A stretch of DNA of 64,000 bases from a virus (IMGVR_UViG_3300044797_000396:26551-90550), one strand, 5' to 3'; positions 1 to 64,000 are shown, counted from the first letter of the stretch. Numbers and translations are program-made. Notes: generated by a model not told the origin, from the letters alone.

Positions 1-6
1 TATCGG

Positions 7-3000
7 GTGTTTATTGGGGCGGCAGAATATCATCCCACTATCGTTAATAACAATTTTACTTTGGATAAAAATTCTAATGTCGTGGGTACACCTAACACCA
101 ACAAAGATGGCGTTTTTATTTATTATGATAATGATCCCAGTGGTACCTTTCAGCGTTGGTATGTGGAGGTAATTGATGGTTATGTGGCCCCTGACACTCA
201 TACTTACAAATTCAATATTACCTCCTCAGGTAAATTCTATGATACTAAATCTCTTACTTATCCTCGCCCAGCAAACCTAACTACAATCACTAGCAATAGT
301 AAAGTTAGTATGACCATTACTCCGCCAGCAGATGGATATGGCATCAATGAAGGACTGACTTTTATTTCTGACGTAGAACATTATTTGTTAGACTTTGGAT
401 TGCAAGTAGATGCCAATAGGTTATCTATTTACAAGGATGTCGGAGGTTATATGAACTTCCGCGTTTATGATAAAAATAAAAAAGCTTATTCGGTTAGCGC
501 TGATGTTTCTGCTTGGCAGCCCAATGTAGCTCATATGGTAGCTGCTTCTTGGATGCTTAATACTCGAAATAACCGAGATGAGATGCACCTTTTTATTGAT
601 GGTTTGGAGGTGCCCAATATCATCAAATACGGTCAGGCACTCATACCATATCCTCACGAAAAGTTTCGCACGGTGGATCCAGAAGAAATAGTGGGTCTCT
701 CTAATCGTGATATCATAGGATCCGATGATTTGGTGACTACCATTAATACTCCTGTGGTCAGTTCCAGTATCAATTTTAGTCAGTATAATATTTTTGTTGG
801 AAATACTATTTTTATTAATGAAACTGGTTTCTCTCCTGTGGGCTACACCATTGAAGCCATAGATGGCCAAATATTAACACTTAACGAGAATATGCCGGGC
901 ACTCTTACCAACGGCAGATTTTCAGTTAATGAAACACAATTTTTCATTACCTCCGAAATTAATATCTATCCTAATATTACCGTTAGTACCATTCATACTT
1001 TTATAACTGGTGATGATTTAGAAACTACTAGCGGACTAAATACCGTTTCTTCACCTAGCACTAATTTTACTACGGCCGGGGTGTTACCAGGATATTTACT
1101 TAGAGTTGATGCGGCTGGTTTCCCCTTAACTTACAATATTCTAAAAGTTAATGGTCATACTTTGACTGTGACTGATCCAGCACCTACTAATCTAACAAAT
1201 GCGATCTATCAGATATACTCCAATACGGAAAATGAGTTGCCAGGTGTCAGGGCTTTGGATCCAGATTATGCTATTAGTCAGGATATCAATTTTGATAATG
1301 TATTAACTATCTACAACGGTGTGTTCGCTAACGATCTAATTTTAGTTAGAACTCTGGGTCTCAATTTCCAAGATGTTAGCAGGCAATATTATGTATGGAG
1401 TACAGGCGTTGAAAATGTTTTAATGACCCAGCTGCCACCACCTATTGATTTGGATCAGGCTAATATTACTAAAATTATTACCCCCACTGTCGCTATCGGT
1501 CCAGCCAACTCTACTTTGGTAGGCGGTGTTTTTGTATCCAACAATCTCAGCACCGCTGAGCCTTCTAACTCACAGAATGGTAGAACTATTGAAGCTACTA
1601 TTAGTGGTACCAATATCAATTTTTCTACTCCGGTGCAAGTGACTATTAATGGGGTTACGGGCGTTAGCACCATCAGTGAAACTATTACTTTTACTGATTA
1701 TGGTACATTGTCTTTTGCTAATCCATATAACCAACTCAATTATGTACAAATAAATGTACAACCAATTAATGCAAGTAGGAATGCATGCGCCCTAGGGGTG
1801 ACTGAAAAATATCCAATTACTTATGGTGAGTTTAGTGATACGGTGCCCGTTATTAGATATAGTTATCCTATTACACAAGGATATAATCTGGCCTCGGATG
1901 GTTATGGTATAGTTGATGATCAATTCAACCTATTTAGCGGATTGGATATTGGTAACTGTTTATTTATTAGTTCGCCCTCCCCAGTGGCTGGATACTACAC
2001 TATCGTTAGCCTTTCTGCCGATAGACACTCCATTGGTATACAGGCTACGTCAACTTCACCGCCTCTTCCGCTGCCAGCTTTTACCGGAGGAATTTATCAG
2101 GTTCTTTACACTACTGCTTATCGTAGCGGTTTGCAAAATGGTTTCTTTACCTTGGAAGATAGTACGTTGCCAGGGCAACCTTACTACTTAAATCAAGGAT
2201 TTTATCAAGTAGAATACGCCACCTATCTTAGTATCAAATTTGCTCCGCTGAATGATAATTTATTCTTTGGTAGTAATTTCTTGGGTTTTGATCAAGCAAA
2301 TGCTATTCTCAACCAAGCTACTTTATATTCTGTAATGCTAACAGATACCAGAATTGGGGAAGTAGTTTCAGGCAATACTCTATCTGTTACCAAAGATTAT
2401 AATTCTATTAATGCACCAGTGCCTAATGCCAATACTTTGGCCTTGGTTAGTTTCAATAGTTTTCCTTTTACTAATGCAGCCAGCTTGTATGCTAGCACTA
2501 ATGACGATCATGTTCATTTCCAGTCAGATTGGGCGGTCAATGATAATTTTGGTCAAAGTTTAGTGTTCTTAAATCAACCTATTCTCCTCCCTAATACTGG
2601 TATTCTAGATACTCATAAGCAAGGAACTATTGAGTTTTGGATGAGCCCCTTGTTTGATACGGCTAATGATCCTAACTATCGATTTTATTTTGATGCTTAT
2701 GGGGCGGTAGTAACACAAGTAGTGAGTAATAGTAATGTCACTGTCAAACTTTCCGCCCCCGCCAGCCAAATTTTGAGCGTTACTTTATCAGCGGGTGACC
2801 CCAGAATAGACTACTTTGCAGGCGGAAGGCTAGAAATTGATACGCAGAATGCTATACAAGAAACGGACACCAGTGTGGGGGTGGGTTCCGTAGTGGCTCA
2901 ACAAACCGTGCTTCAGGTCATTACCGTCAGAATTGTGGGAGACCTAACTAATAAAGACTATTTCAATGGTGGTTCTGTTGGAGTGGATGGTAAAACTATT

Positions 3001-3876
3001 TACTTAGGTACTCCACTACCTGTTGGCAATATTCCAGTAATTGTTACCTATCAAACCACGAATATCAATAATGCCCCGCTTAATACTCAAATAATTAGGC
3101 TCAATAGACAGTTGCCTGCCCAAAATTGCACCGTTACTGTTAAGTATATTCCTAGTGGTTTGCAAGGAGATCGTATCTCCGTCTATAAAGACCAGTACGG
3201 CTACATCAATTTTTCTATCACTGCCTCTGGAACTGATTACATTATTAGGGGGCCTACTCGCTGGGCTCAAAACACTTGGCATCGTGTTAAAGCTAGCTAC
3301 ATGATCAACGGTGGTTTGGGCAACGATCAAATGAGATTGTTTTTGGATGGATATCAATATACGGACGTTTTGTTTGGCACGGATTTGATTGCAGGTCAGT
3401 TCCCAATGGTTATGGGAGCCGTAACTATTGGAGATGGTTATGGTTTGATTGCTGGTATCAATTTTACCGATCCTATCAATGACTTATGGATTGGCACCGA
3501 TTATGCACAAAATAATCCTATCTTTACTTTGCTTAATAATTTCCGTATCAGCAATTTGTCTCGACCTATCTATGCCCCTTACGGAGAGCCAATTGATGTC
3601 AATTATAGCAGTAATCTGAGTACCGTCTTTCCAGTAACCAGTGATCTTTATACAACTTACCTTATGAATTCCGGCACTTTGGTCAGTTTGATCACTAATT
3701 TTGCTACCTTAGTAGATCGAGATAGTGGCGCCTTTGATTTCATTGTCAACATATTTGATAGTTTTGGCATAGTTGCCAGTAGTACCCAAGTCCAACAAAT
3801 ATTGGAAAACTTGATAAATACGCTAACGCCAGCTAACTGTCAGGGTTTCATCAAATATATTCCACCACTAATCTGA
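7..3876 (+). CDS. Large virion structural protein (baseplate/tail-like) with two LamG/concanavalin-like segments; probably 5'-truncated by the window
   Basis: 1289 aa, S/T/N/G-rich. Internal repeats NRLSIYKDVGGYMNF / DRISVYKDQYGYINF and DEMHLFIDG / DQMRLFLDG; GTIEFW LamG-like motif; C-terminal LINTLTPAN resembles baseplate wedge ends. Confidence 0.6.
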   Translation: MFIGAAEYHPTIVNNNFTLDKNSNVVGTPNTNKDGVFIYYDNDPSGTFQRWYVEVIDGYVAPDTHTYKFNITSSGKFYDTKSLTYPRPANLTTITSNSKVSMTITPPADGYGINEGLTFISDVEHYLLDFGLQVDANRLSIYKDVGGYMNFRVYDKNKKAYSVSADVSAWQPNVAHMVAASWMLNTRNNRDEMHLFIDGLEVPNIIKYGQALIPYPHEKFRTVDPEEIVGLSNRDIIGSDDLVTTINTPVVSSSINFSQYNIFVGNTIFINETGFSPVGYTIEAIDGQILTLNENMPGTLTNGRFSVNETQFFITSEINIYPNITVSTIHTFITGDDLETTSGLNTVSSPSTNFTTAGVLPGYLLRVDAAGFPLTYNILKVNGHTLTVTDPAPTNLTNAIYQIYSNTENELPGVRALDPDYAISQDINFDNVLTIYNGVFANDLILVRTLGLNFQDVSRQYYVWSTGVENVLMTQLPPPIDLDQANITKIITPTVAIGPANSTLVGGVFVSNNLSTAEPSNSQNGRTIEATISGTNINFSTPVQVTINGVTGVSTISETITFTDYGTLSFANPYNQLNYVQINVQPINASRNACALGVTEKYPITYGEFSDTVPVIRYSYPITQGYNLASDGYGIVDDQFNLFSGLDIGNCLFISSPSPVAGYYTIVSLSADRHSIGIQATSTSPPLPLPAFTGGIYQVLYTTAYRSGLQNGFFTLEDSTLPGQPYYLNQGFYQVEYATYLSIKFAPLNDNLFFGSNFLGFDQANAILNQATLYSVMLTDTRIGEVVSGNTLSVTKDYNSINAPVPNANTLALVSFNSFPFTNAASLYASTNDDHVHFQSDWAVNDNFGQSLVFLNQPILLPNTGILDTHKQGTIEFWMSPLFDTANDPNYRFYFDAYGAVVTQVVSNSNVTVKLSAPASQILSVTLSAGDPRIDYFAGGRLEIDTQNAIQETDTSVGVGSVVAQQTVLQVITVRIVGDLTNKDYFNGGSVGVDGKTIYLGTPLPVGNIPVIVTYQTTNINNAPLNTQIIRLNRQLPAQNCTVTVKYIPSGLQGDRISVYKDQYGYINFSITASGTDYIIRGPTRWAQNTWHRVKASYMINGGLGNDQMRLFLDGYQYTDVLFGTDLIAGQFPMVMGAVTIGDGYGLIAGINFTDPINDLWIGTDYAQNNPIFTLLNNFRISNLSRPIYAPYGEPIDVNYSSNLSTVFPVTSDLYTTYLMNSGTLVSLITNFATLVDRDSGAFDFIVNIFDSFGIVASSTQVQQILENLINTLTPANCQGFIKYIPPLI

Positions 3877-3926
3877 TATATAGTCTAACGAAGGAATATC
3901 AATGAAGAAGTTTGGAGATAGATAAT

Positions 3927-6900
3927 ATGGTTAATAGAGCTCCGGTATCTGTACAAAGACCCATTTGGTACGACTCTCAGCAAGTCGATGAGACGGATCT
4001 TACTTCCGAGCAACAAGCCAATGAAACCATTGAGGCTTCTATCATCGACAATCATGTGGGCGATGGTGTTTTGCCCGAAGTTTTGGTGCAAAATGTTATC
4101 TATAATTCTGCCGTAGCTATCGGATATCAAGACGGATTACCCATCCTTGCGCAGTCCCAGCCCACTGATACTAATCTAGGCAATCAGCTTTCTATTAGTT
4201 TGATCGGCTCTACGGCTTCTGGCAAGCGTCAAATCAAGGTATGTGTTATTGGATTAGATTTTCAGAGCAATTTACAATACGAAGTTTTTTATTTTGAGCG
4301 AAATGAAGTGCAGGTGGGCGCCCAACATTTTACAAAAGTATTATTGTTATTGTTCAACGATTTTATTGGTAATCCAACCCTATCTTTCAATCTAGGTGGA
4401 GAAATAGTTATCACGGAAGCTAACCCAATGACACTCTCCCGAGATGTTATTATGGTGGCGCAAGACCAACAACCTAGTTTATTTTGGAGAGATTTTTTCC
4501 TCGATCCTTCTGTTAGTCAGTTATCCGTGCAGGCAATGTTACAAGCCGCTTTGCCCACCTACAATGTAGCGGATCTCAATATCTACACTGCCCCTTTGGA
4601 TAATTTAGCTTTATTGAGTGGCGATGTGACCACCCAAATTGGAGAAAAATTTATTGCCACCACTAACAATGTGCAAAAAGCCACACTATTATTGTCAGTG
4701 CAAAACCTAGCGGTGGGACAGCAAAATAATTTAGTATGGACAGGAGATCTTGTCGTCAGTATTTATCCATTGCAAACTACCTTAGGTTGCCCTACTGATT
4801 TTGTGCCTAACCTACCTATTGATTTTTCGCCCAGTGGTATCCCGCTAGCGCAAATTAGTTATAACTATACGAGTTTGATGGCAGCGGGTTATGTCTTGAA
4901 TTCAGTTCCACAACCCATTGATTTTGTATTTAGCAATAGCCCTATTGCCAACGGTAGTTTGATGGTACCAGGACAATATTACGCCCTTACTGTTAAAAGA
5001 TCTGGTGCAGCTAACCAATGTAATATTTTAGTAGCGGTAGGTGGATCTATCATTCCCAATTCCTGGGTTACTACTTTCGCTAGCACTCTGTGGGTAGATA
5101 TTACTACGGAACAATTGTGGTTTCGTGTTTGGACAGATGCCGCTAAACTATCTGATGGCCAAGCTTATGATGCAGGTAATGGCGTTATCATTCCTAAAAC
5201 TACCACCGATCCTACTACTCAGGCTACGGTAGACTATTCTTTTGGTAACCAACAGTTTGTGGGCAATGACGTTTTTAGTGCTGTTATGGCGGCTGTAACC
5301 CAAGACTCCGTTCCAGTTCCTTCCCAGGCCACTGGTAATCCTGTCAATTCTCGTCAGCAATTCGTGCCACAGCTCAATTTGTTAGATACTATTGATTTAA
5401 CTAATTTAGAGGCCACTTCCTCTCCCTTGGTATTGGGAGCCATTAGCGATAAAAACATTAAGTCTTTTAACCCTGGTGCCGGCGTTATCACCGCTCCTCT
5501 TTTTAGTGCCACTATGGCTGCCGATGAATTATTGATTAGAGTGGTGACCGATCCTACTGATACGGTTAGATACAATACCTTAGTGACGGCATTAGCTAGT
5601 TATTTGCTTAATGGTGCTTTGGTCAGCGCTCAAATTACACCAGATACGGGCGGAGCCCCTTTCACTAACTATCGTGTTGCTAGCGCTCAACTATGTTCAA
5701 TGATTGTGGGTGATGTGGATGGTAATGGTATTATTGATGAGAATGACTTAGCACTTCTCAATACTTACATTGGATATAATCTCAATGTGGGATTACCAGA
5801 TCAAACGATTATTAATACAGACGGCTATAATACTTCTTTTATTAATGGTTATCAAACTTTAATTCAACCTTTTGCCAATCTATATAATGTTAGTTTCCAG
5901 TTAGTAGATCCTAATACTACCACCGTTATTGCAGATGGTTATGATGGTGTTTTGGTGGCTAACCCAGCTATTCCAGGTTCAGCTCAATTTACCAGCGCTT
6001 CGGTAACCTTCAACACTATTATTGGACTTAGTAGCTACAATTTGGTAGTGCTAAGTAATGGGGCTAATTCCGCCGACTTGGGAGGCTGGGCTATTTCTAG
6101 TTTGGACTCGGAAGCTGATGTCATCACCATTACTAAAATCTATTTGACGGGCGATGTTATTGCTCAAATGTTGCGAGCCGATATTGATGGAGATTTTGCC
6201 ATTACCTATGCTGATGGTTATTTGCTTAATAACTACATCGAAAGATTACCTACTTCTACGATCCCGCCTGCTACCTATCCAGCCCCCTCTACTAATCCAT
6301 ATACTAAAATTGGTACTCGTTTTAATGTTATTAGATTGCGAGTAGAAGAGTTCATTGATAGGGCGGATGATTATGATGCTAATCCTAATACTCGTGCCCT
6401 ATCTGTGCATCCACCACAAGATATTTTCAATAGTGATGGTTATCTATCCGGTCATAATTTCTATACTTTTCCAATCCAAATGTCTTTCAATCAAGAATTG
6501 GTATGGGATCCATCCTTGGTAATAACTTCTGCTCAACCTAAGTTAGTGTCAGCTGTCTTTGAGACGGAGTCTGGTTTCGTGCAAAATTCCTGTGTTATTG
6601 ATGGGGTGCAATGCAATATTTATCCCGTTCCCACTCCTTTTGATCCAGGTCGCAATGACTTCTTCATTCCTAATAATCTTATTATAGGTGAGGGTGGGGA
6701 GCTACAAAGACCAGATGGAGATTTCTACAAGGTAGATTTCGAGGTAGGAACTATTACCTTAGAAATACCAGATGGGTTGTTTGGTTCTGAACGAACTATC
6801 GATATTCTAAATGACTTCATTGCGGATTATACAGGTAATGGCGCTACTCGTTTGGGTTTTCCTTCTATGAGATTTGCTGATTGTTCTTTCGTATCGACTA

Positions 6901-7481
6901 ATGCTATTGTAAATGATCAAATTATCTTCTCCGTTTCCGTCCAATCATTCTCTCCTAATACTAATGGTCTCAGTACCGATGGTTATTATGGAGCTATTGT
7001 AGATGGTACAATGGGTGTTAGTTTAGATCCTAGCACCGGCCTCTTGACCTTGAATTTTAGCAACCTTTATCAAGACCCTGTCCTACAAACTTTAAGCACC
7101 AAAGTATTAATTAGCGTCTTCTTAAAGAAGGGTGGTTTCAATAACCAACCTCTCTTCGTGGATTCGACCAAAGTGCAAAATATGCTCAGTCTAATTAGCG
7201 TATTCAGTGGAGCTAATGAGGGCGGTCCCTCTGCCCTAGTACAACTCGGTAATGATGTCACTGGTATTTTACCAATTCTCAATGGTGGTACTGGCCTAAA
7301 TGGAGTAGGTGCTTTCGGAACCGTGCTAACCAGCACCGGCAGCGGTGTTAGTTATCAGTTCGTTACTTCTGCCTCTATCGCTTATGTTCCGGCTGTCTTG
7401 GCCAATTGGAGTGGCACTGCCCCTACTTCTATCGCTAATGCTTTGGATCGTATCGTTGCTCATCTTGGACCAATTCCATAA
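3927..7481 (+). CDS. Large virion structural protein with dockerin/EF-hand-like Ca-binding loops
   Basis: ORF 3912..7481, ATG at 3927 after GGAG. GDVDGNGIIDENDLALL and ADIDGDFAITYADGYLL loops; C-terminal VTGILPILNGGTG tail-fibre-type repeat. Confidence 0.55.
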   Translation: MVNRAPVSVQRPIWYDSQQVDETDLTSEQQANETIEASIIDNHVGDGVLPEVLVQNVIYNSAVAIGYQDGLPILAQSQPTDTNLGNQLSISLIGSTASGKRQIKVCVIGLDFQSNLQYEVFYFERNEVQVGAQHFTKVLLLLFNDFIGNPTLSFNLGGEIVITEANPMTLSRDVIMVAQDQQPSLFWRDFFLDPSVSQLSVQAMLQAALPTYNVADLNIYTAPLDNLALLSGDVTTQIGEKFIATTNNVQKATLLLSVQNLAVGQQNNLVWTGDLVVSIYPLQTTLGCPTDFVPNLPIDFSPSGIPLAQISYNYTSLMAAGYVLNSVPQPIDFVFSNSPIANGSLMVPGQYYALTVKRSGAANQCNILVAVGGSIIPNSWVTTFASTLWVDITTEQLWFRVWTDAAKLSDGQAYDAGNGVIIPKTTTDPTTQATVDYSFGNQQFVGNDVFSAVMAAVTQDSVPVPSQATGNPVNSRQQFVPQLNLLDTIDLTNLEATSSPLVLGAISDKNIKSFNPGAGVITAPLFSATMAADELLIRVVTDPTDTVRYNTLVTALASYLLNGALVSAQITPDTGGAPFTNYRVASAQLCSMIVGDVDGNGIIDENDLALLNTYIGYNLNVGLPDQTIINTDGYNTSFINGYQTLIQPFANLYNVSFQLVDPNTTTVIADGYDGVLVANPAIPGSAQFTSASVTFNTIIGLSSYNLVVLSNGANSADLGGWAISSLDSEADVITITKIYLTGDVIAQMLRADIDGDFAITYADGYLLNNYIERLPTSTIPPATYPAPSTNPYTKIGTRFNVIRLRVEEFIDRADDYDANPNTRALSVHPPQDIFNSDGYLSGHNFYTFPIQMSFNQELVWDPSLVITSAQPKLVSAVFETESGFVQNSCVIDGVQCNIYPVPTPFDPGRNDFFIPNNLIIGEGGELQRPDGDFYKVDFEVGTITLEIPDGLFGSERTIDILNDFIADYTGNGATRLGFPSMRFADCSFVSTNAIVNDQIIFSVSVQSFSPNTNGLSTDGYYGAIVDGTMGVSLDPSTGLLTLNFSNLYQDPVLQTLSTKVLISVFLKKGGFNNQPLFVDSTKVQNMLSLISVFSGANEGGPSALVQLGNDVTGILPILNGGTGLNGVGAFGTVLTSTGSGVSYQFVTSASIAYVPAVLANWSGTAPTSIANALDRIVAHLGPIP

Positions 7482-7489
7482 TTGAGCCC

Positions 7490-7517
7490 TTGACATCCTA
7501 ATTTTTGTAATTACGAT
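7490..7517 (+). promoter_or_regulatory. sigma70-like promoter TTGACA-N16-TACGAT, likely leaderless transcript
   Basis: TTGACA 7490-7495, TACGAT 7512-7517, ATG at 7524 with no SD. Confidence 0.5.
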
Positions 7518-7523
7518 GTTCGT

Positions 7524-8195
7524 ATGCGGATACTAAAAAAATTATTGAAATTACCAAGCCCAAAGGATTTGGGTTGGTCCAACGATAATGCTTTGCCATC
7601 GCGAGATTTTTCTCCTAATGCTATTGGAAAAACTTGGGAGGATTGGGATGAAAAAGTTAAGACGGACTATCCTGTTCGCTATTTTTTTGTGGAACAACTA
7701 TATCCCTGGTTCCTGAGAAAATATCGGAGATTAGTCAAAGATCCTATTTATTATCTAAAATGTCATTTACTCCCCAAACACAAATATCACTTGATCGATA
7801 TCAGAGAGCCGAATGGTTATCGTTTTGGTTGGATTGATGCGGATCATAAAATGATCTTAGCCCTTTTCACTATCCTCAATGATTTTGTCAAAGAGGAGAT
7901 GCCACAAATGTATTGCCCTAGCGAAGAAGAAATACAAGTGGATCCTCATTTGTTGAAGCAGCGCAATGCCTATTTAGAGATCAAAGCCATTCACTATTGG
8001 TGGAACATTGAGCGTCTCCGTCAAGAAAAAGCTCATGACGATTTGTTGAGTGCTTGGTCTGCCGCTAAGCATTCTCAGGATCCCGCAGAGCATCAAATGT
8101 GGATCGATTTACAAAAAATACGAGAAGCCAACGAGGCCAAAACTGAGGAAATGATTGAGCGATTATTAAAAATTAGACGCCACTTATGGACTTGA
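7524..8195 (+). CDS. Hypothetical protein
   Basis: 223 aa ORF filling the gap, no recognised motif. Confidence 0.7.
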   Translation: MRILKKLLKLPSPKDLGWSNDNALPSRDFSPNAIGKTWEDWDEKVKTDYPVRYFFVEQLYPWFLRKYRRLVKDPIYYLKCHLLPKHKYHLIDIREPNGYRFGWIDADHKMILALFTILNDFVKEEMPQMYCPSEEEIQVDPHLLKQRNAYLEIKAIHYWWNIERLRQEKAHDDLLSAWSAAKHSQDPAEHQMWIDLQKIREANEAKTEEMIERLLKIRRHLWT

Positions 8196-8254
8196 TGATA
8201 TAGATTGGATATAGCAAACATGCGCGTATTTGTGCATTTTTGCACATTTTATTT

Positions 8255-9379
8255 ATGAAAATACTAATCCGTCAATTTTTGGGAAAGAACCACTCATGGT
8301 GTGTGGTTGGATGGGGTATCGCCAATGCCTTGATAGAACAAGGTCATGATGTTCATTTGTTTTCCACTGATGGTATAAAACAACTACCTAAAAAATTACA
8401 ACCCAATCTTATTGGGTATGTTGAGGAAAATGAAAAAAAACTTTTTGGTAGATTACCAGATAAAGAATATGATTGCCAAATTAGTTATACGGCATTAAAA
8501 AATTTTCCAGCTTATCTTAGCAACGGTTCTAAAAATAAATTTGGTATATGGTGCTATGAGTGGTCTGGCCCCAATGTTCTACCATTTGGTTTCGCCAAAC
8601 ATTATCAATCTTGTGATTATTTGTGCGCCCCATCAGAATGGCAAAAAAAAGAATTTATGAATTCTGGTATTCCAGAAGAAAAAATAAAAGTAATACCACA
8701 TGGCATATGTGCTGCACAATACAAACAAAACACAACTATGGTTCTACCAACCAAAAAGCGTTTTAAGATTTTAGCCAATATTGCGCAAAATCATTTAAGA
8801 AAAAATATTCCCGGCTTGCTGGATGCTTATGGCAAAGCATTTACTGAAAAAGACGATGTTTGTTTAGTTTTGAAGGCCAAAGACAAACCAATTGCAGCAT
8901 TATTTGAGGTATCTTTAAACGAATGTTTGAATACTTTTAATCGCAAGTATCCAAAACATGCCGAAGTAAAAATTTTATCGTCTTTTATAGACGATATGTC
9001 GATGTTGTATCGTAGCGTAGATGCAACATTTACTATGAGTTTAGGTGAAGGGTTTTATTTTCCTGGGCTTGAAAGTATTGCTGCTGGAAAATTAGCAATT
9101 GCACCAAATAATGGTGGTCATATGGATTTTCTTAATGGCAGCAATGCGTTGTTAATTGCGGGTAAAGAGGAAAGGGCTAATCCCAAAAGCATGTATTGGG
9201 GTGCAAATCCCAACGCAATGTGGTATCGACCCGACATAGATGATGCTGTTGATAAACTCAGATTTGCCTATGAAAAATACGAAACATTAAATAAAAAAAT
9301 TGATGAACAGAGGATGAGTGTATACAATGAGTACGACTGGGGCGTGGTTGCTTCCAAATTTATTTCACTTTGCAAATGA
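8255..9379 (+). CDS. Glycosyltransferase, GT4 (GT-B) family
   Basis: GHDVHLF, VIPHG, RKNIPGLL and GEGFYFPGLE (EX7E) motifs. Confidence 0.85.
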   Translation: MKILIRQFLGKNHSWCVVGWGIANALIEQGHDVHLFSTDGIKQLPKKLQPNLIGYVEENEKKLFGRLPDKEYDCQISYTALKNFPAYLSNGSKNKFGIWCYEWSGPNVLPFGFAKHYQSCDYLCAPSEWQKKEFMNSGIPEEKIKVIPHGICAAQYKQNTTMVLPTKKRFKILANIAQNHLRKNIPGLLDAYGKAFTEKDDVCLVLKAKDKPIAALFEVSLNECLNTFNRKYPKHAEVKILSSFIDDMSMLYRSVDATFTMSLGEGFYFPGLESIAAGKLAIAPNNGGHMDFLNGSNALLIAGKEERANPKSMYWGANPNAMWYRPDIDDAVDKLRFAYEKYETLNKKIDEQRMSVYNEYDWGVVASKFISLCK

Positions 9380-10098
9380 ATAAAGTATTGAGTATTATTA
9401 TTCCAGTTTGGAATAAATCGCACTTCACTAAAACTTGTATTCAAGACTTATCTTTACTACCAGCGGATCACGAGATCATTTTAGTTGATAACGGTAGTAC
9501 TGATGATACTGAAACAATATTCCGAAATCTAAAATTGAAAACTACTGCGCCTGAGTTTCGATACGTGCGCAATATTACTAATTTAGGTTTTGCTTGTGCC
9601 TGTAATATTGGTTATGAGGAAGCTATTGCCCATAATGTTTTGTTCCTTAATAATGACATCAAAGTGCGCGATCATTTTACTGATTGGACTAGTTCTTTAA
9701 TAGAGCATTGTGTTACTTCTTTGGTTGGACCTACCATGGGGCAACTTAATAATGAATTGGCCTTTGTCAAAGAAGCCAACCAAGAATTGCCTGGTAAATC
9801 CTATATGTCTGGTTGGTGTCTTGCCTCGTCCAAAGAAATATTCAAGAAATTGGAAATTCCCAGACCTCTTTGTATCTACGACCACATTCCAGCACCTCAA
9901 ATATTTTCCGAAGAATTTGGGAAGGCTTATTTTGAGGATACCGACTTATCTTTCCGAGCCAGACAATTGGGTATTCCATTCAAGGTAGTAAATATTCCAG
10001 TGGTTCATTTTGGAAAACAGACCAGCTCGCAACTCAATACACACAAATTATATTCCGAAGCTAGGCAAATCTTTATTAAGAAGTGGGCTAAGAAATGA
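9376..10098 (+). CDS. Glycosyltransferase, GT2 family
   Basis: LSIIIPVWN, ILVDNGSTD, NLGFACACN, FLNND, YFEDTDL. Confidence 0.9.
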   Translation: MNKVLSIIIPVWNKSHFTKTCIQDLSLLPADHEIILVDNGSTDDTETIFRNLKLKTTAPEFRYVRNITNLGFACACNIGYEEAIAHNVLFLNNDIKVRDHFTDWTSSLIEHCVTSLVGPTMGQLNNELAFVKEANQELPGKSYMSGWCLASSKEIFKKLEIPRPLCIYDHIPAPQIFSEEFGKAYFEDTDLSFRARQLGIPFKVVNIPVVHFGKQTSSQLNTHKLYSEARQIFIKKWAKK

Positions 10099-10412
10099 AG
10101 TATTTTTCGCATGAACTAAGTGATTGGACTTGGTTTGATAGAAATCTTTATAGGACAAATGATCAAAAAGGTGACAAGCAGTTTTTGATCGGGTTGGTAT
10201 GCCTCGATAAACCCAAGCCTATTCAGAATACACATGAGCTTTGGCGAGTAGATGTTTTAGATTGGGGGGGCAATCTACAGTATCATACTATTTCTTTACT
10301 CAAAGAAGCGGGTTTATATCGTAAAGAGTATTCTTATAGCGAATTGGATCAAGCTAGAAAAGAATTAGATAATTTTATTATTCGAGTTGATAAACTGAAA
10401 CTATTTATATAG
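10095..10412 (+). CDS. Hypothetical protein with C-terminal tag (RVDKLKLFI)
   Basis: 105 aa, ATGA-type packing against upstream gene, shared C-terminal motif. Confidence 0.7.
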   Translation: MKYFSHELSDWTWFDRNLYRTNDQKGDKQFLIGLVCLDKPKPIQNTHELWRVDVLDWGGNLQYHTISLLKEAGLYRKEYSYSELDQARKELDNFIIRVDKLKLFI

Positions 10413-10428
10413 AGAAAGAACGTGTATT

Positions 10429-11268
10429 ATGCCGGAAGGAGTCGAGGTCAAACTAAGTGCAGAAGTAATTAAGCCATTAGTAAAAGACAAACGAGTTCTC
10501 AGTGTTTCATTAGGAGCTAATAGTAGATACAAGTCACAACCTCCTGAGGGGTTAAATAAGTTTATTGAGGCTACATGTGCTGAAATAATAAAAGTAAATG
10601 ATGTCCAAACTAAGGGTAAGTTTATGTATTGGACACTATCTCACGATTGGCATATGTTCTGCACGTTTGGTATGTCTGGTCAATGGAGCCCCAACAAAGG
10701 CAAACATCCTTGCTTGGGTATATTTTTGGGCGAAAACCATTTGACACATCCCGTAGAAAATATTTATTTTAATGATCCGCGCCATTTTGGAACTATCAAA
10801 TTTACTAATAATCCAAAAGACTTGACAGATAAAATAAAAGAATTAGGTTGGGATCCATTGCAAATGTTATTATCCAACAATTTACCTTGGATTACGGCTC
10901 GGCTTGCAAGAACCAAAAAGCCTATTGCCGAGGTGTTGATGGATCAAAAAATCTTTGCTGGCGTTGGCAACTATATAAAATGTGAAGGTCTTTACAGGGC
11001 AAAACTTTCCCCATGGAGAGCTAGTCCATCTCTGAATAACGCAGAGATACAACTTTTATGTCAGTCTATTGTGGATGTAATGAACGAGTCGTATCAGCAT
11101 CAGGGTGCCACCATACAAACTTATAAAACTGTGTACGGTGAAGAAGGAAGATATTCAACACTTTTCAGGGTGTATGGTAAAAAAGTGGATCCTAATGGAA
11201 ACAAAATAATTAGCGAAATAACGCCAGATAAGAGGAACACGCATTGGTGTCCCATTATCCAAAAATAG
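10429..11268 (+). CDS. Fpg/Nei family DNA glycosylase/AP lyase
   Basis: N-terminal MPEG, KGKFMY, FGMSG, DPRHFG, H2TH motif LMDQKIFAGVGNY. Confidence 0.9.
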   Translation: MPEGVEVKLSAEVIKPLVKDKRVLSVSLGANSRYKSQPPEGLNKFIEATCAEIIKVNDVQTKGKFMYWTLSHDWHMFCTFGMSGQWSPNKGKHPCLGIFLGENHLTHPVENIYFNDPRHFGTIKFTNNPKDLTDKIKELGWDPLQMLLSNNLPWITARLARTKKPIAEVLMDQKIFAGVGNYIKCEGLYRAKLSPWRASPSLNNAEIQLLCQSIVDVMNESYQHQGATIQTYKTVYGEEGRYSTLFRVYGKKVDPNGNKIISEITPDKRNTHWCPIIQK

Positions 11269-11372
11269 TGTGCCCATCGATATAATAGTGTGTATGAAGA
11301 AGCGCACCAGCACAAATATAATTTACAAAATTACCGCTATAACTAGAATTATAAAAAAGTTAGGAAACAAAA

Positions 11373-12359
11373 ATGACAATAGTGAATAAAATTTTGATTA
11401 TATGTTGTGTTTTACTTGGTGTTGGATTAGTATCATATATGATCTACAACCAAGAAGTGATTAAAAAACAAAATACGCAACTGCAATCTCAGATTGTTGC
11501 GCAACAACAACTAGTGGATGGCATCGTTCGTAGTCAAAGTCAGTATGCCTCCGCAGCGGATTTGGCTAAGTTTGCCGCTGACAATGATATCAATCTGAAA
11601 GCCATCCAAACTAATTTGCAAAGCCTTAACTCACAACTATCTTCTATCAATGTTATTACCGCAGATAGTTCTGGTCAAACAGTTACCAATGTTAGCAGCA
11701 CTAGCACTGGCCCAGCCAATCCCAATCCAGTAGCAGCGGGCACTTCCGATCCTTCCGGCTATATGAAAAATGAGCAACAGCTAGCTCTCAACGAAGACTT
11801 TGGCACTCTCAAAGTGCCCTTTGGCACGGTAGGCTTCTCTGCCTGGCAAGCAGCTCCTTGGAATATCAATATTCTTCCAAGGGAGTATAATGTAGATACC
11901 GTAGTGGGAGTGGATGCTAACGAGAGACAAACTTTCTACAATAAATTTACGGTAGATATCGGTGGCAAAACTTATGACATTCCAATCAAGAAAGCTACCA
12001 CCGAGCAGCGGCTACCTAAGGCAACTTTTAGCTGGTGGAACCCGAAATTGTTCTTGACCGCAGGAGGTGGGCTCAACATTACTAGCTTGCCAGTCAATGG
12101 TTCCTTCAATGTGGGCGCGACTATGGAAATAATGTCATACGGAATATATCAAACAAGTCCCACTCTCTCTATCTTGCAATTAGGAGCGGGTTATCAGTCT
12201 AACAAAAACCAATTTACTGCTATTATTAACCCCATCAACTACAATGTGGGTAAACTTGTTCCAGGTAATCTTGCGAACAATACCTACTTGGGGCCTTCCA
12301 TTCAGTTTTCACCCAACGGGAATGTATTTGCTGGATTGAATATTAGTATGGGATTTTGA
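11373..12359 (+). CDS. Membrane-anchored protein: N-terminal TM helix, coiled coil, beta-rich C-terminus ending in Phe
   Basis: ILIICCVLLGVGLVSYMIY hydrophobic stretch; Q/N-rich heptads; ends VFAGLNISMGF. Confidence 0.6.
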   Translation: MTIVNKILIICCVLLGVGLVSYMIYNQEVIKKQNTQLQSQIVAQQQLVDGIVRSQSQYASAADLAKFAADNDINLKAIQTNLQSLNSQLSSINVITADSSGQTVTNVSSTSTGPANPNPVAAGTSDPSGYMKNEQQLALNEDFGTLKVPFGTVGFSAWQAAPWNINILPREYNVDTVVGVDANERQTFYNKFTVDIGGKTYDIPIKKATTEQRLPKATFSWWNPKLFLTAGGGLNITSLPVNGSFNVGATMEIMSYGIYQTSPTLSILQLGAGYQSNKNQFTAIINPINYNVGKLVPGNLANNTYLGPSIQFSPNGNVFAGLNISMGF

Positions 12360-13195
12360 TGAGCAAAGTCCATCTATTAACTCTCACTTGGAATGGTTTA
12401 GACAAACTAACTACACTACATAATTCATTGGCACCAGCACTAGCTGATCTGGATTATCATTGGTGGATCAAAGACAATGCCTCCAAAGATGATACGGTAG
12501 CAGTGGCCTCCACTTGGGAGAAGACTACGGTTCTTCCCTACAAAGATAATACGCAAAACTTTTCACAGGGTTGCAATGTTCTTTTTCGAGAAGCTTCTCC
12601 GAAAGATCAAGACTATGTGATGTTGCTCAACAACGACATTATCTTTAATGATACTGTTTCTATTAAGAATATGCTCTCTATTATAGAAAAAGATATTACG
12701 GTGGGAATGGTGGGAGCTCGATTACTTTACACTAATACTGATAAGATACAGCACGCTGGTGTAGTTTTCGTTCCTAAGTATAATACTCCGATGCATTTTC
12801 GTGCGGGGCAACAAACAGACCACGATGCCCAACGCAATCGTCTTTTTCAGGCCATTACGGGAGCGGTCGCTATTACCAAGGCAGAATATTATCGTAATAT
12901 TTGCACCACCAACAAATCAGGGATTAATGGGGCGGATGAACAATTCAGATGGGCCTTTGATGATACTGATATGTGCCTTTCTATCAAATATAATATGGGC
13001 AAGAAAATCGTTTATTGTGGCAACACCAATATTTTCCATGAAGAAAGTGCTTCTCTCAAAAAGAACCCCACCAACAAATTGTTTCTAAATCATAACCTTA
13101 CATATTTGTTCAAGAAATGGAAAGGTCGCTACCAGATAGATATAGAGACTTATACCAAGGATCCTAAACATAACTTGTATATGGCGGGTAAATGA
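12356..13195 (+). CDS. Glycosyltransferase, GT2 family
   Basis: IKDNASKD, NFSQGCN, LLNND, VGARLLY, IQHAG, DDTDMC. Confidence 0.88.
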   Translation: MMSKVHLLTLTWNGLDKLTTLHNSLAPALADLDYHWWIKDNASKDDTVAVASTWEKTTVLPYKDNTQNFSQGCNVLFREASPKDQDYVMLLNNDIIFNDTVSIKNMLSIIEKDITVGMVGARLLYTNTDKIQHAGVVFVPKYNTPMHFRAGQQTDHDAQRNRLFQAITGAVAITKAEYYRNICTTNKSGINGADEQFRWAFDDTDMCLSIKYNMGKKIVYCGNTNIFHEESASLKKNPTNKLFLNHNLTYLFKKWKGRYQIDIETYTKDPKHNLYMAGK

Positions 13196-14160
13196 AGAAA
13201 ATACTTATTACTGGAAGCAATGGATTTTTAGTTTCTAATTTTCTTCGTAAAGTGATTTACGAGCAAAATCAAAAGAAACCACAAGATCGTCTTTACAAAT
13301 TTGCCAGCATAGATAGGATGACGACTAATAATAACAATATGTATTGGAATACAAGTCATAGTTTTTATTTAGCAGATATTTGTGATGCTCACATTGTGGA
13401 TCGCATTTTTCAGTTTGAGAAGCCAGATATCGTTATTCATAGTGCAGCAGAAAGTCATGTCGATACCTCTCTAAAAGATCCAAATGTTTTTATTAATTCT
13501 AATGTTTTAGGCACTCAGGTAATCATTAATAACTGCTTAAAATATAAAACGGAAAAACTGATTTATACTAGTTCGGATGAAATTTATGGACAACTAACCA
13601 ACGAAAATGATCCGTCCTGGACGGAAGATGCTCCGTTGGCTCCTCGTTCTCCCTATTCGGCGAGTAAAGCGGCTGGGGAGCTCTTGGTTAAAGCGGCTCA
13701 TGCGAGCTACGGGTTAATTTATAATATTACCCGAAGCTCTAATTGCTATGGACCATACCAACTCTCCGAAAAATTGATACCGAAAGCTATAAAATGCATT
13801 ATCGAGGGACAGAAAATTCCCATTTACGGGAAAGGTTTGCAAATTCGAGACTGGACTTATGTAACAGATAATTGTTCTGCTGTCATGACCATCTTGGAAA
13901 AAGGTGGTCCTAATGAAACTTACAATATTTCTGCTCACCAAGAATTTACTAACATTGAAACCATTCAAGAAGTGTGTAATGCTATGGGCAAAGGCCATGA
14001 GTTAGTCTCGTTCGTTAATGAAAGGCCCGGACACGATTTTCGATATTCCGTCAATACCGATAAATTGCAAGCTTTGGGCTGGAAACCTTCCATCAAATTC
14101 AGAGAGGGTATTGTTAAAACATGCGAATGGTATAATATGAATCAATGGATCCTTCGATAA
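13192..14160 (+). CDS. rmlB: dTDP-glucose 4,6-dehydratase-like NDP-sugar dehydratase
   Basis: ITGSNGFL, AAESHVD, SSDEIYG, SPYSASK, YGPYQ..EKLIP, RDW, RPGHDFRY. Confidence 0.88.
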   Translation: MKKILITGSNGFLVSNFLRKVIYEQNQKKPQDRLYKFASIDRMTTNNNNMYWNTSHSFYLADICDAHIVDRIFQFEKPDIVIHSAAESHVDTSLKDPNVFINSNVLGTQVIINNCLKYKTEKLIYTSSDEIYGQLTNENDPSWTEDAPLAPRSPYSASKAAGELLVKAAHASYGLIYNITRSSNCYGPYQLSEKLIPKAIKCIIEGQKIPIYGKGLQIRDWTYVTDNCSAVMTILEKGGPNETYNISAHQEFTNIETIQEVCNAMGKGHELVSFVNERPGHDFRYSVNTDKLQALGWKPSIKFREGIVKTCEWYNMNQWILR

Positions 14161-14244
14161 ATCTATACCTCAGAAATAAAAATAATAATTCGACCATCTC
14201 AAAATTAGACAAGCGATATAAATACGAACACAAGGAGCATAATA

Positions 14245-15606
14245 ATGCCAGCTACGAGCACAACCGAACAAGGAACAAAAGAAATAATTACGGACAATGT
14301 ATCTAATACGGAAATCCGTCATCCAGAAGTAGTAGATCTCGGCAAATTGGCCGCCCTCAAAGCACAAAGCCAAGCCAAGCAAAATCAGGAGAATAAAATG
14401 GCAGCTAAGATAGTGTCAAAGAAAGAACGAAGTATCGTATTAGGGGTACTAGGATCAGGTCAGGCCGGTTCTAGAATTGCCGAGGCTTTTTACAAACTGG
14501 GATACGATGCGGTGGTATGCAACACTTGTATGGCCGATCTAAAATTTTTAGATATTCCAGATAGTAATAAACTTTTATTGGAGTATGGGGTTGGTGGCGC
14601 CAGCAAAGAGTTAGAAATCGGTCGTCAAGCAGCCGAAACTCATAGAGGAGAAATTTTACAATTAGTGAATGGAAAACTATCGGGATCTCAGGTTAATATT
14701 TTGTGTTTTTCTTTGGGCGGTGGATCGGGTGCAGGTTCATGTGAAACATTAGTAGAAATTATGTCCAACTTAGGTAAGCCGTTGGTGGTCATTACTGTTC
14801 TTCCGATGGATACCGATGATGCACAGACGAAATCAAATTCATTAGAAACTTTATCTAAATTGGCCGCTTTCGCTAGAACGAAAAAAATAAATAATCTTAT
14901 TGTGATTGATAACGCAAAAATCGAAAGTATTTATCACAATGCCAATCAATTTGATTTCTTCAATTTGGCTAATAAATCAATAGTAGAAACTTTCGATTCA
15001 TTCAACACTATGTCGTCGTTGCCTTCGGCAATCAAAGCTCTTGACCCAATGGAATGGTCAAAAATCTTGATGGATGGTGAAGGATTAAGTGTGTATGGTG
15101 AATTTATAGTAAATAATTATGTTGAAGATGTGGCTATTGCTCAGGCGGTAGTGGAAAATCTCAGCAATAATTTGTTGGCAAGTGGTTTTGATCTAAAAGG
15201 CGCTAAATATGTTGGATTTATTGTATCCGCCAATAAAGATGTTTGGGCAAAAATACCTGCGTCTAGCATTAATTATGCAACATCAATGGTTAATGATCTA
15301 ACGCCAGGAGCTAAAGGCGTATTCAAGGGCATCTATACAGTAGAAAATCAAGATGATTTCGTTAAAGTGTATTCTTTTTTCTCGGGTCTCTCGTTGCCAA
15401 CTGCGAGAATTGAGCAACTTAAAAATGACACGCTAGAATTGCAATCCAAAATAAAAATTAAGGATGAAGAGCGTAATCTTTCGCTACAGTTAAATGTTGG
15501 CTCCAATGAAACAATTAGTGACGCGCAAAAGATTAAAAATAAAATTGCAGCAAAAAGCTCTACCTTTGGAAAATTTGTAAGTGGAACAGTCGATCGTAGG
15601 AAATAA
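14245..15606 (+). CDS. Tubulin/FtsZ-family GTPase (PhuZ/TubZ-like)
   Basis: GSGQAGSRIA, tubulin signature LGGGSGAG, VIDN, LDPME; SD AAGGAG. Confidence 0.85.
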   Translation: MPATSTTEQGTKEIITDNVSNTEIRHPEVVDLGKLAALKAQSQAKQNQENKMAAKIVSKKERSIVLGVLGSGQAGSRIAEAFYKLGYDAVVCNTCMADLKFLDIPDSNKLLLEYGVGGASKELEIGRQAAETHRGEILQLVNGKLSGSQVNILCFSLGGGSGAGSCETLVEIMSNLGKPLVVITVLPMDTDDAQTKSNSLETLSKLAAFARTKKINNLIVIDNAKIESIYHNANQFDFFNLANKSIVETFDSFNTMSSLPSAIKALDPMEWSKILMDGEGLSVYGEFIVNNYVEDVAIAQAVVENLSNNLLASGFDLKGAKYVGFIVSANKDVWAKIPASSINYATSMVNDLTPGAKGVFKGIYTVENQDDFVKVYSFFSGLSLPTARIEQLKNDTLELQSKIKIKDEERNLSLQLNVGSNETISDAQKIKNKIAAKSSTFGKFVSGTVDRRK

Positions 15607-15968
15607 TGGTTAAGATACGCGATATTAATTTGTCGTCTTTCACGTATTCACAAATCAATAAAAGAGATGATGGCACCATTATTTCCCATTGTGAATTTGT
15701 AAAATCTAATATGGTAGCTAATATAGAGGCTTTCCATAACAAAAATTATGATCAGTCAGACGCCATCTTTCTGTGTTGTCGAGAGAAGATTGAAAACTCC
15801 GATGATTATAGATATACGATGTGCACCATTCCTACAACTGGATATGATGCCGAAGTAACGAACGTTCGATTAGACAGTTTTAGTAGGCTGCCCACAATTA
15901 TATTATATAGTAGATCAAACATAGCCGATGTTATAAAAAGAGTATTGAACAATCTAATTTTTTCCTAA
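15606..15968 (+). CDS. Hypothetical protein, paralog of next gene, C-terminal tag variant (RVLNNLIFS)
   Basis: Shares CREK...YRY...TIPT..Y...LPTIIL with 15998..16351. Confidence 0.7.
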   Translation: MVKIRDINLSSFTYSQINKRDDGTIISHCEFVKSNMVANIEAFHNKNYDQSDAIFLCCREKIENSDDYRYTMCTIPTTGYDAEVTNVRLDSFSRLPTIILYSRSNIADVIKRVLNNLIFS

Positions 15969-15997
15969 TTAACCTATTTCCCCATTCGAGAATAACA

Positions 15998-16351
15998 ATG
16001 AGAACCGCAACAATAGTTTCTAATCCTTTTCGCCAACATCCCAAAGAGGGCGAAACCCCTAAAACACCAACCGAGATGATGAAGGCTAGCGTATCTGAAA
16101 GTTTGGATGTGTTTGATGGTAACAATCTTGAAACCGCAGACAGGGATTGTATTTGTATCTGTGCCCGAGAAAAAACTGAGTTAGGCGAATATCGATACAG
16201 CACCATAACCATTCCTACCAAAGAATATTCTACTAACCTAGTCAATGTGGTGTTAGCTAATTTCAAGAAGATGCCTACTATCATTTTGGATGATAAAGCG
16301 GACACCGTAGAAACAGTGCGCAGGGTGCTAACTAATCTTAATTTTTCGTGA
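15998..16351 (+). CDS. Hypothetical protein, C-terminal tag variant (RVLTNLNFS)
   Basis: Paralog of 15606..15968. Confidence 0.7.
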   Translation: MRTATIVSNPFRQHPKEGETPKTPTEMMKASVSESLDVFDGNNLETADRDCICICAREKTELGEYRYSTITIPTKEYSTNLVNVVLANFKKMPTIILDDKADTVETVRRVLTNLNFS

Positions 16352-16357
16352 GGAATA

Positions 16358-16657
16358 ATGGAGCTGGATATCCTCAAACATTTTATTGGAATGAATGTAG
16401 AAGTGCTGGTGGCGGGTGTCTGGATGGAGGGAAACCTCAAACCCATTGTCAAGGGCGTGGTAGTTTTACAGCCCATTGGCGAGATGATGCAATTCTATGG
16501 ACCCTCCTCTATGAAAGCGGATGTTATCCAAGCTATTAGGCAAGTCAAGAAATTGTCAACTACCCCACAGCCACCTCTACCCTCCCCAGACAGCACTAAA
16601 GTTGTGTCTAGTTTCGAGCAGTCCTCTCCCACCAAACGTTTTGTTGTAGTTAAGTGA
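16358..16657 (+). CDS. Hypothetical protein, possible Sm/LSm-like fold
   Basis: LKHFIGMNVEVLV...MEGNL pattern; GAGG SD. Confidence 0.5.
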   Translation: MELDILKHFIGMNVEVLVAGVWMEGNLKPIVKGVVVLQPIGEMMQFYGPSSMKADVIQAIRQVKKLSTTPQPPLPSPDSTKVVSSFEQSSPTKRFVVVK

Positions 16658-16664
16658 GATAAAA

Positions 16665-16886
16665 ATGAAAAAACATAAAATAACCAAGAAGCAGAAAAAA
16701 GCAGCTAAGAAAATTGCCGACCAACAAAGGGCAGAGCGAAATAAATTAGAGCGCAAGCCTGTCACAAGCACCTCAATACTAACCTTGACGCAATATTTGC
16801 AAAAGCAGGCGGAAAAGAAATATCTCAAAGAATTACATCGTGAGGAGAAGAGGCACGTTAAATTAGGAAAAGATCATGTTCATTGA
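16665..16886 (+). CDS. Small basic hypothetical protein
   Basis: 73 aa, Lys-rich, in operon. Confidence 0.55.
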   Translation: MKKHKITKKQKKAAKKIADQQRAERNKLERKPVTSTSILTLTQYLQKQAEKKYLKELHREEKRHVKLGKDHVH

Positions 16887-17127
16887 TATTTTAGATGATT
16901 TTTCAGATCTAAGTGTAGAGATAACGACTGCCAATGGCAAGTCTTTTACTGGAACACTCAAACATCAAACGAGCAAAGGTTTAGTTATTATCACTCCCAC
17001 TGATAAATATCATCGTTTCGGCCCCGCTTACATTGCAGATAGTGAAGTTATAACTATTCGTGAGGTCTTACCACGTATTCATGAAGAAAAATATGAAGTG
17101 GAAGACGGTGGTGATGAAAAAACCTAA
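16876..17127 (+). CDS. Hypothetical protein, possible Sm/LSm-like fold
   Basis: VEITTANGKSFTGTL pattern; resembles 16358 gene (FGP/YGP..I..IR). Confidence 0.5.
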   Translation: MFIDILDDFSDLSVEITTANGKSFTGTLKHQTSKGLVIITPTDKYHRFGPAYIADSEVITIREVLPRIHEEKYEVEDGGDEKT

Positions 17128-17192
17128 ATAAAATATCACGGCACTTTGACACATATGAATGAGGCTTTTAAGAAACAGAAATAAGGTAGTAT

Positions 17193-18089
17193 ATGGCAGA
17201 TTTGATCAAGGGAATAGATATTTCTTCTTTACAAGGGACAATAGATTTTGCAGCGGTAGCTGCTACTGGTGTGCAATTTGTGATCTGCCGATGTGGCGTA
17301 GGTAATAACGGTAAAGATAGTATGTATGGTCAAAATATGGCTAATGCTCAGGCCGCTGGTCTCCAAGTGGCTGCTTATAATTTTATCTTCCCACTTCCAA
17401 CTATTCCATCAGAACCATTGAGAGATCCTGTCAAGCAGGCTAAATTGCATGCAGGATGGACTGGCAATGTTTCTGTGGTGTGCTGCGATTTAGAGTGGCC
17501 CGCTACCCAAGACTGGACTAAGTGGGGTTGTAGTGCTGCCCAAATTGTAGAATGGACACTTACTTATTTGCAAGCTTATGAGGCCGCTACTGGTGTTAGA
17601 CCTATTGTCTATACTTACCCATATTTTGCTCAGTCCATCAATCTGCCAGCTAGTTTTGCGCAAACTTATAAGTTATGGATTGCTAGTTATGAGGTCTCTC
17701 CTGCTATCCCTGCTCCTTGGACTGATTGGGTGATTTGGCAAAATTCAGGCGGAACCACTACCAAACTTCCCAATGGCAGCCCGGTAGATACAGATTTCGT
17801 CAAAGATTTATCTTTGTGGGGCGCCTCACCAGCAGTTCCGGCCCCGCCTGCCTTTCCGGTAATTTATAATCAAGTCCCAGCGGTGGTAACGCCCGCTCCT
17901 GTGGTTACCCCTGCCCCTGTTGTAGTAACCCCAGATCCGGCCCCAGCCCCGGTAGAAGTCTCGCCAGTTGTTTCGGCTCCCGCTGATCCTGTTTCCGCAC
18001 CTATTGAGGATATAGAAACTGGTGCAAGTTCTATCGTCTTGACTATTCTAAAGTTTATTATGGATCTCTTCAAGAAGCCGCAACTCTAA
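17193..18089 (+). CDS. GH25 lysozyme (endolysin candidate)
   Basis: GIDISSLQG, DLE, PIVYT, LWIASY, WVIWQ, VDTD; Pro/Val linker. Confidence 0.88.
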   Translation: MADLIKGIDISSLQGTIDFAAVAATGVQFVICRCGVGNNGKDSMYGQNMANAQAAGLQVAAYNFIFPLPTIPSEPLRDPVKQAKLHAGWTGNVSVVCCDLEWPATQDWTKWGCSAAQIVEWTLTYLQAYEAATGVRPIVYTYPYFAQSINLPASFAQTYKLWIASYEVSPAIPAPWTDWVIWQNSGGTTTKLPNGSPVDTDFVKDLSLWGASPAVPAPPAFPVIYNQVPAVVTPAPVVTPAPVVVTPDPAPAPVEVSPVVSAPADPVSAPIEDIETGASSIVLTILKFIMDLFKKPQL

Positions 18090-18151
18090 TTCTTGTAGAA
18101 TAAGTTTTGTCGAGAAAAAAGTGCCAGCCATGTATGGTGCTATGAGGCTCT

Positions 18152-19615
18152 ATGAGCAAGATAATTATATTGGACAATAAAAAATGCCGGATTATATCCG
18201 ATGATGCCGATATGCTCAAAGAGCTGCATCAATATTTGTCCTTCAAGCTAACCGGTATTGAATACACTCCCGCTTACCAAAATGGTTGGAGTGGTATTAC
18301 CTATTTACTCAGCAAAACCAATAAGTTTAATTACGGATTGCTACACAAGGTAGAGTGTTTTCTACAAGATAGGGAAGTTATCTATACAGTAGAGGATAAG
18401 CGCGCCCCCAAAGTTATGGTCCCTGAATTAAGCATACAAGATAGTCTCCAAAAACATCACCTCATTCCCAGAGACCATCAAGAAAGAATTTGTCAGGCCG
18501 CCCTAGCTACCGACAGGGGAATTATCAGGGCCGTGACTGGTTCAGGCAAAACATTATGCACCGCCCTGATTACTGCTAAGCTAAACAAACCGACTATTAT
18601 TTATGTGATTGGTTTAGATTTATTAGATCAGTTTTACAAACTGTATTCTAAGTTGTTTGACGAGCCTATCGGATACATTGGCAATGGTGTGTGTCGTATC
18701 GAGAGGATCAATATCGCTTCTATTTGGACGATTGGGCGTTCTCTAAAACTTGATATCAAAGATATTATCAATGACGATAGTGATGGTGGCGAGCAGGAAT
18801 TGGATGAAAGCAATCAAACCAAGATCATTAATTTATTAGCGAAAACTAAGTTGCATATTTTTGATGAAAGCCACGTAGTAACAACCACCACCATCACTGA
18901 AATTTATAAAAATATAGACCCCGAATATTTGTATGGTTTTAGCGGCACCCCCTTCCGAGATGATAATTCCGATTTGCAAATCAATGGTATTCTGGGAGAA
19001 CAAATTATCTATGTTTCTGCTTCCGAATTGATCGATAAAGGTTTGTTGGCAGCCCCCTTGATCAAGTTTTACACCGTGCCTAAGATGTCGGTTTCGAGCA
19101 ACACCTATCCCACTGTTTATAAAGAATATATTGTTGAAAATGAAATTAGAAATAATTTAATCGTCAAATTATCCAAAGAATTAATTGACAAGAAATATAC
19201 GCCACTTCTGCTATTCAAGCAAATCAAGCACGGTGACATTCTCTTAGAAAAATTAGAAGACGCCAATATCAAGTGCGCTATGTTGTATGGCAATGATACT
19301 TTGGATAAAAGAAATGAAGTCAAAGAGCAACTTGTCAATAAGAAAATACACCTAATTTTAGCCAGCACTATTTTCGACTTAGGTTTAGATTTGCCCGAAC
19401 TCAACGCCCTAGTCTTGTGTGGCGGAGGTAAAAGTAGTATTCGAGCTTTACAGCGAATAGGTCGCGTAATTAGAATGCACGGAAATAAGAAATTTGCTGC
19501 CGTGGTAGATTTTTATGACCAGGTCAGATTTCTCAAAAAACATTCTATGACCAGGTATAGTATTTATTCTTTGGAAAAAGGTTTCAAGGTAATCAAGTCA
19601 AAGGAAATGAAATAA
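18152..19615 (+). CDS. Superfamily 2 helicase (UvsW-like)
   Basis: TGSGKT, DESH, SGTP, GLDLP, QRIGR motifs. Confidence 0.9.
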   Translation: MSKIIILDNKKCRIISDDADMLKELHQYLSFKLTGIEYTPAYQNGWSGITYLLSKTNKFNYGLLHKVECFLQDREVIYTVEDKRAPKVMVPELSIQDSLQKHHLIPRDHQERICQAALATDRGIIRAVTGSGKTLCTALITAKLNKPTIIYVIGLDLLDQFYKLYSKLFDEPIGYIGNGVCRIERINIASIWTIGRSLKLDIKDIINDDSDGGEQELDESNQTKIINLLAKTKLHIFDESHVVTTTTITEIYKNIDPEYLYGFSGTPFRDDNSDLQINGILGEQIIYVSASELIDKGLLAAPLIKFYTVPKMSVSSNTYPTVYKEYIVENEIRNNLIVKLSKELIDKKYTPLLLFKQIKHGDILLEKLEDANIKCAMLYGNDTLDKRNEVKEQLVNKKIHLILASTIFDLGLDLPELNALVLCGGGKSSIRALQRIGRVIRMHGNKKFAAVVDFYDQVRFLKKHSMTRYSIYSLEKGFKVIKSKEMK

Positions 19616-19616
19616 G

Positions 19617-19883
19617 ATGCGTCGATTTTGGAAATTTTTTATCAATGAGATAAGTTTTGTTTATCAGAACAAAAAATATGTATTGGAAGTTGGGTATGTC
19701 AATACCCATCCAGGATTATATATGAGATTGTATGATCAGGATGGTCAGCGGCTGGCGGGCAGCTGGGTTTCCAAGGTCGAAGAAAAAGTTAGAGATAGTA
19801 GTTTTGATTTTGTGGATAAAAAAATAGTGGATATTTGCGTAGCACAAGCTCGTCGCATAGAAAAATTGAAAGCATTCGTATGA
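19617..19883 (+). CDS. Hypothetical protein with C-terminal tag (RIEKLKAFV)
   Basis: 88 aa, shared motif. Confidence 0.7.
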   Translation: MRRFWKFFINEISFVYQNKKYVLEVGYVNTHPGLYMRLYDQDGQRLAGSWVSKVEEKVRDSSFDFVDKKIVDICVAQARRIEKLKAFV

Positions 19884-20485
19884 TAGATAAATTAGAAGAA
19901 ACAGGCGGGGAACTAACCGCTATTCCCAACGACAAGTATCGTAAGTTCTTTGACAAGTTTGCCGAGATCGAAACGCTAGATGTTTCGCAGTGGAAAGTGG
20001 CACATTTATTGGGCTATTTCTGCAAAAGATACAAGGAAGCATTAGGAACGGATTATGCTTGGAAGTTCAACAATCCCAGCCCCACCAAATGTTTTGAGGT
20101 ATGGCAAGCCAATACCCTGGCTGCAAAACTCTCTGCTAATCCTAAAATCCTCAAAGACTACATTGATTGGGCGTTTGACACTTTGGTTAAGGGTAAGAAA
20201 TACAAGCCGCGTTCCATTTCCTTCCTCACCAAAGAAGAAGTGGTTATCCCTTATAAGATGAATGTTTTGTTGGCTGGACAAAGAAACTCCAATGTGGATC
20301 GTTCTGCTTCCCTGCCAACTATCTACCAAGATATTCTACAACAAACGGCTGGTATTACTATTAGCACGTATGGTGATTTAGCTTTTATCTCACAAGCCGA
20401 GCCATTACCAGACAACATCATATTAGCGTTGGATCGAATGGTGGAGGCAGGATTTGATCGAGAAGTATTGAAGAGAATAGTATGA
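19880..20485 (+). CDS. Hypothetical protein in replication module (possible initiator-like)
   Basis: ATGA overlap with upstream gene; lies between helicase and DnaC/DnaB; function inferred from context only. Confidence 0.55.
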   Translation: MIDKLEETGGELTAIPNDKYRKFFDKFAEIETLDVSQWKVAHLLGYFCKRYKEALGTDYAWKFNNPSPTKCFEVWQANTLAAKLSANPKILKDYIDWAFDTLVKGKKYKPRSISFLTKEEVVIPYKMNVLLAGQRNSNVDRSASLPTIYQDILQQTAGITISTYGDLAFISQAEPLPDNIILALDRMVEAGFDREVLKRIV

Positions 20486-20793
20486 TAGTTATTAAAAAAC
20501 GAAAACTTAATTTTCTTGTGGGTGGCACAAACCCCGGAAGAATGACGCTTGATGTATTGAAGATATTTCGTCTTCCATACAATCTAACATTTATTCCCGA
20601 TGAAGATAACATTTTAGAATTTGCTGTTAAACAGGCTCAAAATCTTAATTGGGATCCTGACACAACTTTGTGTGTCTGGACTAATAAGTCGCCTGCTCCG
20701 TATCCGCGTGTCTCTTTGTTTATTAAAGACATGACTGTTGAGAGACTGATTAGTGCTACCGATAGAGTGGCAAAATTAAAGGCATTCATATGA
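20482..20793 (+). CDS. Hypothetical protein with C-terminal tag (RVAKLKAFI)
   Basis: Paralog of next gene. Confidence 0.7.
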   Translation: MIVIKKRKLNFLVGGTNPGRMTLDVLKIFRLPYNLTFIPDEDNILEFAVKQAQNLNWDPDTTLCVWTNKSPAPYPRVSLFIKDMTVERLISATDRVAKLKAFI

Positions 20794-21095
20794 TGATTAT
20801 TAAGCCAAGAAAATTTCGAGCCCGCACAAAATGGCAGGAACATAGCATAGGTATATTTGATATTTTAGATGCGCTTCATATCCAACATATTGAGATGGAA
20901 GCTCCATATGATATTGATGTTTTAGAAACTTATAAGCAAAATATTTTATCAATGAATTGGGATATTAATAAAGCCATGGTAATGCCTGTAAAAGCTCCTG
21001 GTAGAAGGCGTCTTGCATTGATTATCAATGATATAACTTTTGAGAAACTTGTGGATGCCATCAATAGGGCGGTAAAATTAAAGGCGTTTTTATGA
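20790..21095 (+). CDS. Hypothetical protein with C-terminal tag (RAVKLKAFL)
   Basis: Shares MI.IK.RK, ILE, NWD, L.I.D.T.E.L with 20482..20793. Confidence 0.7.
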   Translation: MMIIKPRKFRARTKWQEHSIGIFDILDALHIQHIEMEAPYDIDVLETYKQNILSMNWDINKAMVMPVKAPGRRRLALIINDITFEKLVDAINRAVKLKAFL

Positions 21096-21556
21096 CAGAC
21101 ATAAAAATTGGAAAGCACGTTAAATATTTTTTGCGCAATGGAATGGTATTGGAAGGTTTTGTCGAAAAAGACACTCCCTCCGAATGCATATTAAAATCAA
21201 TAGATGGTAAAAATCTATTGATTGTGCATCGTCCAACCGAGGATATATTGCTGACGAAGGTGCTGCTAGAAGAGCCTGAAATTGTAGAAGAAAAAGTTAT
21301 TGAAACTCCTAAAAAATTGACAGAAACTCAACAAGAAGTCAGAGATAAGTTGCAGCAAGTTATACGGCCCACGGGCGAACCAGAGCTTGATAAACTAAAT
21401 ATCAAACAGCTACGTGTGCTGGTGCAAGAGCAAGATAAACAAATCATCGCTCAGAAAAAGAAGGAGCACTTTGGAAGTCCAGGGGCTGCCAAACGAGCCG
21501 TACCATATAGCACACCGAAATCAGCATATATGCCCGGCAAACTGCCAAGGATGTAA
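21092..21556 (+). CDS. Hypothetical protein, possible Sm-like N-terminal domain
   Basis: IGKHVKYFLRNGMVLEGFV pattern. Confidence 0.5.
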   Translation: MTDIKIGKHVKYFLRNGMVLEGFVEKDTPSECILKSIDGKNLLIVHRPTEDILLTKVLLEEPEIVEEKVIETPKKLTETQQEVRDKLQQVIRPTGEPELDKLNIKQLRVLVQEQDKQIIAQKKKEHFGSPGAAKRAVPYSTPKSAYMPGKLPRM

Positions 21557-21558
21557 GT

Positions 21559-22263
21559 ATGGAACCGTTAAACTTTGTTCGCTCATCAGCATTAAATAAT
21601 ATTCCAACTAAAAAACTACAAGATAAGCTAACTGCCATACAAGAAGGGGAAGATGCTCAGGAAGCTAAGATTATCAAGCTAATCGCTATCAATCGTTATG
21701 CTGAGAGTAATATTCCTATTGAGTATTGGGGATTGTCGATGGAAAAAGATTTCACTGGGGATCCTCGCCTCAAACAGAAGTATGATGAATATGTGGTGGA
21801 CGTCAAGAATTCTTACATTACTGGCAACTCTCTGTGTTTAGCAGGAGCGCATGGTCTGGGCAAAACTATGACGGTCACTTGTATGCTTAAAAAGGCTGCT
21901 CAAAAAGGATACACTTGCCTCTACACTAATTTGAGTGATATCGTTTCAGTGATGACGCAAGCTAGTAGTGAAGATAAGTTTCTATCTAGACGAGAATTGG
22001 TGTTGGTAGATTTTTTAGTGATTGATGAATTCGATCCTAGATTTATGGCAACGGAGAATGCGGCTGATTTATATGCTAGAAGTTTAGAGGGCGTGTTCCG
22101 CACTCGTAGTCAGAATAAACTACCTACTTTGATGTGCACTAATAGCCCCAATGTAGTAGAAAGTTTTAGCGGCCCACTCCGAGCTAGTATTGACAGTTTG
22201 ATGAAGGGGTATATGAAAGTCTTCTCCGTATTAGGCGATGATTTTAGAAAGAAGGGTAAATGA
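21559..22263 (+). CDS. DnaC/IstB-like AAA+ helicase loader
   Basis: Walker A GAHGLGKT, Walker B FLVIDE, PTLMCTN; directly upstream of DnaB. Confidence 0.8.
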   Translation: MEPLNFVRSSALNNIPTKKLQDKLTAIQEGEDAQEAKIIKLIAINRYAESNIPIEYWGLSMEKDFTGDPRLKQKYDEYVVDVKNSYITGNSLCLAGAHGLGKTMTVTCMLKKAAQKGYTCLYTNLSDIVSVMTQASSEDKFLSRRELVLVDFLVIDEFDPRFMATENAADLYARSLEGVFRTRSQNKLPTLMCTNSPNVVESFSGPLRASIDSLMKGYMKVFSVLGDDFRKKGK

Positions 22264-23669
22264 GCTTTAACGCGTTAGATTTAACAGTTCTCAAAAGTAT
22301 CATTTCCAATAAAAAGCACGGTCTAGATTTCGCCAATGATAGCGATGCTAAAATCTTTTCTCCCGAAGTATGGAATTTTGCCAATGTAGTAGTGGGATAC
22401 ATCCGCACTCACAAAGAGCTTCCGACCTTACGAGTGATCTCGGAAAAATTATCCAAAGGCAATAACGATAAGTTGGTAGAAAATATCAAAATTATCTGGG
22501 CGGAATTAGATAAAATTACGGCCAACGAACACGAGTATAAACACGACCTAGAAAAAGTCAAGCAACGCTTTGCCGAAAAACAACTCCTCAACACACGAGA
22601 TGCACTGGTCAAGTTAGAGCCGGGCAGCATAGATGTCAATAAGTCCATTCTAGAATTGCAAAAAACAATTCAATCTGTCAAGTCGTTGCACCAAGTTCGT
22701 TCTTATGAACGCAAAACCTTGAAGGAAGCAGTCACTGGCTTCCGTGATGAATACAATGCCAAATTGCAAGATCCCAATTTTGACGCTGGTATCCAAACAG
22801 GATATTCCTATTTAGACTATGTGACGGGTGGACTACGACCTGGTGAATTACTTCTCATTGGTGGTGAGAGCGGATCTGGTAAAAGTATGTTACTGATGAA
22901 TATGGCTATTCAGATTTGGTTGCAAAATAATAAACCAGAAGTGCAGCCGGCATATCTACCTGGAAAAAATGTCCTTTATTTTTCATTGGAAATGCCTTTC
23001 AAGCCCTGTCTCAACCGCGTGTTAGGAAGACTGTCCTCTAGCCCAACTAAACTAATTCGTCAGGCTAAACTTAATCAAATGGACGCAGAAAACCTTAAAA
23101 AAGTGCTGAGATTTATTAATGCGTACCCTTATCACTTTGAGATTGTGGATATTCCTCGTGGAGCTACCATAGAAAGTTTGGAGTTGATATATGAGGAAGC
23201 CAAGGCCATTTATAATCCTGACATCGTGGTCATCGATTATTTAGGTTTGATGGATTATCAAGGAGGCAAAGATTTGGATGATTGGCTGAAACTTGGTAAA
23301 ATCAGCGAGGCATGCCACGAATTTTCCAGGGTACATAATTGCACCACGTTAAGCGCAGTGCAACTCAATCGCCCAAAAAGCAACAAAGAAGAGGATAAAA
23401 TTGGATTGCATCGTATTGGTCGTTCAGGGTTGATTATGACTAATGCTAATATTGCTATTCAAATTGAAAATCGTCATAATGAAAAAAGTTTTCCAGATAT
23501 GAAGTATCACATAATTAAAATGAGGGATGGTGAGCTTGGTTCTGCCACCCTCATCAAAGATTTGGCACGAGGTTCTTTGCTCGACAATCCAATAGAAGAA
23601 GACACCACTACTTTTGAGCTGCGTGATATAGATGACATATCAGAAAAGATCGAGCGACTGGACATATAG
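22260..23669 (+). CDS. dnaB: Replicative DNA helicase, DnaB family
   Basis: TGYSYLD..TGGLRPGEL, GESGSGKS, FSLEM, VVIDYL, QLNR, KMRDG. Confidence 0.92.
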   Translation: MSFNALDLTVLKSIISNKKHGLDFANDSDAKIFSPEVWNFANVVVGYIRTHKELPTLRVISEKLSKGNNDKLVENIKIIWAELDKITANEHEYKHDLEKVKQRFAEKQLLNTRDALVKLEPGSIDVNKSILELQKTIQSVKSLHQVRSYERKTLKEAVTGFRDEYNAKLQDPNFDAGIQTGYSYLDYVTGGLRPGELLLIGGESGSGKSMLLMNMAIQIWLQNNKPEVQPAYLPGKNVLYFSLEMPFKPCLNRVLGRLSSSPTKLIRQAKLNQMDAENLKKVLRFINAYPYHFEIVDIPRGATIESLELIYEEAKAIYNPDIVVIDYLGLMDYQGGKDLDDWLKLGKISEACHEFSRVHNCTTLSAVQLNRPKSNKEEDKIGLHRIGRSGLIMTNANIAIQIENRHNEKSFPDMKYHIIKMRDGELGSATLIKDLARGSLLDNPIEEDTTTFELRDIDDISEKIERLDI

Positions 23670-24376
23670 TGAAAAAAGTGTGCATTAGATGTGGAGTTGA
23701 AAAAGATACAGACAATAGTGATTTTTCCTTCATAAAAAAGACTCAAAAATACGATAACACTTGTAGACAGTGCAACAGAGAATACCAAGAGAACTATCGT
23801 GAAGAAAACAAACAAGTATTGTTATCTGATAAAAAACTATACTATCAAAATAATAGGGTGAGTATAAGGGCCAAGCAAAAACTCTACAGGCAACAAAATC
23901 TTGACGCGTATAAGATACGAGACAAAAAGTATTATGAAAACAATAAGGATACAATAATTTTCAAGAAGCGTGCTTATAAAAAGAAACGACGAGAAACAGA
24001 CCCAGTTTTCAATTTGAGAAACACGATATCAAGAGCTATAACTTTAATGATTTCTTCCCAAGGTGCCATAAAACATAGGAAATCTTGTTTGAAACATCTA
24101 CCATACACCATTCAAGAATTAAAAGATCACTTGGAAAAACAATTTGAGCCGTGGATGAATTGGGATAATCACGGAGTATATGTCAGTAATCAGTGGGATA
24201 ATAATGATTCATCTACTTGGTTTTGGCAGCTTGATCATATTGTGCCGCAATCTGACTTGTCTTATTCATCAATGGAAGATGATAATTTTAAGAAGTGTTG
24301 GGCATTAGAGAATTTACGACCTCTCAGCGCTAAACAAAACCATCTGGATGGTGTCAATAGAACGAGACATAAATAA
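23669..24376 (+). CDS. Free-standing HNH-type endonuclease
   Basis: N-terminal CxxC..CxxC, K/Y-rich repeats, WQLDHIVP...NLRPL..KQN. Confidence 0.75.
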   Translation: MKKVCIRCGVEKDTDNSDFSFIKKTQKYDNTCRQCNREYQENYREENKQVLLSDKKLYYQNNRVSIRAKQKLYRQQNLDAYKIRDKKYYENNKDTIIFKKRAYKKKRRETDPVFNLRNTISRAITLMISSQGAIKHRKSCLKHLPYTIQELKDHLEKQFEPWMNWDNHGVYVSNQWDNNDSSTWFWQLDHIVPQSDLSYSSMEDDNFKKCWALENLRPLSAKQNHLDGVNRTRHK

Positions 24377-24395
24377 GCATATAATAAGGGTTAAA

Positions 24396-24572
24396 ATGAA
24401 ACCAGATGAAGAAGTTGTCGGGGAGGCAGTCAGAGTAGAATATACGGAACACGATGGTAAACTATTTTTAGTCTTTGAGATAACGAACGAAAAATATAAA
24501 CAAGATATCAAGTTAAATTGGATAAAAGATTTAGAATACAAAATTGTGGATAAGTCTTTGGTAAAAAAATGA
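24396..24572 (+). CDS. Small hypothetical protein
   Basis: ATG 24396 after AAGGG. Confidence 0.55.
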   Translation: MKPDEEVVGEAVRVEYTEHDGKLFLVFEITNEKYKQDIKLNWIKDLEYKIVDKSLVKK

Positions 24573-24922
24573 ATGATATAGAATATAACAATCTCATATT
24601 GTTGGCAGAAAATTACAAACACATATGCATCAATATGTCCGAATATACTGGTATAATTACTGGACAATACTGGAAGCTAATGTCTCTAATTACAGAACAA
24701 AAAATTATACAAGCTGGTTTATACGGAACTCTTTTTAGCGCCAAACTTTGGGTGGGAAAACATATTGCCCCTAGTTATGTTTCGGTATCTAATAATGGTA
24801 CCATAACCAGCATTGAAGAAATATGGTTAAATGAGGAGGAACTTAGTAAGTGGTCGGATCAGTGCCCACTAAAATTAGCTAACGAGATGGAACGAGCACT
24901 GAAACTGAAAGCTTTTTGGTAA
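24569..24922 (+). CDS. Hypothetical protein with C-terminal tag (RALKLKAFW)
   Basis: 117 aa, shared motif. Confidence 0.7.
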   Translation: MNDIEYNNLILLAENYKHICINMSEYTGIITGQYWKLMSLITEQKIIQAGLYGTLFSAKLWVGKHIAPSYVSVSNNGTITSIEEIWLNEEELSKWSDQCPLKLANEMERALKLKAFW

Positions 24923-24923
24923 A

Positions 24924-25076
24924 ATGATTGAACTAACTTATTATTTTTGTGAGCCTTGTGGCCACGAATGGAAAAACAAAAGTGATTTTGTCCAACAATG
25001 TCCGAATTGCCAGTCCGATAATATCTACATTTCTGAATTAACAGATACGCAGCCAGAGGGTATAAAGGAAGAATAA
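24924..25076 (+). CDS. Small zinc-ribbon protein (not in ORF track)
   Basis: Read from sequence: MIELTYYFCEPCGHEW...CPNC...EE*, 50 aa, fills gap exactly. Confidence 0.6.
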   Translation: MIELTYYFCEPCGHEWKNKSDFVQQCPNCQSDNIYISELTDTQPEGIKEE

Positions 25077-25077
25077 A

Positions 25078-25269
25078 ATGAGTTTATGGTGCTTTACAGA
25101 TCAACCAATAAAAATTGGCGATGAGTATCAGGGATATTTAGTAGTTAATATCCAGCAAAAAATAATGCCATCAGTTTTGATGTATAACTATCACGCTCGC
25201 TTGCAAAATCTACCAGAGCAACCAGAGATAATGAAACAATGTATCCAACTTTCAAGCAAGGAAAAATAA
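25078..25269 (+). CDS. Small hypothetical protein
   Basis: 63 aa, tight packing. Confidence 0.5.
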   Translation: MSLWCFTDQPIKIGDEYQGYLVVNIQQKIMPSVLMYNYHARLQNLPEQPEIMKQCIQLSSKEK

Positions 25270-25332
25270 ATTCCTTCTGATAGGCAATTACGTTATTAAC
25301 ATAATACTTATCAATATAAGTGTATTAATATT

Positions 25333-26148
25333 ATGACAATTTTATCTATTAAAGAAATCCCAATATTGCCTTCTGGCAAATATAAACACAGAGAGATATT
25401 ATTAAAATGTGATGAGTGTGGAATAGAATATACCAGACCACATAGTAAAAATAGGGATTTAAAAAGCGAATTACATTTTTGTTCTAAACGGTGTAGCGAT
25501 AAATCAATAACTGATGGTGCATTAAGGCAAAAATCAGTTAATACAATGAATGTAAAGTATGGCTCGTCATATGTTAAAACTAAAAAATTTAAAGTTGAAC
25601 GGGAAGAAACATTTTTACGTAAGTACGGGGTTAAAAGTATACTTAATTCTCCTGAAATAAAACAAAAGATCAGAAAAAGTAATTTAGAAAAGTATGGTCA
25701 GGAAGTTTATGCCGGCAGTGATGATTGGGAGTCGAAATTAGATCGTATTGAAATCGCCCGTAAAGCGTGGCTTACCAAAATTGAAAATGGCACTTGCTCT
25801 AAATCGGCTCCTGAGGAAAAATTATTTTTGCTATTAGAAAGTGTTTTTGGTAAAAGTGATATAAAAAGGCAAGTTCGTGTTATTAGACGGTGGATAGATT
25901 TTTATATAATTTCTATAGATTTATATATCCAAGTAGATGGGGTCTATTGGCACGGGCTCAACAGAAACATTGAGCTAATTAAACTAGGAAAAACATCACA
26001 AGATAGGAAAATATATAAACAAATATTAAGAGATCAAAAACTTAATCAATATATGAAAGATAATAATTTTAGGTTAGTCAGATTAACTGATGAACAAATT
26101 AAAACTTATTTACCAGAAGATATCATTGCTATATTAAAAGGAACGTAA
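25333..26148 (+). CDS. Free-standing endonuclease, Vsr/DUF559-like C-terminus
   Basis: CxxC..FCSxxC, KYG repeats, SAPE, IDFYI..VDGVYWH, RD..LN, LVRL. Confidence 0.7.
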   Translation: MTILSIKEIPILPSGKYKHREILLKCDECGIEYTRPHSKNRDLKSELHFCSKRCSDKSITDGALRQKSVNTMNVKYGSSYVKTKKFKVEREETFLRKYGVKSILNSPEIKQKIRKSNLEKYGQEVYAGSDDWESKLDRIEIARKAWLTKIENGTCSKSAPEEKLFLLLESVFGKSDIKRQVRVIRRWIDFYIISIDLYIQVDGVYWHGLNRNIELIKLGKTSQDRKIYKQILRDQKLNQYMKDNNFRLVRLTDEQIKTYLPEDIIAILKGT

Positions 26149-26149
26149 A

Positions 26150-26470
26150 ATGCCACATTATGAATATGAATGTCCCGAACACGGAATATTTGAGGAGTTT
26201 CATTCTATACTTCTAAAATTAGAAAATTGTCCGCGATGCAAAGAGACGGGCAAAGAGCAGCCCATCAAACGACTAATTTCTCTTGGTGGCAAAGGAGTAG
26301 TGGAGCTCTACGGAAATGAATTGGTAGAGAAGTGCAAAGATGATGCCCAGAAACTCAAAAAGGAAGCTGCCAAAGACGAAAAGGTATATGCTAATCTTTT
26401 AGGAGAAGAGAAATATCAAAGTATGCAAACTAGAATGGATCAACAAAAGAGAATACGAAGAAGCAAGTGA
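26150..26470 (+). CDS. FmdB-family zinc-ribbon protein
   Basis: MPHYEYECxxHG.FE..CPxC..KRLIS. Confidence 0.8.
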   Translation: MPHYEYECPEHGIFEEFHSILLKLENCPRCKETGKEQPIKRLISLGGKGVVELYGNELVEKCKDDAQKLKKEAAKDEKVYANLLGEEKYQSMQTRMDQQKRIRRSK

Positions 26471-26473
26471 ATT

Positions 26474-26665
26474 ATGCCAAACTACTTATATGAATGTCCA
26501 ATCCACGGAGAATTTGAGCACGAACATTCCATTACAGAACAATTAGAGTTTTGCCCTACTTGCCCTGACTTGGGTGGTCGTCCAAAAGTTAAACGACTAA
26601 TTGCTAGTGGCACCAACTTTATTTTAGGTGGTAGTGGCTGGGCCAGAGAGGGATATTCCAAGTGA
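26474..26665 (+). CDS. FmdB-family zinc-ribbon protein
   Basis: MPNYLYECxxHG.FE..CPxC..KRLI..F.L.GSGW. Confidence 0.82.
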   Translation: MPNYLYECPIHGEFEHEHSITEQLEFCPTCPDLGGRPKVKRLIASGTNFILGGSGWAREGYSK

Positions 26666-26802
26666 GCCAAGACAGAGATAATAGCAAGCTAAAAAACATC
26701 GTTGAGCTACTACAATTTGCTTTATCTTTGGACGATGAAGAAATTATTAGAACGACTATTGAAAGTGTTATTGAATTATTGCAAGAAGAAATCACCAAAT
26801 AA
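26662..26802 (+). CDS. Small acidic helical protein (not in ORF track)
   Basis: GTGA overlap start, 46 aa, read from sequence. Confidence 0.45.
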   Translation: MSQDRDNSKLKNIVELLQFALSLDDEEIIRTTIESVIELLQEEITK

Positions 26803-26896
26803 ATACGTTATGTTATGACGCTGATGCGCTATATTTTCAAGCCCCAATGCATAACAAGATATACTATTACTTTCGAGCCGAAGAGAGAAAATAAAC

Positions 26897-27526
26897 ATGT
26901 TGACAGAACTAGAAGCGCATGACCTAATGACTAAGTTGATTGATCTCAGGACGAGGTTTGCAGAAACCAACGACACCAAGATTGAGGCTGAATTGAAGCG
27001 TCATGAAAAAGAATGTATTGAAAAGTTTAAGTATCTTGTGACGATGAGGACTGTCCGTTATAAGTCTTTTAGTAATTACGAAGATCTCAATCAAGAAGGT
27101 TTTGAGGCCCTAATCAAAGCTATGAAAACCTTTAAGCCTAACAAGGGTAATTTCTTTGCTTGGGCGCATAATTATATTGGCACTCGTATTTCGAGAAGCG
27201 CTAATTTGCACACTACTATTCGTTTTCCGTTGAAGGTGGCCAAAGCGCACACTCCACATAAGGAAGCGATTATGCCGTTGCAAATTGAAGAGCGTTTTTG
27301 CCCAGATAAAGAGTTAGAAGAGTCACAAACCACCCACGCTATTCATAAGGCCTTGTCTGTTCTCTCTAAAGAACAACGAGAAATTATTAGTTTGGCGTAT
27401 GGGTTTGATGGTGACAAGCCAATGTCAATTAATAAAATATGTAAAAAACTCAATATCTCTCGATTGAACTATATCAAAACAATCAGTAGTTCCCTTTCTT
27501 ATATGAAAGAGAACATAAAAATATAA
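26897..27526 (+). CDS. RNA polymerase sigma70-family factor
   Basis: Region 2 EDLNQEGFEALIKA..F.P.KG.F..WA; region 4 LS.EQREII.L.YG..MS..KI..KLNISR. Confidence 0.85.
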   Translation: MLTELEAHDLMTKLIDLRTRFAETNDTKIEAELKRHEKECIEKFKYLVTMRTVRYKSFSNYEDLNQEGFEALIKAMKTFKPNKGNFFAWAHNYIGTRISRSANLHTTIRFPLKVAKAHTPHKEAIMPLQIEERFCPDKELEESQTTHAIHKALSVLSKEQREIISLAYGFDGDKPMSINKICKKLNISRLNYIKTISSSLSYMKENIKI

Positions 27527-27608
27527 CGCGTTGTAACATAGGACGCACCTCATGCTTAACCTTAACAATTAAGTAGCTGGATACTTTTTACCTTATTTCA
27601 GGACACAT

Positions 27609-28574
27609 ATGACTTTACTAACGCCCCGAGTTTCTTACGCCCCCTTCGAATATCAAAAAGCTTACCAGTACTGGGAACTACAACAACAATCACATTGGCT
27701 GCATACCGAAGTATCCATGGCATCCGATATTAATGATTGGAAAATGAAGCTAAATGAAACAGAAAAAAATATCATCGGACATATTCTAAAAGGTTTTACT
27801 CAATCAGAAGTATTCATTCAAGAATATTGGGGGCAAATGGTGGGCAAGTGGTTTAAGAAGCCAGAAATCCAAATGATGGCTGCCACTTTTTCTTCTTTTG
27901 AGAGCATTCATGCCGTCTCTTATGCTTATCTAAATCAGTCATTGGGCATTGAAGACTTTGAGGCTTTTCTCCATGAACCGACCGCCAAAGCCAAGATTGA
28001 TCGTTTGATCGCTGCCAAAGGAAAAAGTAAGGAAGAGATTGCTCGTAGTTTGGCGATCTTTTCTGCTTTCAACGAAGGCGTTAATCTTTTTTCTTCTTTT
28101 GCCGTGCTCCTCAACTTCTCTCGATTCAATAAGCTGAAAGGCGTGGGGCAAATTATTGCTTTCTCTATTAAAGATGAGAGCTTGCACTCCGAAGCTGGCT
28201 GTTGGTTATTTAGAACGTTGATTAGCGAGTTTCCTGAGATTATGACCGATACTCTCAAAGAAGAAATTTATGATGCCGCTCGTCTGACCGTAGAGTTAGA
28301 AGATGCTTTTATTTCCAAGGCCTTTGAGTATGGCTCCGTGGAAGGATTGGATTTTCACGACCTCAAAACTTTTATTCGTTTCCGCACTAATACTAAGTTG
28401 GGCGATTTGGGCCTTGGTAAGCTGTGGAAAAATATTGACAAACAAGCTATGGAAAGAATGGCGTGGTTTGATATTATGTCAGCTGGCACTTCACATGACG
28501 ACTTTTTTGCTAGCCGTGTAAATTCATACGCCAAAGGAACTATGGACTTTTCTCACGTATGGGATGTAGCATGA
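27609..28574 (+). CDS. nrdB: Ribonucleotide reductase class I beta subunit
   Basis: ESIHAVSY, EGVNLFSSF, DESLH iron ligands; DFF near C-terminus. Confidence 0.92.
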   Translation: MTLLTPRVSYAPFEYQKAYQYWELQQQSHWLHTEVSMASDINDWKMKLNETEKNIIGHILKGFTQSEVFIQEYWGQMVGKWFKKPEIQMMAATFSSFESIHAVSYAYLNQSLGIEDFEAFLHEPTAKAKIDRLIAAKGKSKEEIARSLAIFSAFNEGVNLFSSFAVLLNFSRFNKLKGVGQIIAFSIKDESLHSEAGCWLFRTLISEFPEIMTDTLKEEIYDAARLTVELEDAFISKAFEYGSVEGLDFHDLKTFIRFRTNTKLGDLGLGKLWKNIDKQAMERMAWFDIMSAGTSHDDFFASRVNSYAKGTMDFSHVWDVA

Positions 28575-30265
28575 ACTTGGAAGAGCTAAAACAAGCAGGA
28601 GAGGCTCCAAATTGGTTGACAGAAGAAGGATATCGCACATTGAGTGGCGGCTATTTGCTCACCAACGAAACTCCCCGTCAAATGTACACGCGCATTGCAC
28701 AAGCAGCCGCTTCTTATTACGAGGACTCTGAGAAATGGCAAGACAAATTCTTCAATGCGTTGTGGAAGAATTGGTTATGTCCTGCCTCTCCGGTAGCTGC
28801 TAATTTAGGTGCGGATCGAGGTCTCCCTATTTCCTGCAATACTGTTCATGTGGATGATAGTGTTGACTCTATCTTTATGAAGAATTATGAATTTGCTGTT
28901 CTCTCTAAAAACGGAGCGGGTGTTGGAATTTACTTTGGGGATATCAGAGGCAGAGGCACCCCTATCAAAGGCAATGGCGTTAGTGAAGGCGTTATTCCGT
29001 GGGCCAAAATATTTGATACAACGACCGTGTCAATCAGTCAAGGAAGTACTCGTAGAGGTGCTTCGGCTATCTATTTGCCTATTGAGCATCCTGATATTCA
29101 GGAATTCATTAATATTAGGCGCCCCACGGGAGACGCCAATCGTAGATGTCTAAATATTAATCATGGTGTTTGTATTAGTGATGCTTGGATGCAATCTATG
29201 CAAGCTGGTGATAAAGAGAAACGACAAATTTGGATGGAAATCTTGAAGGCTCGCGTGGAAACCGGTGAACCTTATTTGTTTTTTACTGATAATGTTAATA
29301 ACAATAACCCAGAGTGTTATGTCAAAAATAATCTAACGGTCAAGAGTTCTAATATTTGTTCAGAAATTACTTTACATACTGATCCTAATCACAGTTTTGT
29401 ATGTTGCTTATCTTCCCTTAACCTAGTGCGTTGGGAAGAATGGAGAGAGACAGATACCGTCAATGTGGCAGTCAGATTTTTAGATGCGGTGTTGTCAGAA
29501 TACATTAAGAAGACGGAACATATTAAAGGTATGGAAGCTTCCCGAGCCTCCGCTATCAAGGGTAGGGCTATTGGTCTGGGTGTTCTGGGCTGGCATACTA
29601 TGTTGCAGGAGAAGGGTATTGCTTTTGAGAGCTTCGATGCTATGCAGTTGAACGCTCAAATCTTTCGTTCCATTCGTGCCAAAGCAGAAGAAGAAACTAA
29701 ATTGTTAGCGGAAGAGTTGGGAGAGCCAGAGTGGTGTCAAGGGTTCGGTAGACGCAATACCCACCTATTGTCCGTGGCTCCAACAGTTTCTAATTCTACT
29801 ATTTCGGGAGGCCATAGCGCGGGTATCGAGCCGATCTCCGCTAACGTTTTTACTCAGAAGTCAGCTAAGGGTACTTTTATTCGCAAAAATATTACTTTGG
29901 AAAAGCTATTGGCCACCAAAGAAAAAAATACTCCCGAGGTTTGGAAGTCTATTAATGAGCAAAATGGTAGTGTTCAGCACCTTTCCTGCTTGACAGAGCA
30001 GGAAAAGCAAGTCTTTCTAACAGCTCGTGAAATCAATCAGTTTGCCGTTATCAAATTAGCAGTACAGCGACAGAAGTGGATTGATCAAGCACAGTCAGTT
30101 AATTTATTTTTTGCCATGAACTCTGACCCTAAATATATACACGAAGTACATATTGCAGCCTGGAAAGGCGGATTAAAGACACTATACTATTTCCGTAGTG
30201 ATGGTGTAATCAAGAGTGATTTAGCTTCTAGAAGTGAAGATGATTGTAAAGCTTGTGAGGCCTAA
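28571..30265 (+). CDS. nrdA: Ribonucleotide reductase class I alpha subunit (short, no ATP cone evident)
   Basis: PISC, RRGA, GEPY, SNICSE, APTVS, IDQAQS, KTLYY, terminal CKACEA. Confidence 0.93.
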   Translation: MNLEELKQAGEAPNWLTEEGYRTLSGGYLLTNETPRQMYTRIAQAAASYYEDSEKWQDKFFNALWKNWLCPASPVAANLGADRGLPISCNTVHVDDSVDSIFMKNYEFAVLSKNGAGVGIYFGDIRGRGTPIKGNGVSEGVIPWAKIFDTTTVSISQGSTRRGASAIYLPIEHPDIQEFINIRRPTGDANRRCLNINHGVCISDAWMQSMQAGDKEKRQIWMEILKARVETGEPYLFFTDNVNNNNPECYVKNNLTVKSSNICSEITLHTDPNHSFVCCLSSLNLVRWEEWRETDTVNVAVRFLDAVLSEYIKKTEHIKGMEASRASAIKGRAIGLGVLGWHTMLQEKGIAFESFDAMQLNAQIFRSIRAKAEEETKLLAEELGEPEWCQGFGRRNTHLLSVAPTVSNSTISGGHSAGIEPISANVFTQKSAKGTFIRKNITLEKLLATKEKNTPEVWKSINEQNGSVQHLSCLTEQEKQVFLTAREINQFAVIKLAVQRQKWIDQAQSVNLFFAMNSDPKYIHEVHIAAWKGGLKTLYYFRSDGVIKSDLASRSEDDCKACEA

Positions 30266-30289
30266 TACTAAAATGGTATTACTAGTGAA

Positions 30290-30691
30290 ATGAAAGGTAC
30301 AATACTTCTCAGTCATGATGAGGACACCCACCGAATAGAGGAGGAAGAAAAAGCACGTTTTATTCGAGGATTTCTAGAACAATGTTTCGAAGGCGCCCCC
30401 GAAGTAGCTGCCCAAATTAACTCAATTTGGAATGTGGATGGGCCTTTGCCAGCTTCCCAAAAAGTAAAATTGAGAGGCCTTCTCACCACCTTTGGTATCC
30501 AAATTATAGATAATCTTGATGGGCACATGCAGATATATTTAGAAAATGAACTGCAAGCTGAATGGTTCAAGTGTACTTACAAATTGAAAAAAGATCTACG
30601 TGTTATTGATCCACGCAAGCGTATTTACCTTGAAATGGAAGTAAGTTGTTGGAGCGTATTCGATTCACCAGAAGAAAAACAAGAGACCTAA
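30290..30691 (+). CDS. Hypothetical protein
   Basis: 133 aa ORF. Confidence 0.65.
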   Translation: MKGTILLSHDEDTHRIEEEEKARFIRGFLEQCFEGAPEVAAQINSIWNVDGPLPASQKVKLRGLLTTFGIQIIDNLDGHMQIYLENELQAEWFKCTYKLKKDLRVIDPRKRIYLEMEVSCWSVFDSPEEKQET

Positions 30692-31608
30692 TGAGAAAAA
30701 GAAGGCCAAATTTTACTACAGAAAGTTTCGTGCGTGAGTCGATGATAATTCACGGTAATGTTTATGATTATTCTTTAACTAAATTTATGGCAATCAAAAA
30801 ACCTGTTGAAATTATTTGTGATAAACACGGAGTATTTACGCAGAGCCCCGAAGTTCATCTAAGGGGACATGGTTGTTTTAATTGTGGAATAGAAAAAACC
30901 GCCAATCACATTAAAAGTAATTCTCAATCGTTCATCGAAAAATCAATCCAAATACATGGAAATTTATATTTATATGAATTGGTTGATTATTCAAATAACA
31001 ATAAAGCAGTAAAAATAATTTGCAGATCACATGGTGAATTTTCGCAGACTCCAGCCTCACATTTAGTTGGAAGAGGCTGCCCACATTGTGCAAAGGAAAA
31101 AATCAACAAAGATAAGCTGCTCACTCTAGAAGAGTTTGTTGCCAGATCTAAATCTATTCATAATGATAAATACAGTTATGATGAGGTAATTTACCAAACT
31201 GAAGATATTCCGGTAATTATTATATGTAAAGTGCATGGTAAATTTTTACAAACGCCAAGGGTGCATTTACGAGGATCAGGTTGTCGCAAATGTGTAGGAA
31301 CTATCTCTAAAATGGAAACTATGTGGCTTGATAGTCTAAATGTTGATTTAGATAATAGGCAAAAGACCCTGAAAATAGGGGATAAACGTTTTTTAGTAGA
31401 CGCTTATGATCCTACTACAGATACCATTTATGAATTTTATGGTGACTATTGGCATGGTAATCCTGAGGTATATGCTCCACAAAAAATTAACGCAATAAAT
31501 AAAAAGACTTTTGAAGAATTATATTGTAAGACAATTGAGAAAGAAAGCACTCTAAAAAATGCTGGTTATAATGTAATTAGCATTTGGGAAAGCGATTTCA
31601 ATGCCTAA
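30691..31608 (+). CDS. Free-standing endonuclease with three DUF723-like repeats and PD-(D/E)XK-like C-terminus
   Basis: 3x HG..Y.Y...V.IIC..HG.F.Q.P..HL.G.GC..C; VDAYD..YEFYGDYWHG; IWE. Confidence 0.78.
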   Translation: MRKRRPNFTTESFVRESMIIHGNVYDYSLTKFMAIKKPVEIICDKHGVFTQSPEVHLRGHGCFNCGIEKTANHIKSNSQSFIEKSIQIHGNLYLYELVDYSNNNKAVKIICRSHGEFSQTPASHLVGRGCPHCAKEKINKDKLLTLEEFVARSKSIHNDKYSYDEVIYQTEDIPVIIICKVHGKFLQTPRVHLRGSGCRKCVGTISKMETMWLDSLNVDLDNRQKTLKIGDKRFLVDAYDPTTDTIYEFYGDYWHGNPEVYAPQKINAINKKTFEELYCKTIEKESTLKNAGYNVISIWESDFNA

Positions 31609-32911
31609 AACTTATGTTCTTGATACTAGTGTTCTTATTTATGATCCTGCTGCGTGGAGATGCTTTCCGAATGCTATGTGTTTGGTGCCCATTGCCGTCC
31701 TTAATGAACTAGACAATCTGAAAAAAGGCCCTGCGGAAGCTGGTAAAAATGCCAGAGTAGCCATTAGATTGCTAGATGATATTTGCGACCAAGGCGATAT
31801 CAGCACTGGTATATTGTTAGACAATGATATTCTACTTAAAATAGATGCTACTTACCGTAATTGTGCCTTGCCGCCCTATGATGGATTAGGCGATGCTACT
31901 TACGGCGATACGCACATTTTAGCCTGTCTTTGTGAAACTTGGCACAACCATCCCGAACGTGATGTTACCTTGGTTAGTAACGATATCAATTTGCGTGTTA
32001 AGGCCAAGTCTCGTGGTATTGATGCAGAAGCTCACGAAGGAAAAAGATATTCTCTTAGTGATTTATATGCTGGCAATCAAATTGTTGTCCATGAAGATGC
32101 CGGTATGGATTTACAACAAAATGGCTTCATTGATCCGAGAGTGTACGGCCTAAATCTAGCGCCTCATGAGTGCGTGCTGTTTCAAGCCGACAATGGCGAT
32201 GGCATTACTATGGGCCGTCAAGTAGCCCCGGATAAAGTCAAAGTGGTTCGCAAGCAATACCCTTGGGATCTTGCTAGTCGTAACAAAGAACAAAGCTACG
32301 CTATTGATTTAATTATGGATAAAAATATCGACTTGGTAACCCTTATTGGTCAAGCTGGTACTGGCAAAAGCTTAATAGTATTAGCCTGTGCCTTGGAATT
32401 GGTTTTAAGTCGTAAAGAATATGATAAATTTATTATCTATCGCCCTATTCAGCCAGTAGGTAATGATATTGGTTATTTGCCAGGCACTATGGAAGAGAAA
32501 TTAGCTCCTTGGTTTGGTGCTATTATGGATAATTTTGAGCTTCTTTTCTCTAATAAAAATAATGGAGATTGGAAGAGGGAATTAGAAATGTATCAAAAGA
32601 AAGGCAAGATTGAAATGGAGGCTATTACCTACATCAGAGGTCGTAGTATTCCTAATACTATTATTTTGGTAGATGAATGTCAAAACCTCAGTAAGGGAGA
32701 AGTGAAAACTATTCTCACTCGTGCCGGAGAAAATACTAAAATAATTTTGACGGGAGACCTAGATCAAATTGACAATTCTGGGCTGGATGCTGTTAACAAT
32801 GGGCTAACTAATGTTATAGAGAAGTTTAGAACCTCTGAGTTGGCCGGTCATATTACCTTCACTCAGGGAGAACGTAGTAAGTTGGCTTCCAAAGCCGCCG
32901 AGATTTTGTAA
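31601..32911 (+). CDS. phoH: PhoH-like ATPase with N-terminal PIN domain
   Basis: YVLDTSVL, ELD.LK, VSNDINLR; GQAGTGKS, GYLPG, RGRS, DECQN, GDLDQID. Confidence 0.92.
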   Translation: MPKTYVLDTSVLIYDPAAWRCFPNAMCLVPIAVLNELDNLKKGPAEAGKNARVAIRLLDDICDQGDISTGILLDNDILLKIDATYRNCALPPYDGLGDATYGDTHILACLCETWHNHPERDVTLVSNDINLRVKAKSRGIDAEAHEGKRYSLSDLYAGNQIVVHEDAGMDLQQNGFIDPRVYGLNLAPHECVLFQADNGDGITMGRQVAPDKVKVVRKQYPWDLASRNKEQSYAIDLIMDKNIDLVTLIGQAGTGKSLIVLACALELVLSRKEYDKFIIYRPIQPVGNDIGYLPGTMEEKLAPWFGAIMDNFELLFSNKNNGDWKRELEMYQKKGKIEMEAITYIRGRSIPNTIILVDECQNLSKGEVKTILTRAGENTKIILTGDLDQIDNSGLDAVNNGLTNVIEKFRTSELAGHITFTQGERSKLASKAAEIL

Positions 32912-32920
32912 GGAGTTTTC

Positions 32921-33307
32921 ATGTCCAAAGATAAAAAACGTAATCCGCAGCCAGTGGTCCCAGGAGTAGCTGTAACCCCTGATGCTGCCCCAGTTGTTGA
33001 TAATGTTCCACCACCAGTAGTTGTGCCAGTTCCCGCCGTGGTAGCTCCTGTTCCAGTGGCACCACCCACCCCAAAGTTGATGGATGTGGATAAGATGGCT
33101 TTGGATTTGGCCAAAGAGCGCAGACAAACTGCCTTGGCAGAGGCTAAGACTGCTTTGGCTAAGAACGAGAATGCCGAGCTTGGTTTCAAGTATATTGTTC
33201 TACAACTATATATGAAATATGGGCTTTCTTCTTCCGACGCTATCGGAGAAGATGGAACGATTGTTATTGGTGGGGCTGCTCAGGTAGCTCAGCAACAAGG
33301 CCAGTAA
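32921..33307 (+). CDS. Hypothetical protein, Pro/Val-rich N-terminus
   Basis: AAGGAG SD, 128 aa. Confidence 0.65.
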   Translation: MSKDKKRNPQPVVPGVAVTPDAAPVVDNVPPPVVVPVPAVVAPVPVAPPTPKLMDVDKMALDLAKERRQTALAEAKTALAKNENAELGFKYIVLQLYMKYGLSSSDAIGEDGTIVIGGAAQVAQQQGQ

Positions 33308-33564
33308 TGGAGTTCGCTGATCTCTCCCTTACTGATTTAATTGCCATTAGGCAGTATGTGGTCAATTCCACGGCCTTACCCGCTATTGACAGAAAAACGG
33401 TCAACGAGCTCAATGGTATTCTTTTGCTTTTGGACGAAAAAATTATCAGTATCTTGACAGGCCCCGCCTTCAAGGCTTACATTGGCTATGCGGATGTCCA
33501 AGAAGCTAAATTGAGGGCTGCTAATATTACTAATATTTATTCTGGAATTAAAGGAAGAAAGTAA
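33307..33564 (+). CDS. Hypothetical protein
   Basis: TAATG overlap, 85 aa. Confidence 0.65.
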   Translation: MEFADLSLTDLIAIRQYVVNSTALPAIDRKTVNELNGILLLLDEKIISILTGPAFKAYIGYADVQEAKLRAANITNIYSGIKGRK

Positions 33565-33573
33565 GTCAAAACC

Positions 33574-34383
33574 ATGAGAACGAACATTCCCAAAGGATCG
33601 TTCAGCGATAATAATTTAGTGCGTCTCAAAAATGAAGATTGGTTGCAAAAACAAAGGGTTGCTGGCAAAATTGCTGCTAGCGCCCTTTTGCTATTGGACA
33701 ACGAAGTCAAGCAAGGTACCACTAAAACATTATTAGAGTTGGACAAATTAGCAGAAACTTACATTAGAGATAATGGTGGTATACCTACTTTTTTGATGTA
33801 TAAAGGATTTCCCAATTCTGTTTGTGTAAGCGTGAATAAACAATTAGTTCACGGTATACCTACCGATTATGTTTTGCAAGAAGGGGACATAGTTAGTTTT
33901 GATCTAGGAGTGACGGTTGAAGGAGGAGCTATTGCCGATACTGCTATTACTTGCCTTTTTGGTAAGCCTAAATCAGAAAAACATATTCAGTTAATCAAAG
34001 ATACAGAAGAAGCCTTGATGCGTGGTATTCGAGCTATTAAGGTGGGCGATAGGCTAGGTGTTATTGGAGAGGCTATTTATAAATATAGCCGTAAACATAA
34101 TTATGGGGTCATCAATAATTATGGTGGTCATGGCTTAGATTGGAATATTCCGCACGCCTCGCCATTTGTGGAAAACAAATCAGATCATACCAAGGGAATG
34201 AGAATTCAACCAGGACTTACCATAGCCATCGAACCAATGTTTACCTTAGGTTCTACCACCACTACCACCGCCGAGGATGGTTGGACGGTGGTAACGCCCG
34301 ATCTGAGTGCGCACTTTGAGCATTCTATTTTTGTCCACGACACTCATGTAGAGATTATTACTGATAGGAGTAATTTGTGCTAA
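33574..34383 (+). CDS. map: Methionine aminopeptidase type I
   Basis: YKGFP.SVC.SVN..VHGIP, DIVSFD, DTA, GHG, IEPM, DGWT, SAHFEH. Confidence 0.93.
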   Translation: MRTNIPKGSFSDNNLVRLKNEDWLQKQRVAGKIAASALLLLDNEVKQGTTKTLLELDKLAETYIRDNGGIPTFLMYKGFPNSVCVSVNKQLVHGIPTDYVLQEGDIVSFDLGVTVEGGAIADTAITCLFGKPKSEKHIQLIKDTEEALMRGIRAIKVGDRLGVIGEAIYKYSRKHNYGVINNYGGHGLDWNIPHASPFVENKSDHTKGMRIQPGLTIAIEPMFTLGSTTTTTAEDGWTVVTPDLSAHFEHSIFVHDTHVEIITDRSNLC

Positions 34384-34634
34384 CTATTCGAGATTGTAAT
34401 ATAAGTATGAGCGCGGCTCGCCAAGATCCTCTGATCTCTGAAGAAGACAATGGTGATATTATTCTAGATAAACTTATAATTCACGATCTGGATTACGTTA
34501 TACGGCTAGAACAAGAATTCGGTGTCAAACTAAAGTTCAAGCTAATGTTGGCGGTGGATGAGCCGGGCGGTCCCACTGGCTATTATGATGAAAATGATAT
34601 TCGCAAGGTATTAAGCAACAAGGCGTTTTGGTGA
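34377..34634 (+). CDS. Hypothetical protein with C-terminal tag (KVLSNKAFW)
   Basis: 85 aa, shared motif. Confidence 0.65.
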   Translation: MLTIRDCNISMSAARQDPLISEEDNGDIILDKLIIHDLDYVIRLEQEFGVKLKFKLMLAVDEPGGPTGYYDENDIRKVLSNKAFW

Positions 34635-34638
34635 TTAA

Positions 34639-34854
34639 ATGAGTGTCGTAATCGCAGATGTAGCTGATAGTAATATCCTTCTAATTGCTGATGGTATTTC
34701 CAAAGGAATATCAGAGAAAGAAATAATTGAGGCGTATATTATCGTTGGGTTCGGGATGGCGGATATTACACTATTATTAGCGGCCGCAAAATTACTATGC
34801 ACGGATCGTAAAAACGTTCAACCCACCAAAAAATTATTTAAGAGGGTAGTATGA
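34639..34854 (+). CDS. Small hypothetical protein
   Basis: 71 aa in operon. Confidence 0.55.
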   Translation: MSVVIADVADSNILLIADGISKGISEKEIIEAYIIVGFGMADITLLLAAAKLLCTDRKNVQPTKKLFKRVV

Positions 34855-35027
34855 AAATAATTTTCGAGGATAAATCATTTGTGGAGTGCGCCAAATCCAA
34901 TACCCCTGGCAAAGTAGTTATTACTATTAGTGCGAAAGATGGCACAGACCCCCTTAAAAAAATTATCAATGCCGTAGAGATTACCGAAAAAGAATTCCAA
35001 AGACTGATTAGCGATGTCCAAGCCTAA
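34851..35027 (+). CDS. Small hypothetical protein (not in ORF track)
   Basis: ATGA overlap, GAGGG SD, MKIIFEDKSFVEC...DVQA*, 58 aa. Confidence 0.6.
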   Translation: MKIIFEDKSFVECAKSNTPGKVVITISAKDGTDPLKKIINAVEITEKEFQRLISDVQA

Positions 35028-35283
35028 AAACTCAATCTGCCCAATGTGCAAAGAATGGATGATTGATTGGGCAGATGGTAGCCAGTGTGGACAGTGTGGT
35101 ATTGTATATTGGTCAGCATCAAGCATTGAAGCTCAAATAGGCATTAGGTCTTCCAATACAAAATCGGAATGGTCGCAGATACCTTTACCTGTCGATCAGC
35201 CATATTATTATTTTATAGAGCACGAAAAATTTTATACCGTCTCAGAGATGGAAAGATTATGTCGTCTGAAAGCATTCCTATGA
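35014..35283 (+). CDS. Zinc-finger hypothetical protein with C-terminal tag (RLCRLKAFL)
   Basis: CPMC..CGQC; paralog of next gene. Confidence 0.7.
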   Translation: MSKPKNSICPMCKEWMIDWADGSQCGQCGIVYWSASSIEAQIGIRSSNTKSEWSQIPLPVDQPYYYFIEHEKFYTVSEMERLCRLKAFL

Positions 35284-35534
35284 ACCATATCTGCCCTATG
35301 TGTAAGCAAGAAATGGATGTGGCCGGTCGATGTATGAAATGTGATATCATATACTGGTCACTTGAAGAGCTGGAAGAATTACAAAGTAAAAATGGTGATA
35401 TCTTTGCTACTGAGCCGTGGTCAAAAATACGTCTCAATCCCATCGATCAATCATATTATTATTTTTTTAAACACGGAAAATTTTATACCGTTCCAGAAAT
35501 GGAACGTCTTACAAAATTGAAGGCATTTCTATGA
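35280..35534 (+). CDS. Zinc-finger hypothetical protein with C-terminal tag (RLTKLKAFL)
   Basis: ICPMCK..CMKC; ATGA overlap start; shares WS.I.L..DQ.YYYF..H.KFYTV.EMERL. Confidence 0.7.
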   Translation: MNHICPMCKQEMDVAGRCMKCDIIYWSLEELEELQSKNGDIFATEPWSKIRLNPIDQSYYYFFKHGKFYTVPEMERLTKLKAFL

Positions 35535-36082
35535 AAGTTTATTTTATTGGATCTCACGCAACAGGAAAAAGTACACTTGCTAGGTATACTTCCCAGAAAT
35601 ACAATCTCCCTATGATTTCCGAAACTGCCAGAGCAATTCTCTCGGAGCAGGAGATGCAAATAGACACTTTACGATACGATCTAGATACGGCGGATAAATA
35701 TCAACAACAAGTTTTCGATCGTCAAATATCAGAAGAACAGAAACACTCTTCTTTTGTATCCGATCGTAGTGTGATAGATATTCTTGCTTATTCGGGACAA
35801 CACGCCCGTATTTTACCCCAGTTGATGCGGGCATCGGAGTTGGAGCCCTACTTGTCAATTTTACGCGAGCCAGGCTCATTTATTTTCTTCGTCAAACCTT
35901 CTAAGGCCACTCTGAAAGCTGACGGAGTACGAGAGAGCCTAAATTGGGACGGAGTGGTGGCCATCGATGCCATGTGCAAATTTATGCTCAATATGTGGAA
36001 TTTGCCGCATTTCCAAATTAATATGGATAATATGCAAGAGCGTGTTAGATTGATCGACTCCGTTCTTCGACCTAAATCCTAA
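35531..36082 (+). CDS. P-loop NTPase, NadR/AAA_28 or nucleotide-kinase-like
   Basis: GSHATGKSTL, E.AR, SDRS.ID..AY. Confidence 0.7.
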   Translation: MKVYFIGSHATGKSTLARYTSQKYNLPMISETARAILSEQEMQIDTLRYDLDTADKYQQQVFDRQISEEQKHSSFVSDRSVIDILAYSGQHARILPQLMRASELEPYLSILREPGSFIFFVKPSKATLKADGVRESLNWDGVVAIDAMCKFMLNMWNLPHFQINMDNMQERVRLIDSVLRPKS

Positions 36083-36112
36083 CCCGAAATAGCCATATTA
36101 CGATATAGTCGT

Positions 36113-38416
36113 ATGGCAAACGTAATAACCCCAGGTTTCATTTTTTGGGATGGTTTTAAGTATATCACTACTCCCGTTGTCCCACCAGGTGGTAATAGTA
36201 TCACTACTTTGGATGGAGATGTGCTTGCTGCTGGCCCAGGCCCAGCCGAAGCCACTGTGGTGGGCATTAGAGACATTACAGTGCCCGTCCCCTCTAGTAA
36301 CTTTACCGTTCTACAATATAATAACGGGGCTTATTCTTGGGCTGCCGTGGGCGCTAGTGGTATCACCGCCCTAACAGGGGATGTTAGTGCATCCGGTTCA
36401 GGTTCGGTTGCTGCTGTCGTGGAAGGCCTGAAAAACATTGCTGTGCCCACACCGTCCGGCACCAATACAGTCCTACAATACAATAGCGGAGCTTATTCTT
36501 GGGCTACCGTGACCCTTGCGCCAGGAACTCCTGGCCAAGTGCTAATGACCAATGGTAGTTCGGCCACTACCTGGACCACATTATCAGGAGATGTGACGGT
36601 CAGTGCTACGGGCGTTACCACGGTCGGCAAAATACAGGGCGTAACTATTTCTGGCACCCCTTCTGCTGGTGAAGTGTTAGTTGCTACCTCTTCTACCGCA
36701 GCTGATTGGGCCATTATCAGTCGTGCCTATAGTAATGTTCTCTATGTTTCTCAAACTGGAAACGACACTACGGGCAATGGTTCGTTCAACCTTCCGTTTG
36801 CCACCTATAGTAAGGCGTCAACCGTCGCCACTACAGGCGGGGCTACCGCTGGCAATCTGTATTGCGTCTTTTTTGGTCCGGGATCTTACTCAGAAAACAT
36901 CGTCTTAGCTCCGTGGGTAGATCTTTGCGGAATGGACAATGGAGAATCCACCATTCTTAGCGGAAACATGAACATCTCTTCTGCTTGGTCTGGTATCTCT
37001 GGATTTACCGCTATTGTCTCTAATTGTGATGTAGGAGGAACTGTTGATATCGATGCTCTGGCATTCAGCGCTGGCGGAAATTCTAGCATACAGTTTGGCA
37101 ATTGCTACATCGAATGTCCAGGCAATTTCAGCGCAAAGGGCTGGGGACCAACTCCTGGTGCGGGATCTGAATTTCAGATTCTCATTTTTAACAGCACTGT
37201 TGATTGTCATGTGACAGTCAGCGACATTTTGTTGGTTCTCCTTAACGCCGATTTCTACGATGATGGGCGAACATTCCTTGCCATGACCGCTCCCACTTAT
37301 GGAGGAACACTAGATAGCCTTGGTGGTGGAATTGGCTGTGACGTTACTGTTGATGGCTATTCTGGAAATACTATGTCTGTGGCTTTGACGGGCACCAGTG
37401 TTAGCGGACTACTCACTCTCAATGGCACGTTGGCTACCTATACCTCTACGCTATCAGGTGTTCCTGGTGGAGGAGTTACTTTCTTAGGTGGAGCTTCAAC
37501 TTCTCAGTATGTGATTAATGGAGAGCTACCGGTCGCTAATCTATCCACTGGCACCAACGGAGAAGTTCTGACTATGGTTTCTGGTACTCCTGCTTGGGCT
37601 GCTTCAGGTGGCGGTGGTGGGGGAGCTACTTATCCGCCTGTTTCTGTGGCGGTTCCAACAGCCGCTGGTAATTTAACTTTAGCACTACAGGCTAATGGGG
37701 TTCTCAGCTTAGCCGAAGGTAATAATACCGTTATTATGTGGGATAACGCTGCCAGACCCGGTTATTATTTTACTCCGGATAGCACTACGTATGGTAATAC
37801 TAGTCTCTACAACTCTAGCAACGCTAGTGTTGGCAATAATCCCACGATCGATTTTACTTCCCTTGGTGATGCGTCGCAAGGTTGTTTTGAGGTGGGTGTC
37901 AATGTCAATAGCATTCTTTCTACTATAGATAATTTCATTCAAGTTAATCAGTGGACTTTGGGTGCTGCATGCTTGTTTACTGGTACTAATGGCCTCGACA
38001 TTCCTGATAATGCCTCGCCATCTATTATAACCACGCCAAACAATTTTGGTCCTGGTTTAGTGTGTGGGTATTCCGGAGGTGATGTTATTTTTGCTGTTTG
38101 GTATCAAGATTCTACCAGCACTTTACGATCGGTAGAAAGTGCCCCTGTCAATGCAGCTGTACCGCATTATGTGATTGCTACCTTTGTTAGTGGTATTCTT
38201 AGCATTTATGTTGATGGAGTCGGTCCTGTTACTTCTGGGCCTAACACTTTACCATCTTTTTTTAACTTTAAAGGTCACAACATTACAGTAGCCTCTAATG
38301 GTATTAGTCAACTTACTGAATTTGTAGGCAGTTTAGTAGAGGTAGATGTTTGGAATCGCGCCCTCACTAGCCCAGAAATAGGAAAACTAAATACCTATTA
38401 CGCTTCTCTAATCTAA
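36113..38416 (+). CDS. Tail fibre/spike-like protein with C-terminal LamG-like domain
   Basis: G/S/T-rich L.GDV repeats, LYVSQTGND..GNGS..LPFAT motif, IYVDG...VWNRALT..EI. Confidence 0.7.
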   Translation: MANVITPGFIFWDGFKYITTPVVPPGGNSITTLDGDVLAAGPGPAEATVVGIRDITVPVPSSNFTVLQYNNGAYSWAAVGASGITALTGDVSASGSGSVAAVVEGLKNIAVPTPSGTNTVLQYNSGAYSWATVTLAPGTPGQVLMTNGSSATTWTTLSGDVTVSATGVTTVGKIQGVTISGTPSAGEVLVATSSTAADWAIISRAYSNVLYVSQTGNDTTGNGSFNLPFATYSKASTVATTGGATAGNLYCVFFGPGSYSENIVLAPWVDLCGMDNGESTILSGNMNISSAWSGISGFTAIVSNCDVGGTVDIDALAFSAGGNSSIQFGNCYIECPGNFSAKGWGPTPGAGSEFQILIFNSTVDCHVTVSDILLVLLNADFYDDGRTFLAMTAPTYGGTLDSLGGGIGCDVTVDGYSGNTMSVALTGTSVSGLLTLNGTLATYTSTLSGVPGGGVTFLGGASTSQYVINGELPVANLSTGTNGEVLTMVSGTPAWAASGGGGGGATYPPVSVAVPTAAGNLTLALQANGVLSLAEGNNTVIMWDNAARPGYYFTPDSTTYGNTSLYNSSNASVGNNPTIDFTSLGDASQGCFEVGVNVNSILSTIDNFIQVNQWTLGAACLFTGTNGLDIPDNASPSIITTPNNFGPGLVCGYSGGDVIFAVWYQDSTSTLRSVESAPVNAAVPHYVIATFVSGILSIYVDGVGPVTSGPNTLPSFFNFKGHNITVASNGISQLTEFVGSLVEVDVWNRALTSPEIGKLNTYYASLI

Positions 38417-38497
38417 CTGCTTCACAGAAGCTACGCTTCATCTTGTGGTAAGTCATAGATACCGTAGCCAATCCACGGTATATTTTGATATTTAGGC

Positions 38498-41400
38498 ATG
38501 ACCACCACGTATCCCGGCGCTATAGATAATTCACAAAGTTTACCGTCTGTTGTCGATTTGCTAACGCCCGTTCAAGCCGATGTTTTCAATCGATTGCGAG
38601 ATGCCGTTATCGCCATTGAAGCTGCTTTGGGTGTAGAGCCACAAGGTGTGTATGGTACCACCGCGGCTCGTCTTGGTAACCTGGAAAACATCACTGGAAA
38701 TCTGCAAGTTATCTCTCTTCGACAAGATCTTGGTGGCACCTTAGGTGCACCTTTTGTAGTGGGTTTGCAAGGTCGACCTCTTTCCACCAGCGCCCCAACT
38801 GCGGGTGAAGTATTGACGTGGAACGGTATTGCCTGGCTTCCTCTCCCTTCTTCTGGTGGAGGCGCCGGTAATTTCACCGCAGGAGGAGATCTCTCTGGTT
38901 CTGCTTCTTTCCAAACCGTAGTGGGTTTGCAAGATAGGCCTATTTCCTCGGCCTCCCCTAGCACTAATCAGGTGTTAGGATGGAACGGAACTTTTTGGAT
39001 TCCAACCAGCCTACCTTCTAGCCTACCTCCTACCGGAGCAGCGGGCGGTAATCTCAGTGGCTCCTATCCTAATCCGGTAGTGGTAGCCCTCCAAAATAAT
39101 CCGGTATCAGCCACTTCCCCTACCACTGGACAAGTGCTAGAGTGGAACGGTTCAGTTTGGATTCCAGCTAACGTTAGCGGCTCCTTCTCTGCTGGCGGTG
39201 ATTTGAGTGGTACCTCTACTAACCAAACTGTCATTGGTATTCAAGGCGTGGCTATCACATCTTCCGCCCCTTCTTCTAATCAAGTGTTGGTGGCCAGTAG
39301 CCCCACTACCGGTATTTGGCAGCAAGTAGCAGACGCTCAAGTTTCTGCTTCTGCCGCTATCCAGGGCACCAAGATTAGTCCCAACTTTGGTTCTCAAAAT
39401 ATCCTCACTACAGGAACCCTCACTGCTGCGGGATCTACTTTAGGATCAACCGTGGTATCCGCTTTACAAGATACCGCTTTCGGCACCGCTGGTGTGGTGC
39501 ATAATGATGCTTCTGGTAATTTTACTAGCTCACTTATTGTCAATGCAGATGTCAGCTCTTCTGCTGCGGTTACCGTTAGCAAATTAGCGGCTGGTACTTC
39601 TGCTCAAGTATTGCTCAACAACGCAACACCAACTCCAACTTGGACCACACTCTCTGGGGACGTGACAGTTAGTTCGGGCGGTATTACTCACGTTGGTCAG
39701 TTGCAAGGAACCATCGTACTATCAGGTACGCCTTCTACCGGTCAAGTTCTAACAGCCACTTCCGCTACTGCGGCTGATTGGGTTACCCCAGCTAGTGGTA
39801 GCTTCTCAGCTGGTGGTGATTTAAGTGGCACCTCTGTCAATCAAACGGTTGTTCATATTACCGGGACCAGCTTACTCATACCATTTGCCGCTACTATTGA
39901 GGGAGATTCCACTTATAACTCCAACGCAGGTTATCCAATCTCTTATAGTGTGGCTAATGTGGTTATGCCGTCCGATGCTAACCTAACGCTGTCTAACACA
40001 CAACTTATTTCTCCTATTCTGCGTATCACTTCTACTCCGTCTTTGACAGCCACTCGTAGTATTATTCTACCAATTACTGTGACGGGTGCTAAGTATGATG
40101 TCTATAACGGTACCACGGGCGGACAGAGCTTGCTCTTTATCGGATCTTCTGGTACAGGAGTAACGGTGCCCAATGGTCTCAAGACCAGCATTTATTTTGA
40201 TGGCACTAATTATGTGACGGGTGCTATTATCGTAGGTGGTGATTTGACCGCTACTACGAACGTTTCTCAAACGGTAGCCAGCATTCAAGGCGTAGCTATT
40301 TCTGGCACTCCTTCTACTGGTTATGTATTGACAGCCACTGGTTCTGCTGCGGCTACTTGGCAAGTAGCTTCTGGCGGCTTTACTGCCGGTGGAGATTTGT
40401 CAGGAAGCAGTACCAATCAAACGGTTATTGGTATTCAAGCAGTTAGTGTTTCTTCAACTGCTCCAACCACCGGTCAAGTTTTGGAAGCCACTTCTTCCAG
40501 TGCCGCTTCTTGGACTTCTTTGCCAACCTCCTATCCTCCTAGCGGTTCTGCGGGTGGTGATCTGTCTGGCACTTATCCTAATCCAGGTGTAGCCAATATC
40601 CACGGAGCTTCTGTCCCTGCTTCTGGTAGTTTGATCACTGGTAATGTTTTGCAAGTGTCAGGAAGTGCCGCTCTCACTTACGCTCCCATTAATTTGGCAG
40701 GTGGTTCTAATTATGTGACGGGCACCTTGCCTTCCACTAACTTGCCAGTCGCTACTACCAGCGCCTTGGGTATCATTGAATTGACTGGAGACTTGGGTGG
40801 TACCGATACCTCTCCTTCTGTTTTGGCTATCCACGGTACCACGGTTCCTGCTACCCCAACTGCTGGACAAACTTTAGTAGCTACTTCAGGTACCACTGCT
40901 ACTTGGGAACTCTTGCCAGTTGCCAGCTTATCTCCTGGCTCTAGCACACAAATTTTATTGATGGACAGCTCTACTCCAACCTGGACCACCCTCTCGCAAG
41001 ATTTATCTTTGGGCGCGACAGGAGTGGCTATAGTTCAGTCCATTCAACAAGGTACTATTACCTGTACCGTTAATGCGGGAGCTTTTGAATGGTGGACAGG
41101 GGCTTCTACACCCGGTCTTTCCCAAGTCAGCACTTCTTCTGGCTCTGGCTCTAACTTTGTTATTCAAGCACAAGGTGCTACTGGTGCCTCCAACAATGGA
41201 GGGGAGCTTATTCTTTCTTCTGGTACTTCTGGTTCTGCCACCGTTGGAACCTTACTTTTGCAAACGGGAGGTACTACCCAAGCTACCATTACTCCAACTT
41301 CTGTTACCCTAGCCTCTTTGGCTGGTAGCGGTGCAGGCTATGTGGCAGTCAGCAATACTGGTCTTTTGTCTTGGTCTGCTGGTCCTGGTGGTGTTACTTG

Positions 41401-42559
41401 GGCAGACGACTTGTCAGGTAACGGTACCTCTACTTCAACAGCTCAATATGTTAGCTCGCTCTCTTACTCTAGCAGCAGTGCTGGTGGTGCTATCAATATC
41501 AATGGTACGGGCACTTCTCTTAACTGGGCAGTTGGCAACACTGGTCCATCAATTACCCAAACTGGTATTACCACTGCTACTGCTGTTAATATGACTATTA
41601 CGCCTCAAATTTCCACTAATACCAACAGTACCTCTGGTAGTTTGGTTGTTAATTTGCAAGCCTCAGGTAATGGTACTGGTGGAGGCAGCGGCAGTGAGGC
41701 TTATCTCACTGTTAATCGTTATCTTTCTGGTAGTTATTCCCCTATGTTCCAAACAGGCTTTGGTTCTGGCGGTGCCACAGCCGGCTGTGCATGTTTATGG
41801 CTGCCAGGCCCTAGTAGCCCTCCTACTGGTAGTAATCCGGCCATGTTTACTTTTGGGGGCAGAACTTACATAAATAGTACCACCAGTGATCAATTTGCTA
41901 TTAGTGGTACAGCTGTCGGTGAATTTTCTTCTGCTGGTCTGACAGTTGGAGGCGTAGGTAGTAGCTGGGGTGGTGCTAGCCCAGGAGTTGTAGCCTTGGC
42001 ACCATGTACCACTTTGCCGTCCTCTATTGAGGGCTCTTATTTCTTGATGTATAATGATCAGCATACTGCGGCACTTGACGGTTATGGTTTGGTCGTGGTG
42101 TCCCCCTCTGCTAGTGCGGTAACCCAAGTATTTGAAACCATAGCTCCTTGCTGGCAGGGCGATCAACTTGGACAGATTGGAGTTATTAAGAAATTTGGTG
42201 GTTTGGTTACTACCGGTAACAATACACTTACTACTATCATGACCATTCCATTGCTTAGCAGCAATTCTTGTCTTATTTCCGCACGTGTTGTTGGTCGTTA
42301 TGTAAGTGGTGGCACGCCCCCTTCACCTACTGTTGGCGGACAACACATTGAGGGCTTTTTCATTAATAATAGTGGTACCATTACTCAAAACGGTTCTACC
42401 TCATATCTAAATGCAGGCACATCAAGTGGAGGTGGTTTGCCAGGCGTCACTAATCCAATTACTTTTGATATTTCTACCAATCAAATTTTGGTACAAGTAG
42501 AAGGTATATCTGCCAACAATTTTGTTTGGACTGGATATGCTGATGTCATCTACAATTAA
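38498..42559 (+). CDS. Long tail fibre-like protein with GGDLSG repeats
   Basis: 1353 aa; recurrent AGGDLSG..QTV.G[LI]Q..P..GQVL.....W units. Confidence 0.72.
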   Translation: MTTTYPGAIDNSQSLPSVVDLLTPVQADVFNRLRDAVIAIEAALGVEPQGVYGTTAARLGNLENITGNLQVISLRQDLGGTLGAPFVVGLQGRPLSTSAPTAGEVLTWNGIAWLPLPSSGGGAGNFTAGGDLSGSASFQTVVGLQDRPISSASPSTNQVLGWNGTFWIPTSLPSSLPPTGAAGGNLSGSYPNPVVVALQNNPVSATSPTTGQVLEWNGSVWIPANVSGSFSAGGDLSGTSTNQTVIGIQGVAITSSAPSSNQVLVASSPTTGIWQQVADAQVSASAAIQGTKISPNFGSQNILTTGTLTAAGSTLGSTVVSALQDTAFGTAGVVHNDASGNFTSSLIVNADVSSSAAVTVSKLAAGTSAQVLLNNATPTPTWTTLSGDVTVSSGGITHVGQLQGTIVLSGTPSTGQVLTATSATAADWVTPASGSFSAGGDLSGTSVNQTVVHITGTSLLIPFAATIEGDSTYNSNAGYPISYSVANVVMPSDANLTLSNTQLISPILRITSTPSLTATRSIILPITVTGAKYDVYNGTTGGQSLLFIGSSGTGVTVPNGLKTSIYFDGTNYVTGAIIVGGDLTATTNVSQTVASIQGVAISGTPSTGYVLTATGSAAATWQVASGGFTAGGDLSGSSTNQTVIGIQAVSVSSTAPTTGQVLEATSSSAASWTSLPTSYPPSGSAGGDLSGTYPNPGVANIHGASVPASGSLITGNVLQVSGSAALTYAPINLAGGSNYVTGTLPSTNLPVATTSALGIIELTGDLGGTDTSPSVLAIHGTTVPATPTAGQTLVATSGTTATWELLPVASLSPGSSTQILLMDSSTPTWTTLSQDLSLGATGVAIVQSIQQGTITCTVNAGAFEWWTGASTPGLSQVSTSSGSGSNFVIQAQGATGASNNGGELILSSGTSGSATVGTLLLQTGGTTQATITPTSVTLASLAGSGAGYVAVSNTGLLSWSAGPGGVTWADDLSGNGTSTSTAQYVSSLSYSSSSAGGAININGTGTSLNWAVGNTGPSITQTGITTATAVNMTITPQISTNTNSTSGSLVVNLQASGNGTGGGSGSEAYLTVNRYLSGSYSPMFQTGFGSGGATAGCACLWLPGPSSPPTGSNPAMFTFGGRTYINSTTSDQFAISGTAVGEFSSAGLTVGGVGSSWGGASPGVVALAPCTTLPSSIEGSYFLMYNDQHTAALDGYGLVVVSPSASAVTQVFETIAPCWQGDQLGQIGVIKKFGGLVTTGNNTLTTIMTIPLLSSNSCLISARVVGRYVSGGTPPSPTVGGQHIEGFFINNSGTITQNGSTSYLNAGTSSGGGLPGVTNPITFDISTNQILVQVEGISANNFVWTGYADVIYN

Positions 42560-42770
42560 CTAAATTGACACACTATCTCGCAGAGACTGCGAGCCAGCTT
42601 CTGGCGAAGCACACTAAATCTCTCTATATTTTGACAATATAATAATTATTAAAATAGGGGAAATACAATGGGCGATACTTACATTAGAACAATCAACAAC
42701 GATGGTTATTTGCTTTAATTATTTTTCTACCCTATCACTTCCATAACATTACAGTATATGGGAGGTATCG

Positions 42771-43007
42771 ATGTTCCACCAAATCTATTTACTACGGCAC
42801 TTAGTAAATGGAAAAGTTTATGTGGGACAAACCTCTAATGAAATCAAAAGACATACGGTGGAATGTTTTAGTATTGAGGTCTTGACTATCGCTCATTCTT
42901 TGGAAATTGCAAATTATTGGGTGCGATATTTTGTGGAAAAATATCACGCCGATGACCCTGCTCACGGTTATAATTTTAAGAGATCGCTAAACCCGTTAGA
43001 TAGTTGA
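42771..43007 (+). pseudogene. Truncated GIY-YIG endonuclease remnant
   Basis: IYLLRHLVNGKVYVGQT..GYN matches N-terminus of 62505 gene but with internal deletion and no C-terminal domain. Confidence 0.55.
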
Positions 43008-43019
43008 TATAACTGTGGT

Positions 43020-44234
43020 ATGAGTAATGTGTATGATTGCGCGATAATTGGAATGGGTGTTGCGGGAGTGTTTGCGGCACATAGAATATCTACCAAATAC
43101 AAAAATATGAAAGTGATCGGCTTTGATATTGGGAAAGGCCCTGCAAAACGTAGGATGCAAGTATTTGGTTGGCTTGGTTGTTTGCCCTCAGGAGATGGCA
43201 AGCTTTTTCTGCAAGATATCAACAAGGTATCCAATCTGATCGGAATGAGAAAAACCAAAGCCGCTTACAATCAATTTTCCAAAGTATTAGCTGAGGTCAA
43301 TGATTTCAAGGTGGTCAAGGATCGCGGCCCCAACAAAGTAACGGAAAAGAACTTTAATAAGTTAGGATATTCAGTTGTCTTGAATGATTATATTCAGATG
43401 TATCCTTCTGATATTCATACCCTCTCTAAACAGATGTCCAATTTTATTGAAACTAATAGAAATATCACTTTCAAGTTTGATAATGAAGTATTGCAAGTTT
43501 TCAAGACTAAAAAATATTTTACCCTCCAAACCGAACATAAAGAAGAGTATCAGTGTAAAAAATTAATTATCGCGGTAGGTCGTGGCGGTTGGAGATGGGC
43601 TAATGACTTGTATGCTAAGTTCGGAATTATTTCCGACAATGATACCGCTCGATTTGGTATCCGAGCTGAAATGAATTCTTCTCACTTGAAAGATTTCCAT
43701 AAATCTACTTGCTCTATTATCAGTGATAATTTGGAGATCGGGCCTCTCTCTTGGAATGGGACAGTGATACCAGAAGATCATACCGATATGGCTATCTCTG
43801 CTTTTAGAAGTAATGAAAGTAGATGGCGAACGGATAAAGTCTCTTTCAATATCATTGGTAATCGTCCCTTCCCTGGTACCGGCTTCCAACAAACAGATCG
43901 CATTGGTAAGCTAACTTTCGTCTTGGCTAATGACCGTATTATCAAAGAGAGAATTTCTTCTATCCTGACAGGGAAGAGTAAAATCTCTATTATCCCAGAA
44001 TATGGTTGGCTCAAAGATGCCTTGATGGAAATAGGTTCTCTTATCCCCGAAATATTAACCAAGGGCTATTACCACTCACCCACCATTCTGCCATTGGCGC
44101 CTCAAATCAACATCGGAGATGATTTGTCTTCCGAGATTGATGGGATGTTTGTGACAGGAGAAAGTGCTGGCATCATCGGTATTTGCGCAGCAGCTGTTTC
44201 AGGAATTGTAGCGGCAGACTCAGCGTGCAAGTAA
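43020..44234 (+). CDS. FAD-dependent oxidoreductase
   Basis: YDCAIIGMGVAG dinucleotide-binding motif, SGDGKL, IIAVGRGG, GMFVTGESAG. Confidence 0.8.
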   Translation: MSNVYDCAIIGMGVAGVFAAHRISTKYKNMKVIGFDIGKGPAKRRMQVFGWLGCLPSGDGKLFLQDINKVSNLIGMRKTKAAYNQFSKVLAEVNDFKVVKDRGPNKVTEKNFNKLGYSVVLNDYIQMYPSDIHTLSKQMSNFIETNRNITFKFDNEVLQVFKTKKYFTLQTEHKEEYQCKKLIIAVGRGGWRWANDLYAKFGIISDNDTARFGIRAEMNSSHLKDFHKSTCSIISDNLEIGPLSWNGTVIPEDHTDMAISAFRSNESRWRTDKVSFNIIGNRPFPGTGFQQTDRIGKLTFVLANDRIIKERISSILTGKSKISIIPEYGWLKDALMEIGSLIPEILTKGYYHSPTILPLAPQINIGDDLSSEIDGMFVTGESAGIIGICAAAVSGIVAADSACK

Positions 44235-44263
44235 TTTTAGAACAATTGAAAATGGAATATCAT

Positions 44264-44647
44264 ATGTCCCCCAATATCAAGCCTGGCAATACCAACACAG
44301 AACCTACTATCAATTTTCCTCCTACCGAGGAAGTCAAAGAAGCACAACAAAAATACTCTTTGTCCAAATTTGATTACGATCTTTATAAAGATGAGGATAA
44401 TACGGCAGAACCCGTAGTGCGCGTCAAACGCATTAGTCTTCCCAATGATGGTGAGAGGTGGAAAATTTTCTCTGATAGTAAAACCGTAATGATCATTGAG
44501 GGCAGCAAGTTCAGCAAGAAAGAACGAGAGTTCCTCAGATCAGTGGATGGCATTAGTTGGCTACTTAGTCAGGCCAAAGCTGGAATAAAATCTTTCAATT
44601 CCCTCAAAACCGATCTTAAAAAAAGAATAAAATTAGTCAAGGCTTGA
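44264..44647 (+). CDS. Hypothetical protein
   Basis: Part of ORF 44183..44647; start uncertain (44252 or 44264). Confidence 0.6.
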   Translation: MSPNIKPGNTNTEPTINFPPTEEVKEAQQKYSLSKFDYDLYKDEDNTAEPVVRVKRISLPNDGERWKIFSDSKTVMIIEGSKFSKKEREFLRSVDGISWLLSQAKAGIKSFNSLKTDLKKRIKLVKA

Positions 44648-44688
44648 TCTCGGAGGTTGGGTGGTTATCTTATCCTCTGAGGAAAACT

Positions 44689-45273
44689 ATGCACAATTAT
44701 GTATTTTACGGAATAGATACTGAAACAACTGGACTTGATCCTGTAAAAAATGATATCATAGAGTTGTCTATCTATCGTCTTTCGGATGATGTCCAAAGAA
44801 CTTGGTTCCTCAAACCTATTAACTTCGACAATATCGAGACCGCCGCTTTGAGAGTTAATCATCATAAATTGGAAGATCTCCGAGGGCAAACTCAGTATGG
44901 TAGAGACACCTATCAAGATCCCAAGCAAGCCATTGTGGAAATAGAGAACTGGCTTTTTGAGGATAATGTAGATACCGCTAACCGTTGCCTTATTGCCCAC
45001 AATGCTGGCTTTGATAAGGCGATGATGGAAAGTTTGTGGTTCAAGTGCCAAGCTAGCGATAGCTTTCCTTTTGGAAGAAGATTTATTGACACAATGGTTT
45101 TAGAATTAGCTATGGATTATGCGGGCGGAGAGTATGCCGAGGGATATAGCCTCAATAACTTAGCTAAAAAGTATGCTGTCAAAAATGAGCGCGCACATAG
45201 CGCGGCAGCAGATACCAAGTGTATGGTGGAAGTATTTAGAAAGCAAGCGAACTGCCTTAAACGACTTTTCTAA
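44689..45273 (+). CDS. DEDDh 3'-5' exonuclease (DnaQ-like)
   Basis: IDTETTG, AHNAGFD, IDT, HSAAAD; GAGG SD. Confidence 0.88.
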   Translation: MHNYVFYGIDTETTGLDPVKNDIIELSIYRLSDDVQRTWFLKPINFDNIETAALRVNHHKLEDLRGQTQYGRDTYQDPKQAIVEIENWLFEDNVDTANRCLIAHNAGFDKAMMESLWFKCQASDSFPFGRRFIDTMVLELAMDYAGGEYAEGYSLNNLAKKYAVKNERAHSAAADTKCMVEVFRKQANCLKRLF

Positions 45274-45274
45274 A

Positions 45275-45541
45275 ATGTCTTCCAAACGCAAAAATCATAG
45301 AAGGCGCAATAAGGAAAGAAGAAGACGCCGTAATATAGAGAAAAGATATTGGCAAGACAAGTTTTTTGAGCTGTATCGTTTGGCTAAAAAAGTGGATATA
45401 ACACTCACCACCCATAACAGTTTCAAGCCTGATAATTGGATGTTACACAAACTGGGAACGAGCGAACTTATAATAAGTGGGACTGCTGTTGAAATAGAGC
45501 CAATTATAGATCGTTATTGGAAAATGAAGGCCTTCCTATGA
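45275..45541 (+). CDS. Arg-rich hypothetical protein with C-terminal tag (RYWKMKAFL)
   Basis: ATG 45275 just after upstream stop; shared motif. Confidence 0.65.
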   Translation: MSSKRKNHRRRNKERRRRRNIEKRYWQDKFFELYRLAKKVDITLTTHNSFKPDNWMLHKLGTSELIISGTAVEIEPIIDRYWKMKAFL

Positions 45542-46524
45542 AAATATTATATGCCGCCTCCAATAATGCCAATGCTAAATTGCAACTATCTCGTTTCCTA
45601 CGAGCAATGGACGGCACTAAACACACCATTAAAATTGCTGCCTATAAACAGTCATTTCCAAAAAATAGGTCAGTAGATTGGTGTCTTGATGCACTTCTGA
45701 ATATATATAAACCAGAATTACTATCTCTCAATAATGATAATCTGGGTATTTATTTTCAGCAAATCAAAAGCTTTGCCCCCGATCTCATCATTAGTGATTT
45801 AGAATACTTTACCAGCTATTTAGCACATCTGGCTAATATCCAAATCTGGCAATGCAGCTCTTCTATTATCAACTTTGCTTTGTCCAAAGAAGATAAATAT
45901 AATTTGGGGTTGTTTAAGTTCTATGCACATTCTCTCAATCGAGACCCGCAACATACACAGCGCACGGCTAACATCATTCAGAACTCGGATCGTAAAATGG
46001 TATATTCGCACTTTGGTGATGTGGCAGGGGCTCCCAAATTGCACGAAGATTTTGAGTGGGTCAGGCCCTACCATCAGGTATATAAAATACACGCTCCTTG
46101 CCAACACAACGTAGTAGCTGGCTTGTCCAAAAATAATAAACAAATATTGGATCAACTCAGAAAATACTCGGACAGCGTAGTTTTTATGGACGTGGATGCC
46201 GAGAAATACCAGAACCTTCACGTCAAGGATATAGACAACGAAGACGAATACTACTGCAACCTGAGAAATTGTAATTATTTTGTGTGCCAGGGTCAAGCTA
46301 CTTTTTTGGCGGATGCTTTCTATAATGAACAAATTTCGCTCATTTATCCTGACTACGAGGATACGGAGTCCATTATCAATAGCCAATTATCCAAAAAGTT
46401 ATCCCTAGGTGATATACCTTATCCCAATACAGATATTTCCGCCTATAATACTTTTGAGGCAATACAATCTACTTACAATAATCATACTAAATATTTACAC
46501 GAAGCAATTGAGGCAATACAATGA
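45538..46524 (+). CDS. Glycosyltransferase-like protein (GT-B, MJ1255-like), divergent
   Basis: MKILYA start, PDLIISDLE, VCQG...LADA pattern. Confidence 0.55.
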   Translation: MKILYAASNNANAKLQLSRFLRAMDGTKHTIKIAAYKQSFPKNRSVDWCLDALLNIYKPELLSLNNDNLGIYFQQIKSFAPDLIISDLEYFTSYLAHLANIQIWQCSSSIINFALSKEDKYNLGLFKFYAHSLNRDPQHTQRTANIIQNSDRKMVYSHFGDVAGAPKLHEDFEWVRPYHQVYKIHAPCQHNVVAGLSKNNKQILDQLRKYSDSVVFMDVDAEKYQNLHVKDIDNEDEYYCNLRNCNYFVCQGQATFLADAFYNEQISLIYPDYEDTESIINSQLSKKLSLGDIPYPNTDISAYNTFEAIQSTYNNHTKYLHEAIEAIQ

Positions 46525-47174
46525 ATTACTGTGCGTTAGATATCGGAAATGTGTTAGTTCACGCTAATTTCCAGCCCTTCCTTAACCAGCTTTCCAAATC
46601 CCTCAACATTACTTTGGAAGAGGCTGGCTATTTTATGAACCGTAGTCAGTGTCTCCATGATTTGGGTTGCACAACAATGTTATCGGAGCTAAAAGATCAT
46701 TTTAAGATCAGGTCTCCCATCATTATCGAAGAGTTAATTGAGAAATGGAATAAGGTTATTGAGCCCAACTTTGATATCATTCATCGCATAGATCGTATGG
46801 TTAGACACGACGATTTACAAGTCGCTCTCCTCTCCAATGTGGGTCTGGAGCACGCCCAACAAATGGCTCAAATTCTAGATATTGGTGATTTCTTCAAGAG
46901 CGCTATCAAGTTCTTTAGCTGCCATGTAGGAGCCCGTAAACCCACTTTGGTGTATTATCATACTTTCCTACAACTACACCCTACTTTCAAGGGTTGCCCT
47001 TACGTAGATGATTTGCAAGAAAACTTAGACGCTGGCCAGCAGTTTGGCTTCAAGACCATGCGATTTTCTTTAGAAGATGTTATGTCTAAAGGTTCCACGA
47101 CAGCCATTGGTCGCGACTACCACGATAAGACGGCTCAGTTGGAAAGGTTTATTCTTGGGAAGCCCAAGCAATAA
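46521..47174 (+). CDS. HAD-superfamily hydrolase
   Basis: LDIGNVL, LLSN, RKP, YVDD..ENL..G..FG. Confidence 0.85.
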   Translation: MNYCALDIGNVLVHANFQPFLNQLSKSLNITLEEAGYFMNRSQCLHDLGCTTMLSELKDHFKIRSPIIIEELIEKWNKVIEPNFDIIHRIDRMVRHDDLQVALLSNVGLEHAQQMAQILDIGDFFKSAIKFFSCHVGARKPTLVYYHTFLQLHPTFKGCPYVDDLQENLDAGQQFGFKTMRFSLEDVMSKGSTTAIGRDYHDKTAQLERFILGKPKQ

Positions 47175-47228
47175 ACCCGCCTTAGTATTGATATATGATC
47201 AGATAGAGCCATACAAAAAGGACATAAT

Positions 47229-47711
47229 ATGACAGAGCAACCAAAAAATAAGTTTCAACAATCTGGACGTGTAAAGGTAATCAAGGGTAGCATTCTCTTC
47301 CCACACGATGCTGGATTGCGTTTTATCCTCAACGTTACCAACACCGCAGGCAAGATGGAAAGCCCTATGTATCCACTGTTCGATAAGAAGTGGCCCAATA
47401 TCAAGAAGGAAGCTCGTGGCTGGTATGCTAATAAGACTGGCGCTTACAAGGTAGGTGCGGTAGCTTCGGTAGCCGTTCAATCCGATGTTTGGGCTATCAA
47501 TTTGCTATGCCAAAACGATGATCTCCAGACTGACCTGATGGGTTTGGAAAAGTGCCTCAAAGAAACTTGCAAGATGGCTAAATATGAACGTGCCAGTGTG
47601 CATTGCTCTAATCTTCTAACAGAAGCTATTCCCGAACTGCAAGACCTCATCACCACACAGTTGGTGGAACAAGGTGTGGCAGTTTGCTATTATGAAGAGC
47701 CTACGGTCTAA
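47229..47711 (+). CDS. Macro-domain-like protein
   Basis: VKVIKGSI, NVTN..G, KKWP, INLLCQ, LEKCL pattern of small macro (Poa1p-like) domains; degenerate. Confidence 0.55.
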   Translation: MTEQPKNKFQQSGRVKVIKGSILFPHDAGLRFILNVTNTAGKMESPMYPLFDKKWPNIKKEARGWYANKTGAYKVGAVASVAVQSDVWAINLLCQNDDLQTDLMGLEKCLKETCKMAKYERASVHCSNLLTEAIPELQDLITTQLVEQGVAVCYYEEPTV

Positions 47712-47713
47712 CA

Positions 47714-47893
47714 ATGAAGCCACTGGAAAAGACCGTTACTGCTCGCGTAAAAGTAGATCCTCGCATTGCTGATTTAGTATACTTTGTCAAGGCAATGAGG
47801 GAGAAATACGGCACCAATCTTGTAGCGGTTCCTGATGATGAATTAATTGCTGATGCTGAGTCTTTTTGGGACACTTGGCACGGTGAAGATTAA
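47714..47893 (+). CDS. Small hypothetical protein (not in ORF track)
   Basis: MKPLEKT...WHGED*, 59 aa, fills gap. Confidence 0.55.
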   Translation: MKPLEKTVTARVKVDPRIADLVYFVKAMREKYGTNLVAVPDDELIADAESFWDTWHGED

Positions 47894-47920
47894 TATCAAT
47901 CTATAATCTCGCATCTGAGT

Positions 47921-48304
47921 ATGACCAAACTGCGTGTTGGAGATACCGTCAGTTGTAGGATCAAGTCGTCTATGATCGTTAATTCCTATACCGACTATGA
48001 TGAGATCAAATCATTCGTTATTGTTGCAGTGGATGACGATGGCTATTTTTTGTACGTCCCTCACTATTATTGTCTGAAAGATGTTATTGTGGCGGATACC
48101 TATCGTTGCAAGCAGCTCAAAATACACCATAGGTATCTTAACGAGGAGCTGACTTACGTGCAGCTTAGTCATATCGCTTCGGTGGAGAAAGTCCAAGATG
48201 GAATGAATTGCTGCAAATGCAATGAATTTTACTTCTATGCGGTCCCTAATCAAGAAAACGAGACTTTGATTTGTTATTCTTGCCGACAATGTAAATATCG
48301 ATAA
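47921..48304 (+). CDS. Hypothetical protein with C-terminal Zn ribbon
   Basis: CCKC..CYSC. Confidence 0.65.
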   Translation: MTKLRVGDTVSCRIKSSMIVNSYTDYDEIKSFVIVAVDDDGYFLYVPHYYCLKDVIVADTYRCKQLKIHHRYLNEELTYVQLSHIASVEKVQDGMNCCKCNEFYFYAVPNQENETLICYSCRQCKYR

Positions 48305-48318
48305 TCAGATATTAGTAT

Positions 48319-49029
48319 ATGGATTTCGATAGCTACATCAGAGGGTTATTAAACGAGGTGGAAGGGCTTTTTGGCACTAAGCCTCAGTCTGCCCCAACCC
48401 GCGTCAGCCAGAACCCTATAAATTCTCCCGGAGGCTATACGGCCCCAATCCACGGTTCTTGGGCTTCAAGCGGGGGCTTTACGTATCAACCCAATGCTAC
48501 CCACCCCAAAGGGCATATGGGAGTTGATATGCGTTGTCAGGCAGGTACGCCCGTCTATCCCTTGACCTCAGGGGTGGTAACCAATGTAGGCACCGATCCT
48601 ATGGGCGGCAATGTAGTCAATGTCCAACATGCCGATGGTATCAGGACTTACTACGCTCATTTATCTGTGGCTAGGGTGCAGAAAGGCGATCGTGTTACTC
48701 CCAATACTGTTTTAGGATTAGTGGGAAATACAGGTAACGCCAGCCACACGGTACCACATTGCCATTTTCAAGTGTGGAAAGATAATCAAATTCAAGACCC
48801 CGCCAACTATTTTCATATCCCGCCCTACACTAATTTAAGTGCAGAAGAACGACAACAACCAAAGTGGGTTTCCGAACAAGCCAAGCAAGAGGCCCTTGCT
48901 TTCAATATGCAGGAGCATGTAGCGCAAGGGCGTGTGGCTGGAAATCGTGTGGCATTTTCTACCAATGCAGATAAACTATTAGTGCTATCTCATCAGTATT
49001 ACAAGCTTACAAAAAAGCTTTCAACTTAA
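48319..49029 (+). CDS. M23 family peptidase
   Basis: HMGVD (HxxxD), YAHL, GNTGN, PHCHF (HxH). Confidence 0.9.
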   Translation: MDFDSYIRGLLNEVEGLFGTKPQSAPTRVSQNPINSPGGYTAPIHGSWASSGGFTYQPNATHPKGHMGVDMRCQAGTPVYPLTSGVVTNVGTDPMGGNVVNVQHADGIRTYYAHLSVARVQKGDRVTPNTVLGLVGNTGNASHTVPHCHFQVWKDNQIQDPANYFHIPPYTNLSAEERQQPKWVSEQAKQEALAFNMQEHVAQGRVAGNRVAFSTNADKLLVLSHQYYKLTKKLST

Positions 49030-49207
49030 CTACTCTTTTTATTTCATCTTGTGTATATGATATTCCATTGATTGTCCAACGTTCAATGAGACGATGATAT
49101 CTAACACCTTCTTGGCACTCCAAACACACCAGCGTTGAGACAGCTGGCAAACTTTCCCAAAGTAATGGACAGCAACACAGCGGGCAAAAAGTAATATCGT
49201 CATTCAT
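49007..49207 (-). CDS. Zinc-finger hypothetical protein with C-terminal tag (RVVKLKAFL)
   Basis: CPLC..CLEC; shared motif. Confidence 0.7.
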   Translation of the reverse strand: MNDDITFCPLCCCPLLWESLPAVSTLVCLECQEGVRYHRLIERWTINGISYTQDEIKRVVKLKAFL

Positions 49208-49417
49208 TTACAAAAAAGCTTTCAATTTAATCAATCGCATCATTTCTTCTTGGGTATAAGTAGTCCCATTGTATCTCCAATAAGCGGGCCCAACATAGGC
49301 AGGTGGTATCCACAATATCACATTATCATTGCATTGCTGACATTTCCACCTTTCATACCCAGAGGAAAATGTTTCAATATACATTTTCCAATGACATAAA
49401 GGGCACCAACGCGACAT
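49208..49417 (-). CDS. Zinc-finger hypothetical protein with C-terminal tag (RLIKLKAFL)
   Basis: CPLC..CQQC; shared motif. Confidence 0.7.
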   Translation of the reverse strand: MSRWCPLCHWKMYIETFSSGYERWKCQQCNDNVILWIPPAYVGPAYWRYNGTTYTQEEMMRLIKLKAFL

Positions 49418-49653
49418 TATAGGAATGCTTTCAATTTAGATATTCGATCCATTTGTTCCTGAGAATACTCAGTATTTTTCCAGCCCCAAACTTTTGTCTC
49501 AGCGTAAGTATTGTTTTTATAATACCAGACATCAGGGACTACATTAGGATGGAATGATGGGCATTCCGTAGTGTTTCCCTTGGTGCACCAATACATAGAG
49601 CCTGCGGCAGTTATCATTTTGCGATGACAAAAAACACAATTTATTTCCAACAT
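49417..49653 (-). CDS. Zinc-finger hypothetical protein with C-terminal tag (RISKLKAFL)
   Basis: CVFC..C..C; probable start MLEINC at 49653. Confidence 0.68.
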   Translation of the reverse strand: MLEINCVFCHRKMITAAGSMYWCTKGNTTECPSFHPNVVPDVWYYKNNTYAETKVWGWKNTEYSQEQMDRISKLKAFL

Positions 49654-49663
49654 AATATTTCTC

Positions 49664-50008
49664 TCACGAAAAGACAATTAATTTCATTAGTCGCCGAAAT
49701 TGTTCATTGAGCTCATCCCAAAAAGCTTGGTTTGGCTTTGGCTCAATTTCCGACAGAGGATCAATGCTAATAACAAAGCCACTTGCATTTCTATCACTAA
49801 CCCAAAAAGGCGCGCGTGCATAGAAGCGGAAATCAGCGCCACCAAACGTTCCATCTTTTGGGGACTTCATTAGCCCCTCAAACATTACATAGGCTATCTC
49901 TTTGAGAGTTCCCTCCATACTTTCGGCGTAATAGCCGTCCTCAAATCGGAAGATATATTTATCCCCTTCTTGGGTCATCTGGAAGGTGAAAATCTGTGGA
50001 TTGCCCAT
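49664..50008 (-). CDS. Hypothetical protein, C-terminal tag variant (RLMKLIVFS)
   Basis: 114 aa. Confidence 0.65.
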   Translation of the reverse strand: MGNPQIFTFQMTQEGDKYIFRFEDGYYAESMEGTLKEIAYVMFEGLMKSPKDGTFGGADFRFYARAPFWVSDRNASGFVISIDPLSEIEPKPNQAFWDELNEQFRRLMKLIVFS

Positions 50009-50053
50009 CTCTTTTTAACTCAAACTTCCAGCCAGCTTTATTATTTTTGTGGA

Positions 50054-50857
50054 TCAACTATGTGATATGTGTAGTAATTGTTCGTGGAACCAGGAATAAT
50101 CTTTGGCATCGGTAGCCGATCCTATATCGAGCAAGTGACCAATATTATCGTGTAAAATTAGGTAAGTAGCCCAAGCAAACTCTCGTATTTCATATTGTGC
50201 ATCATTTTTGAGACGCTGCTTGAAAAAATGGATTAGGGTTTGGAGGCTGCACGTCCAAATGCACTCAGAATATACATTGGGTGGTAAAACTAAACGAGCG
50301 ATTTCCTTGGCAACTCCTGCTTCAATCATCCTATTGTAAGCCGCAAAAGCTGCATTGGTAGCTTGAATAATTATATCTTGTGGAGATTGGCCGCCCACAC
50401 TGATAATTTCTTCTTGGGAGGAGCCTTGTTTATTAGTAGCCGACTGTCCTCTGACTATTTGTGGCACATAAAAATGATCTTCTACTTCGGTGTAGCGAAA
50501 ACTTTGCTCATTCCAAGAGGTATCGTCGATAATAATGCTGTGCCCAATTTCTTCCTCACCCTCCCAGTTGGATCCCACCTGATATTTCCACCATTGTCTA
50601 AACACAAACAACGGAGCTTTGATACGGAAGGAAAAATAAGAGTGACGATAGGTAGAAAAGTGGCCGTGGTCAAATAAGAACTTGACTAATTTGGCATCTT
50701 TCTCGGAATATTCTTTCGACTCTTTTTTATAGGAGACGCGAGCAGCATTAGCAACTTTGAGCCTCGGATCCAAAATCATAGCATCAAATAACTCAACGTG
50801 ACCGTGATCCAGTACATCGATTTTTCGGAACATTTTTGTTACGTCAAACTTTTCCAT
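50054..50857 (-). CDS. thyX: Flavin-dependent thymidylate synthase
   Basis: AARVSY, H.S, APLFVFRQW, SWNEQSFRY, EIARLVLP, AQYEIR. Confidence 0.9.
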   Translation of the reverse strand: MEKFDVTKMFRKIDVLDHGHVELFDAMILDPRLKVANAARVSYKKESKEYSEKDAKLVKFLFDHGHFSTYRHSYFSFRIKAPLFVFRQWWKYQVGSNWEGEEEIGHSIIIDDTSWNEQSFRYTEVEDHFYVPQIVRGQSATNKQGSSQEEIISVGGQSPQDIIIQATNAAFAAYNRMIEAGVAKEIARLVLPPNVYSECIWTCSLQTLIHFFKQRLKNDAQYEIREFAWATYLILHDNIGHLLDIGSATDAKDYSWFHEQLLHISHS

Positions 50858-50875
50858 TGTCTTACCCAGATAGCG

Positions 50876-51073
50876 TTAGTTTTTCTTGCCGAAGAAATAT
50901 TGAAAGTCGTGATAGATAAATACTCCCAAACCGGCAGCTAGTAGAGCAAACACCGCGCCCAACAAAATAGGTTGGGGAGTGCCGCTGCTAGCAGCAAACA
51001 TGAAAGCCCATACGGAGCCTCCCACACAACCGAGACCAAACAATGCAGTTAGAAGGCCAAAAAATATTCTCAT
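50876..51073 (-). CDS. Small two-TM membrane protein
   Basis: Two hydrophobic helices; AAGG SD. Confidence 0.6.
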   Translation of the reverse strand: MRIFFGLLTALFGLGCVGGSVWAFMFAASSGTPQPILLGAVFALLAAGLGVFIYHDFQYFFGKKN

Positions 51074-51789
51074 GATTTTTCCTTATTATGATAATTCCAA
51101 ATTTTACCAGCGTGTTCTACAAAATCTTGCACGCTTCTCTCTCGTTTTGCATAGTTACACCACTTACAACAAGGAACAGAATTATTTAAATTATGCGGTA
51201 TTGAAGAGTTAATTCTATCTAACCCATTGTAAGTAAAATTTCCATTTTCTATTGCAAATATAGTTTTCTTCTTTTTGTTCTTAAAAATATTATAGGTATT
51301 AGTAGGAGGATCGCCACAATAATTACATGATTGTTGTGATAATAATAAAAAATCATCAAATGATAAATCACCATCTTTATAGGATTGCCTATAAACAGCT
51401 AAGGCCGTAGATATTCTGGGCTCATCACGATTTATAAATATCGTATTACCAGATCTAAGACAACCACAAGATTTTGTATTTCCACCTAAAAGGTGTTTTT
51501 TCTTAATTACTTTTTGTACGCCACACTCGCATTGGCACGTATATTGTGTCTTTGTGATTTTATTCACTACAAGTAATTTTCCAAATTTTCTCCCAATTAT
51601 ATCTGGTGACTGTAGGCATCCACAAGATTGTGTTAATTTTGTTTTTAAGCTATTCCCCAAAACTATTTTTTCTTTGCCGCAGTCGCATGAACATTGAAAT
51701 AAACTTTGTCCATTTTTATCGGAACCAACTCGTGCAGTAACTGTTAATTTACCATATTTAGTATTTGTTAAATCCATTATTTTGGACAT
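51070..51789 (-). CDS. Free-standing HNH-type homing endonuclease
   Basis: 2x G.L.V..C.CDCG..L....T.SCGC repeats; C.YCG, GLDRINS..H..NN.VPCC.WCN.AK. Confidence 0.8.
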   Translation of the reverse strand: MSKIMDLTNTKYGKLTVTARVGSDKNGQSLFQCSCDCGKEKIVLGNSLKTKLTQSCGCLQSPDIIGRKFGKLLVVNKITKTQYTCQCECGVQKVIKKKHLLGGNTKSCGCLRSGNTIFINRDEPRISTALAVYRQSYKDGDLSFDDFLLLSQQSCNYCGDPPTNTYNIFKNKKKKTIFAIENGNFTYNGLDRINSSIPHNLNNSVPCCKWCNYAKRERSVQDFVEHAGKIWNYHNKEKS

Positions 51790-51795
51790 AATTAT

Positions 51796-52818
51796 TTAAC
51801 TTTCAATAAGACTAGAAGGATAGCTTTCAGTTAATCCAGCATCACTTATTTTTATGAAAAATGGGTTTTCTTTTAAATCTCGTAAATTATGTGCATTTTG
51901 ATAAGAACATCCCGAGCGCAATCCCTCCAATAATTTAGATAGAATGTCATTATATTTTCCTTTATTTTTTACCAATCTTATAACGCCTTCTATATGGTTA
52001 TTTTTGTGAGTAGAGCTACCTACATACTCTTTATAAGAAAGACCATTAATCATAACATTTTTACTAGAAGTTTCTTCTGCACCAGCAAAGAGCCCCCCAC
52101 TCATTACCATATCAGCAAAGCATAAACTTTTGACCACATCTCCTGCATTTTTACATCCCCCATCAGCAATAATGTAAAGAGGCTTATTGAGCCGACTAAT
52201 AAGACTTTCTTTCATATTAGCCACATTCATTAGGGCGGTTAATTGTGGCACTCCGTTCGCAGTTTCTATTCTAGTTGAACAGGTGCTCCCATTTCCAATT
52301 CCACATTTTACCACATCAGCTCCTGCTTGCCATAATCTCTCCGCTCCTTCACCCGTAGCTACATTGCCAGCAATAATAAAGAGGTTAGGTTTATTTTTAC
52401 GAAGCCATTGGCACATTTCCACGCAATGCTGCGAATCGCCGTGGGCAATATCGATACAAATTGTTCTGACGCCAGCATTATAAAATTGATCAACCAGCTC
52501 TCGGTCAGAAGGCTGAACACCAATAGAAACAGCAAAATTCTCATTACCGTGGTCATCAACCATTTTATTGGCGATGTGAAGCTGTTCATGGGGGCTCATA
52601 AAACGATGTAGAATAGCTAGGCCACCACTCTTGATTACTTGATGGCACATTTCTTTGCCAGCCACTGTAGCCATATTTGCGGGAATAATGGGGTGGTCAA
52701 AAAGGGCCGCCCCCATTTTAACAGAAATATCTATCTCGGAGCGACTTTTTACAGTGGAGTGTTTGGGGACGAGCAGAACGTCATCAAAACACAACCCTTC
52801 TTGAATAATATTTACCAT
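51796..52818 (-). CDS. GMP reductase / IMP dehydrogenase family enzyme without CBS domains
   Basis: FDDVLLVP, ANM, IDIAHG, GNVAT, GIGNGSTCSTR, IADGG; start MVNII after GGAG. Confidence 0.88.
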   Translation of the reverse strand: MVNIIQEGLCFDDVLLVPKHSTVKSRSEIDISVKMGAALFDHPIIPANMATVAGKEMCHQVIKSGGLAILHRFMSPHEQLHIANKMVDDHGNENFAVSIGVQPSDRELVDQFYNAGVRTICIDIAHGDSQHCVEMCQWLRKNKPNLFIIAGNVATGEGAERLWQAGADVVKCGIGNGSTCSTRIETANGVPQLTALMNVANMKESLISRLNKPLYIIADGGCKNAGDVVKSLCFADMVMSGGLFAGAEETSSKNVMINGLSYKEYVGSSTHKNNHIEGVIRLVKNKGKYNDILSKLLEGLRSGCSYQNAHNLRDLKENPFFIKISDAGLTESYPSSLIES

Positions 52819-52889
52819 ATGCTCTCCATTCCTAAACCAAACTAGATATAACGGCCGTATATTTTCAGTTATATAATCAACGAGGATCC

Positions 52890-53297
52890 ATGACACACGA
52901 AATAAAAATTATTATGAAATACGAACTAGAAGGAATTGATAGCGATATCGACGTTCCAATCACCACAGGCAGCATCATAGTGTATCATAATGATATCCCC
53001 ATCGGGTGCATTCAGGAGCTAAAAATACACGCGCGTGTGGATAGCCCAATGCCAGAGATAGAAATTAGCTTTCCCGATCTTCGTGACCCACAAGTTTCTA
53101 CTACCCCAATTTTTAACAGCCCCACTCCACCTACATATTTTGCAGACGATATTGATGAGAACGTTAAAATTTTTTCTAGGGTACCTGGTGTTCAGGTAAA
53201 ACTTATCAAGCTAGATACTAAGAACGATACCAACCCACTACTGGAAATTGGAACCGATGGAGCCATCGATCTTATTCCTATGGTTAAGCTCCCTTGA
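52890..53297 (+). CDS. Hypothetical protein
   Basis: GAGG SD, 135 aa. Confidence 0.6.
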   Translation: MTHEIKIIMKYELEGIDSDIDVPITTGSIIVYHNDIPIGCIQELKIHARVDSPMPEIEISFPDLRDPQVSTTPIFNSPTPPTYFADDIDENVKIFSRVPGVQVKLIKLDTKNDTNPLLEIGTDGAIDLIPMVKLP

Positions 53298-53505
53298 TAC
53301 GGTAAACGATCCTGCCCATACTAGTATCATACTCACTTACTTCGATGCGGACTTTATCACCAAGAAGTATCCTTACACTATTGGTTCTAATCTTACCTGA
53401 AAGAGTGCAAAGCACACTATAAGTATCGCTCACTTTGACTGTGAATTTTCCCTTGTTGGAATCCACTACCACACCCTCTATTTCTAGCCTATCTCTATCT
53501 ACCAT
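53284..53505 (-). CDS. infA: Translation initiation factor IF-1
   Basis: LEIEGVV...F.V...LC.LSGKIR.N.VRILLGDKV.IE.S.YD...GRIVYR. Confidence 0.93.
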   Translation of the reverse strand: MVDRDRLEIEGVVVDSNKGKFTVKVSDTYSVLCTLSGKIRTNSVRILLGDKVRIEVSEYDTSMGRIVYRIKGA

Positions 53506-53518
53506 ATATTATTATCCT

Positions 53519-53755
53519 TTATAAAAATGCCTTCATTTCAATAGCTCTTTTTACTTCGTTCAATCCCTCAAATTCGTGATCATCTACCTTAAAGAAAATA
53601 CGATTTATATAATTTTTCCCCGTAGGATATGTGATATGGACTTCAATGAAAATTCCAGTTTCTACGCTCAGTTGCTCTGCGTTGTCTCTCCACAATTTCA
53701 GTAATCTTACATAGCTATCATCATTGGGGTAGTATATGTCTTCTGGTAGTTTCAT
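53519..53755 (-). CDS. Hypothetical protein with C-terminal tag (RAIEMKAFL)
   Basis: Paralog of 53752..53988. Confidence 0.7.
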   Translation of the reverse strand: MKLPEDIYYPNDDSYVRLLKLWRDNAEQLSVETGIFIEVHITYPTGKNYINRIFFKVDDHEFEGLNEVKRAIEMKAFL

Positions 53756-53988
53756 AGAAACGCCTTATTAGCGATAAACTTTTCTACTTGTGCTAAGCCT
53801 TCACACTCGTGATCGAACACCTTAAAATAAATACGCTTTATTCTCTGTGTAGGATAAATATTCTCATATTCTACCAGAGTTTCTATATATACGCCAGTTC
53901 TAATACTGAGTTGCGTGGCGGCATCATACCAAGCATTCCTTATGTCTTGTGCGGACTGAAATTCATAAGCATTTTTTGGTAAAATCAT
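53752..53988 (-). CDS. Hypothetical protein with C-terminal tag (KFIANKAFL)
   Basis: Shares W.D.A.QLS..TG..IE, I.RI.FKV.DHE.EGL..V with 53519..53755. Confidence 0.7.
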   Translation of the reverse strand: MILPKNAYEFQSAQDIRNAWYDAATQLSIRTGVYIETLVEYENIYPTQRIKRIYFKVFDHECEGLAQVEKFIANKAFL

Positions 53989-53990
53989 TC

Positions 53991-54644
53991 TTACGCCTGA
54001 CCTAAGATATTTGAGATAACTTCGTAGCGTTCGTTTAGTAAATTGAGAAAACGATCACTCGCGGGAAGAAAAGATATCCACGTTTCACCCCGTACGCAAG
54101 GGATGGCGTAATTTTCTTTATTTCCGATTTGGTTGTAATACTTGATGTTGGTATGATCTGCTAGTAGTTGTAAACTTCGCATTCCCATAATGAGAGGCGA
54201 AACTTGTTGCCACTCCCCAAACCAATATAAATAAGATCGCAAGTGTTCATCGATACCTAAGAAAGTTAGCAAATAGCAATCCTGATACAAGTCCTCATCC
54301 TTGCCAGCTACCAAATGCACCAGGCGGCTCATTTTAGCCACTCGATCCAAAGAGAGGCCATAGTAAAGATCGGTGCTAACAATTTGCTTTCTATCCACCC
54401 TGAGGTCGTTATGGATTAATTTGATCTTCTTCTTTTTGAGAAGTAAGCTATTACTAAACTCATCTACCCACCACCTATATAGAGTAGGTGCGCCAATCTT
54501 TCTTTCCCCAAAAAGATAATCATAGGGTTTGAGACGACAAGCTCTGATAATGAACTCCATTCCTTCCAGTTCAGTATAAGCTTGAACCAGCTGAATATGT
54601 TTATTAAGTTTGTGATGAAGTCTTTCTATGCTGGGGGAGATCAT
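53991..54644 (-). CDS. Hypothetical protein
   Basis: 217 aa in operon. Confidence 0.65.
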   Translation of the reverse strand: MISPSIERLHHKLNKHIQLVQAYTELEGMEFIIRACRLKPYDYLFGERKIGAPTLYRWWVDEFSNSLLLKKKKIKLIHNDLRVDRKQIVSTDLYYGLSLDRVAKMSRLVHLVAGKDEDLYQDCYLLTFLGIDEHLRSYLYWFGEWQQVSPLIMGMRSLQLLADHTNIKYYNQIGNKENYAIPCVRGETWISFLPASDRFLNLLNERYEVISNILGQA

Positions 54645-55279
54645 AAATCAAGTAAGGCTGGGTCTAATCCCTCTTCCACAGAGGGCGCAGTAATTTTATG
54701 TTCTGCCGTTTTGACAAAAGGTAAATGGTCGATCTTCTTGTCTTCCACCAGATTTTTCCAGAGGAGATAAGTATTACGGCTATCTACCTTGGCATTATGG
54801 CTATCGGAAAGTTTCTTGACGCCAACAATATCGCAAGCTGCATGCAAGTTTACACGTGGTTTTATAAGTCCAATATCTTTGGCATATTGTTTGGTCATTG
54901 GAATAGTATCCAGCCATAAAGTGGCTGGAAACTCTTTGCCAACACTTTCCCATAAGGCAAACAAAAATCTCTTATCGAAAGTGAAAATATTGTGTCCCAC
55001 AATGCAACGATGAGCGGGAGTGAGCCCATCCTCGGCAAAGAACTTCTCGCATTCTGCCACTACCTCTTCTCTGCTATATCCTCTTTCCAGGTCAGCCAAA
55101 GTTTTCTTGGTGATAGCGAGGGCATCAAAGCTGGATCGTTCGGGAGACTGACATTTGATATTTCTCCATAGTTGAACGCGATCGGTAGCTCGTATGATGC
55201 CTATCTCTACCATTTCGTGATAATTTGCTTTTAGTCCATTTGTTTCTGTGTCGATCACATAATATTGTAGTCCTGACAT
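54641..55279 (-). CDS. DEDDh 3'-5' exonuclease (second copy)
   Basis: IDTETNG, GHNI.TFD, LDT, HNAKVD. Confidence 0.87.
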   Translation of the reverse strand: MSGLQYYVIDTETNGLKANYHEMVEIGIIRATDRVQLWRNIKCQSPERSSFDALAITKKTLADLERGYSREEVVAECEKFFAEDGLTPAHRCIVGHNIFTFDKRFLFALWESVGKEFPATLWLDTIPMTKQYAKDIGLIKPRVNLHAACDIVGVKKLSDSHNAKVDSRNTYLLWKNLVEDKKIDHLPFVKTAEHKITAPSVEEGLDPALLDL

Positions 55280-55302
55280 TCTTCCTCATTCCTTATGTTT
55301 AA

Positions 55303-55725
55303 TTACCAAAAAGCTCTTAATTTTATTATTTTGTTCAACAGTTGTGCTCTTCTCTTGGCGGTGCAAGAAGCATCGAATATTTCTTCCGCCAAAAAGGTCG
55401 GGATATGTTTGGGCTCAATATTGTGCCATTGTTTAAGAAATCCTCTTTTTCTAAATAAAAGTAATGGCTCACCAATAGTATCATCTACAATTCTAGCAAC
55501 GTGAGTAGGCGTTTTGACCCTATAATAACCAAAATCTTCACAGTCTTCTTTGATAGTACTAGATACGCTACACGCTAATCCAACAACACTAAAAATTATA
55601 TCCACAAATAAAATAATGGGTGCGATAATTAAGCGCTCTGTAAAGTTGAGTTCTTCTCGATCTCTCATTTTTTCGCAAGCGATATCGAGGCGCTCGTTCC
55701 ATTGATCTTTTATATATTTTAACAT
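55303..55725 (-). CDS. Hypothetical protein with one hydrophobic segment and C-terminal tag (KIIKLRAFW)
   Basis: LIIAPIILFVDIIFSVVGLAC; shared motif. Confidence 0.65.
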   Translation of the reverse strand: MLKYIKDQWNERLDIACEKMRDREELNFTERLIIAPIILFVDIIFSVVGLACSVSSTIKEDCEDFGYYRVKTPTHVARIVDDTIGEPLLLFRKRGFLKQWHNIEPKHIPTFLAEEIFDASCTAKRRAQLLNKIIKLRAFW

Positions 55726-55728
55726 TAT

Positions 55729-56028
55729 TTACCAAAAAGCCTTCAACTTCATATAGGTATCAAATTCTTTTTGCGAGCGACAGCATAATTTCTTCCCCTC
55801 AAACCACCATTCCGCCGAGCCATCGTATTTGATAGCGGCTGGGCCATTTGCACAATGCAAGATAATATTGTGCAAACCTAAACCAAGGTCTATATTGGAA
55901 GTTATACTGATTTTTTTATATTGAAACCACCGTGCGCCAAATAAATTTTCCAACACCTGACGTATAGAGGACCCTGGATTGATATCCATATTATCTTCAT
56001 AAATATCAACTTCGATAACAGTTTTCAT
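55729..56028 (-). CDS. Hypothetical protein with LH..NGPA repeat unit and C-terminal tag (YMKLKAFW)
   Basis: LHCANGPAAI..DG..EWW.EG; shared motif. Confidence 0.68.
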   Translation of the reverse strand: MKTVIEVDIYEDNMDINPGSSIRQVLENLFGARWFQYKKISITSNIDLGLGLHNIILHCANGPAAIKYDGSAEWWFEGKKLCCRSQKEFDTYMKLKAFW

Positions 56029-56516
56029 CTTTTTTGTATTAGGTTTGGGTTAGTAATATATAAAGGCAGCATATCTCTACTCTTATAGTTATCCAACAAT
56101 GTTTGGCTCAAATACTGGGCACCACTAATAGTCTTTCTGCACTTATTAGAACCACACTGACAAGTCATTTGCCAACTATCAACAGTATCAGTTGAGGTGG
56201 TAGAATAATCAAAAGTTAGTTGAGAATTGGCAGGGATAACATACAGAGAATATAGGAAAGCCCTATTACCTACCACGTGCATTTTACAATTAGGGTCGCA
56301 GCTATGATTAATATAATCGTCCAAGCCACCAGAAGCGGTAATGAAGGTGTTGGGGCCTACCTGCAATAAAGCAGATTGGTTCATATCCGGTATTTCCCTA
56401 TCAGTTAGAACGGGACCTGTGATCTCGATGATCATCATATTAGCAGGAATAGCAACAGTAGTAAAAACTCCCTTGCCTACTTTGGTATTTTGTAATTGTA
56501 AATATTGACTATACAT
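56025..56516 (-). CDS. SET-domain lysine methyltransferase-like protein with post-SET
   Basis: GKGVF, YINHSCDPN, QLTFDY, CQCGSNKCR. Confidence 0.9.
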   Translation of the reverse strand: MYSQYLQLQNTKVGKGVFTTVAIPANMMIIEITGPVLTDREIPDMNQSALLQVGPNTFITASGGLDDYINHSCDPNCKMHVVGNRAFLYSLYVIPANSQLTFDYSTTSTDTVDSWQMTCQCGSNKCRKTISGAQYLSQTLLDNYKSRDMLPLYITNPNLIQKR

Positions 56517-56863
56517 TATCCGCCTACCAGATTTTTTACGTATTTCAACATCGATGAACCAGCCTCATAAACAGATAATTTGAGCTCTTTCTTGCCAGCC
56601 AATTTATGCTTAACGCCCACGGGGGACATTCCCTTACTCAATATAGCGGCCTGTTCCGGCGTTTCAGCTAAGACACGGTAAGTGAGCACAGCAGGGAGCA
56701 TACATTCCACCTTGACATCATAATATCGCTTTTCAGGGATAGGGGCCGCTACTACCTTTGGTAGAGCTTTTTTTACTATGGGTGGCGATTGAACGGCACT
56801 TTCTTTTTTAGTGGCTCTTCGTATTAAGTCTTCAACGATATCTACGGCTGATTTATTGGTCAT
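56516..56863 (-). CDS. Hypothetical protein
   Basis: 115 aa, TAATG overlap with SET gene. Confidence 0.65.
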   Translation of the reverse strand: MTNKSAVDIVEDLIRRATKKESAVQSPPIVKKALPKVVAAPIPEKRYYDVKVECMLPAVLTYRVLAETPEQAAILSKGMSPVGVKHKLAGKKELKLSVYEAGSSMLKYVKNLVGG

Positions 56864-56875
56864 AAAGTATTTATA

Positions 56876-57679
56876 TCAAATTATATATGTTTTAGCAAAT
56901 AACTCGTTAAATCTATCCAAAAACATTTTCTTTGCTTCTTCGGGCGAAATGGGAGCTATCAGCATGGGTAACGGGTTGACTGGTAATTTCCACTCTGGAT
57001 GAATGGGCGCTAACAATGTTTGTGCCTCGGTACTTAGCATTAGAAGATCGGCTGTTTTGACGCTTTTTGGCTCCTCTTCATTTAAGTTAAACCTACGATA
57101 AATGGTGTTTTGCAAGCGTTTCTCAATCTTTTTGTATTCCTCAAATTGTCCCGATCTTTTAAGTGGAGATGCCATATCACATACATACGCCTCTGATGCG
57201 TCATGTAATAATGCATGCAGCTTATCTTGATCACTGACGAGATAAGACACTAAAACGGAATGCTGGGCTATCGAGTAGTGAAACTTGCAGTGCCCTGTAA
57301 AACGGCATTGCATTGCGAGCGCGTGAGCAATATCCTGAATAACGATGGAGTCGATATGAGGATCGAGCGGGTAAAACTTCCTTCCAGAATAAGTTTGGAT
57401 CCAAGCGTCATCCGTCAATTTTTGCTGAGTATCCATTCGGGAAGCCACCTTGAAGGCGGCATTCAAGGCTTCCAAGTTTTCAGGAGTATCCAGAGGAGGA
57501 TATGCTACTGCATTGCAACTAATAGGATCTAAAACAAAATTAGGGATACCTTTTCCTAATAGGGTGGTATCGAAGGGATCTATTTTAATAGTGGGGGTGG
57601 TTTTTTCAGCCGGTACTGCCGAAACCGCCGTTGCCTCTTTTTGAGCCGCGCTCTCGGTATAAGTTTTCGATTTCTTCAT
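56876..57679 (-). CDS. HD-domain phosphohydrolase (YfbR/YfdR-like nucleotidase)
   Basis: WIQTYSG, DIAHAL...RF.GH, YSIAQHS, LLHDASEAY..D. Confidence 0.85.
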   Translation of the reverse strand: MKKSKTYTESAAQKEATAVSAVPAEKTTPTIKIDPFDTTLLGKGIPNFVLDPISCNAVAYPPLDTPENLEALNAAFKVASRMDTQQKLTDDAWIQTYSGRKFYPLDPHIDSIVIQDIAHALAMQCRFTGHCKFHYSIAQHSVLVSYLVSDQDKLHALLHDASEAYVCDMASPLKRSGQFEEYKKIEKRLQNTIYRRFNLNEEEPKSVKTADLLMLSTEAQTLLAPIHPEWKLPVNPLPMLIAPISPEEAKKMFLDRFNELFAKTYII

Positions 57680-58133
57680 TGGATACTTTCCTTACTTTCA
57701 TTTCTTCTCGGCGCACTGGGATAAGTTGCCCAATAGCTTCTCCGTGTTTAATTTCTAACTTTGGATAATTAAAAATATCCAACATTTGAGACCCGATCGT
57801 CTCTGGCAAATACTGGCAGGCAAAAATCATCTGGCCTCCGTAATCTTCATCTATAACGCCGTAAAGGGCGTGTAGATTTTTTTTAGTAAAGGACGAACTT
57901 CTAGGATACAGTGTAAGCCACCAACCTTCGGGGATAAAAGCACGGAAACCCAGGGAAATTTTCGCGTACATCCCCATATAAATAGTCTGGTCTCCATTAG
58001 CCCTGACATCCCAACCAGTAGCTCGTTCAGAACCTTTGGTGGGGAGAAATTCATCTCCTAAACCTTCCGATAAAGCAAATTGGAAAGTTGGAATTTTCGG
58101 ACATTCGTATCCGTCAAGATGTTGTTCGATCAT
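57606..58133 (-). CDS. dut: Trimeric dUTPase
   Basis: TGWDV, PRSS, GVIDEDYGG, IGQL, RGNGGFGSTG. Confidence 0.9.
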   Translation of the reverse strand: MIEQHLDGYECPKIPTFQFALSEGLGDEFLPTKGSERATGWDVRANGDQTIYMGMYAKISLGFRAFIPEGWWLTLYPRSSSFTKKNLHALYGVIDEDYGGQMIFACQYLPETIGSQMLDIFNYPKLEIKHGEAIGQLIPVRREEMKVRKVSNEEIENLYRERGSKRGNGGFGSTG

Positions 58134-58209
58134 TGTGTTTCTCCATTATTTTGCCAAATAACTTAATCATTAACTTTAATTTGTCAAGTCAATAAAATGT
58201 TATATAATT

Positions 58210-59007
58210 ATGAGTTCCTTGCCGCCTTTTGTATTGTTCGTGAATGGAGATCTAACTTACAGACCAGAACCCCCTCCCTATCCTCCTGATTTACCAGTTT
58301 TTATTGGGTCACAGCCAGAACTTCCTAGCTCTTACGCTTCTGTAAGTGAGTTAAAAAATTTGCAAATTCAATTATTTATTGATGATACTATGACTAAGGA
58401 GGAGTTTGATGCCAGGGTGTGCGCCGATCCTAATTATCCTACTATCATTCATTTGCGCGGCCTACGAATTCTAGTTATACTCCCTACTTTTCGCGATTAT
58501 CATAACAGAGAATTAGCGGATATCGTCCTCTTTTTACACCAGGGAATGGCAGATGTATTAACCAATAGGTTTCAGCATTTTGAGGAAGATTATGAGCACG
58601 AATATGATGGCTATCGTTCGCATACCTATCCATATCCTCCGCAACCCCACTATGAATATCCAGATGAACATCGCCCAAGAAAATTTGCTGTTGGCCCTCC
58701 TGGTCAGAGTTATGATATACAAAGACTAAATGTTTATGAATTAATCAGAGCCGCTCATTCTTGCGGGGGTGGTGATTTCTTCCTACCTTTCGAGATGATG
58801 CCTCATTGTCGTGATTGCAATTACCCCTACTACTGCGACTATTGCCATACTTTTAGCGGGATTAAAATATGTAGGGATTGTTGTGGCCCCTGTAAATGTG
58901 GCTGTGGAACCTACTTAATTGATAACCAGGGGATTAAAGAAAGTCCAATCCATCTTAAAAATTGCGATAATGAGTACAATAACTATGACTTCATTCATAG
59001 AAAGTAA
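58210..59007 (+). CDS. Hypothetical protein with Cys-rich C-terminus
   Basis: 265 aa; CRDC..CDYC..CRDCCGPCKCGC. Confidence 0.65.
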   Translation: MSSLPPFVLFVNGDLTYRPEPPPYPPDLPVFIGSQPELPSSYASVSELKNLQIQLFIDDTMTKEEFDARVCADPNYPTIIHLRGLRILVILPTFRDYHNRELADIVLFLHQGMADVLTNRFQHFEEDYEHEYDGYRSHTYPYPPQPHYEYPDEHRPRKFAVGPPGQSYDIQRLNVYELIRAAHSCGGGDFFLPFEMMPHCRDCNYPYYCDYCHTFSGIKICRDCCGPCKCGCGTYLIDNQGIKESPIHLKNCDNEYNNYDFIHRK

Positions 59008-59062
59008 TTTTTTTATGGCATAATTGTGCATAATGAATAGTGTTTTGCAACAAGGATACCAA

Positions 59063-59638
59063 ATGTCAAAAGCCGACACACTTCTCAAAAAAGCCACCTC
59101 ATTCGAGAGACTAGCCCTATACTCTGATCGTAAAGCTTTTCTACAAGCTTTGGCACAAGATGCAGGATTTGGTCTAGAACCAGTTAAGCAATACTTGAAC
59201 TTAGATGAATTCGGCAAACCAAAAGCACAAGGTCTCCCAGCAGTTCCAGCAACTCCGGGAGCCCCAGCCGCCAAACCATATGATATGCCAGTCACCAATA
59301 TCACTGGTAAATACCCAACCGTTAGAAAAGAGCAGCAGGAAGCGCTCAGCCGTGTTAACAGCTATGAGGGCATTGGAAATCCTATTACCGTAGACGGTAT
59401 CTTAGGGCCAGAAACCGCAAACGCCTGTCAGTTATTCAAGAAGAAGTTTGATCCAACTAACAAATATAATCTAACAAATCAAAAAATTCTAGATTGGGCA
59501 GAAATGCTCGCCGATGAACCCAAATATAAACTAATGGGGCCACAAACTACCCCTCCTCATAAAGAAATGAACATGGATGAGATCGATAACGAATTCAACA
59601 AAATGAAGTTTGATCCAACTAACAAATATAAAACTTAA
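59063..59638 (+). CDS. Protein with peptidoglycan-binding-like domain
   Basis: Q.AL...I.VDGILGPET..A...FK motif; ATG 59063 after AAGGA. Confidence 0.6.
   Translation: MSKADTLLKKATSFERLALYSDRKAFLQALAQDAGFGLEPVKQYLNLDEFGKPKAQGLPAVPATPGAPAAKPYDMPVTNITGKYPTVRKEQQEALSRVNSYEGIGNPITVDGILGPETANACQLFKKKFDPTNKYNLTNQKILDWAEMLADEPKYKLMGPQTTPPHKEMNMDEIDNEFNKMKFDPTNKYKT
59443..59631 (+). repeat. 27-bp exact direct repeat GAAGTTTGATCCAACTAACAAATATAA (59443-59469 and 59605-59631)
   Basis: Read directly; both copies encode KFDPTNKY. Confidence 0.9.
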
Positions 59639-59744
59639 TATAGTAAAGGTTGCTCAGCACCGTAAAGACTGAGACTTGGGCAGTCAAGCAAGCGCTCCTA
59701 TCGGAGATCCGCAAGTTCGATAGCAAACACATATACCTTAGCTT

Positions 59745-59791
59745 TACGGGCAGCGATGATAAATTAGTCACTGCCCGTATTTTTTATTTTT
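59745..59791 (+). terminator. Rho-independent terminator
   Basis: TACGGGCAG (59745-53) / CTGCCCGTA (59771-79) stem followed by T-tract. Confidence 0.75.
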
Positions 59792-59853
59792 GTCTTCGGC
59801 TAGTTGCGCTTCTACATCGCGTGGTTATACTGTTTTCTTGAAGTGAGAACCCC

Positions 59854-60633
59854 ATGAAGCGTGTAGTCGCCCTAATTTTTACAATTTTATTTTTAATCTT
59901 AATTTGTGCCCCGGCCAGCTCCCAAAATAGAGAAAATTCGCGTGAGTTAGTGGCACAAGAATTGCACACCGCTCTTATAGAAACGCCGCATTGCCCCGAT
60001 AATATGGTGGAAATTGATGGCGATTATTGTCCCAACGTACAAGAAATTTGTTTGAAATGGCTTGACACTACCCAAATGAGATGCGCAGAATTTAAGCAAC
60101 CATCTACCTGTTTATCCAAGGAGCGTAAGCATCTACATTTTTGTATGTCCAAATTTGAATATCCTGGAACGGAGGGAAGTTATCCTTTGGTAGGTATGGA
60201 TTATTACGAAGCTAAGGAAATTGCCGAAAAAGACGGTAATCGCTTATGCACCAAAGAAGAATTCAATTTTGCCTGCGAAGGAGAAGACATTCATCCGTAT
60301 GGATATGGAGATGGATTTCATAGAGACAGCAATATTTGTAATATAGATAAGCCTTGGATAGATTATGGTAAGTTTGATCAATCAAGCTGGAATGATCCGG
60401 GAGGTGGGCTGTATCAAGCAGTTAGATCAGAAAGTGTAAGTTTATGTAAATCAGATTTTGGAATTTACAATCTAAATGGTAATGTTGATGAAATTTTAGA
60501 TTCCGAGCATAGTAAAAATGTAGTCTTGTCTGGCGGATATTGGTCTACGGTTAGGTCGCGATGTCGCCCAACTACCGATGCACATAATAAATATTTTAGT
60601 TTCTATCAAATAGGTTTTAGAGAGTGTAAATGA
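59854..60633 (+). CDS. Exported FGE-sulfatase (SUMF1-like) domain protein
   Basis: Signal peptide; CP.NMV.I.G, RLCT.EE..FAC, SDFGIYNLNGNVDE, GGYW, GFREC. Confidence 0.78.
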   Translation: MKRVVALIFTILFLILICAPASSQNRENSRELVAQELHTALIETPHCPDNMVEIDGDYCPNVQEICLKWLDTTQMRCAEFKQPSTCLSKERKHLHFCMSKFEYPGTEGSYPLVGMDYYEAKEIAEKDGNRLCTKEEFNFACEGEDIHPYGYGDGFHRDSNICNIDKPWIDYGKFDQSSWNDPGGGLYQAVRSESVSLCKSDFGIYNLNGNVDEILDSEHSKNVVLSGGYWSTVRSRCRPTTDAHNKYFSFYQIGFRECK

Positions 60634-61283
60634 AACTACACGATTTCCTTCACCATCGAGAAACATGTCCCTCCTGCCAGTATCCTTTGCTTACTAGGTT
60701 TTTGCCTCGCAAACAATCTATCAAATATGAAGATGATTATATAGTTATCGTCACGGATATGTTTAGTATTAAAAAAAATCAACCTGATTATAAAGTGGGT
60801 TATTCAATGTCTTTACAGAATAATTCTTTTCATATTGAGTTTTTTACCAAAGAAGGGGTAAGGTTTGATAAAGAAATACCCATTCATTTAATTGAGAAGT
60901 TTAGAGAGCTGGATCGCTACTTAGCAGGAATGTATGTTTTTTATAGAACTTGCGGCAATTGTTTTAAGTATACCTCTTCTACCTCTCCTATCAATTTCGA
61001 TTTTTCTTCCTCTACTTTTGAGGAATTAGAATTACGTTATGAAAGTTTTTGTTTATCTGTTCCTATAAAGGATGACGACAAAGTCAAAATTATGGTGCTA
61101 TGTAATTTTACCGATAAAAGAGACCCTGAGAGTATCGTTTATTATTGGAGGGGAAATGAGACTGAAGCCCGATGTGACAAGCAGTATTCTGCTCATGCTC
61201 AGTTTCTAAGTTTGCCTCGCATCCCGTTTGTTTCAGTAGAAGAAACCACCAAGCGCCTGAGTGGACTTTTAACTTTTGCTTAA
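60630..61283 (+). CDS. Zn-binding hypothetical protein, C-terminal tag variant (RLSGLLTFA)
   Basis: CPSC..CGNC; distant paralog of 63359..64000 (SLP.IP near end). Confidence 0.68.
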   Translation: MKLHDFLHHRETCPSCQYPLLTRFLPRKQSIKYEDDYIVIVTDMFSIKKNQPDYKVGYSMSLQNNSFHIEFFTKEGVRFDKEIPIHLIEKFRELDRYLAGMYVFYRTCGNCFKYTSSTSPINFDFSSSTFEELELRYESFCLSVPIKDDDKVKIMVLCNFTDKRDPESIVYYWRGNETEARCDKQYSAHAQFLSLPRIPFVSVEETTKRLSGLLTFA

Positions 61284-61795
61284 AGAAATGCACTAAGTTT
61301 CTGGATACCCTGAAACCATCGAAGGATATCTGCTACTTTTTCTATGGAGACGTTATGAGCTTCGTTGCTCTTCCCAAAATATTTGACCCAAGCACAACTA
61401 GTGAAACGATTGTCCTTATCAAAACGTACGGGAAAATCCATTTTGCAGGGCATACCATTGGGGGTCTGATTTCGCTCTTCCCAAACCTTAAAAGAAGCGG
61501 TCATCTTTTCATCTTTTTCGTCAGGGGAGCTTAGCAATCGTGTAATATGAAGCTTGAACTTACCCACCTTGAAATTGGTAAAAAGCAGGACTTGCTTTCT
61601 AATCTCACTTGATGTGACATGAGTGAGGTCGATAGTGGCGTGACTTTGAGATTGGATAATTTTTTCTTTTGCCTCTGGTTCGGCCGGAATCCATTCCATT
61701 TTGCTAGTGTTATAGTCATCCAGGGCGTCATCATATTGTTGTTCTGCCAGCTTCTGACAAAGCTCAAAATATTCTTTACTAGTAAATGAATTCAT
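61280..61795 (-). CDS. Hypothetical protein with C-terminal tag (IQKLSAFL)
   Basis: 171 aa, convergent with 60630 gene, stops overlap in TTAA. Confidence 0.68.
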   Translation of the reverse strand: MNSFTSKEYFELCQKLAEQQYDDALDDYNTSKMEWIPAEPEAKEKIIQSQSHATIDLTHVTSSEIRKQVLLFTNFKVGKFKLHITRLLSSPDEKDEKMTASFKVWEERNQTPNGMPCKMDFPVRFDKDNRFTSCAWVKYFGKSNEAHNVSIEKVADILRWFQGIQKLSAFL

Positions 61796-61835
61796 TATAT
61801 AATATACTGCATTATTACTAAACCAGCATTATCGT

Positions 61836-62498
61836 ATGCGACCCAACAAGCTGCTAAGATTTGCTAATATATTCTATTCTTTGGCCACTGGGGAAGAGTT
61901 GCCGGCTAATTCAAGCGATCTTAAAACTGTCTTGGCAAATCTAGAAAAATTAGAAACCTATGCAGCGCGTAAGAAGTATGCCGAAGCCAATTTAGAACAT
62001 TTAAGTTCAGGTTCAAGCCGCATTACCTACTTGACACCTGATAAAACAGTGATTAAGCTGGCTAAAAACGATCGTGGGCTAGCTCAAAACAAAGAAGAGG
62101 TGGCTGCTAATTCTAAATGCAATTCCAAATATCTCAATAAGGTATTGAAAAACGTTTCTAATTACTATTGGATCGAAGTCCCCTTTTTAGATAAAATCAC
62201 AGAAAAAAAGTTCAAGGAGATGACAGGGATAGACTTCGATGATTTTGGAGAGGCACTCAGATATTCATTAAGAAGTATCTCTGGCAACACCGATAAAGAA
62301 AAGCCCAGTGATTATGAGGAGATTACTAAGTCCGATTTATTCAAGGAGATTAGCGATATTGGGAAGAAGCTTGACCTGATGCCTGGGGATTTGGCTCGTA
62401 TTTCTTCTTGGGGCGTCAAAGAGGGTAATCCCGTTCTTATAGACTGTGGATTAACTAAAAAAGTTTTCGCGGACCACTATGAAGGAACATCATCTTAA
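61836..62498 (+). CDS. Protein-kinase-like fold protein
   Basis: SSGSSRITY (Gly loop), VIKLA, QNKEE, GDL...SWG, VLIDCG; catalytic loop degenerate. Confidence 0.6.
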   Translation: MRPNKLLRFANIFYSLATGEELPANSSDLKTVLANLEKLETYAARKKYAEANLEHLSSGSSRITYLTPDKTVIKLAKNDRGLAQNKEEVAANSKCNSKYLNKVLKNVSNYYWIEVPFLDKITEKKFKEMTGIDFDDFGEALRYSLRSISGNTDKEKPSDYEEITKSDLFKEISDIGKKLDLMPGDLARISSWGVKEGNPVLIDCGLTKKVFADHYEGTSS

Positions 62499-62504
62499 GG
62501 TAGT

Positions 62505-63362
62505 ATGAAAAATACCAGAGTGTGTATAATTTATTTGTTAATCAACAAAATTAATGGTAAGGTATACGTTGGCCAAACTTGGAGACCATTAAAAGATAGA
62601 TTTGGAACAAATGGCAAAAACTACAAAGCCTGTAATTATTTGTATGCTGCCATTGAAAAATATGGGTGGGAGAATTTCGACCATAGAAAACTAACAATAG
62701 AATTATCTCAAGAAGGTGCTAATGCAGCCGAGGATTTTTACATTAAAATGTATAAAAGCAGAAATCCTCATTATGGTTATAATATAAGGGGTGGTGGTTC
62801 TACAGGTCAGCTCTCGGAGGAAACAAAGAAAATTCTATCTATTCTGAACAGTGGAGAAAATAATAATTTTTTCGGTAAAACTCATACGACAGAAAGTAAG
62901 CAAAAAGTTTCGGAAAATACAAAATTATACCATTTGATGGGCGCTTATGATCTGAAAAATGAAGAACAAAAAAGATTTACTGATATTGAAGAAAGAGAAA
63001 TAGTTCGTTTATATGAAACAGGCACTATATCTATAAAAGATCTCTTGGACAAGTATAATTTTTCTTATACAGTTTTTAATAAGATTAGGGAGAAATTCGG
63101 TCTTGAAACTATTCTTCAACCTAAGAGTGAAGAGCATATAGATAAATTAAAGGGCAATATTAATATTGCGAGACAAGCTCATGTTAAAAAGGCGGAAGAA
63201 AACACACTGGAATCTATCAAAATAGCGGTAGATTTGAGAAAAGAGGGATTACTGCAAAAAGATATTGCTGCCGCAATGAATATTACGCAGGTCAGGGTTT
63301 CGCAGCTTCTAATTCAAGCTGGACTTAGAACAGAGACTAAACGTAATAGAAAGAAAAAATGA
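62505..63362 (+). CDS. GIY-YIG homing endonuclease with NUMOD3-like repeat
   Basis: IIYLLINKINGKVYVGQT, R, AIEKYGWENF, E, GYNI..GG, NNFFGKTHT.ESKQK. Confidence 0.88.
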   Translation: MKNTRVCIIYLLINKINGKVYVGQTWRPLKDRFGTNGKNYKACNYLYAAIEKYGWENFDHRKLTIELSQEGANAAEDFYIKMYKSRNPHYGYNIRGGGSTGQLSEETKKILSILNSGENNNFFGKTHTTESKQKVSENTKLYHLMGAYDLKNEEQKRFTDIEEREIVRLYETGTISIKDLLDKYNFSYTVFNKIREKFGLETILQPKSEEHIDKLKGNINIARQAHVKKAEENTLESIKIAVDLRKEGLLQKDIAAAMNITQVRVSQLLIQAGLRTETKRNRKKK

Positions 63363-64000
63363 CAGATTTTTTCTTTACTTACCTTCGTGATGCTATCGCT
63401 TATCAGACACACTGCCCTATCTGCTTTACCAAACTAAAAATGGATGAAAATGACGCAACTATCCACAAACAGTTTCTCCAACTCCGTTCACAAAGCACTA
63501 TTGTATGGGTTATAGAGAGTGGTGAGTTGGTAGTCAATTTAGAAACTAACGAAATAGAGAAGGTGTCTAAAATTAAAGAAGCGACACCCATTTATGGAGT
63601 GGGCTATCATAGTAGTATGTCTTATACAACCGCACACCAATCTACTAGTGGTAAAATGTTTGTTAAACTTAGTATGGATTGTGAAGATTGTGGCCAATAC
63701 TTTTTTACCATACAAATGTTGGTAGATATTGGTGAAACAAAAATCGAATTCATTAGGCTCAATTCCGAGCATTTATCCGTAGAGGATGAGAGTGGCACTC
63801 TCCACGAAATCAGAAATGTTTATACCACTGGTAAAACTGAGTATAATCGCATTACCAAAACCGTTCGTCCAGGCTCTCCCAAAAGAGAGTTGACCGTCAC
63901 TTATGAAGGTGATATAGTTAGTTTGCCACTTATTCCGCTGGACTTACAGCATCCTAAAAAGACATTAGAGAGAATTAAAACTCTAATTTTATTTAGTTGA
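63359..64000 (+). CDS. Zn-binding hypothetical protein, C-terminal tag variant (RIKTLILFS)
   Basis: CPIC..CEDC; stop TGA at 63998-64000. Confidence 0.68.
   Translation: MTDFFFTYLRDAIAYQTHCPICFTKLKMDENDATIHKQFLQLRSQSTIVWVIESGELVVNLETNEIEKVSKIKEATPIYGVGYHSSMSYTTAHQSTSGKMFVKLSMDCEDCGQYFFTIQMLVDIGETKIEFIRLNSEHLSVEDESGTLHEIRNVYTTGKTEYNRITKTVRPGSPKRELTVTYEGDIVSLPLIPLDLQHPKKTLERIKTLILFS

Follow-up and report, generated by a model that had tools for sequence, protein, structure and literature searches.

Introduction

Bacteriophage T4 addresses a handful of internal proteins, encoded in hypervariable loci, to one phage structure by means of a capsid targeting sequence (CTS), which is N-terminal and which the prohead protease removes. 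HbYX tails, PTS1 (SKL-COOH) and the cargo-loading peptides of encapsulins are read through residues whose spacing from the free carboxylate is constant; an HbYX tail has a penultimate aromatic or hydrophobic anchor and then a variable last residue, and PTS1 and the encapsulin peptides are found on many unrelated cargoes. The tail of SspB, an AAA+ adaptor, is a tethering peptide that binds the ClpX N-domain (PMC9565160). Kaur et al. (2020; PMC7159879) described peptide-processing modules of bacterial defence systems in which a vWA-MoxR-linked zincin metallopeptidase goes with small, fast-diverging proteins that end in a conserved peptide, for example FxSxx-COOH; one or few precursor genes lie beside the peptidase, and some systems have radical-SAM enzymes. 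The MoxR AAA+ and metallopeptidase-vWA pair of jumbo phages was proposed to act in virion assembly and structural-protein processing (Iyer et al., 2021; PMC7824862); tags go unmentioned in that paper, where "C-terminal helix" has 0 occurrences.

Here we analysed a 64,000-nucleotide stretch of viral DNA (the window) from an uncultured phage family with genomes of ~400-450 kb, in which small proteins share a C-terminal tag; we found no paper describing it. Like the T4 CTS, the tag is a short terminal peptide that forms the sole common part of otherwise unrelated small phage proteins, but it is C-terminal, predicted to be helical, and found on up to >100 proteins per genome among early/middle-type genes. 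A search for T4-type gp21 and gp23 (PF03420 and PF07068) gave no match in 5 records, and none in the control genomes either. The SspB-type tethering peptide is likewise a very short C-terminal peptide, which docks a substrate-binding protein on an ATP-driven machine; SspB, however, is a single adaptor, whereas the phage repertoire comprises 100 or more proteins.

A terminal motif on proteins of the window

The original prediction had listed 22 ORFs whose last nine residues align, and translation confirmed every one of these C-termini (Table 1), with Phe at position -2 in 22/22, Arg or Lys at -9 in 20/22 and Leu, Met or Asn at -5 in 22/22. The conserved core reads [RK](-9)-x-x-K(-6)-[LMI](-5)-K(-4)-[ASV](-3)-F(-2)-x(-1)-COOH, a non-polar and basic tail in a register fixed relative to the free C-terminus. 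The comparison of terminal with internal occurrences that had been suggested as a check came out clearly: when all 90,550 bp of the record were scanned from stop to stop in six frames, K[LM][KR]AF[LIVW] was found at 11 termini and at 0 internal sites, and a 9-residue pattern at 17 termini and 2 internal sites. A looser 5-residue pattern closes 21/105 gene calls, or about one gene in five, in the 90.5-kb record of the window (G000), against 0.21 expected from the internal rate and a mean of 0.23 (maximum 2; n = 200) in shuffles of the last 30 residues; the gene calls are crude, being those of our own codon-score caller. Chance origin of the terminal motif is excluded. Phe occupies -2 in 22/90 gene calls of the window and in 0/14 of the 26.5 kb upstream of it, which hold tail and baseplate genes.

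Table 1. Tagged ORFs of the window. The coordinates of the original prediction mark the start of an ORF on the + strand and the end of its stop codon on the - strand; two of them, 35280 and 45275, are internal ATGs within longer open frames (35169..35534 and 45173..45541).
Coordinates	Strand	ORF	Tag	Tag position	Remarks	Basis
10095..10412	+	105 aa	RVDKLKLFI	10383-10409	No BLAST ortholog in G001/G002	Translation; no Pfam family
15606..15968	+	120 aa	RVLNNLIFS (weak)	15939-15965	Directly after tubulin gene; paralog of 15998	Translation; no Pfam family
15998..16351	+	117 aa	RVLTNLNFS (weak)	16322-16348	Paralog of 15606	Translation
19617..19883	+	88 aa	RIEKLKAFV	19854-19880	After helicase gene	Translation
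20482..20793	+	103 aa	RVAKLKAFI	20764-20790	Same slot holds tagged genes in G001 and G002	
20793..21095	+	100 aa	RAVKLKAFL	21066-21092	Low-confidence alpha/beta model, final helix 83-99	
24569..24922	+	117 aa	RALKLKAFW	24893-24919		Translation
34377..34634	+	85 aa, GTG start	KVLSNKAFW	34605-34631		Translation
35014..35283	+	89 aa, Zn-ribbon	RLCRLKAFL	35254-35280		Translation
35259..35534	+	91 aa, Zn-ribbon	RLTKLKAFL	35505-35531	Open frame from 35169	Translation
45275..45541	+	88 aa, Arg-rich	RYWKMKAFL	45512-45538	Open frame from 45173	Translation
49007..49207	-	66 aa, Zn-ribbon	RVVKLKAFL	49010-49036		Translation
49208..49417	-	69 aa, Zn-ribbon	RLIKLKAFL	49211-49237	Modelled (see text)	
49417..49677	-	About 79-86 aa, Zn-ribbon	RISKLKAFL	49420-49446		Translation
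49664..50008	-	114 aa	RLMKLIVFS (variant)	49667-49693		Translation
53519..53755	-	78 aa	RAIEMKAFL	53522-53548	Paralog of 53752	Translation
53752..53988	-	78 aa	KFIANKAFL	53755-53781	Paralog of 53519	Translation
55303..55725	-	140 aa, hydrophobic segment	KIIKLRAFW	55306-55332		Translation
55729..56028	-	99 aa, HRxDGPA-repeat	TYMKLKAFW	55732-55758	Sole tagged window protein whose body family occurs in relatives	
60630..61283	+	217 aa	RLSGLLTFA (weak)	61254-61280		Translation
61280..61795	-	171 aa	GIQKLSAFL	61283-61309		Translation
63359..64000	+	213 aa	RIKTLILFS (variant)	63971-63997		Translation

The codons of the tag vary (K, AAA/AAG; L, CTG/TTG/TTA/CTT; A, GCA/GCG/GCT/GCC; F, TTT/TTC; R, five codons), indicating selection on the peptide, not on the DNA. 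This synonymous variation rules out a DNA or RNA signal, despite the fixed spacing to the stop codon and the 7/22 cases in which the last codon plus TGA forms the overlapping ATGA start of the next gene. The same spacing would suit a nascent peptide that causes arrest or coupling from within the ribosome tunnel as translation terminates; yet a universal tunnel would not yield phage-specific versions such as those described below, and a helix that is N-capped, heptad-like and extends back to -12 indicates the constraints of a folded protein, so that we consider a signal of either kind extremely improbable.

Bodies and turnover of the tagged proteins

The tagged bodies had been called unrelated, and for most of them no body similarity was detectable: body-only iterative HMM searches sorted the 22 proteins into 19 families. 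The word is too strong for some pairs, since tail-inclusive alignments unite five Zn-ribbon proteins and also the 20482/20793 pair, and the Zn-ribbon and HRxDGPA-repeat proteins have a C-terminal module of ~25 residues (hairpin-plus-helix) in common, so that some of the apparent grafting of tags may reflect inheritance of a larger module from a common ancestor. The honest range, as judged from these alignments, is probably 15-19 independent families. When 149 tagged proteins were clustered by BLAST without their last 14 residues, 113 clusters resulted. Pfam gave no family at cut-off in any of 27 tagged proteins scanned, and none of the Pfam-recognisable enzymes or structural proteins scanned in the window carries the tag, as had been predicted.

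BLAST finds orthologs of untagged window genes in two relatives, G001 and G002, at 40-70% identity. Tagged window genes have none there except 55729; nevertheless, the same slots are filled by tagged genes. Among small proteins of G001, 17/106 tagged vs 186/408 untagged ones matched at least one of six relatives by tblastn. On these comparisons, tagged genes are small and occupy conserved syntenic slots in which bodies turn over while neighbours are conserved. The neighbours belong to nucleotide metabolism (ThyX, GMP reductase, exonuclease) and are not virion genes; tubulin is also encoded in the window.

Tag versions in related phages

A scan of related phages, as the original prediction had advised, revealed the tag at the end of 108/768 gene calls in G001 (expected 1.74) and 67/633 in G002 (expected 1.11) with a loose motif; the G001 tags picked by the loose pattern have F in 88/88, L or M at -5 in 85/88 and K at -6 in 64/88. 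Residue -2 is F in G000, G001, G002, G006, G007 and G012, L in G011, G014 and L260, and M or L in G010; positions -6 (K/R) and -5 and -3 (hydrophobic) are retained in all of these. More distant relatives have other versions (VMES; CPQCGxxH in one), and the complete genome G009 has no tag. The ends in G000-G002 ([ASV]-F-x-COOH) and G007 ([VI]-F-K) are HbYX-like; in G011 and G010 the anchor is Leu or Met. HbYX, PTS1 and encapsulin motifs nevertheless differ from the tag in sequence, and unlike in HbYX systems, the proteasome-type ring receptor (PF00227) is absent from 5/5 records, while controls were positive in 10/14 genomes.

The HRxDGPA-repeat family was followed across genomes with a profile built minus the last 9 columns. 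Its members end in ...KLKAFW (G000-G002), ...KLAMFW or ...ELIFT (G006), ...KEMVFK (G007), ...KYLTLV (G011) and ...RALGKMK (tagless G009), the family carrying each genome's local tag version. The version switches genome-wide between related phages, as one co-evolving receptor predicts.

Structure models

For the 69-aa protein at 49208, AlphaFold2 gave a model (pLDDT 88.9) with five strands followed by helix 56-68, which is the tag (pLDDT 82-92) and packs behind the sheet. It is the only confident model, a second one (100-aa ORF 20793) reaching pLDDT 59.8. The weak fold matches are sheet-plus-helix domains.

Because the prediction shows the tag helix packed and structured, structural needs could account for part of its conservation. 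Taken further, the proteins might form one ancient, highly divergent superfamily whose last helix is needed just for folding or self-association, with no reader at all. Consistent with this are genes in matching slots with barely alignable bodies and a common strand-turn-helix ending, the module common to Zn-ribbon and HRxDGPA families, and the position of the modelled helix after a sheet, as in the fold matches. However, K-L-K-A-F is kept on Zn-ribbon, repeat and Arg-rich proteins and on one with a membrane-like segment, which is unexpected of a purely structural element; moreover, the tag changes in all families of one genome together, and the HRxDGPA family in G009 lost the tag and kept its body. 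We consider a readerless superfamily quite improbable.

A basic and hydrophobic terminal helix, very hydrophobic in G011 (...KLLVLL, ...KYLLLI), could also direct numerous early gene products to the inner membrane in the manner of MinD or FtsA. Known membrane-targeting helices conserve amphipathicity rather than exact residues, whereas the tag keeps specific ones, with near-invariance within a genome at -2 (F), -3 (a small residue) and -6 (K); given, in addition, the packing of the helix behind the sheet in the 49208 model, membrane targeting is very improbable.

Candidate readers

A tandem of ClpP and a ClpR-like copy without the catalytic Ser and His is present in G001, G002, G005, G007, G008, G010 and others (13/18 related records searched), and is exactly what tagless G009 lacks in a block that is otherwise syntenic. 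The phage ClpP fails as general reader, as G011 (95% complete) and G013 (100% complete) are strongly tagged and lack it. A YjoB-like AAA+ fails as general reader in genome comparison. With regard to a PDZ-domain reader across the clade, a stand-alone 80-aa PDZ-like protein was found in G001 only (25.2 bits, below cut-off), with no homolog in G000, G002, G004 or G005.

Non-polar C-termini are classical degradation signals, ClpX/ClpA degrons of the ssrA and MuA kind being non-polar or basic tails that are exposed and unstructured, and the tag may be a degron that times early accessory proteins for destruction by an AAA+ protease, either host ClpXP, ClpAP or FtsH, or the phage ClpP/ClpR-like pair with a host unfoldase. 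The non-polar tail with its basic residues and required free end, the frequency of the pair, its specific loss from tagless G009 and the location of tagged genes among nucleotide-metabolism rather than virion genes all agree with this. The strongly tagged G011 and G013 do not, although a Clp protease of the host remains a candidate there; further, in the model the tag is not a loose tail but a helix that packs (pLDDT above 80), and version change among close phages would be left unexplained by a conserved host protease, unless the phages have different hosts. We therefore regard a degron as possible and on the unlikely side.

The comparisons leave the MoxR AAA+ / zincin-VWA gene pair as the only candidate reader, and a doubtful one. 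The gene directly downstream of MoxR has both HExxH and DxSxS motifs in 38/46 loci, and the one directly upstream encodes a 113-140-aa protein with a tag-variant end (...KLKTYLLFS or ...KISTLLTFL) in 12/46. The tail of 63359 resembles the ...KLKTYLLFS end of this mini-protein. Both genes of the pair are also present in tagless G009, and as all relatives were found via MoxR, its co-occurrence with the tag is circular. As in the systems of Kaur et al. (2020), small, fast-diverging proteins bear a conserved C-terminal peptide. In this phage family MoxR precedes a zincin-VWA fusion gene, and the mini-protein with the tag variant is encoded ahead of both, but the other tagged genes, more than 100 per genome, are dispersed genome-wide and the motif differs. 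The pair is the same as that of the jumbo phages of Iyer et al. (2021).

Discussion

Our preferred reading, which we hold to be an even call, is that the motif is a portable C-terminal docking or address tag, a recognition helix of ~12 residues read by one common, co-evolving partner. The original prediction of a modular tag, read by a putative common receptor, finds partial support in the selection on the peptide, the fixed C-terminal register, the dissimilar bodies and the genome-wide version change. A partner that co-evolves with the tag would most likely be phage-encoded. One face of the helix, with the variable hydrophobics at -11, -8 and -1, would pack against each protein's own body, and the opposite face would present R/K -9, K -6, L -5, A -3 and F -2 together with the free carboxylate, a geometry that we infer from 100 degrees per residue and not from coordinates. 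This exposed face would dock all tagged proteins onto one common partner, and a single reader may serve all tags.

The tag behaves like an undescribed protein address label. Its carriers would be a large, fast-turnover repertoire of small accessory proteins in this phage family, and through docking they could be delivered to a machine for remodelling or processing, be packaged, or recruit bound host targets.

The tag is a terminal peptide shared across a phage clade

Translation reproduced all 22 ORF ends that the original prediction had listed as tagged (R-x-x-K-L-K-A-F-x-stop), and the terminal position that it had claimed for the motif held up against internal and shuffled controls. In six-frame translation of the whole record, K[LM][KR]AF[LIVW] stood before a stop codon 11 times and internally not once, and the nine-residue pattern was found at 17 terminal and 2 internal sites. 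Using our own, crude gene calls, we observed that a loose five-residue pattern ends 21 of 105 calls in the window record, as against a mean of 0.23 in shuffles and an expectation of 0.21 from its internal frequency. Phenylalanine at -2 (-1 being the last residue) was present in 22 of 90 window genes, compared to 0 of 14 virion genes upstream. Since the codons of every conserved residue vary freely, selection acts on the peptide; this synonymous variation rules out a DNA or RNA signal, and a nascent-peptide or nucleic-acid signal in general is hardly credible.

Two related records, G001 (447,763 bp, rated complete, G+C 31%) and G002 (394,192 bp, 92% complete, G+C 36%), were picked from viral contigs with more than one match to a degenerate DNA pattern for K-L-K-A-F-L-stop. 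In G001, 108 of 768 gene calls end in the loose tag, and in G002 67 of 633 do, 60-fold over expectation. The consensus is alike in these two and in the window record: hydrophobic residues at -11 and -8, K/R at -9, K at -6 and -4, L/M at -5, A/V/S at -3, F at -2 and a last residue that varies but is mostly hydrophobic. The tag is a property of the phage clade, and its carriers are small proteins (median 95–103 aa).

The last codon (NTA) and TGA form ATGA in seven of the 22 tagged window genes (ORFs 19617, 20482, 20793, 35014, 35259, 45275 and 53752, named by window coordinates), the next start overlapping the stop; translational coupling at these overlaps may bias the last residue toward L, I or V. 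One of the few internal tags is found in a 162-aa frame of G002, which holds two modules of the HRxDGPA repeat family (the family of window ORF 55729), each ending in a tag; the first tag (...KLKAFF) is internal as the frame runs on, and the frame looks like two tagged genes joined through stop loss.

The window, bases 26,551–90,550 of a 90,550-bp record that is 21% complete by CheckV, has a G+C content of about 40%. Among its genes are those for a PhuZ/TubZ-like tubulin, two helicases, ribonucleotide reductase, PhoH, ThyX, a GMP-reductase-like enzyme, two exonucleases, a SET-domain protein and an M23 peptidase, and for large tail and baseplate proteins, a series that extends beyond the upstream edge of the window. 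The window shares synteny with G001 (about 327–423 kb) and with G002. Its tubulin, which ends without the tag, is 60–70% identical across G001 (70%), G002 (60%) and a further relative, G004. No close cultured relative emerged: megablast with 4.3 kb had no match among phage records, and the sole cultured match of the tubulin by tblastn was Bacillus phage G (23% identity). We also noted in G001 what looks like an extensive set of tRNA repair genes: two Thg1-like genes, RNA ligases, a polynucleotide kinase-phosphatase and a CCA-adding/poly(A) polymerase-like gene.

Coordinates of features in the window and in related records
Feature	Record	Position (locus)	Strand	Remarks
PhuZ/TubZ-like tubulin	window	14245-15606	+	453 aa; PHROG 4733, E 2.8e-9
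M23 peptidase gene	window	48319-49029	+	
SET-domain protein	window	56025-56516	-	adjoins two tagged genes
GIY-YIG/NUMOD3 homing-endonuclease-like gene	window	62505-63362	+	
PDZ-like protein	G001	16632-16874 (L085)		80 aa; PDZ_2, 25.2 bits, below cut-off
Thg1-like tRNA-His guanylyltransferase genes	G001	158359-159141; 208980-209765		
Acidic-tail protein	G001	181000-181308		about 102 aa, conserved; tail ...FE-x-DP-x-x-x-[LI]N; equivalents in other records
Tandem ClpP	G001	221802-222981 (L096:1802-2978)		likewise in G002, G005, G007, G008, G010
Frame with two tagged modules	G002	40431-40919 (L110:434-919)	-	
C-[PSH]-Q-C-[GKR]-x-x-H-(x)-stop endings	G008	about 215-330 kb		
Zincin and VWA as two ORFs	G009	343206-344889 (L173:11289-12858)		41-nt overlap, different frames

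Bodies of the tagged proteins are diverse and turn over quickly

The original prediction held the bodies of the tagged proteins to be unrelated. After removal of the last 14 residues, 149 tagged proteins fell into 113 BLAST clusters, and iterative HMM searches placed the 22 window proteins in 19 families (about 15 when tail-containing alignments are counted). The claim stood to this extent but was too strong for the two largest groups, the Zn-ribbon proteins and the HRxDGPA hairpin-repeat proteins, which have in common an ending of about 25 residues (W-x-x-x-G-x-x-h-x-[ST]-x-x-E-h-x-x-h-h-K-L-K-A-F-h, h standing for a hydrophobic residue), indicating that part of what is shared is a larger module that extends beyond nine residues. 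Of the 27 tagged proteins that were scanned, none matched a Pfam family above its cut-off; for the HRxDGPA repeats, Pfam does not support the label 'MORN-like'. Searching a large protein collection with 55729 (the query shifted by 3 nt, lacking the start codon and including the stop) returned one match, at 89% identity.

Untagged window genes have orthologs at 40–70% identity in G001 and G002. Tagged ones, except 55729, have none there, yet the same slots hold tagged genes. Among G001 small proteins, 17 of 106 tagged and 186 of 408 untagged ones matched any of six relatives. Tagged genes in G001 concentrate in variable arms (20–170 kb and 400–440 kb) and are nearly absent from the virion block; those of the window are interspersed among nucleotide-metabolism and replication genes, and judging from such gene neighbors their expression looks early or middle.

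The tag is modeled as a terminal helix

The sole confident structure model of a tagged protein was that of 49208, a 69-aa Zn-ribbon protein (five-row alignment; pLDDT 88.9, pTM 0.72), which shows five strands followed by a helix at residues 56–68 (Q-E-E-M-M-R-L-I-K-L-K-A-F). This helix coincides with the tag stretch, suggesting that in this protein the tag forms the terminal helix, placed behind a small sheet. By helical geometry rather than from coordinates, the variable hydrophobic residues at -11, -8 and -1 would lie on one side, and the conserved R/K at -9, K at -6, L at -5, A at -3 and F at -2 on the adjacent side. Membrane targeting by the tag appears very unlikely. Foldseek against the PDB gave no convincing solved fold for the 49208 model (best E-value 0.48; the weak rows were sheet-plus-helix domains, e.g., polo boxes), and no fold could be assigned from a wide VIA-align search (best Z 4.4). 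The model of 20793 (pLDDT 59.8) was excluded from fold claims.

Distant relatives carry their own versions of the tag

Distant relatives were found with the MoxR-like AAA+ of G001 as bait, so that sampling ran through one bait gene, and versions of the tag were called by unbiased statistics on the last 8–10 residues of small proteins. MoxR has more than 700 homologs, many of them encoded on contigs of 350–480 kb.

Common C-terminal endings of small proteins in related records
Record	Ending	Count
G006	F at -2 (...KLAMFW, ...ELIF[TS])	44/85
G007	K at -6, [VI] at -3, then F-K	F at -2 in 89/273
G008 (IMGVR_UViG_3300050821_013430)	C-P-Q-C-G-x-x-H, a different kind of ending	59/698 calls
G010	C-[KR]-[KR]-[LF]-x-V-[ML]-x	
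G011, G014, L260	K-[YL]-[LIM]-[LIV]-L-x	L at -2 in 119/441 (G011)
G012	...DYL[VI]F[MLI]	
G013 (locus L278)	V-M-[ED]-S	9/34 small proteins

The exception was G009, a complete genome with terminal repeats and the one genome from which the tagless state is known: it has no common ending, its best residue triplet occurring 6 times versus 3 in the control, while that of G001 occurs 63 times versus 5. An HRxDGPA profile from which the last nine columns were left out found 68 members (G006, 24; G001, 17; G007, 11; G009, 6; G011, 5; G002, 3; the window record and G008, 1 each; G010, 0), and these carry the ending of their own genome, those of G009 ending in ...RALGKMK. Tails therefore change in concert: one tail is found across families within a genome, and different tails are found on one family between genomes.

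Of the arguments for a common, co-evolving reader, this concerted change is the strongest. The reading that fits the data best, to which we give about an even chance, is that the tag is a portable helix for docking or addressing, recognized by a single partner that co-evolves with it and is probably phage-encoded. If the helix were purely a structural element of one superfamily, both the concerted change and G009's loss of the tag would be left unexplained, and we regard that reading as quite improbable. A degron is unlikely, given that the tag is a structured helix in the 49208 model and that its version changes between relatives.

Candidate readers of the tag

Relatives encode a tandem ClpP whose second copy retains the Ser/His/Asp context. 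In the first copy Asn replaces the Ser and Gly the His, and by these residues it looks like an inactive ClpR-like subunit. This pair and a YjoB/Cdc48-like AAA+ (453 aa) are missing from tagless G009, where the blocks are otherwise syntenic. However, G011 and G013 lack both and have strong tags, indicating that neither is the general reader; the YjoB-like protein is absent from G008 too. A 452-aa helical protein beside ClpP, with no Pfam or PDB match, was set aside, as was a stand-alone PDZ-like protein found in G001 and without homolog in four related records. No proteasome was found in five records. Eight genes are shared by G002, G010 and G011 and absent from G009; none is plausible as a reader, the annotatable ones being a polynucleotide kinase-phosphatase, an RNA ligase and a thioredoxin.

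The relatives further encode a MoxR-like AAA+ followed by a fusion of a zincin metallopeptidase (HExxH) with a VWA domain (DxSxS), as well as a second MoxR-like paralog. MoxR and zincin-VWA occur in every record, but the records were found through MoxR, and tagless G009 has both. Zincin-VWA lies directly downstream of MoxR in 38 of 46 loci, and a tagged protein of 113–140 aa directly upstream in 12 of 46. In most loci the gene of the acidic-tail protein precedes MoxR by one or two positions. Zincin and VWA (DRSGS) are separate ORFs with intact motifs in G009 and fused in all other genomes; the split could be a frameshift, real or an assembly error. Co-folding of MoxR with a tagged HRxDGPA protein of the same genome scored 0.04 against a mark of 0.32 in a run without controls, and speaks neither way.

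A more specific form of the docking reading, which we put forward tentatively and think improbable as a whole, is a genome-wide C-terminal address code in the uncultured megaphages of this family. A helix with its anchor at -2 (F, L or M by phage lineage) would tether at least 100 hypervariable small effector proteins to a single phage-encoded machine, for which the MoxR AAA+/zincin-VWA pair is the candidate. The machine would remodel, cleave or load the effectors, e.g., into the capsid for co-injection, and new versions would arise as the reader and its entire set of effectors drift in step.

Relation to known systems and significance

Literature searches, which covered main texts, turned up no description of such a tag, and the strings KLKAFL, KLKAFW, KLKAFI, KMKAFL, KLKAFV and KLKAF were in no phage paper found. 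Internal proteins of phage T4 carry a capsid targeting sequence, which is among the nearest analogies but is N-terminal, while the tag described here is C-terminal. Also among the nearest are the C-terminal tethering peptides of AAA+ adaptors (PMC9565160) and the zincin-linked precursors of vWA-MoxR conflict systems, whose C-terminal peptides are conserved (PMC7159879). The phage MoxR/metallopeptidase-vWA pair has been described, with a proposed role in virion assembly, by Iyer et al. 2021, whose passages on the pair make no mention of tags (PMC7824862).

If one short peptide does address 15–50% of the small proteins in a very large phage family, it would offer a handle on hundreds of proteins annotated without function, and a pull-down with one peptide should yield the common partner. 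The lineage-specific versions make the question of the reader testable, through a core protein that co-varies with the anchor residue and through simple fusions. The tag would also be compact and portable for engineering, and would point to a principle in the organisation of giant-phage infection that has gone unrecognised.
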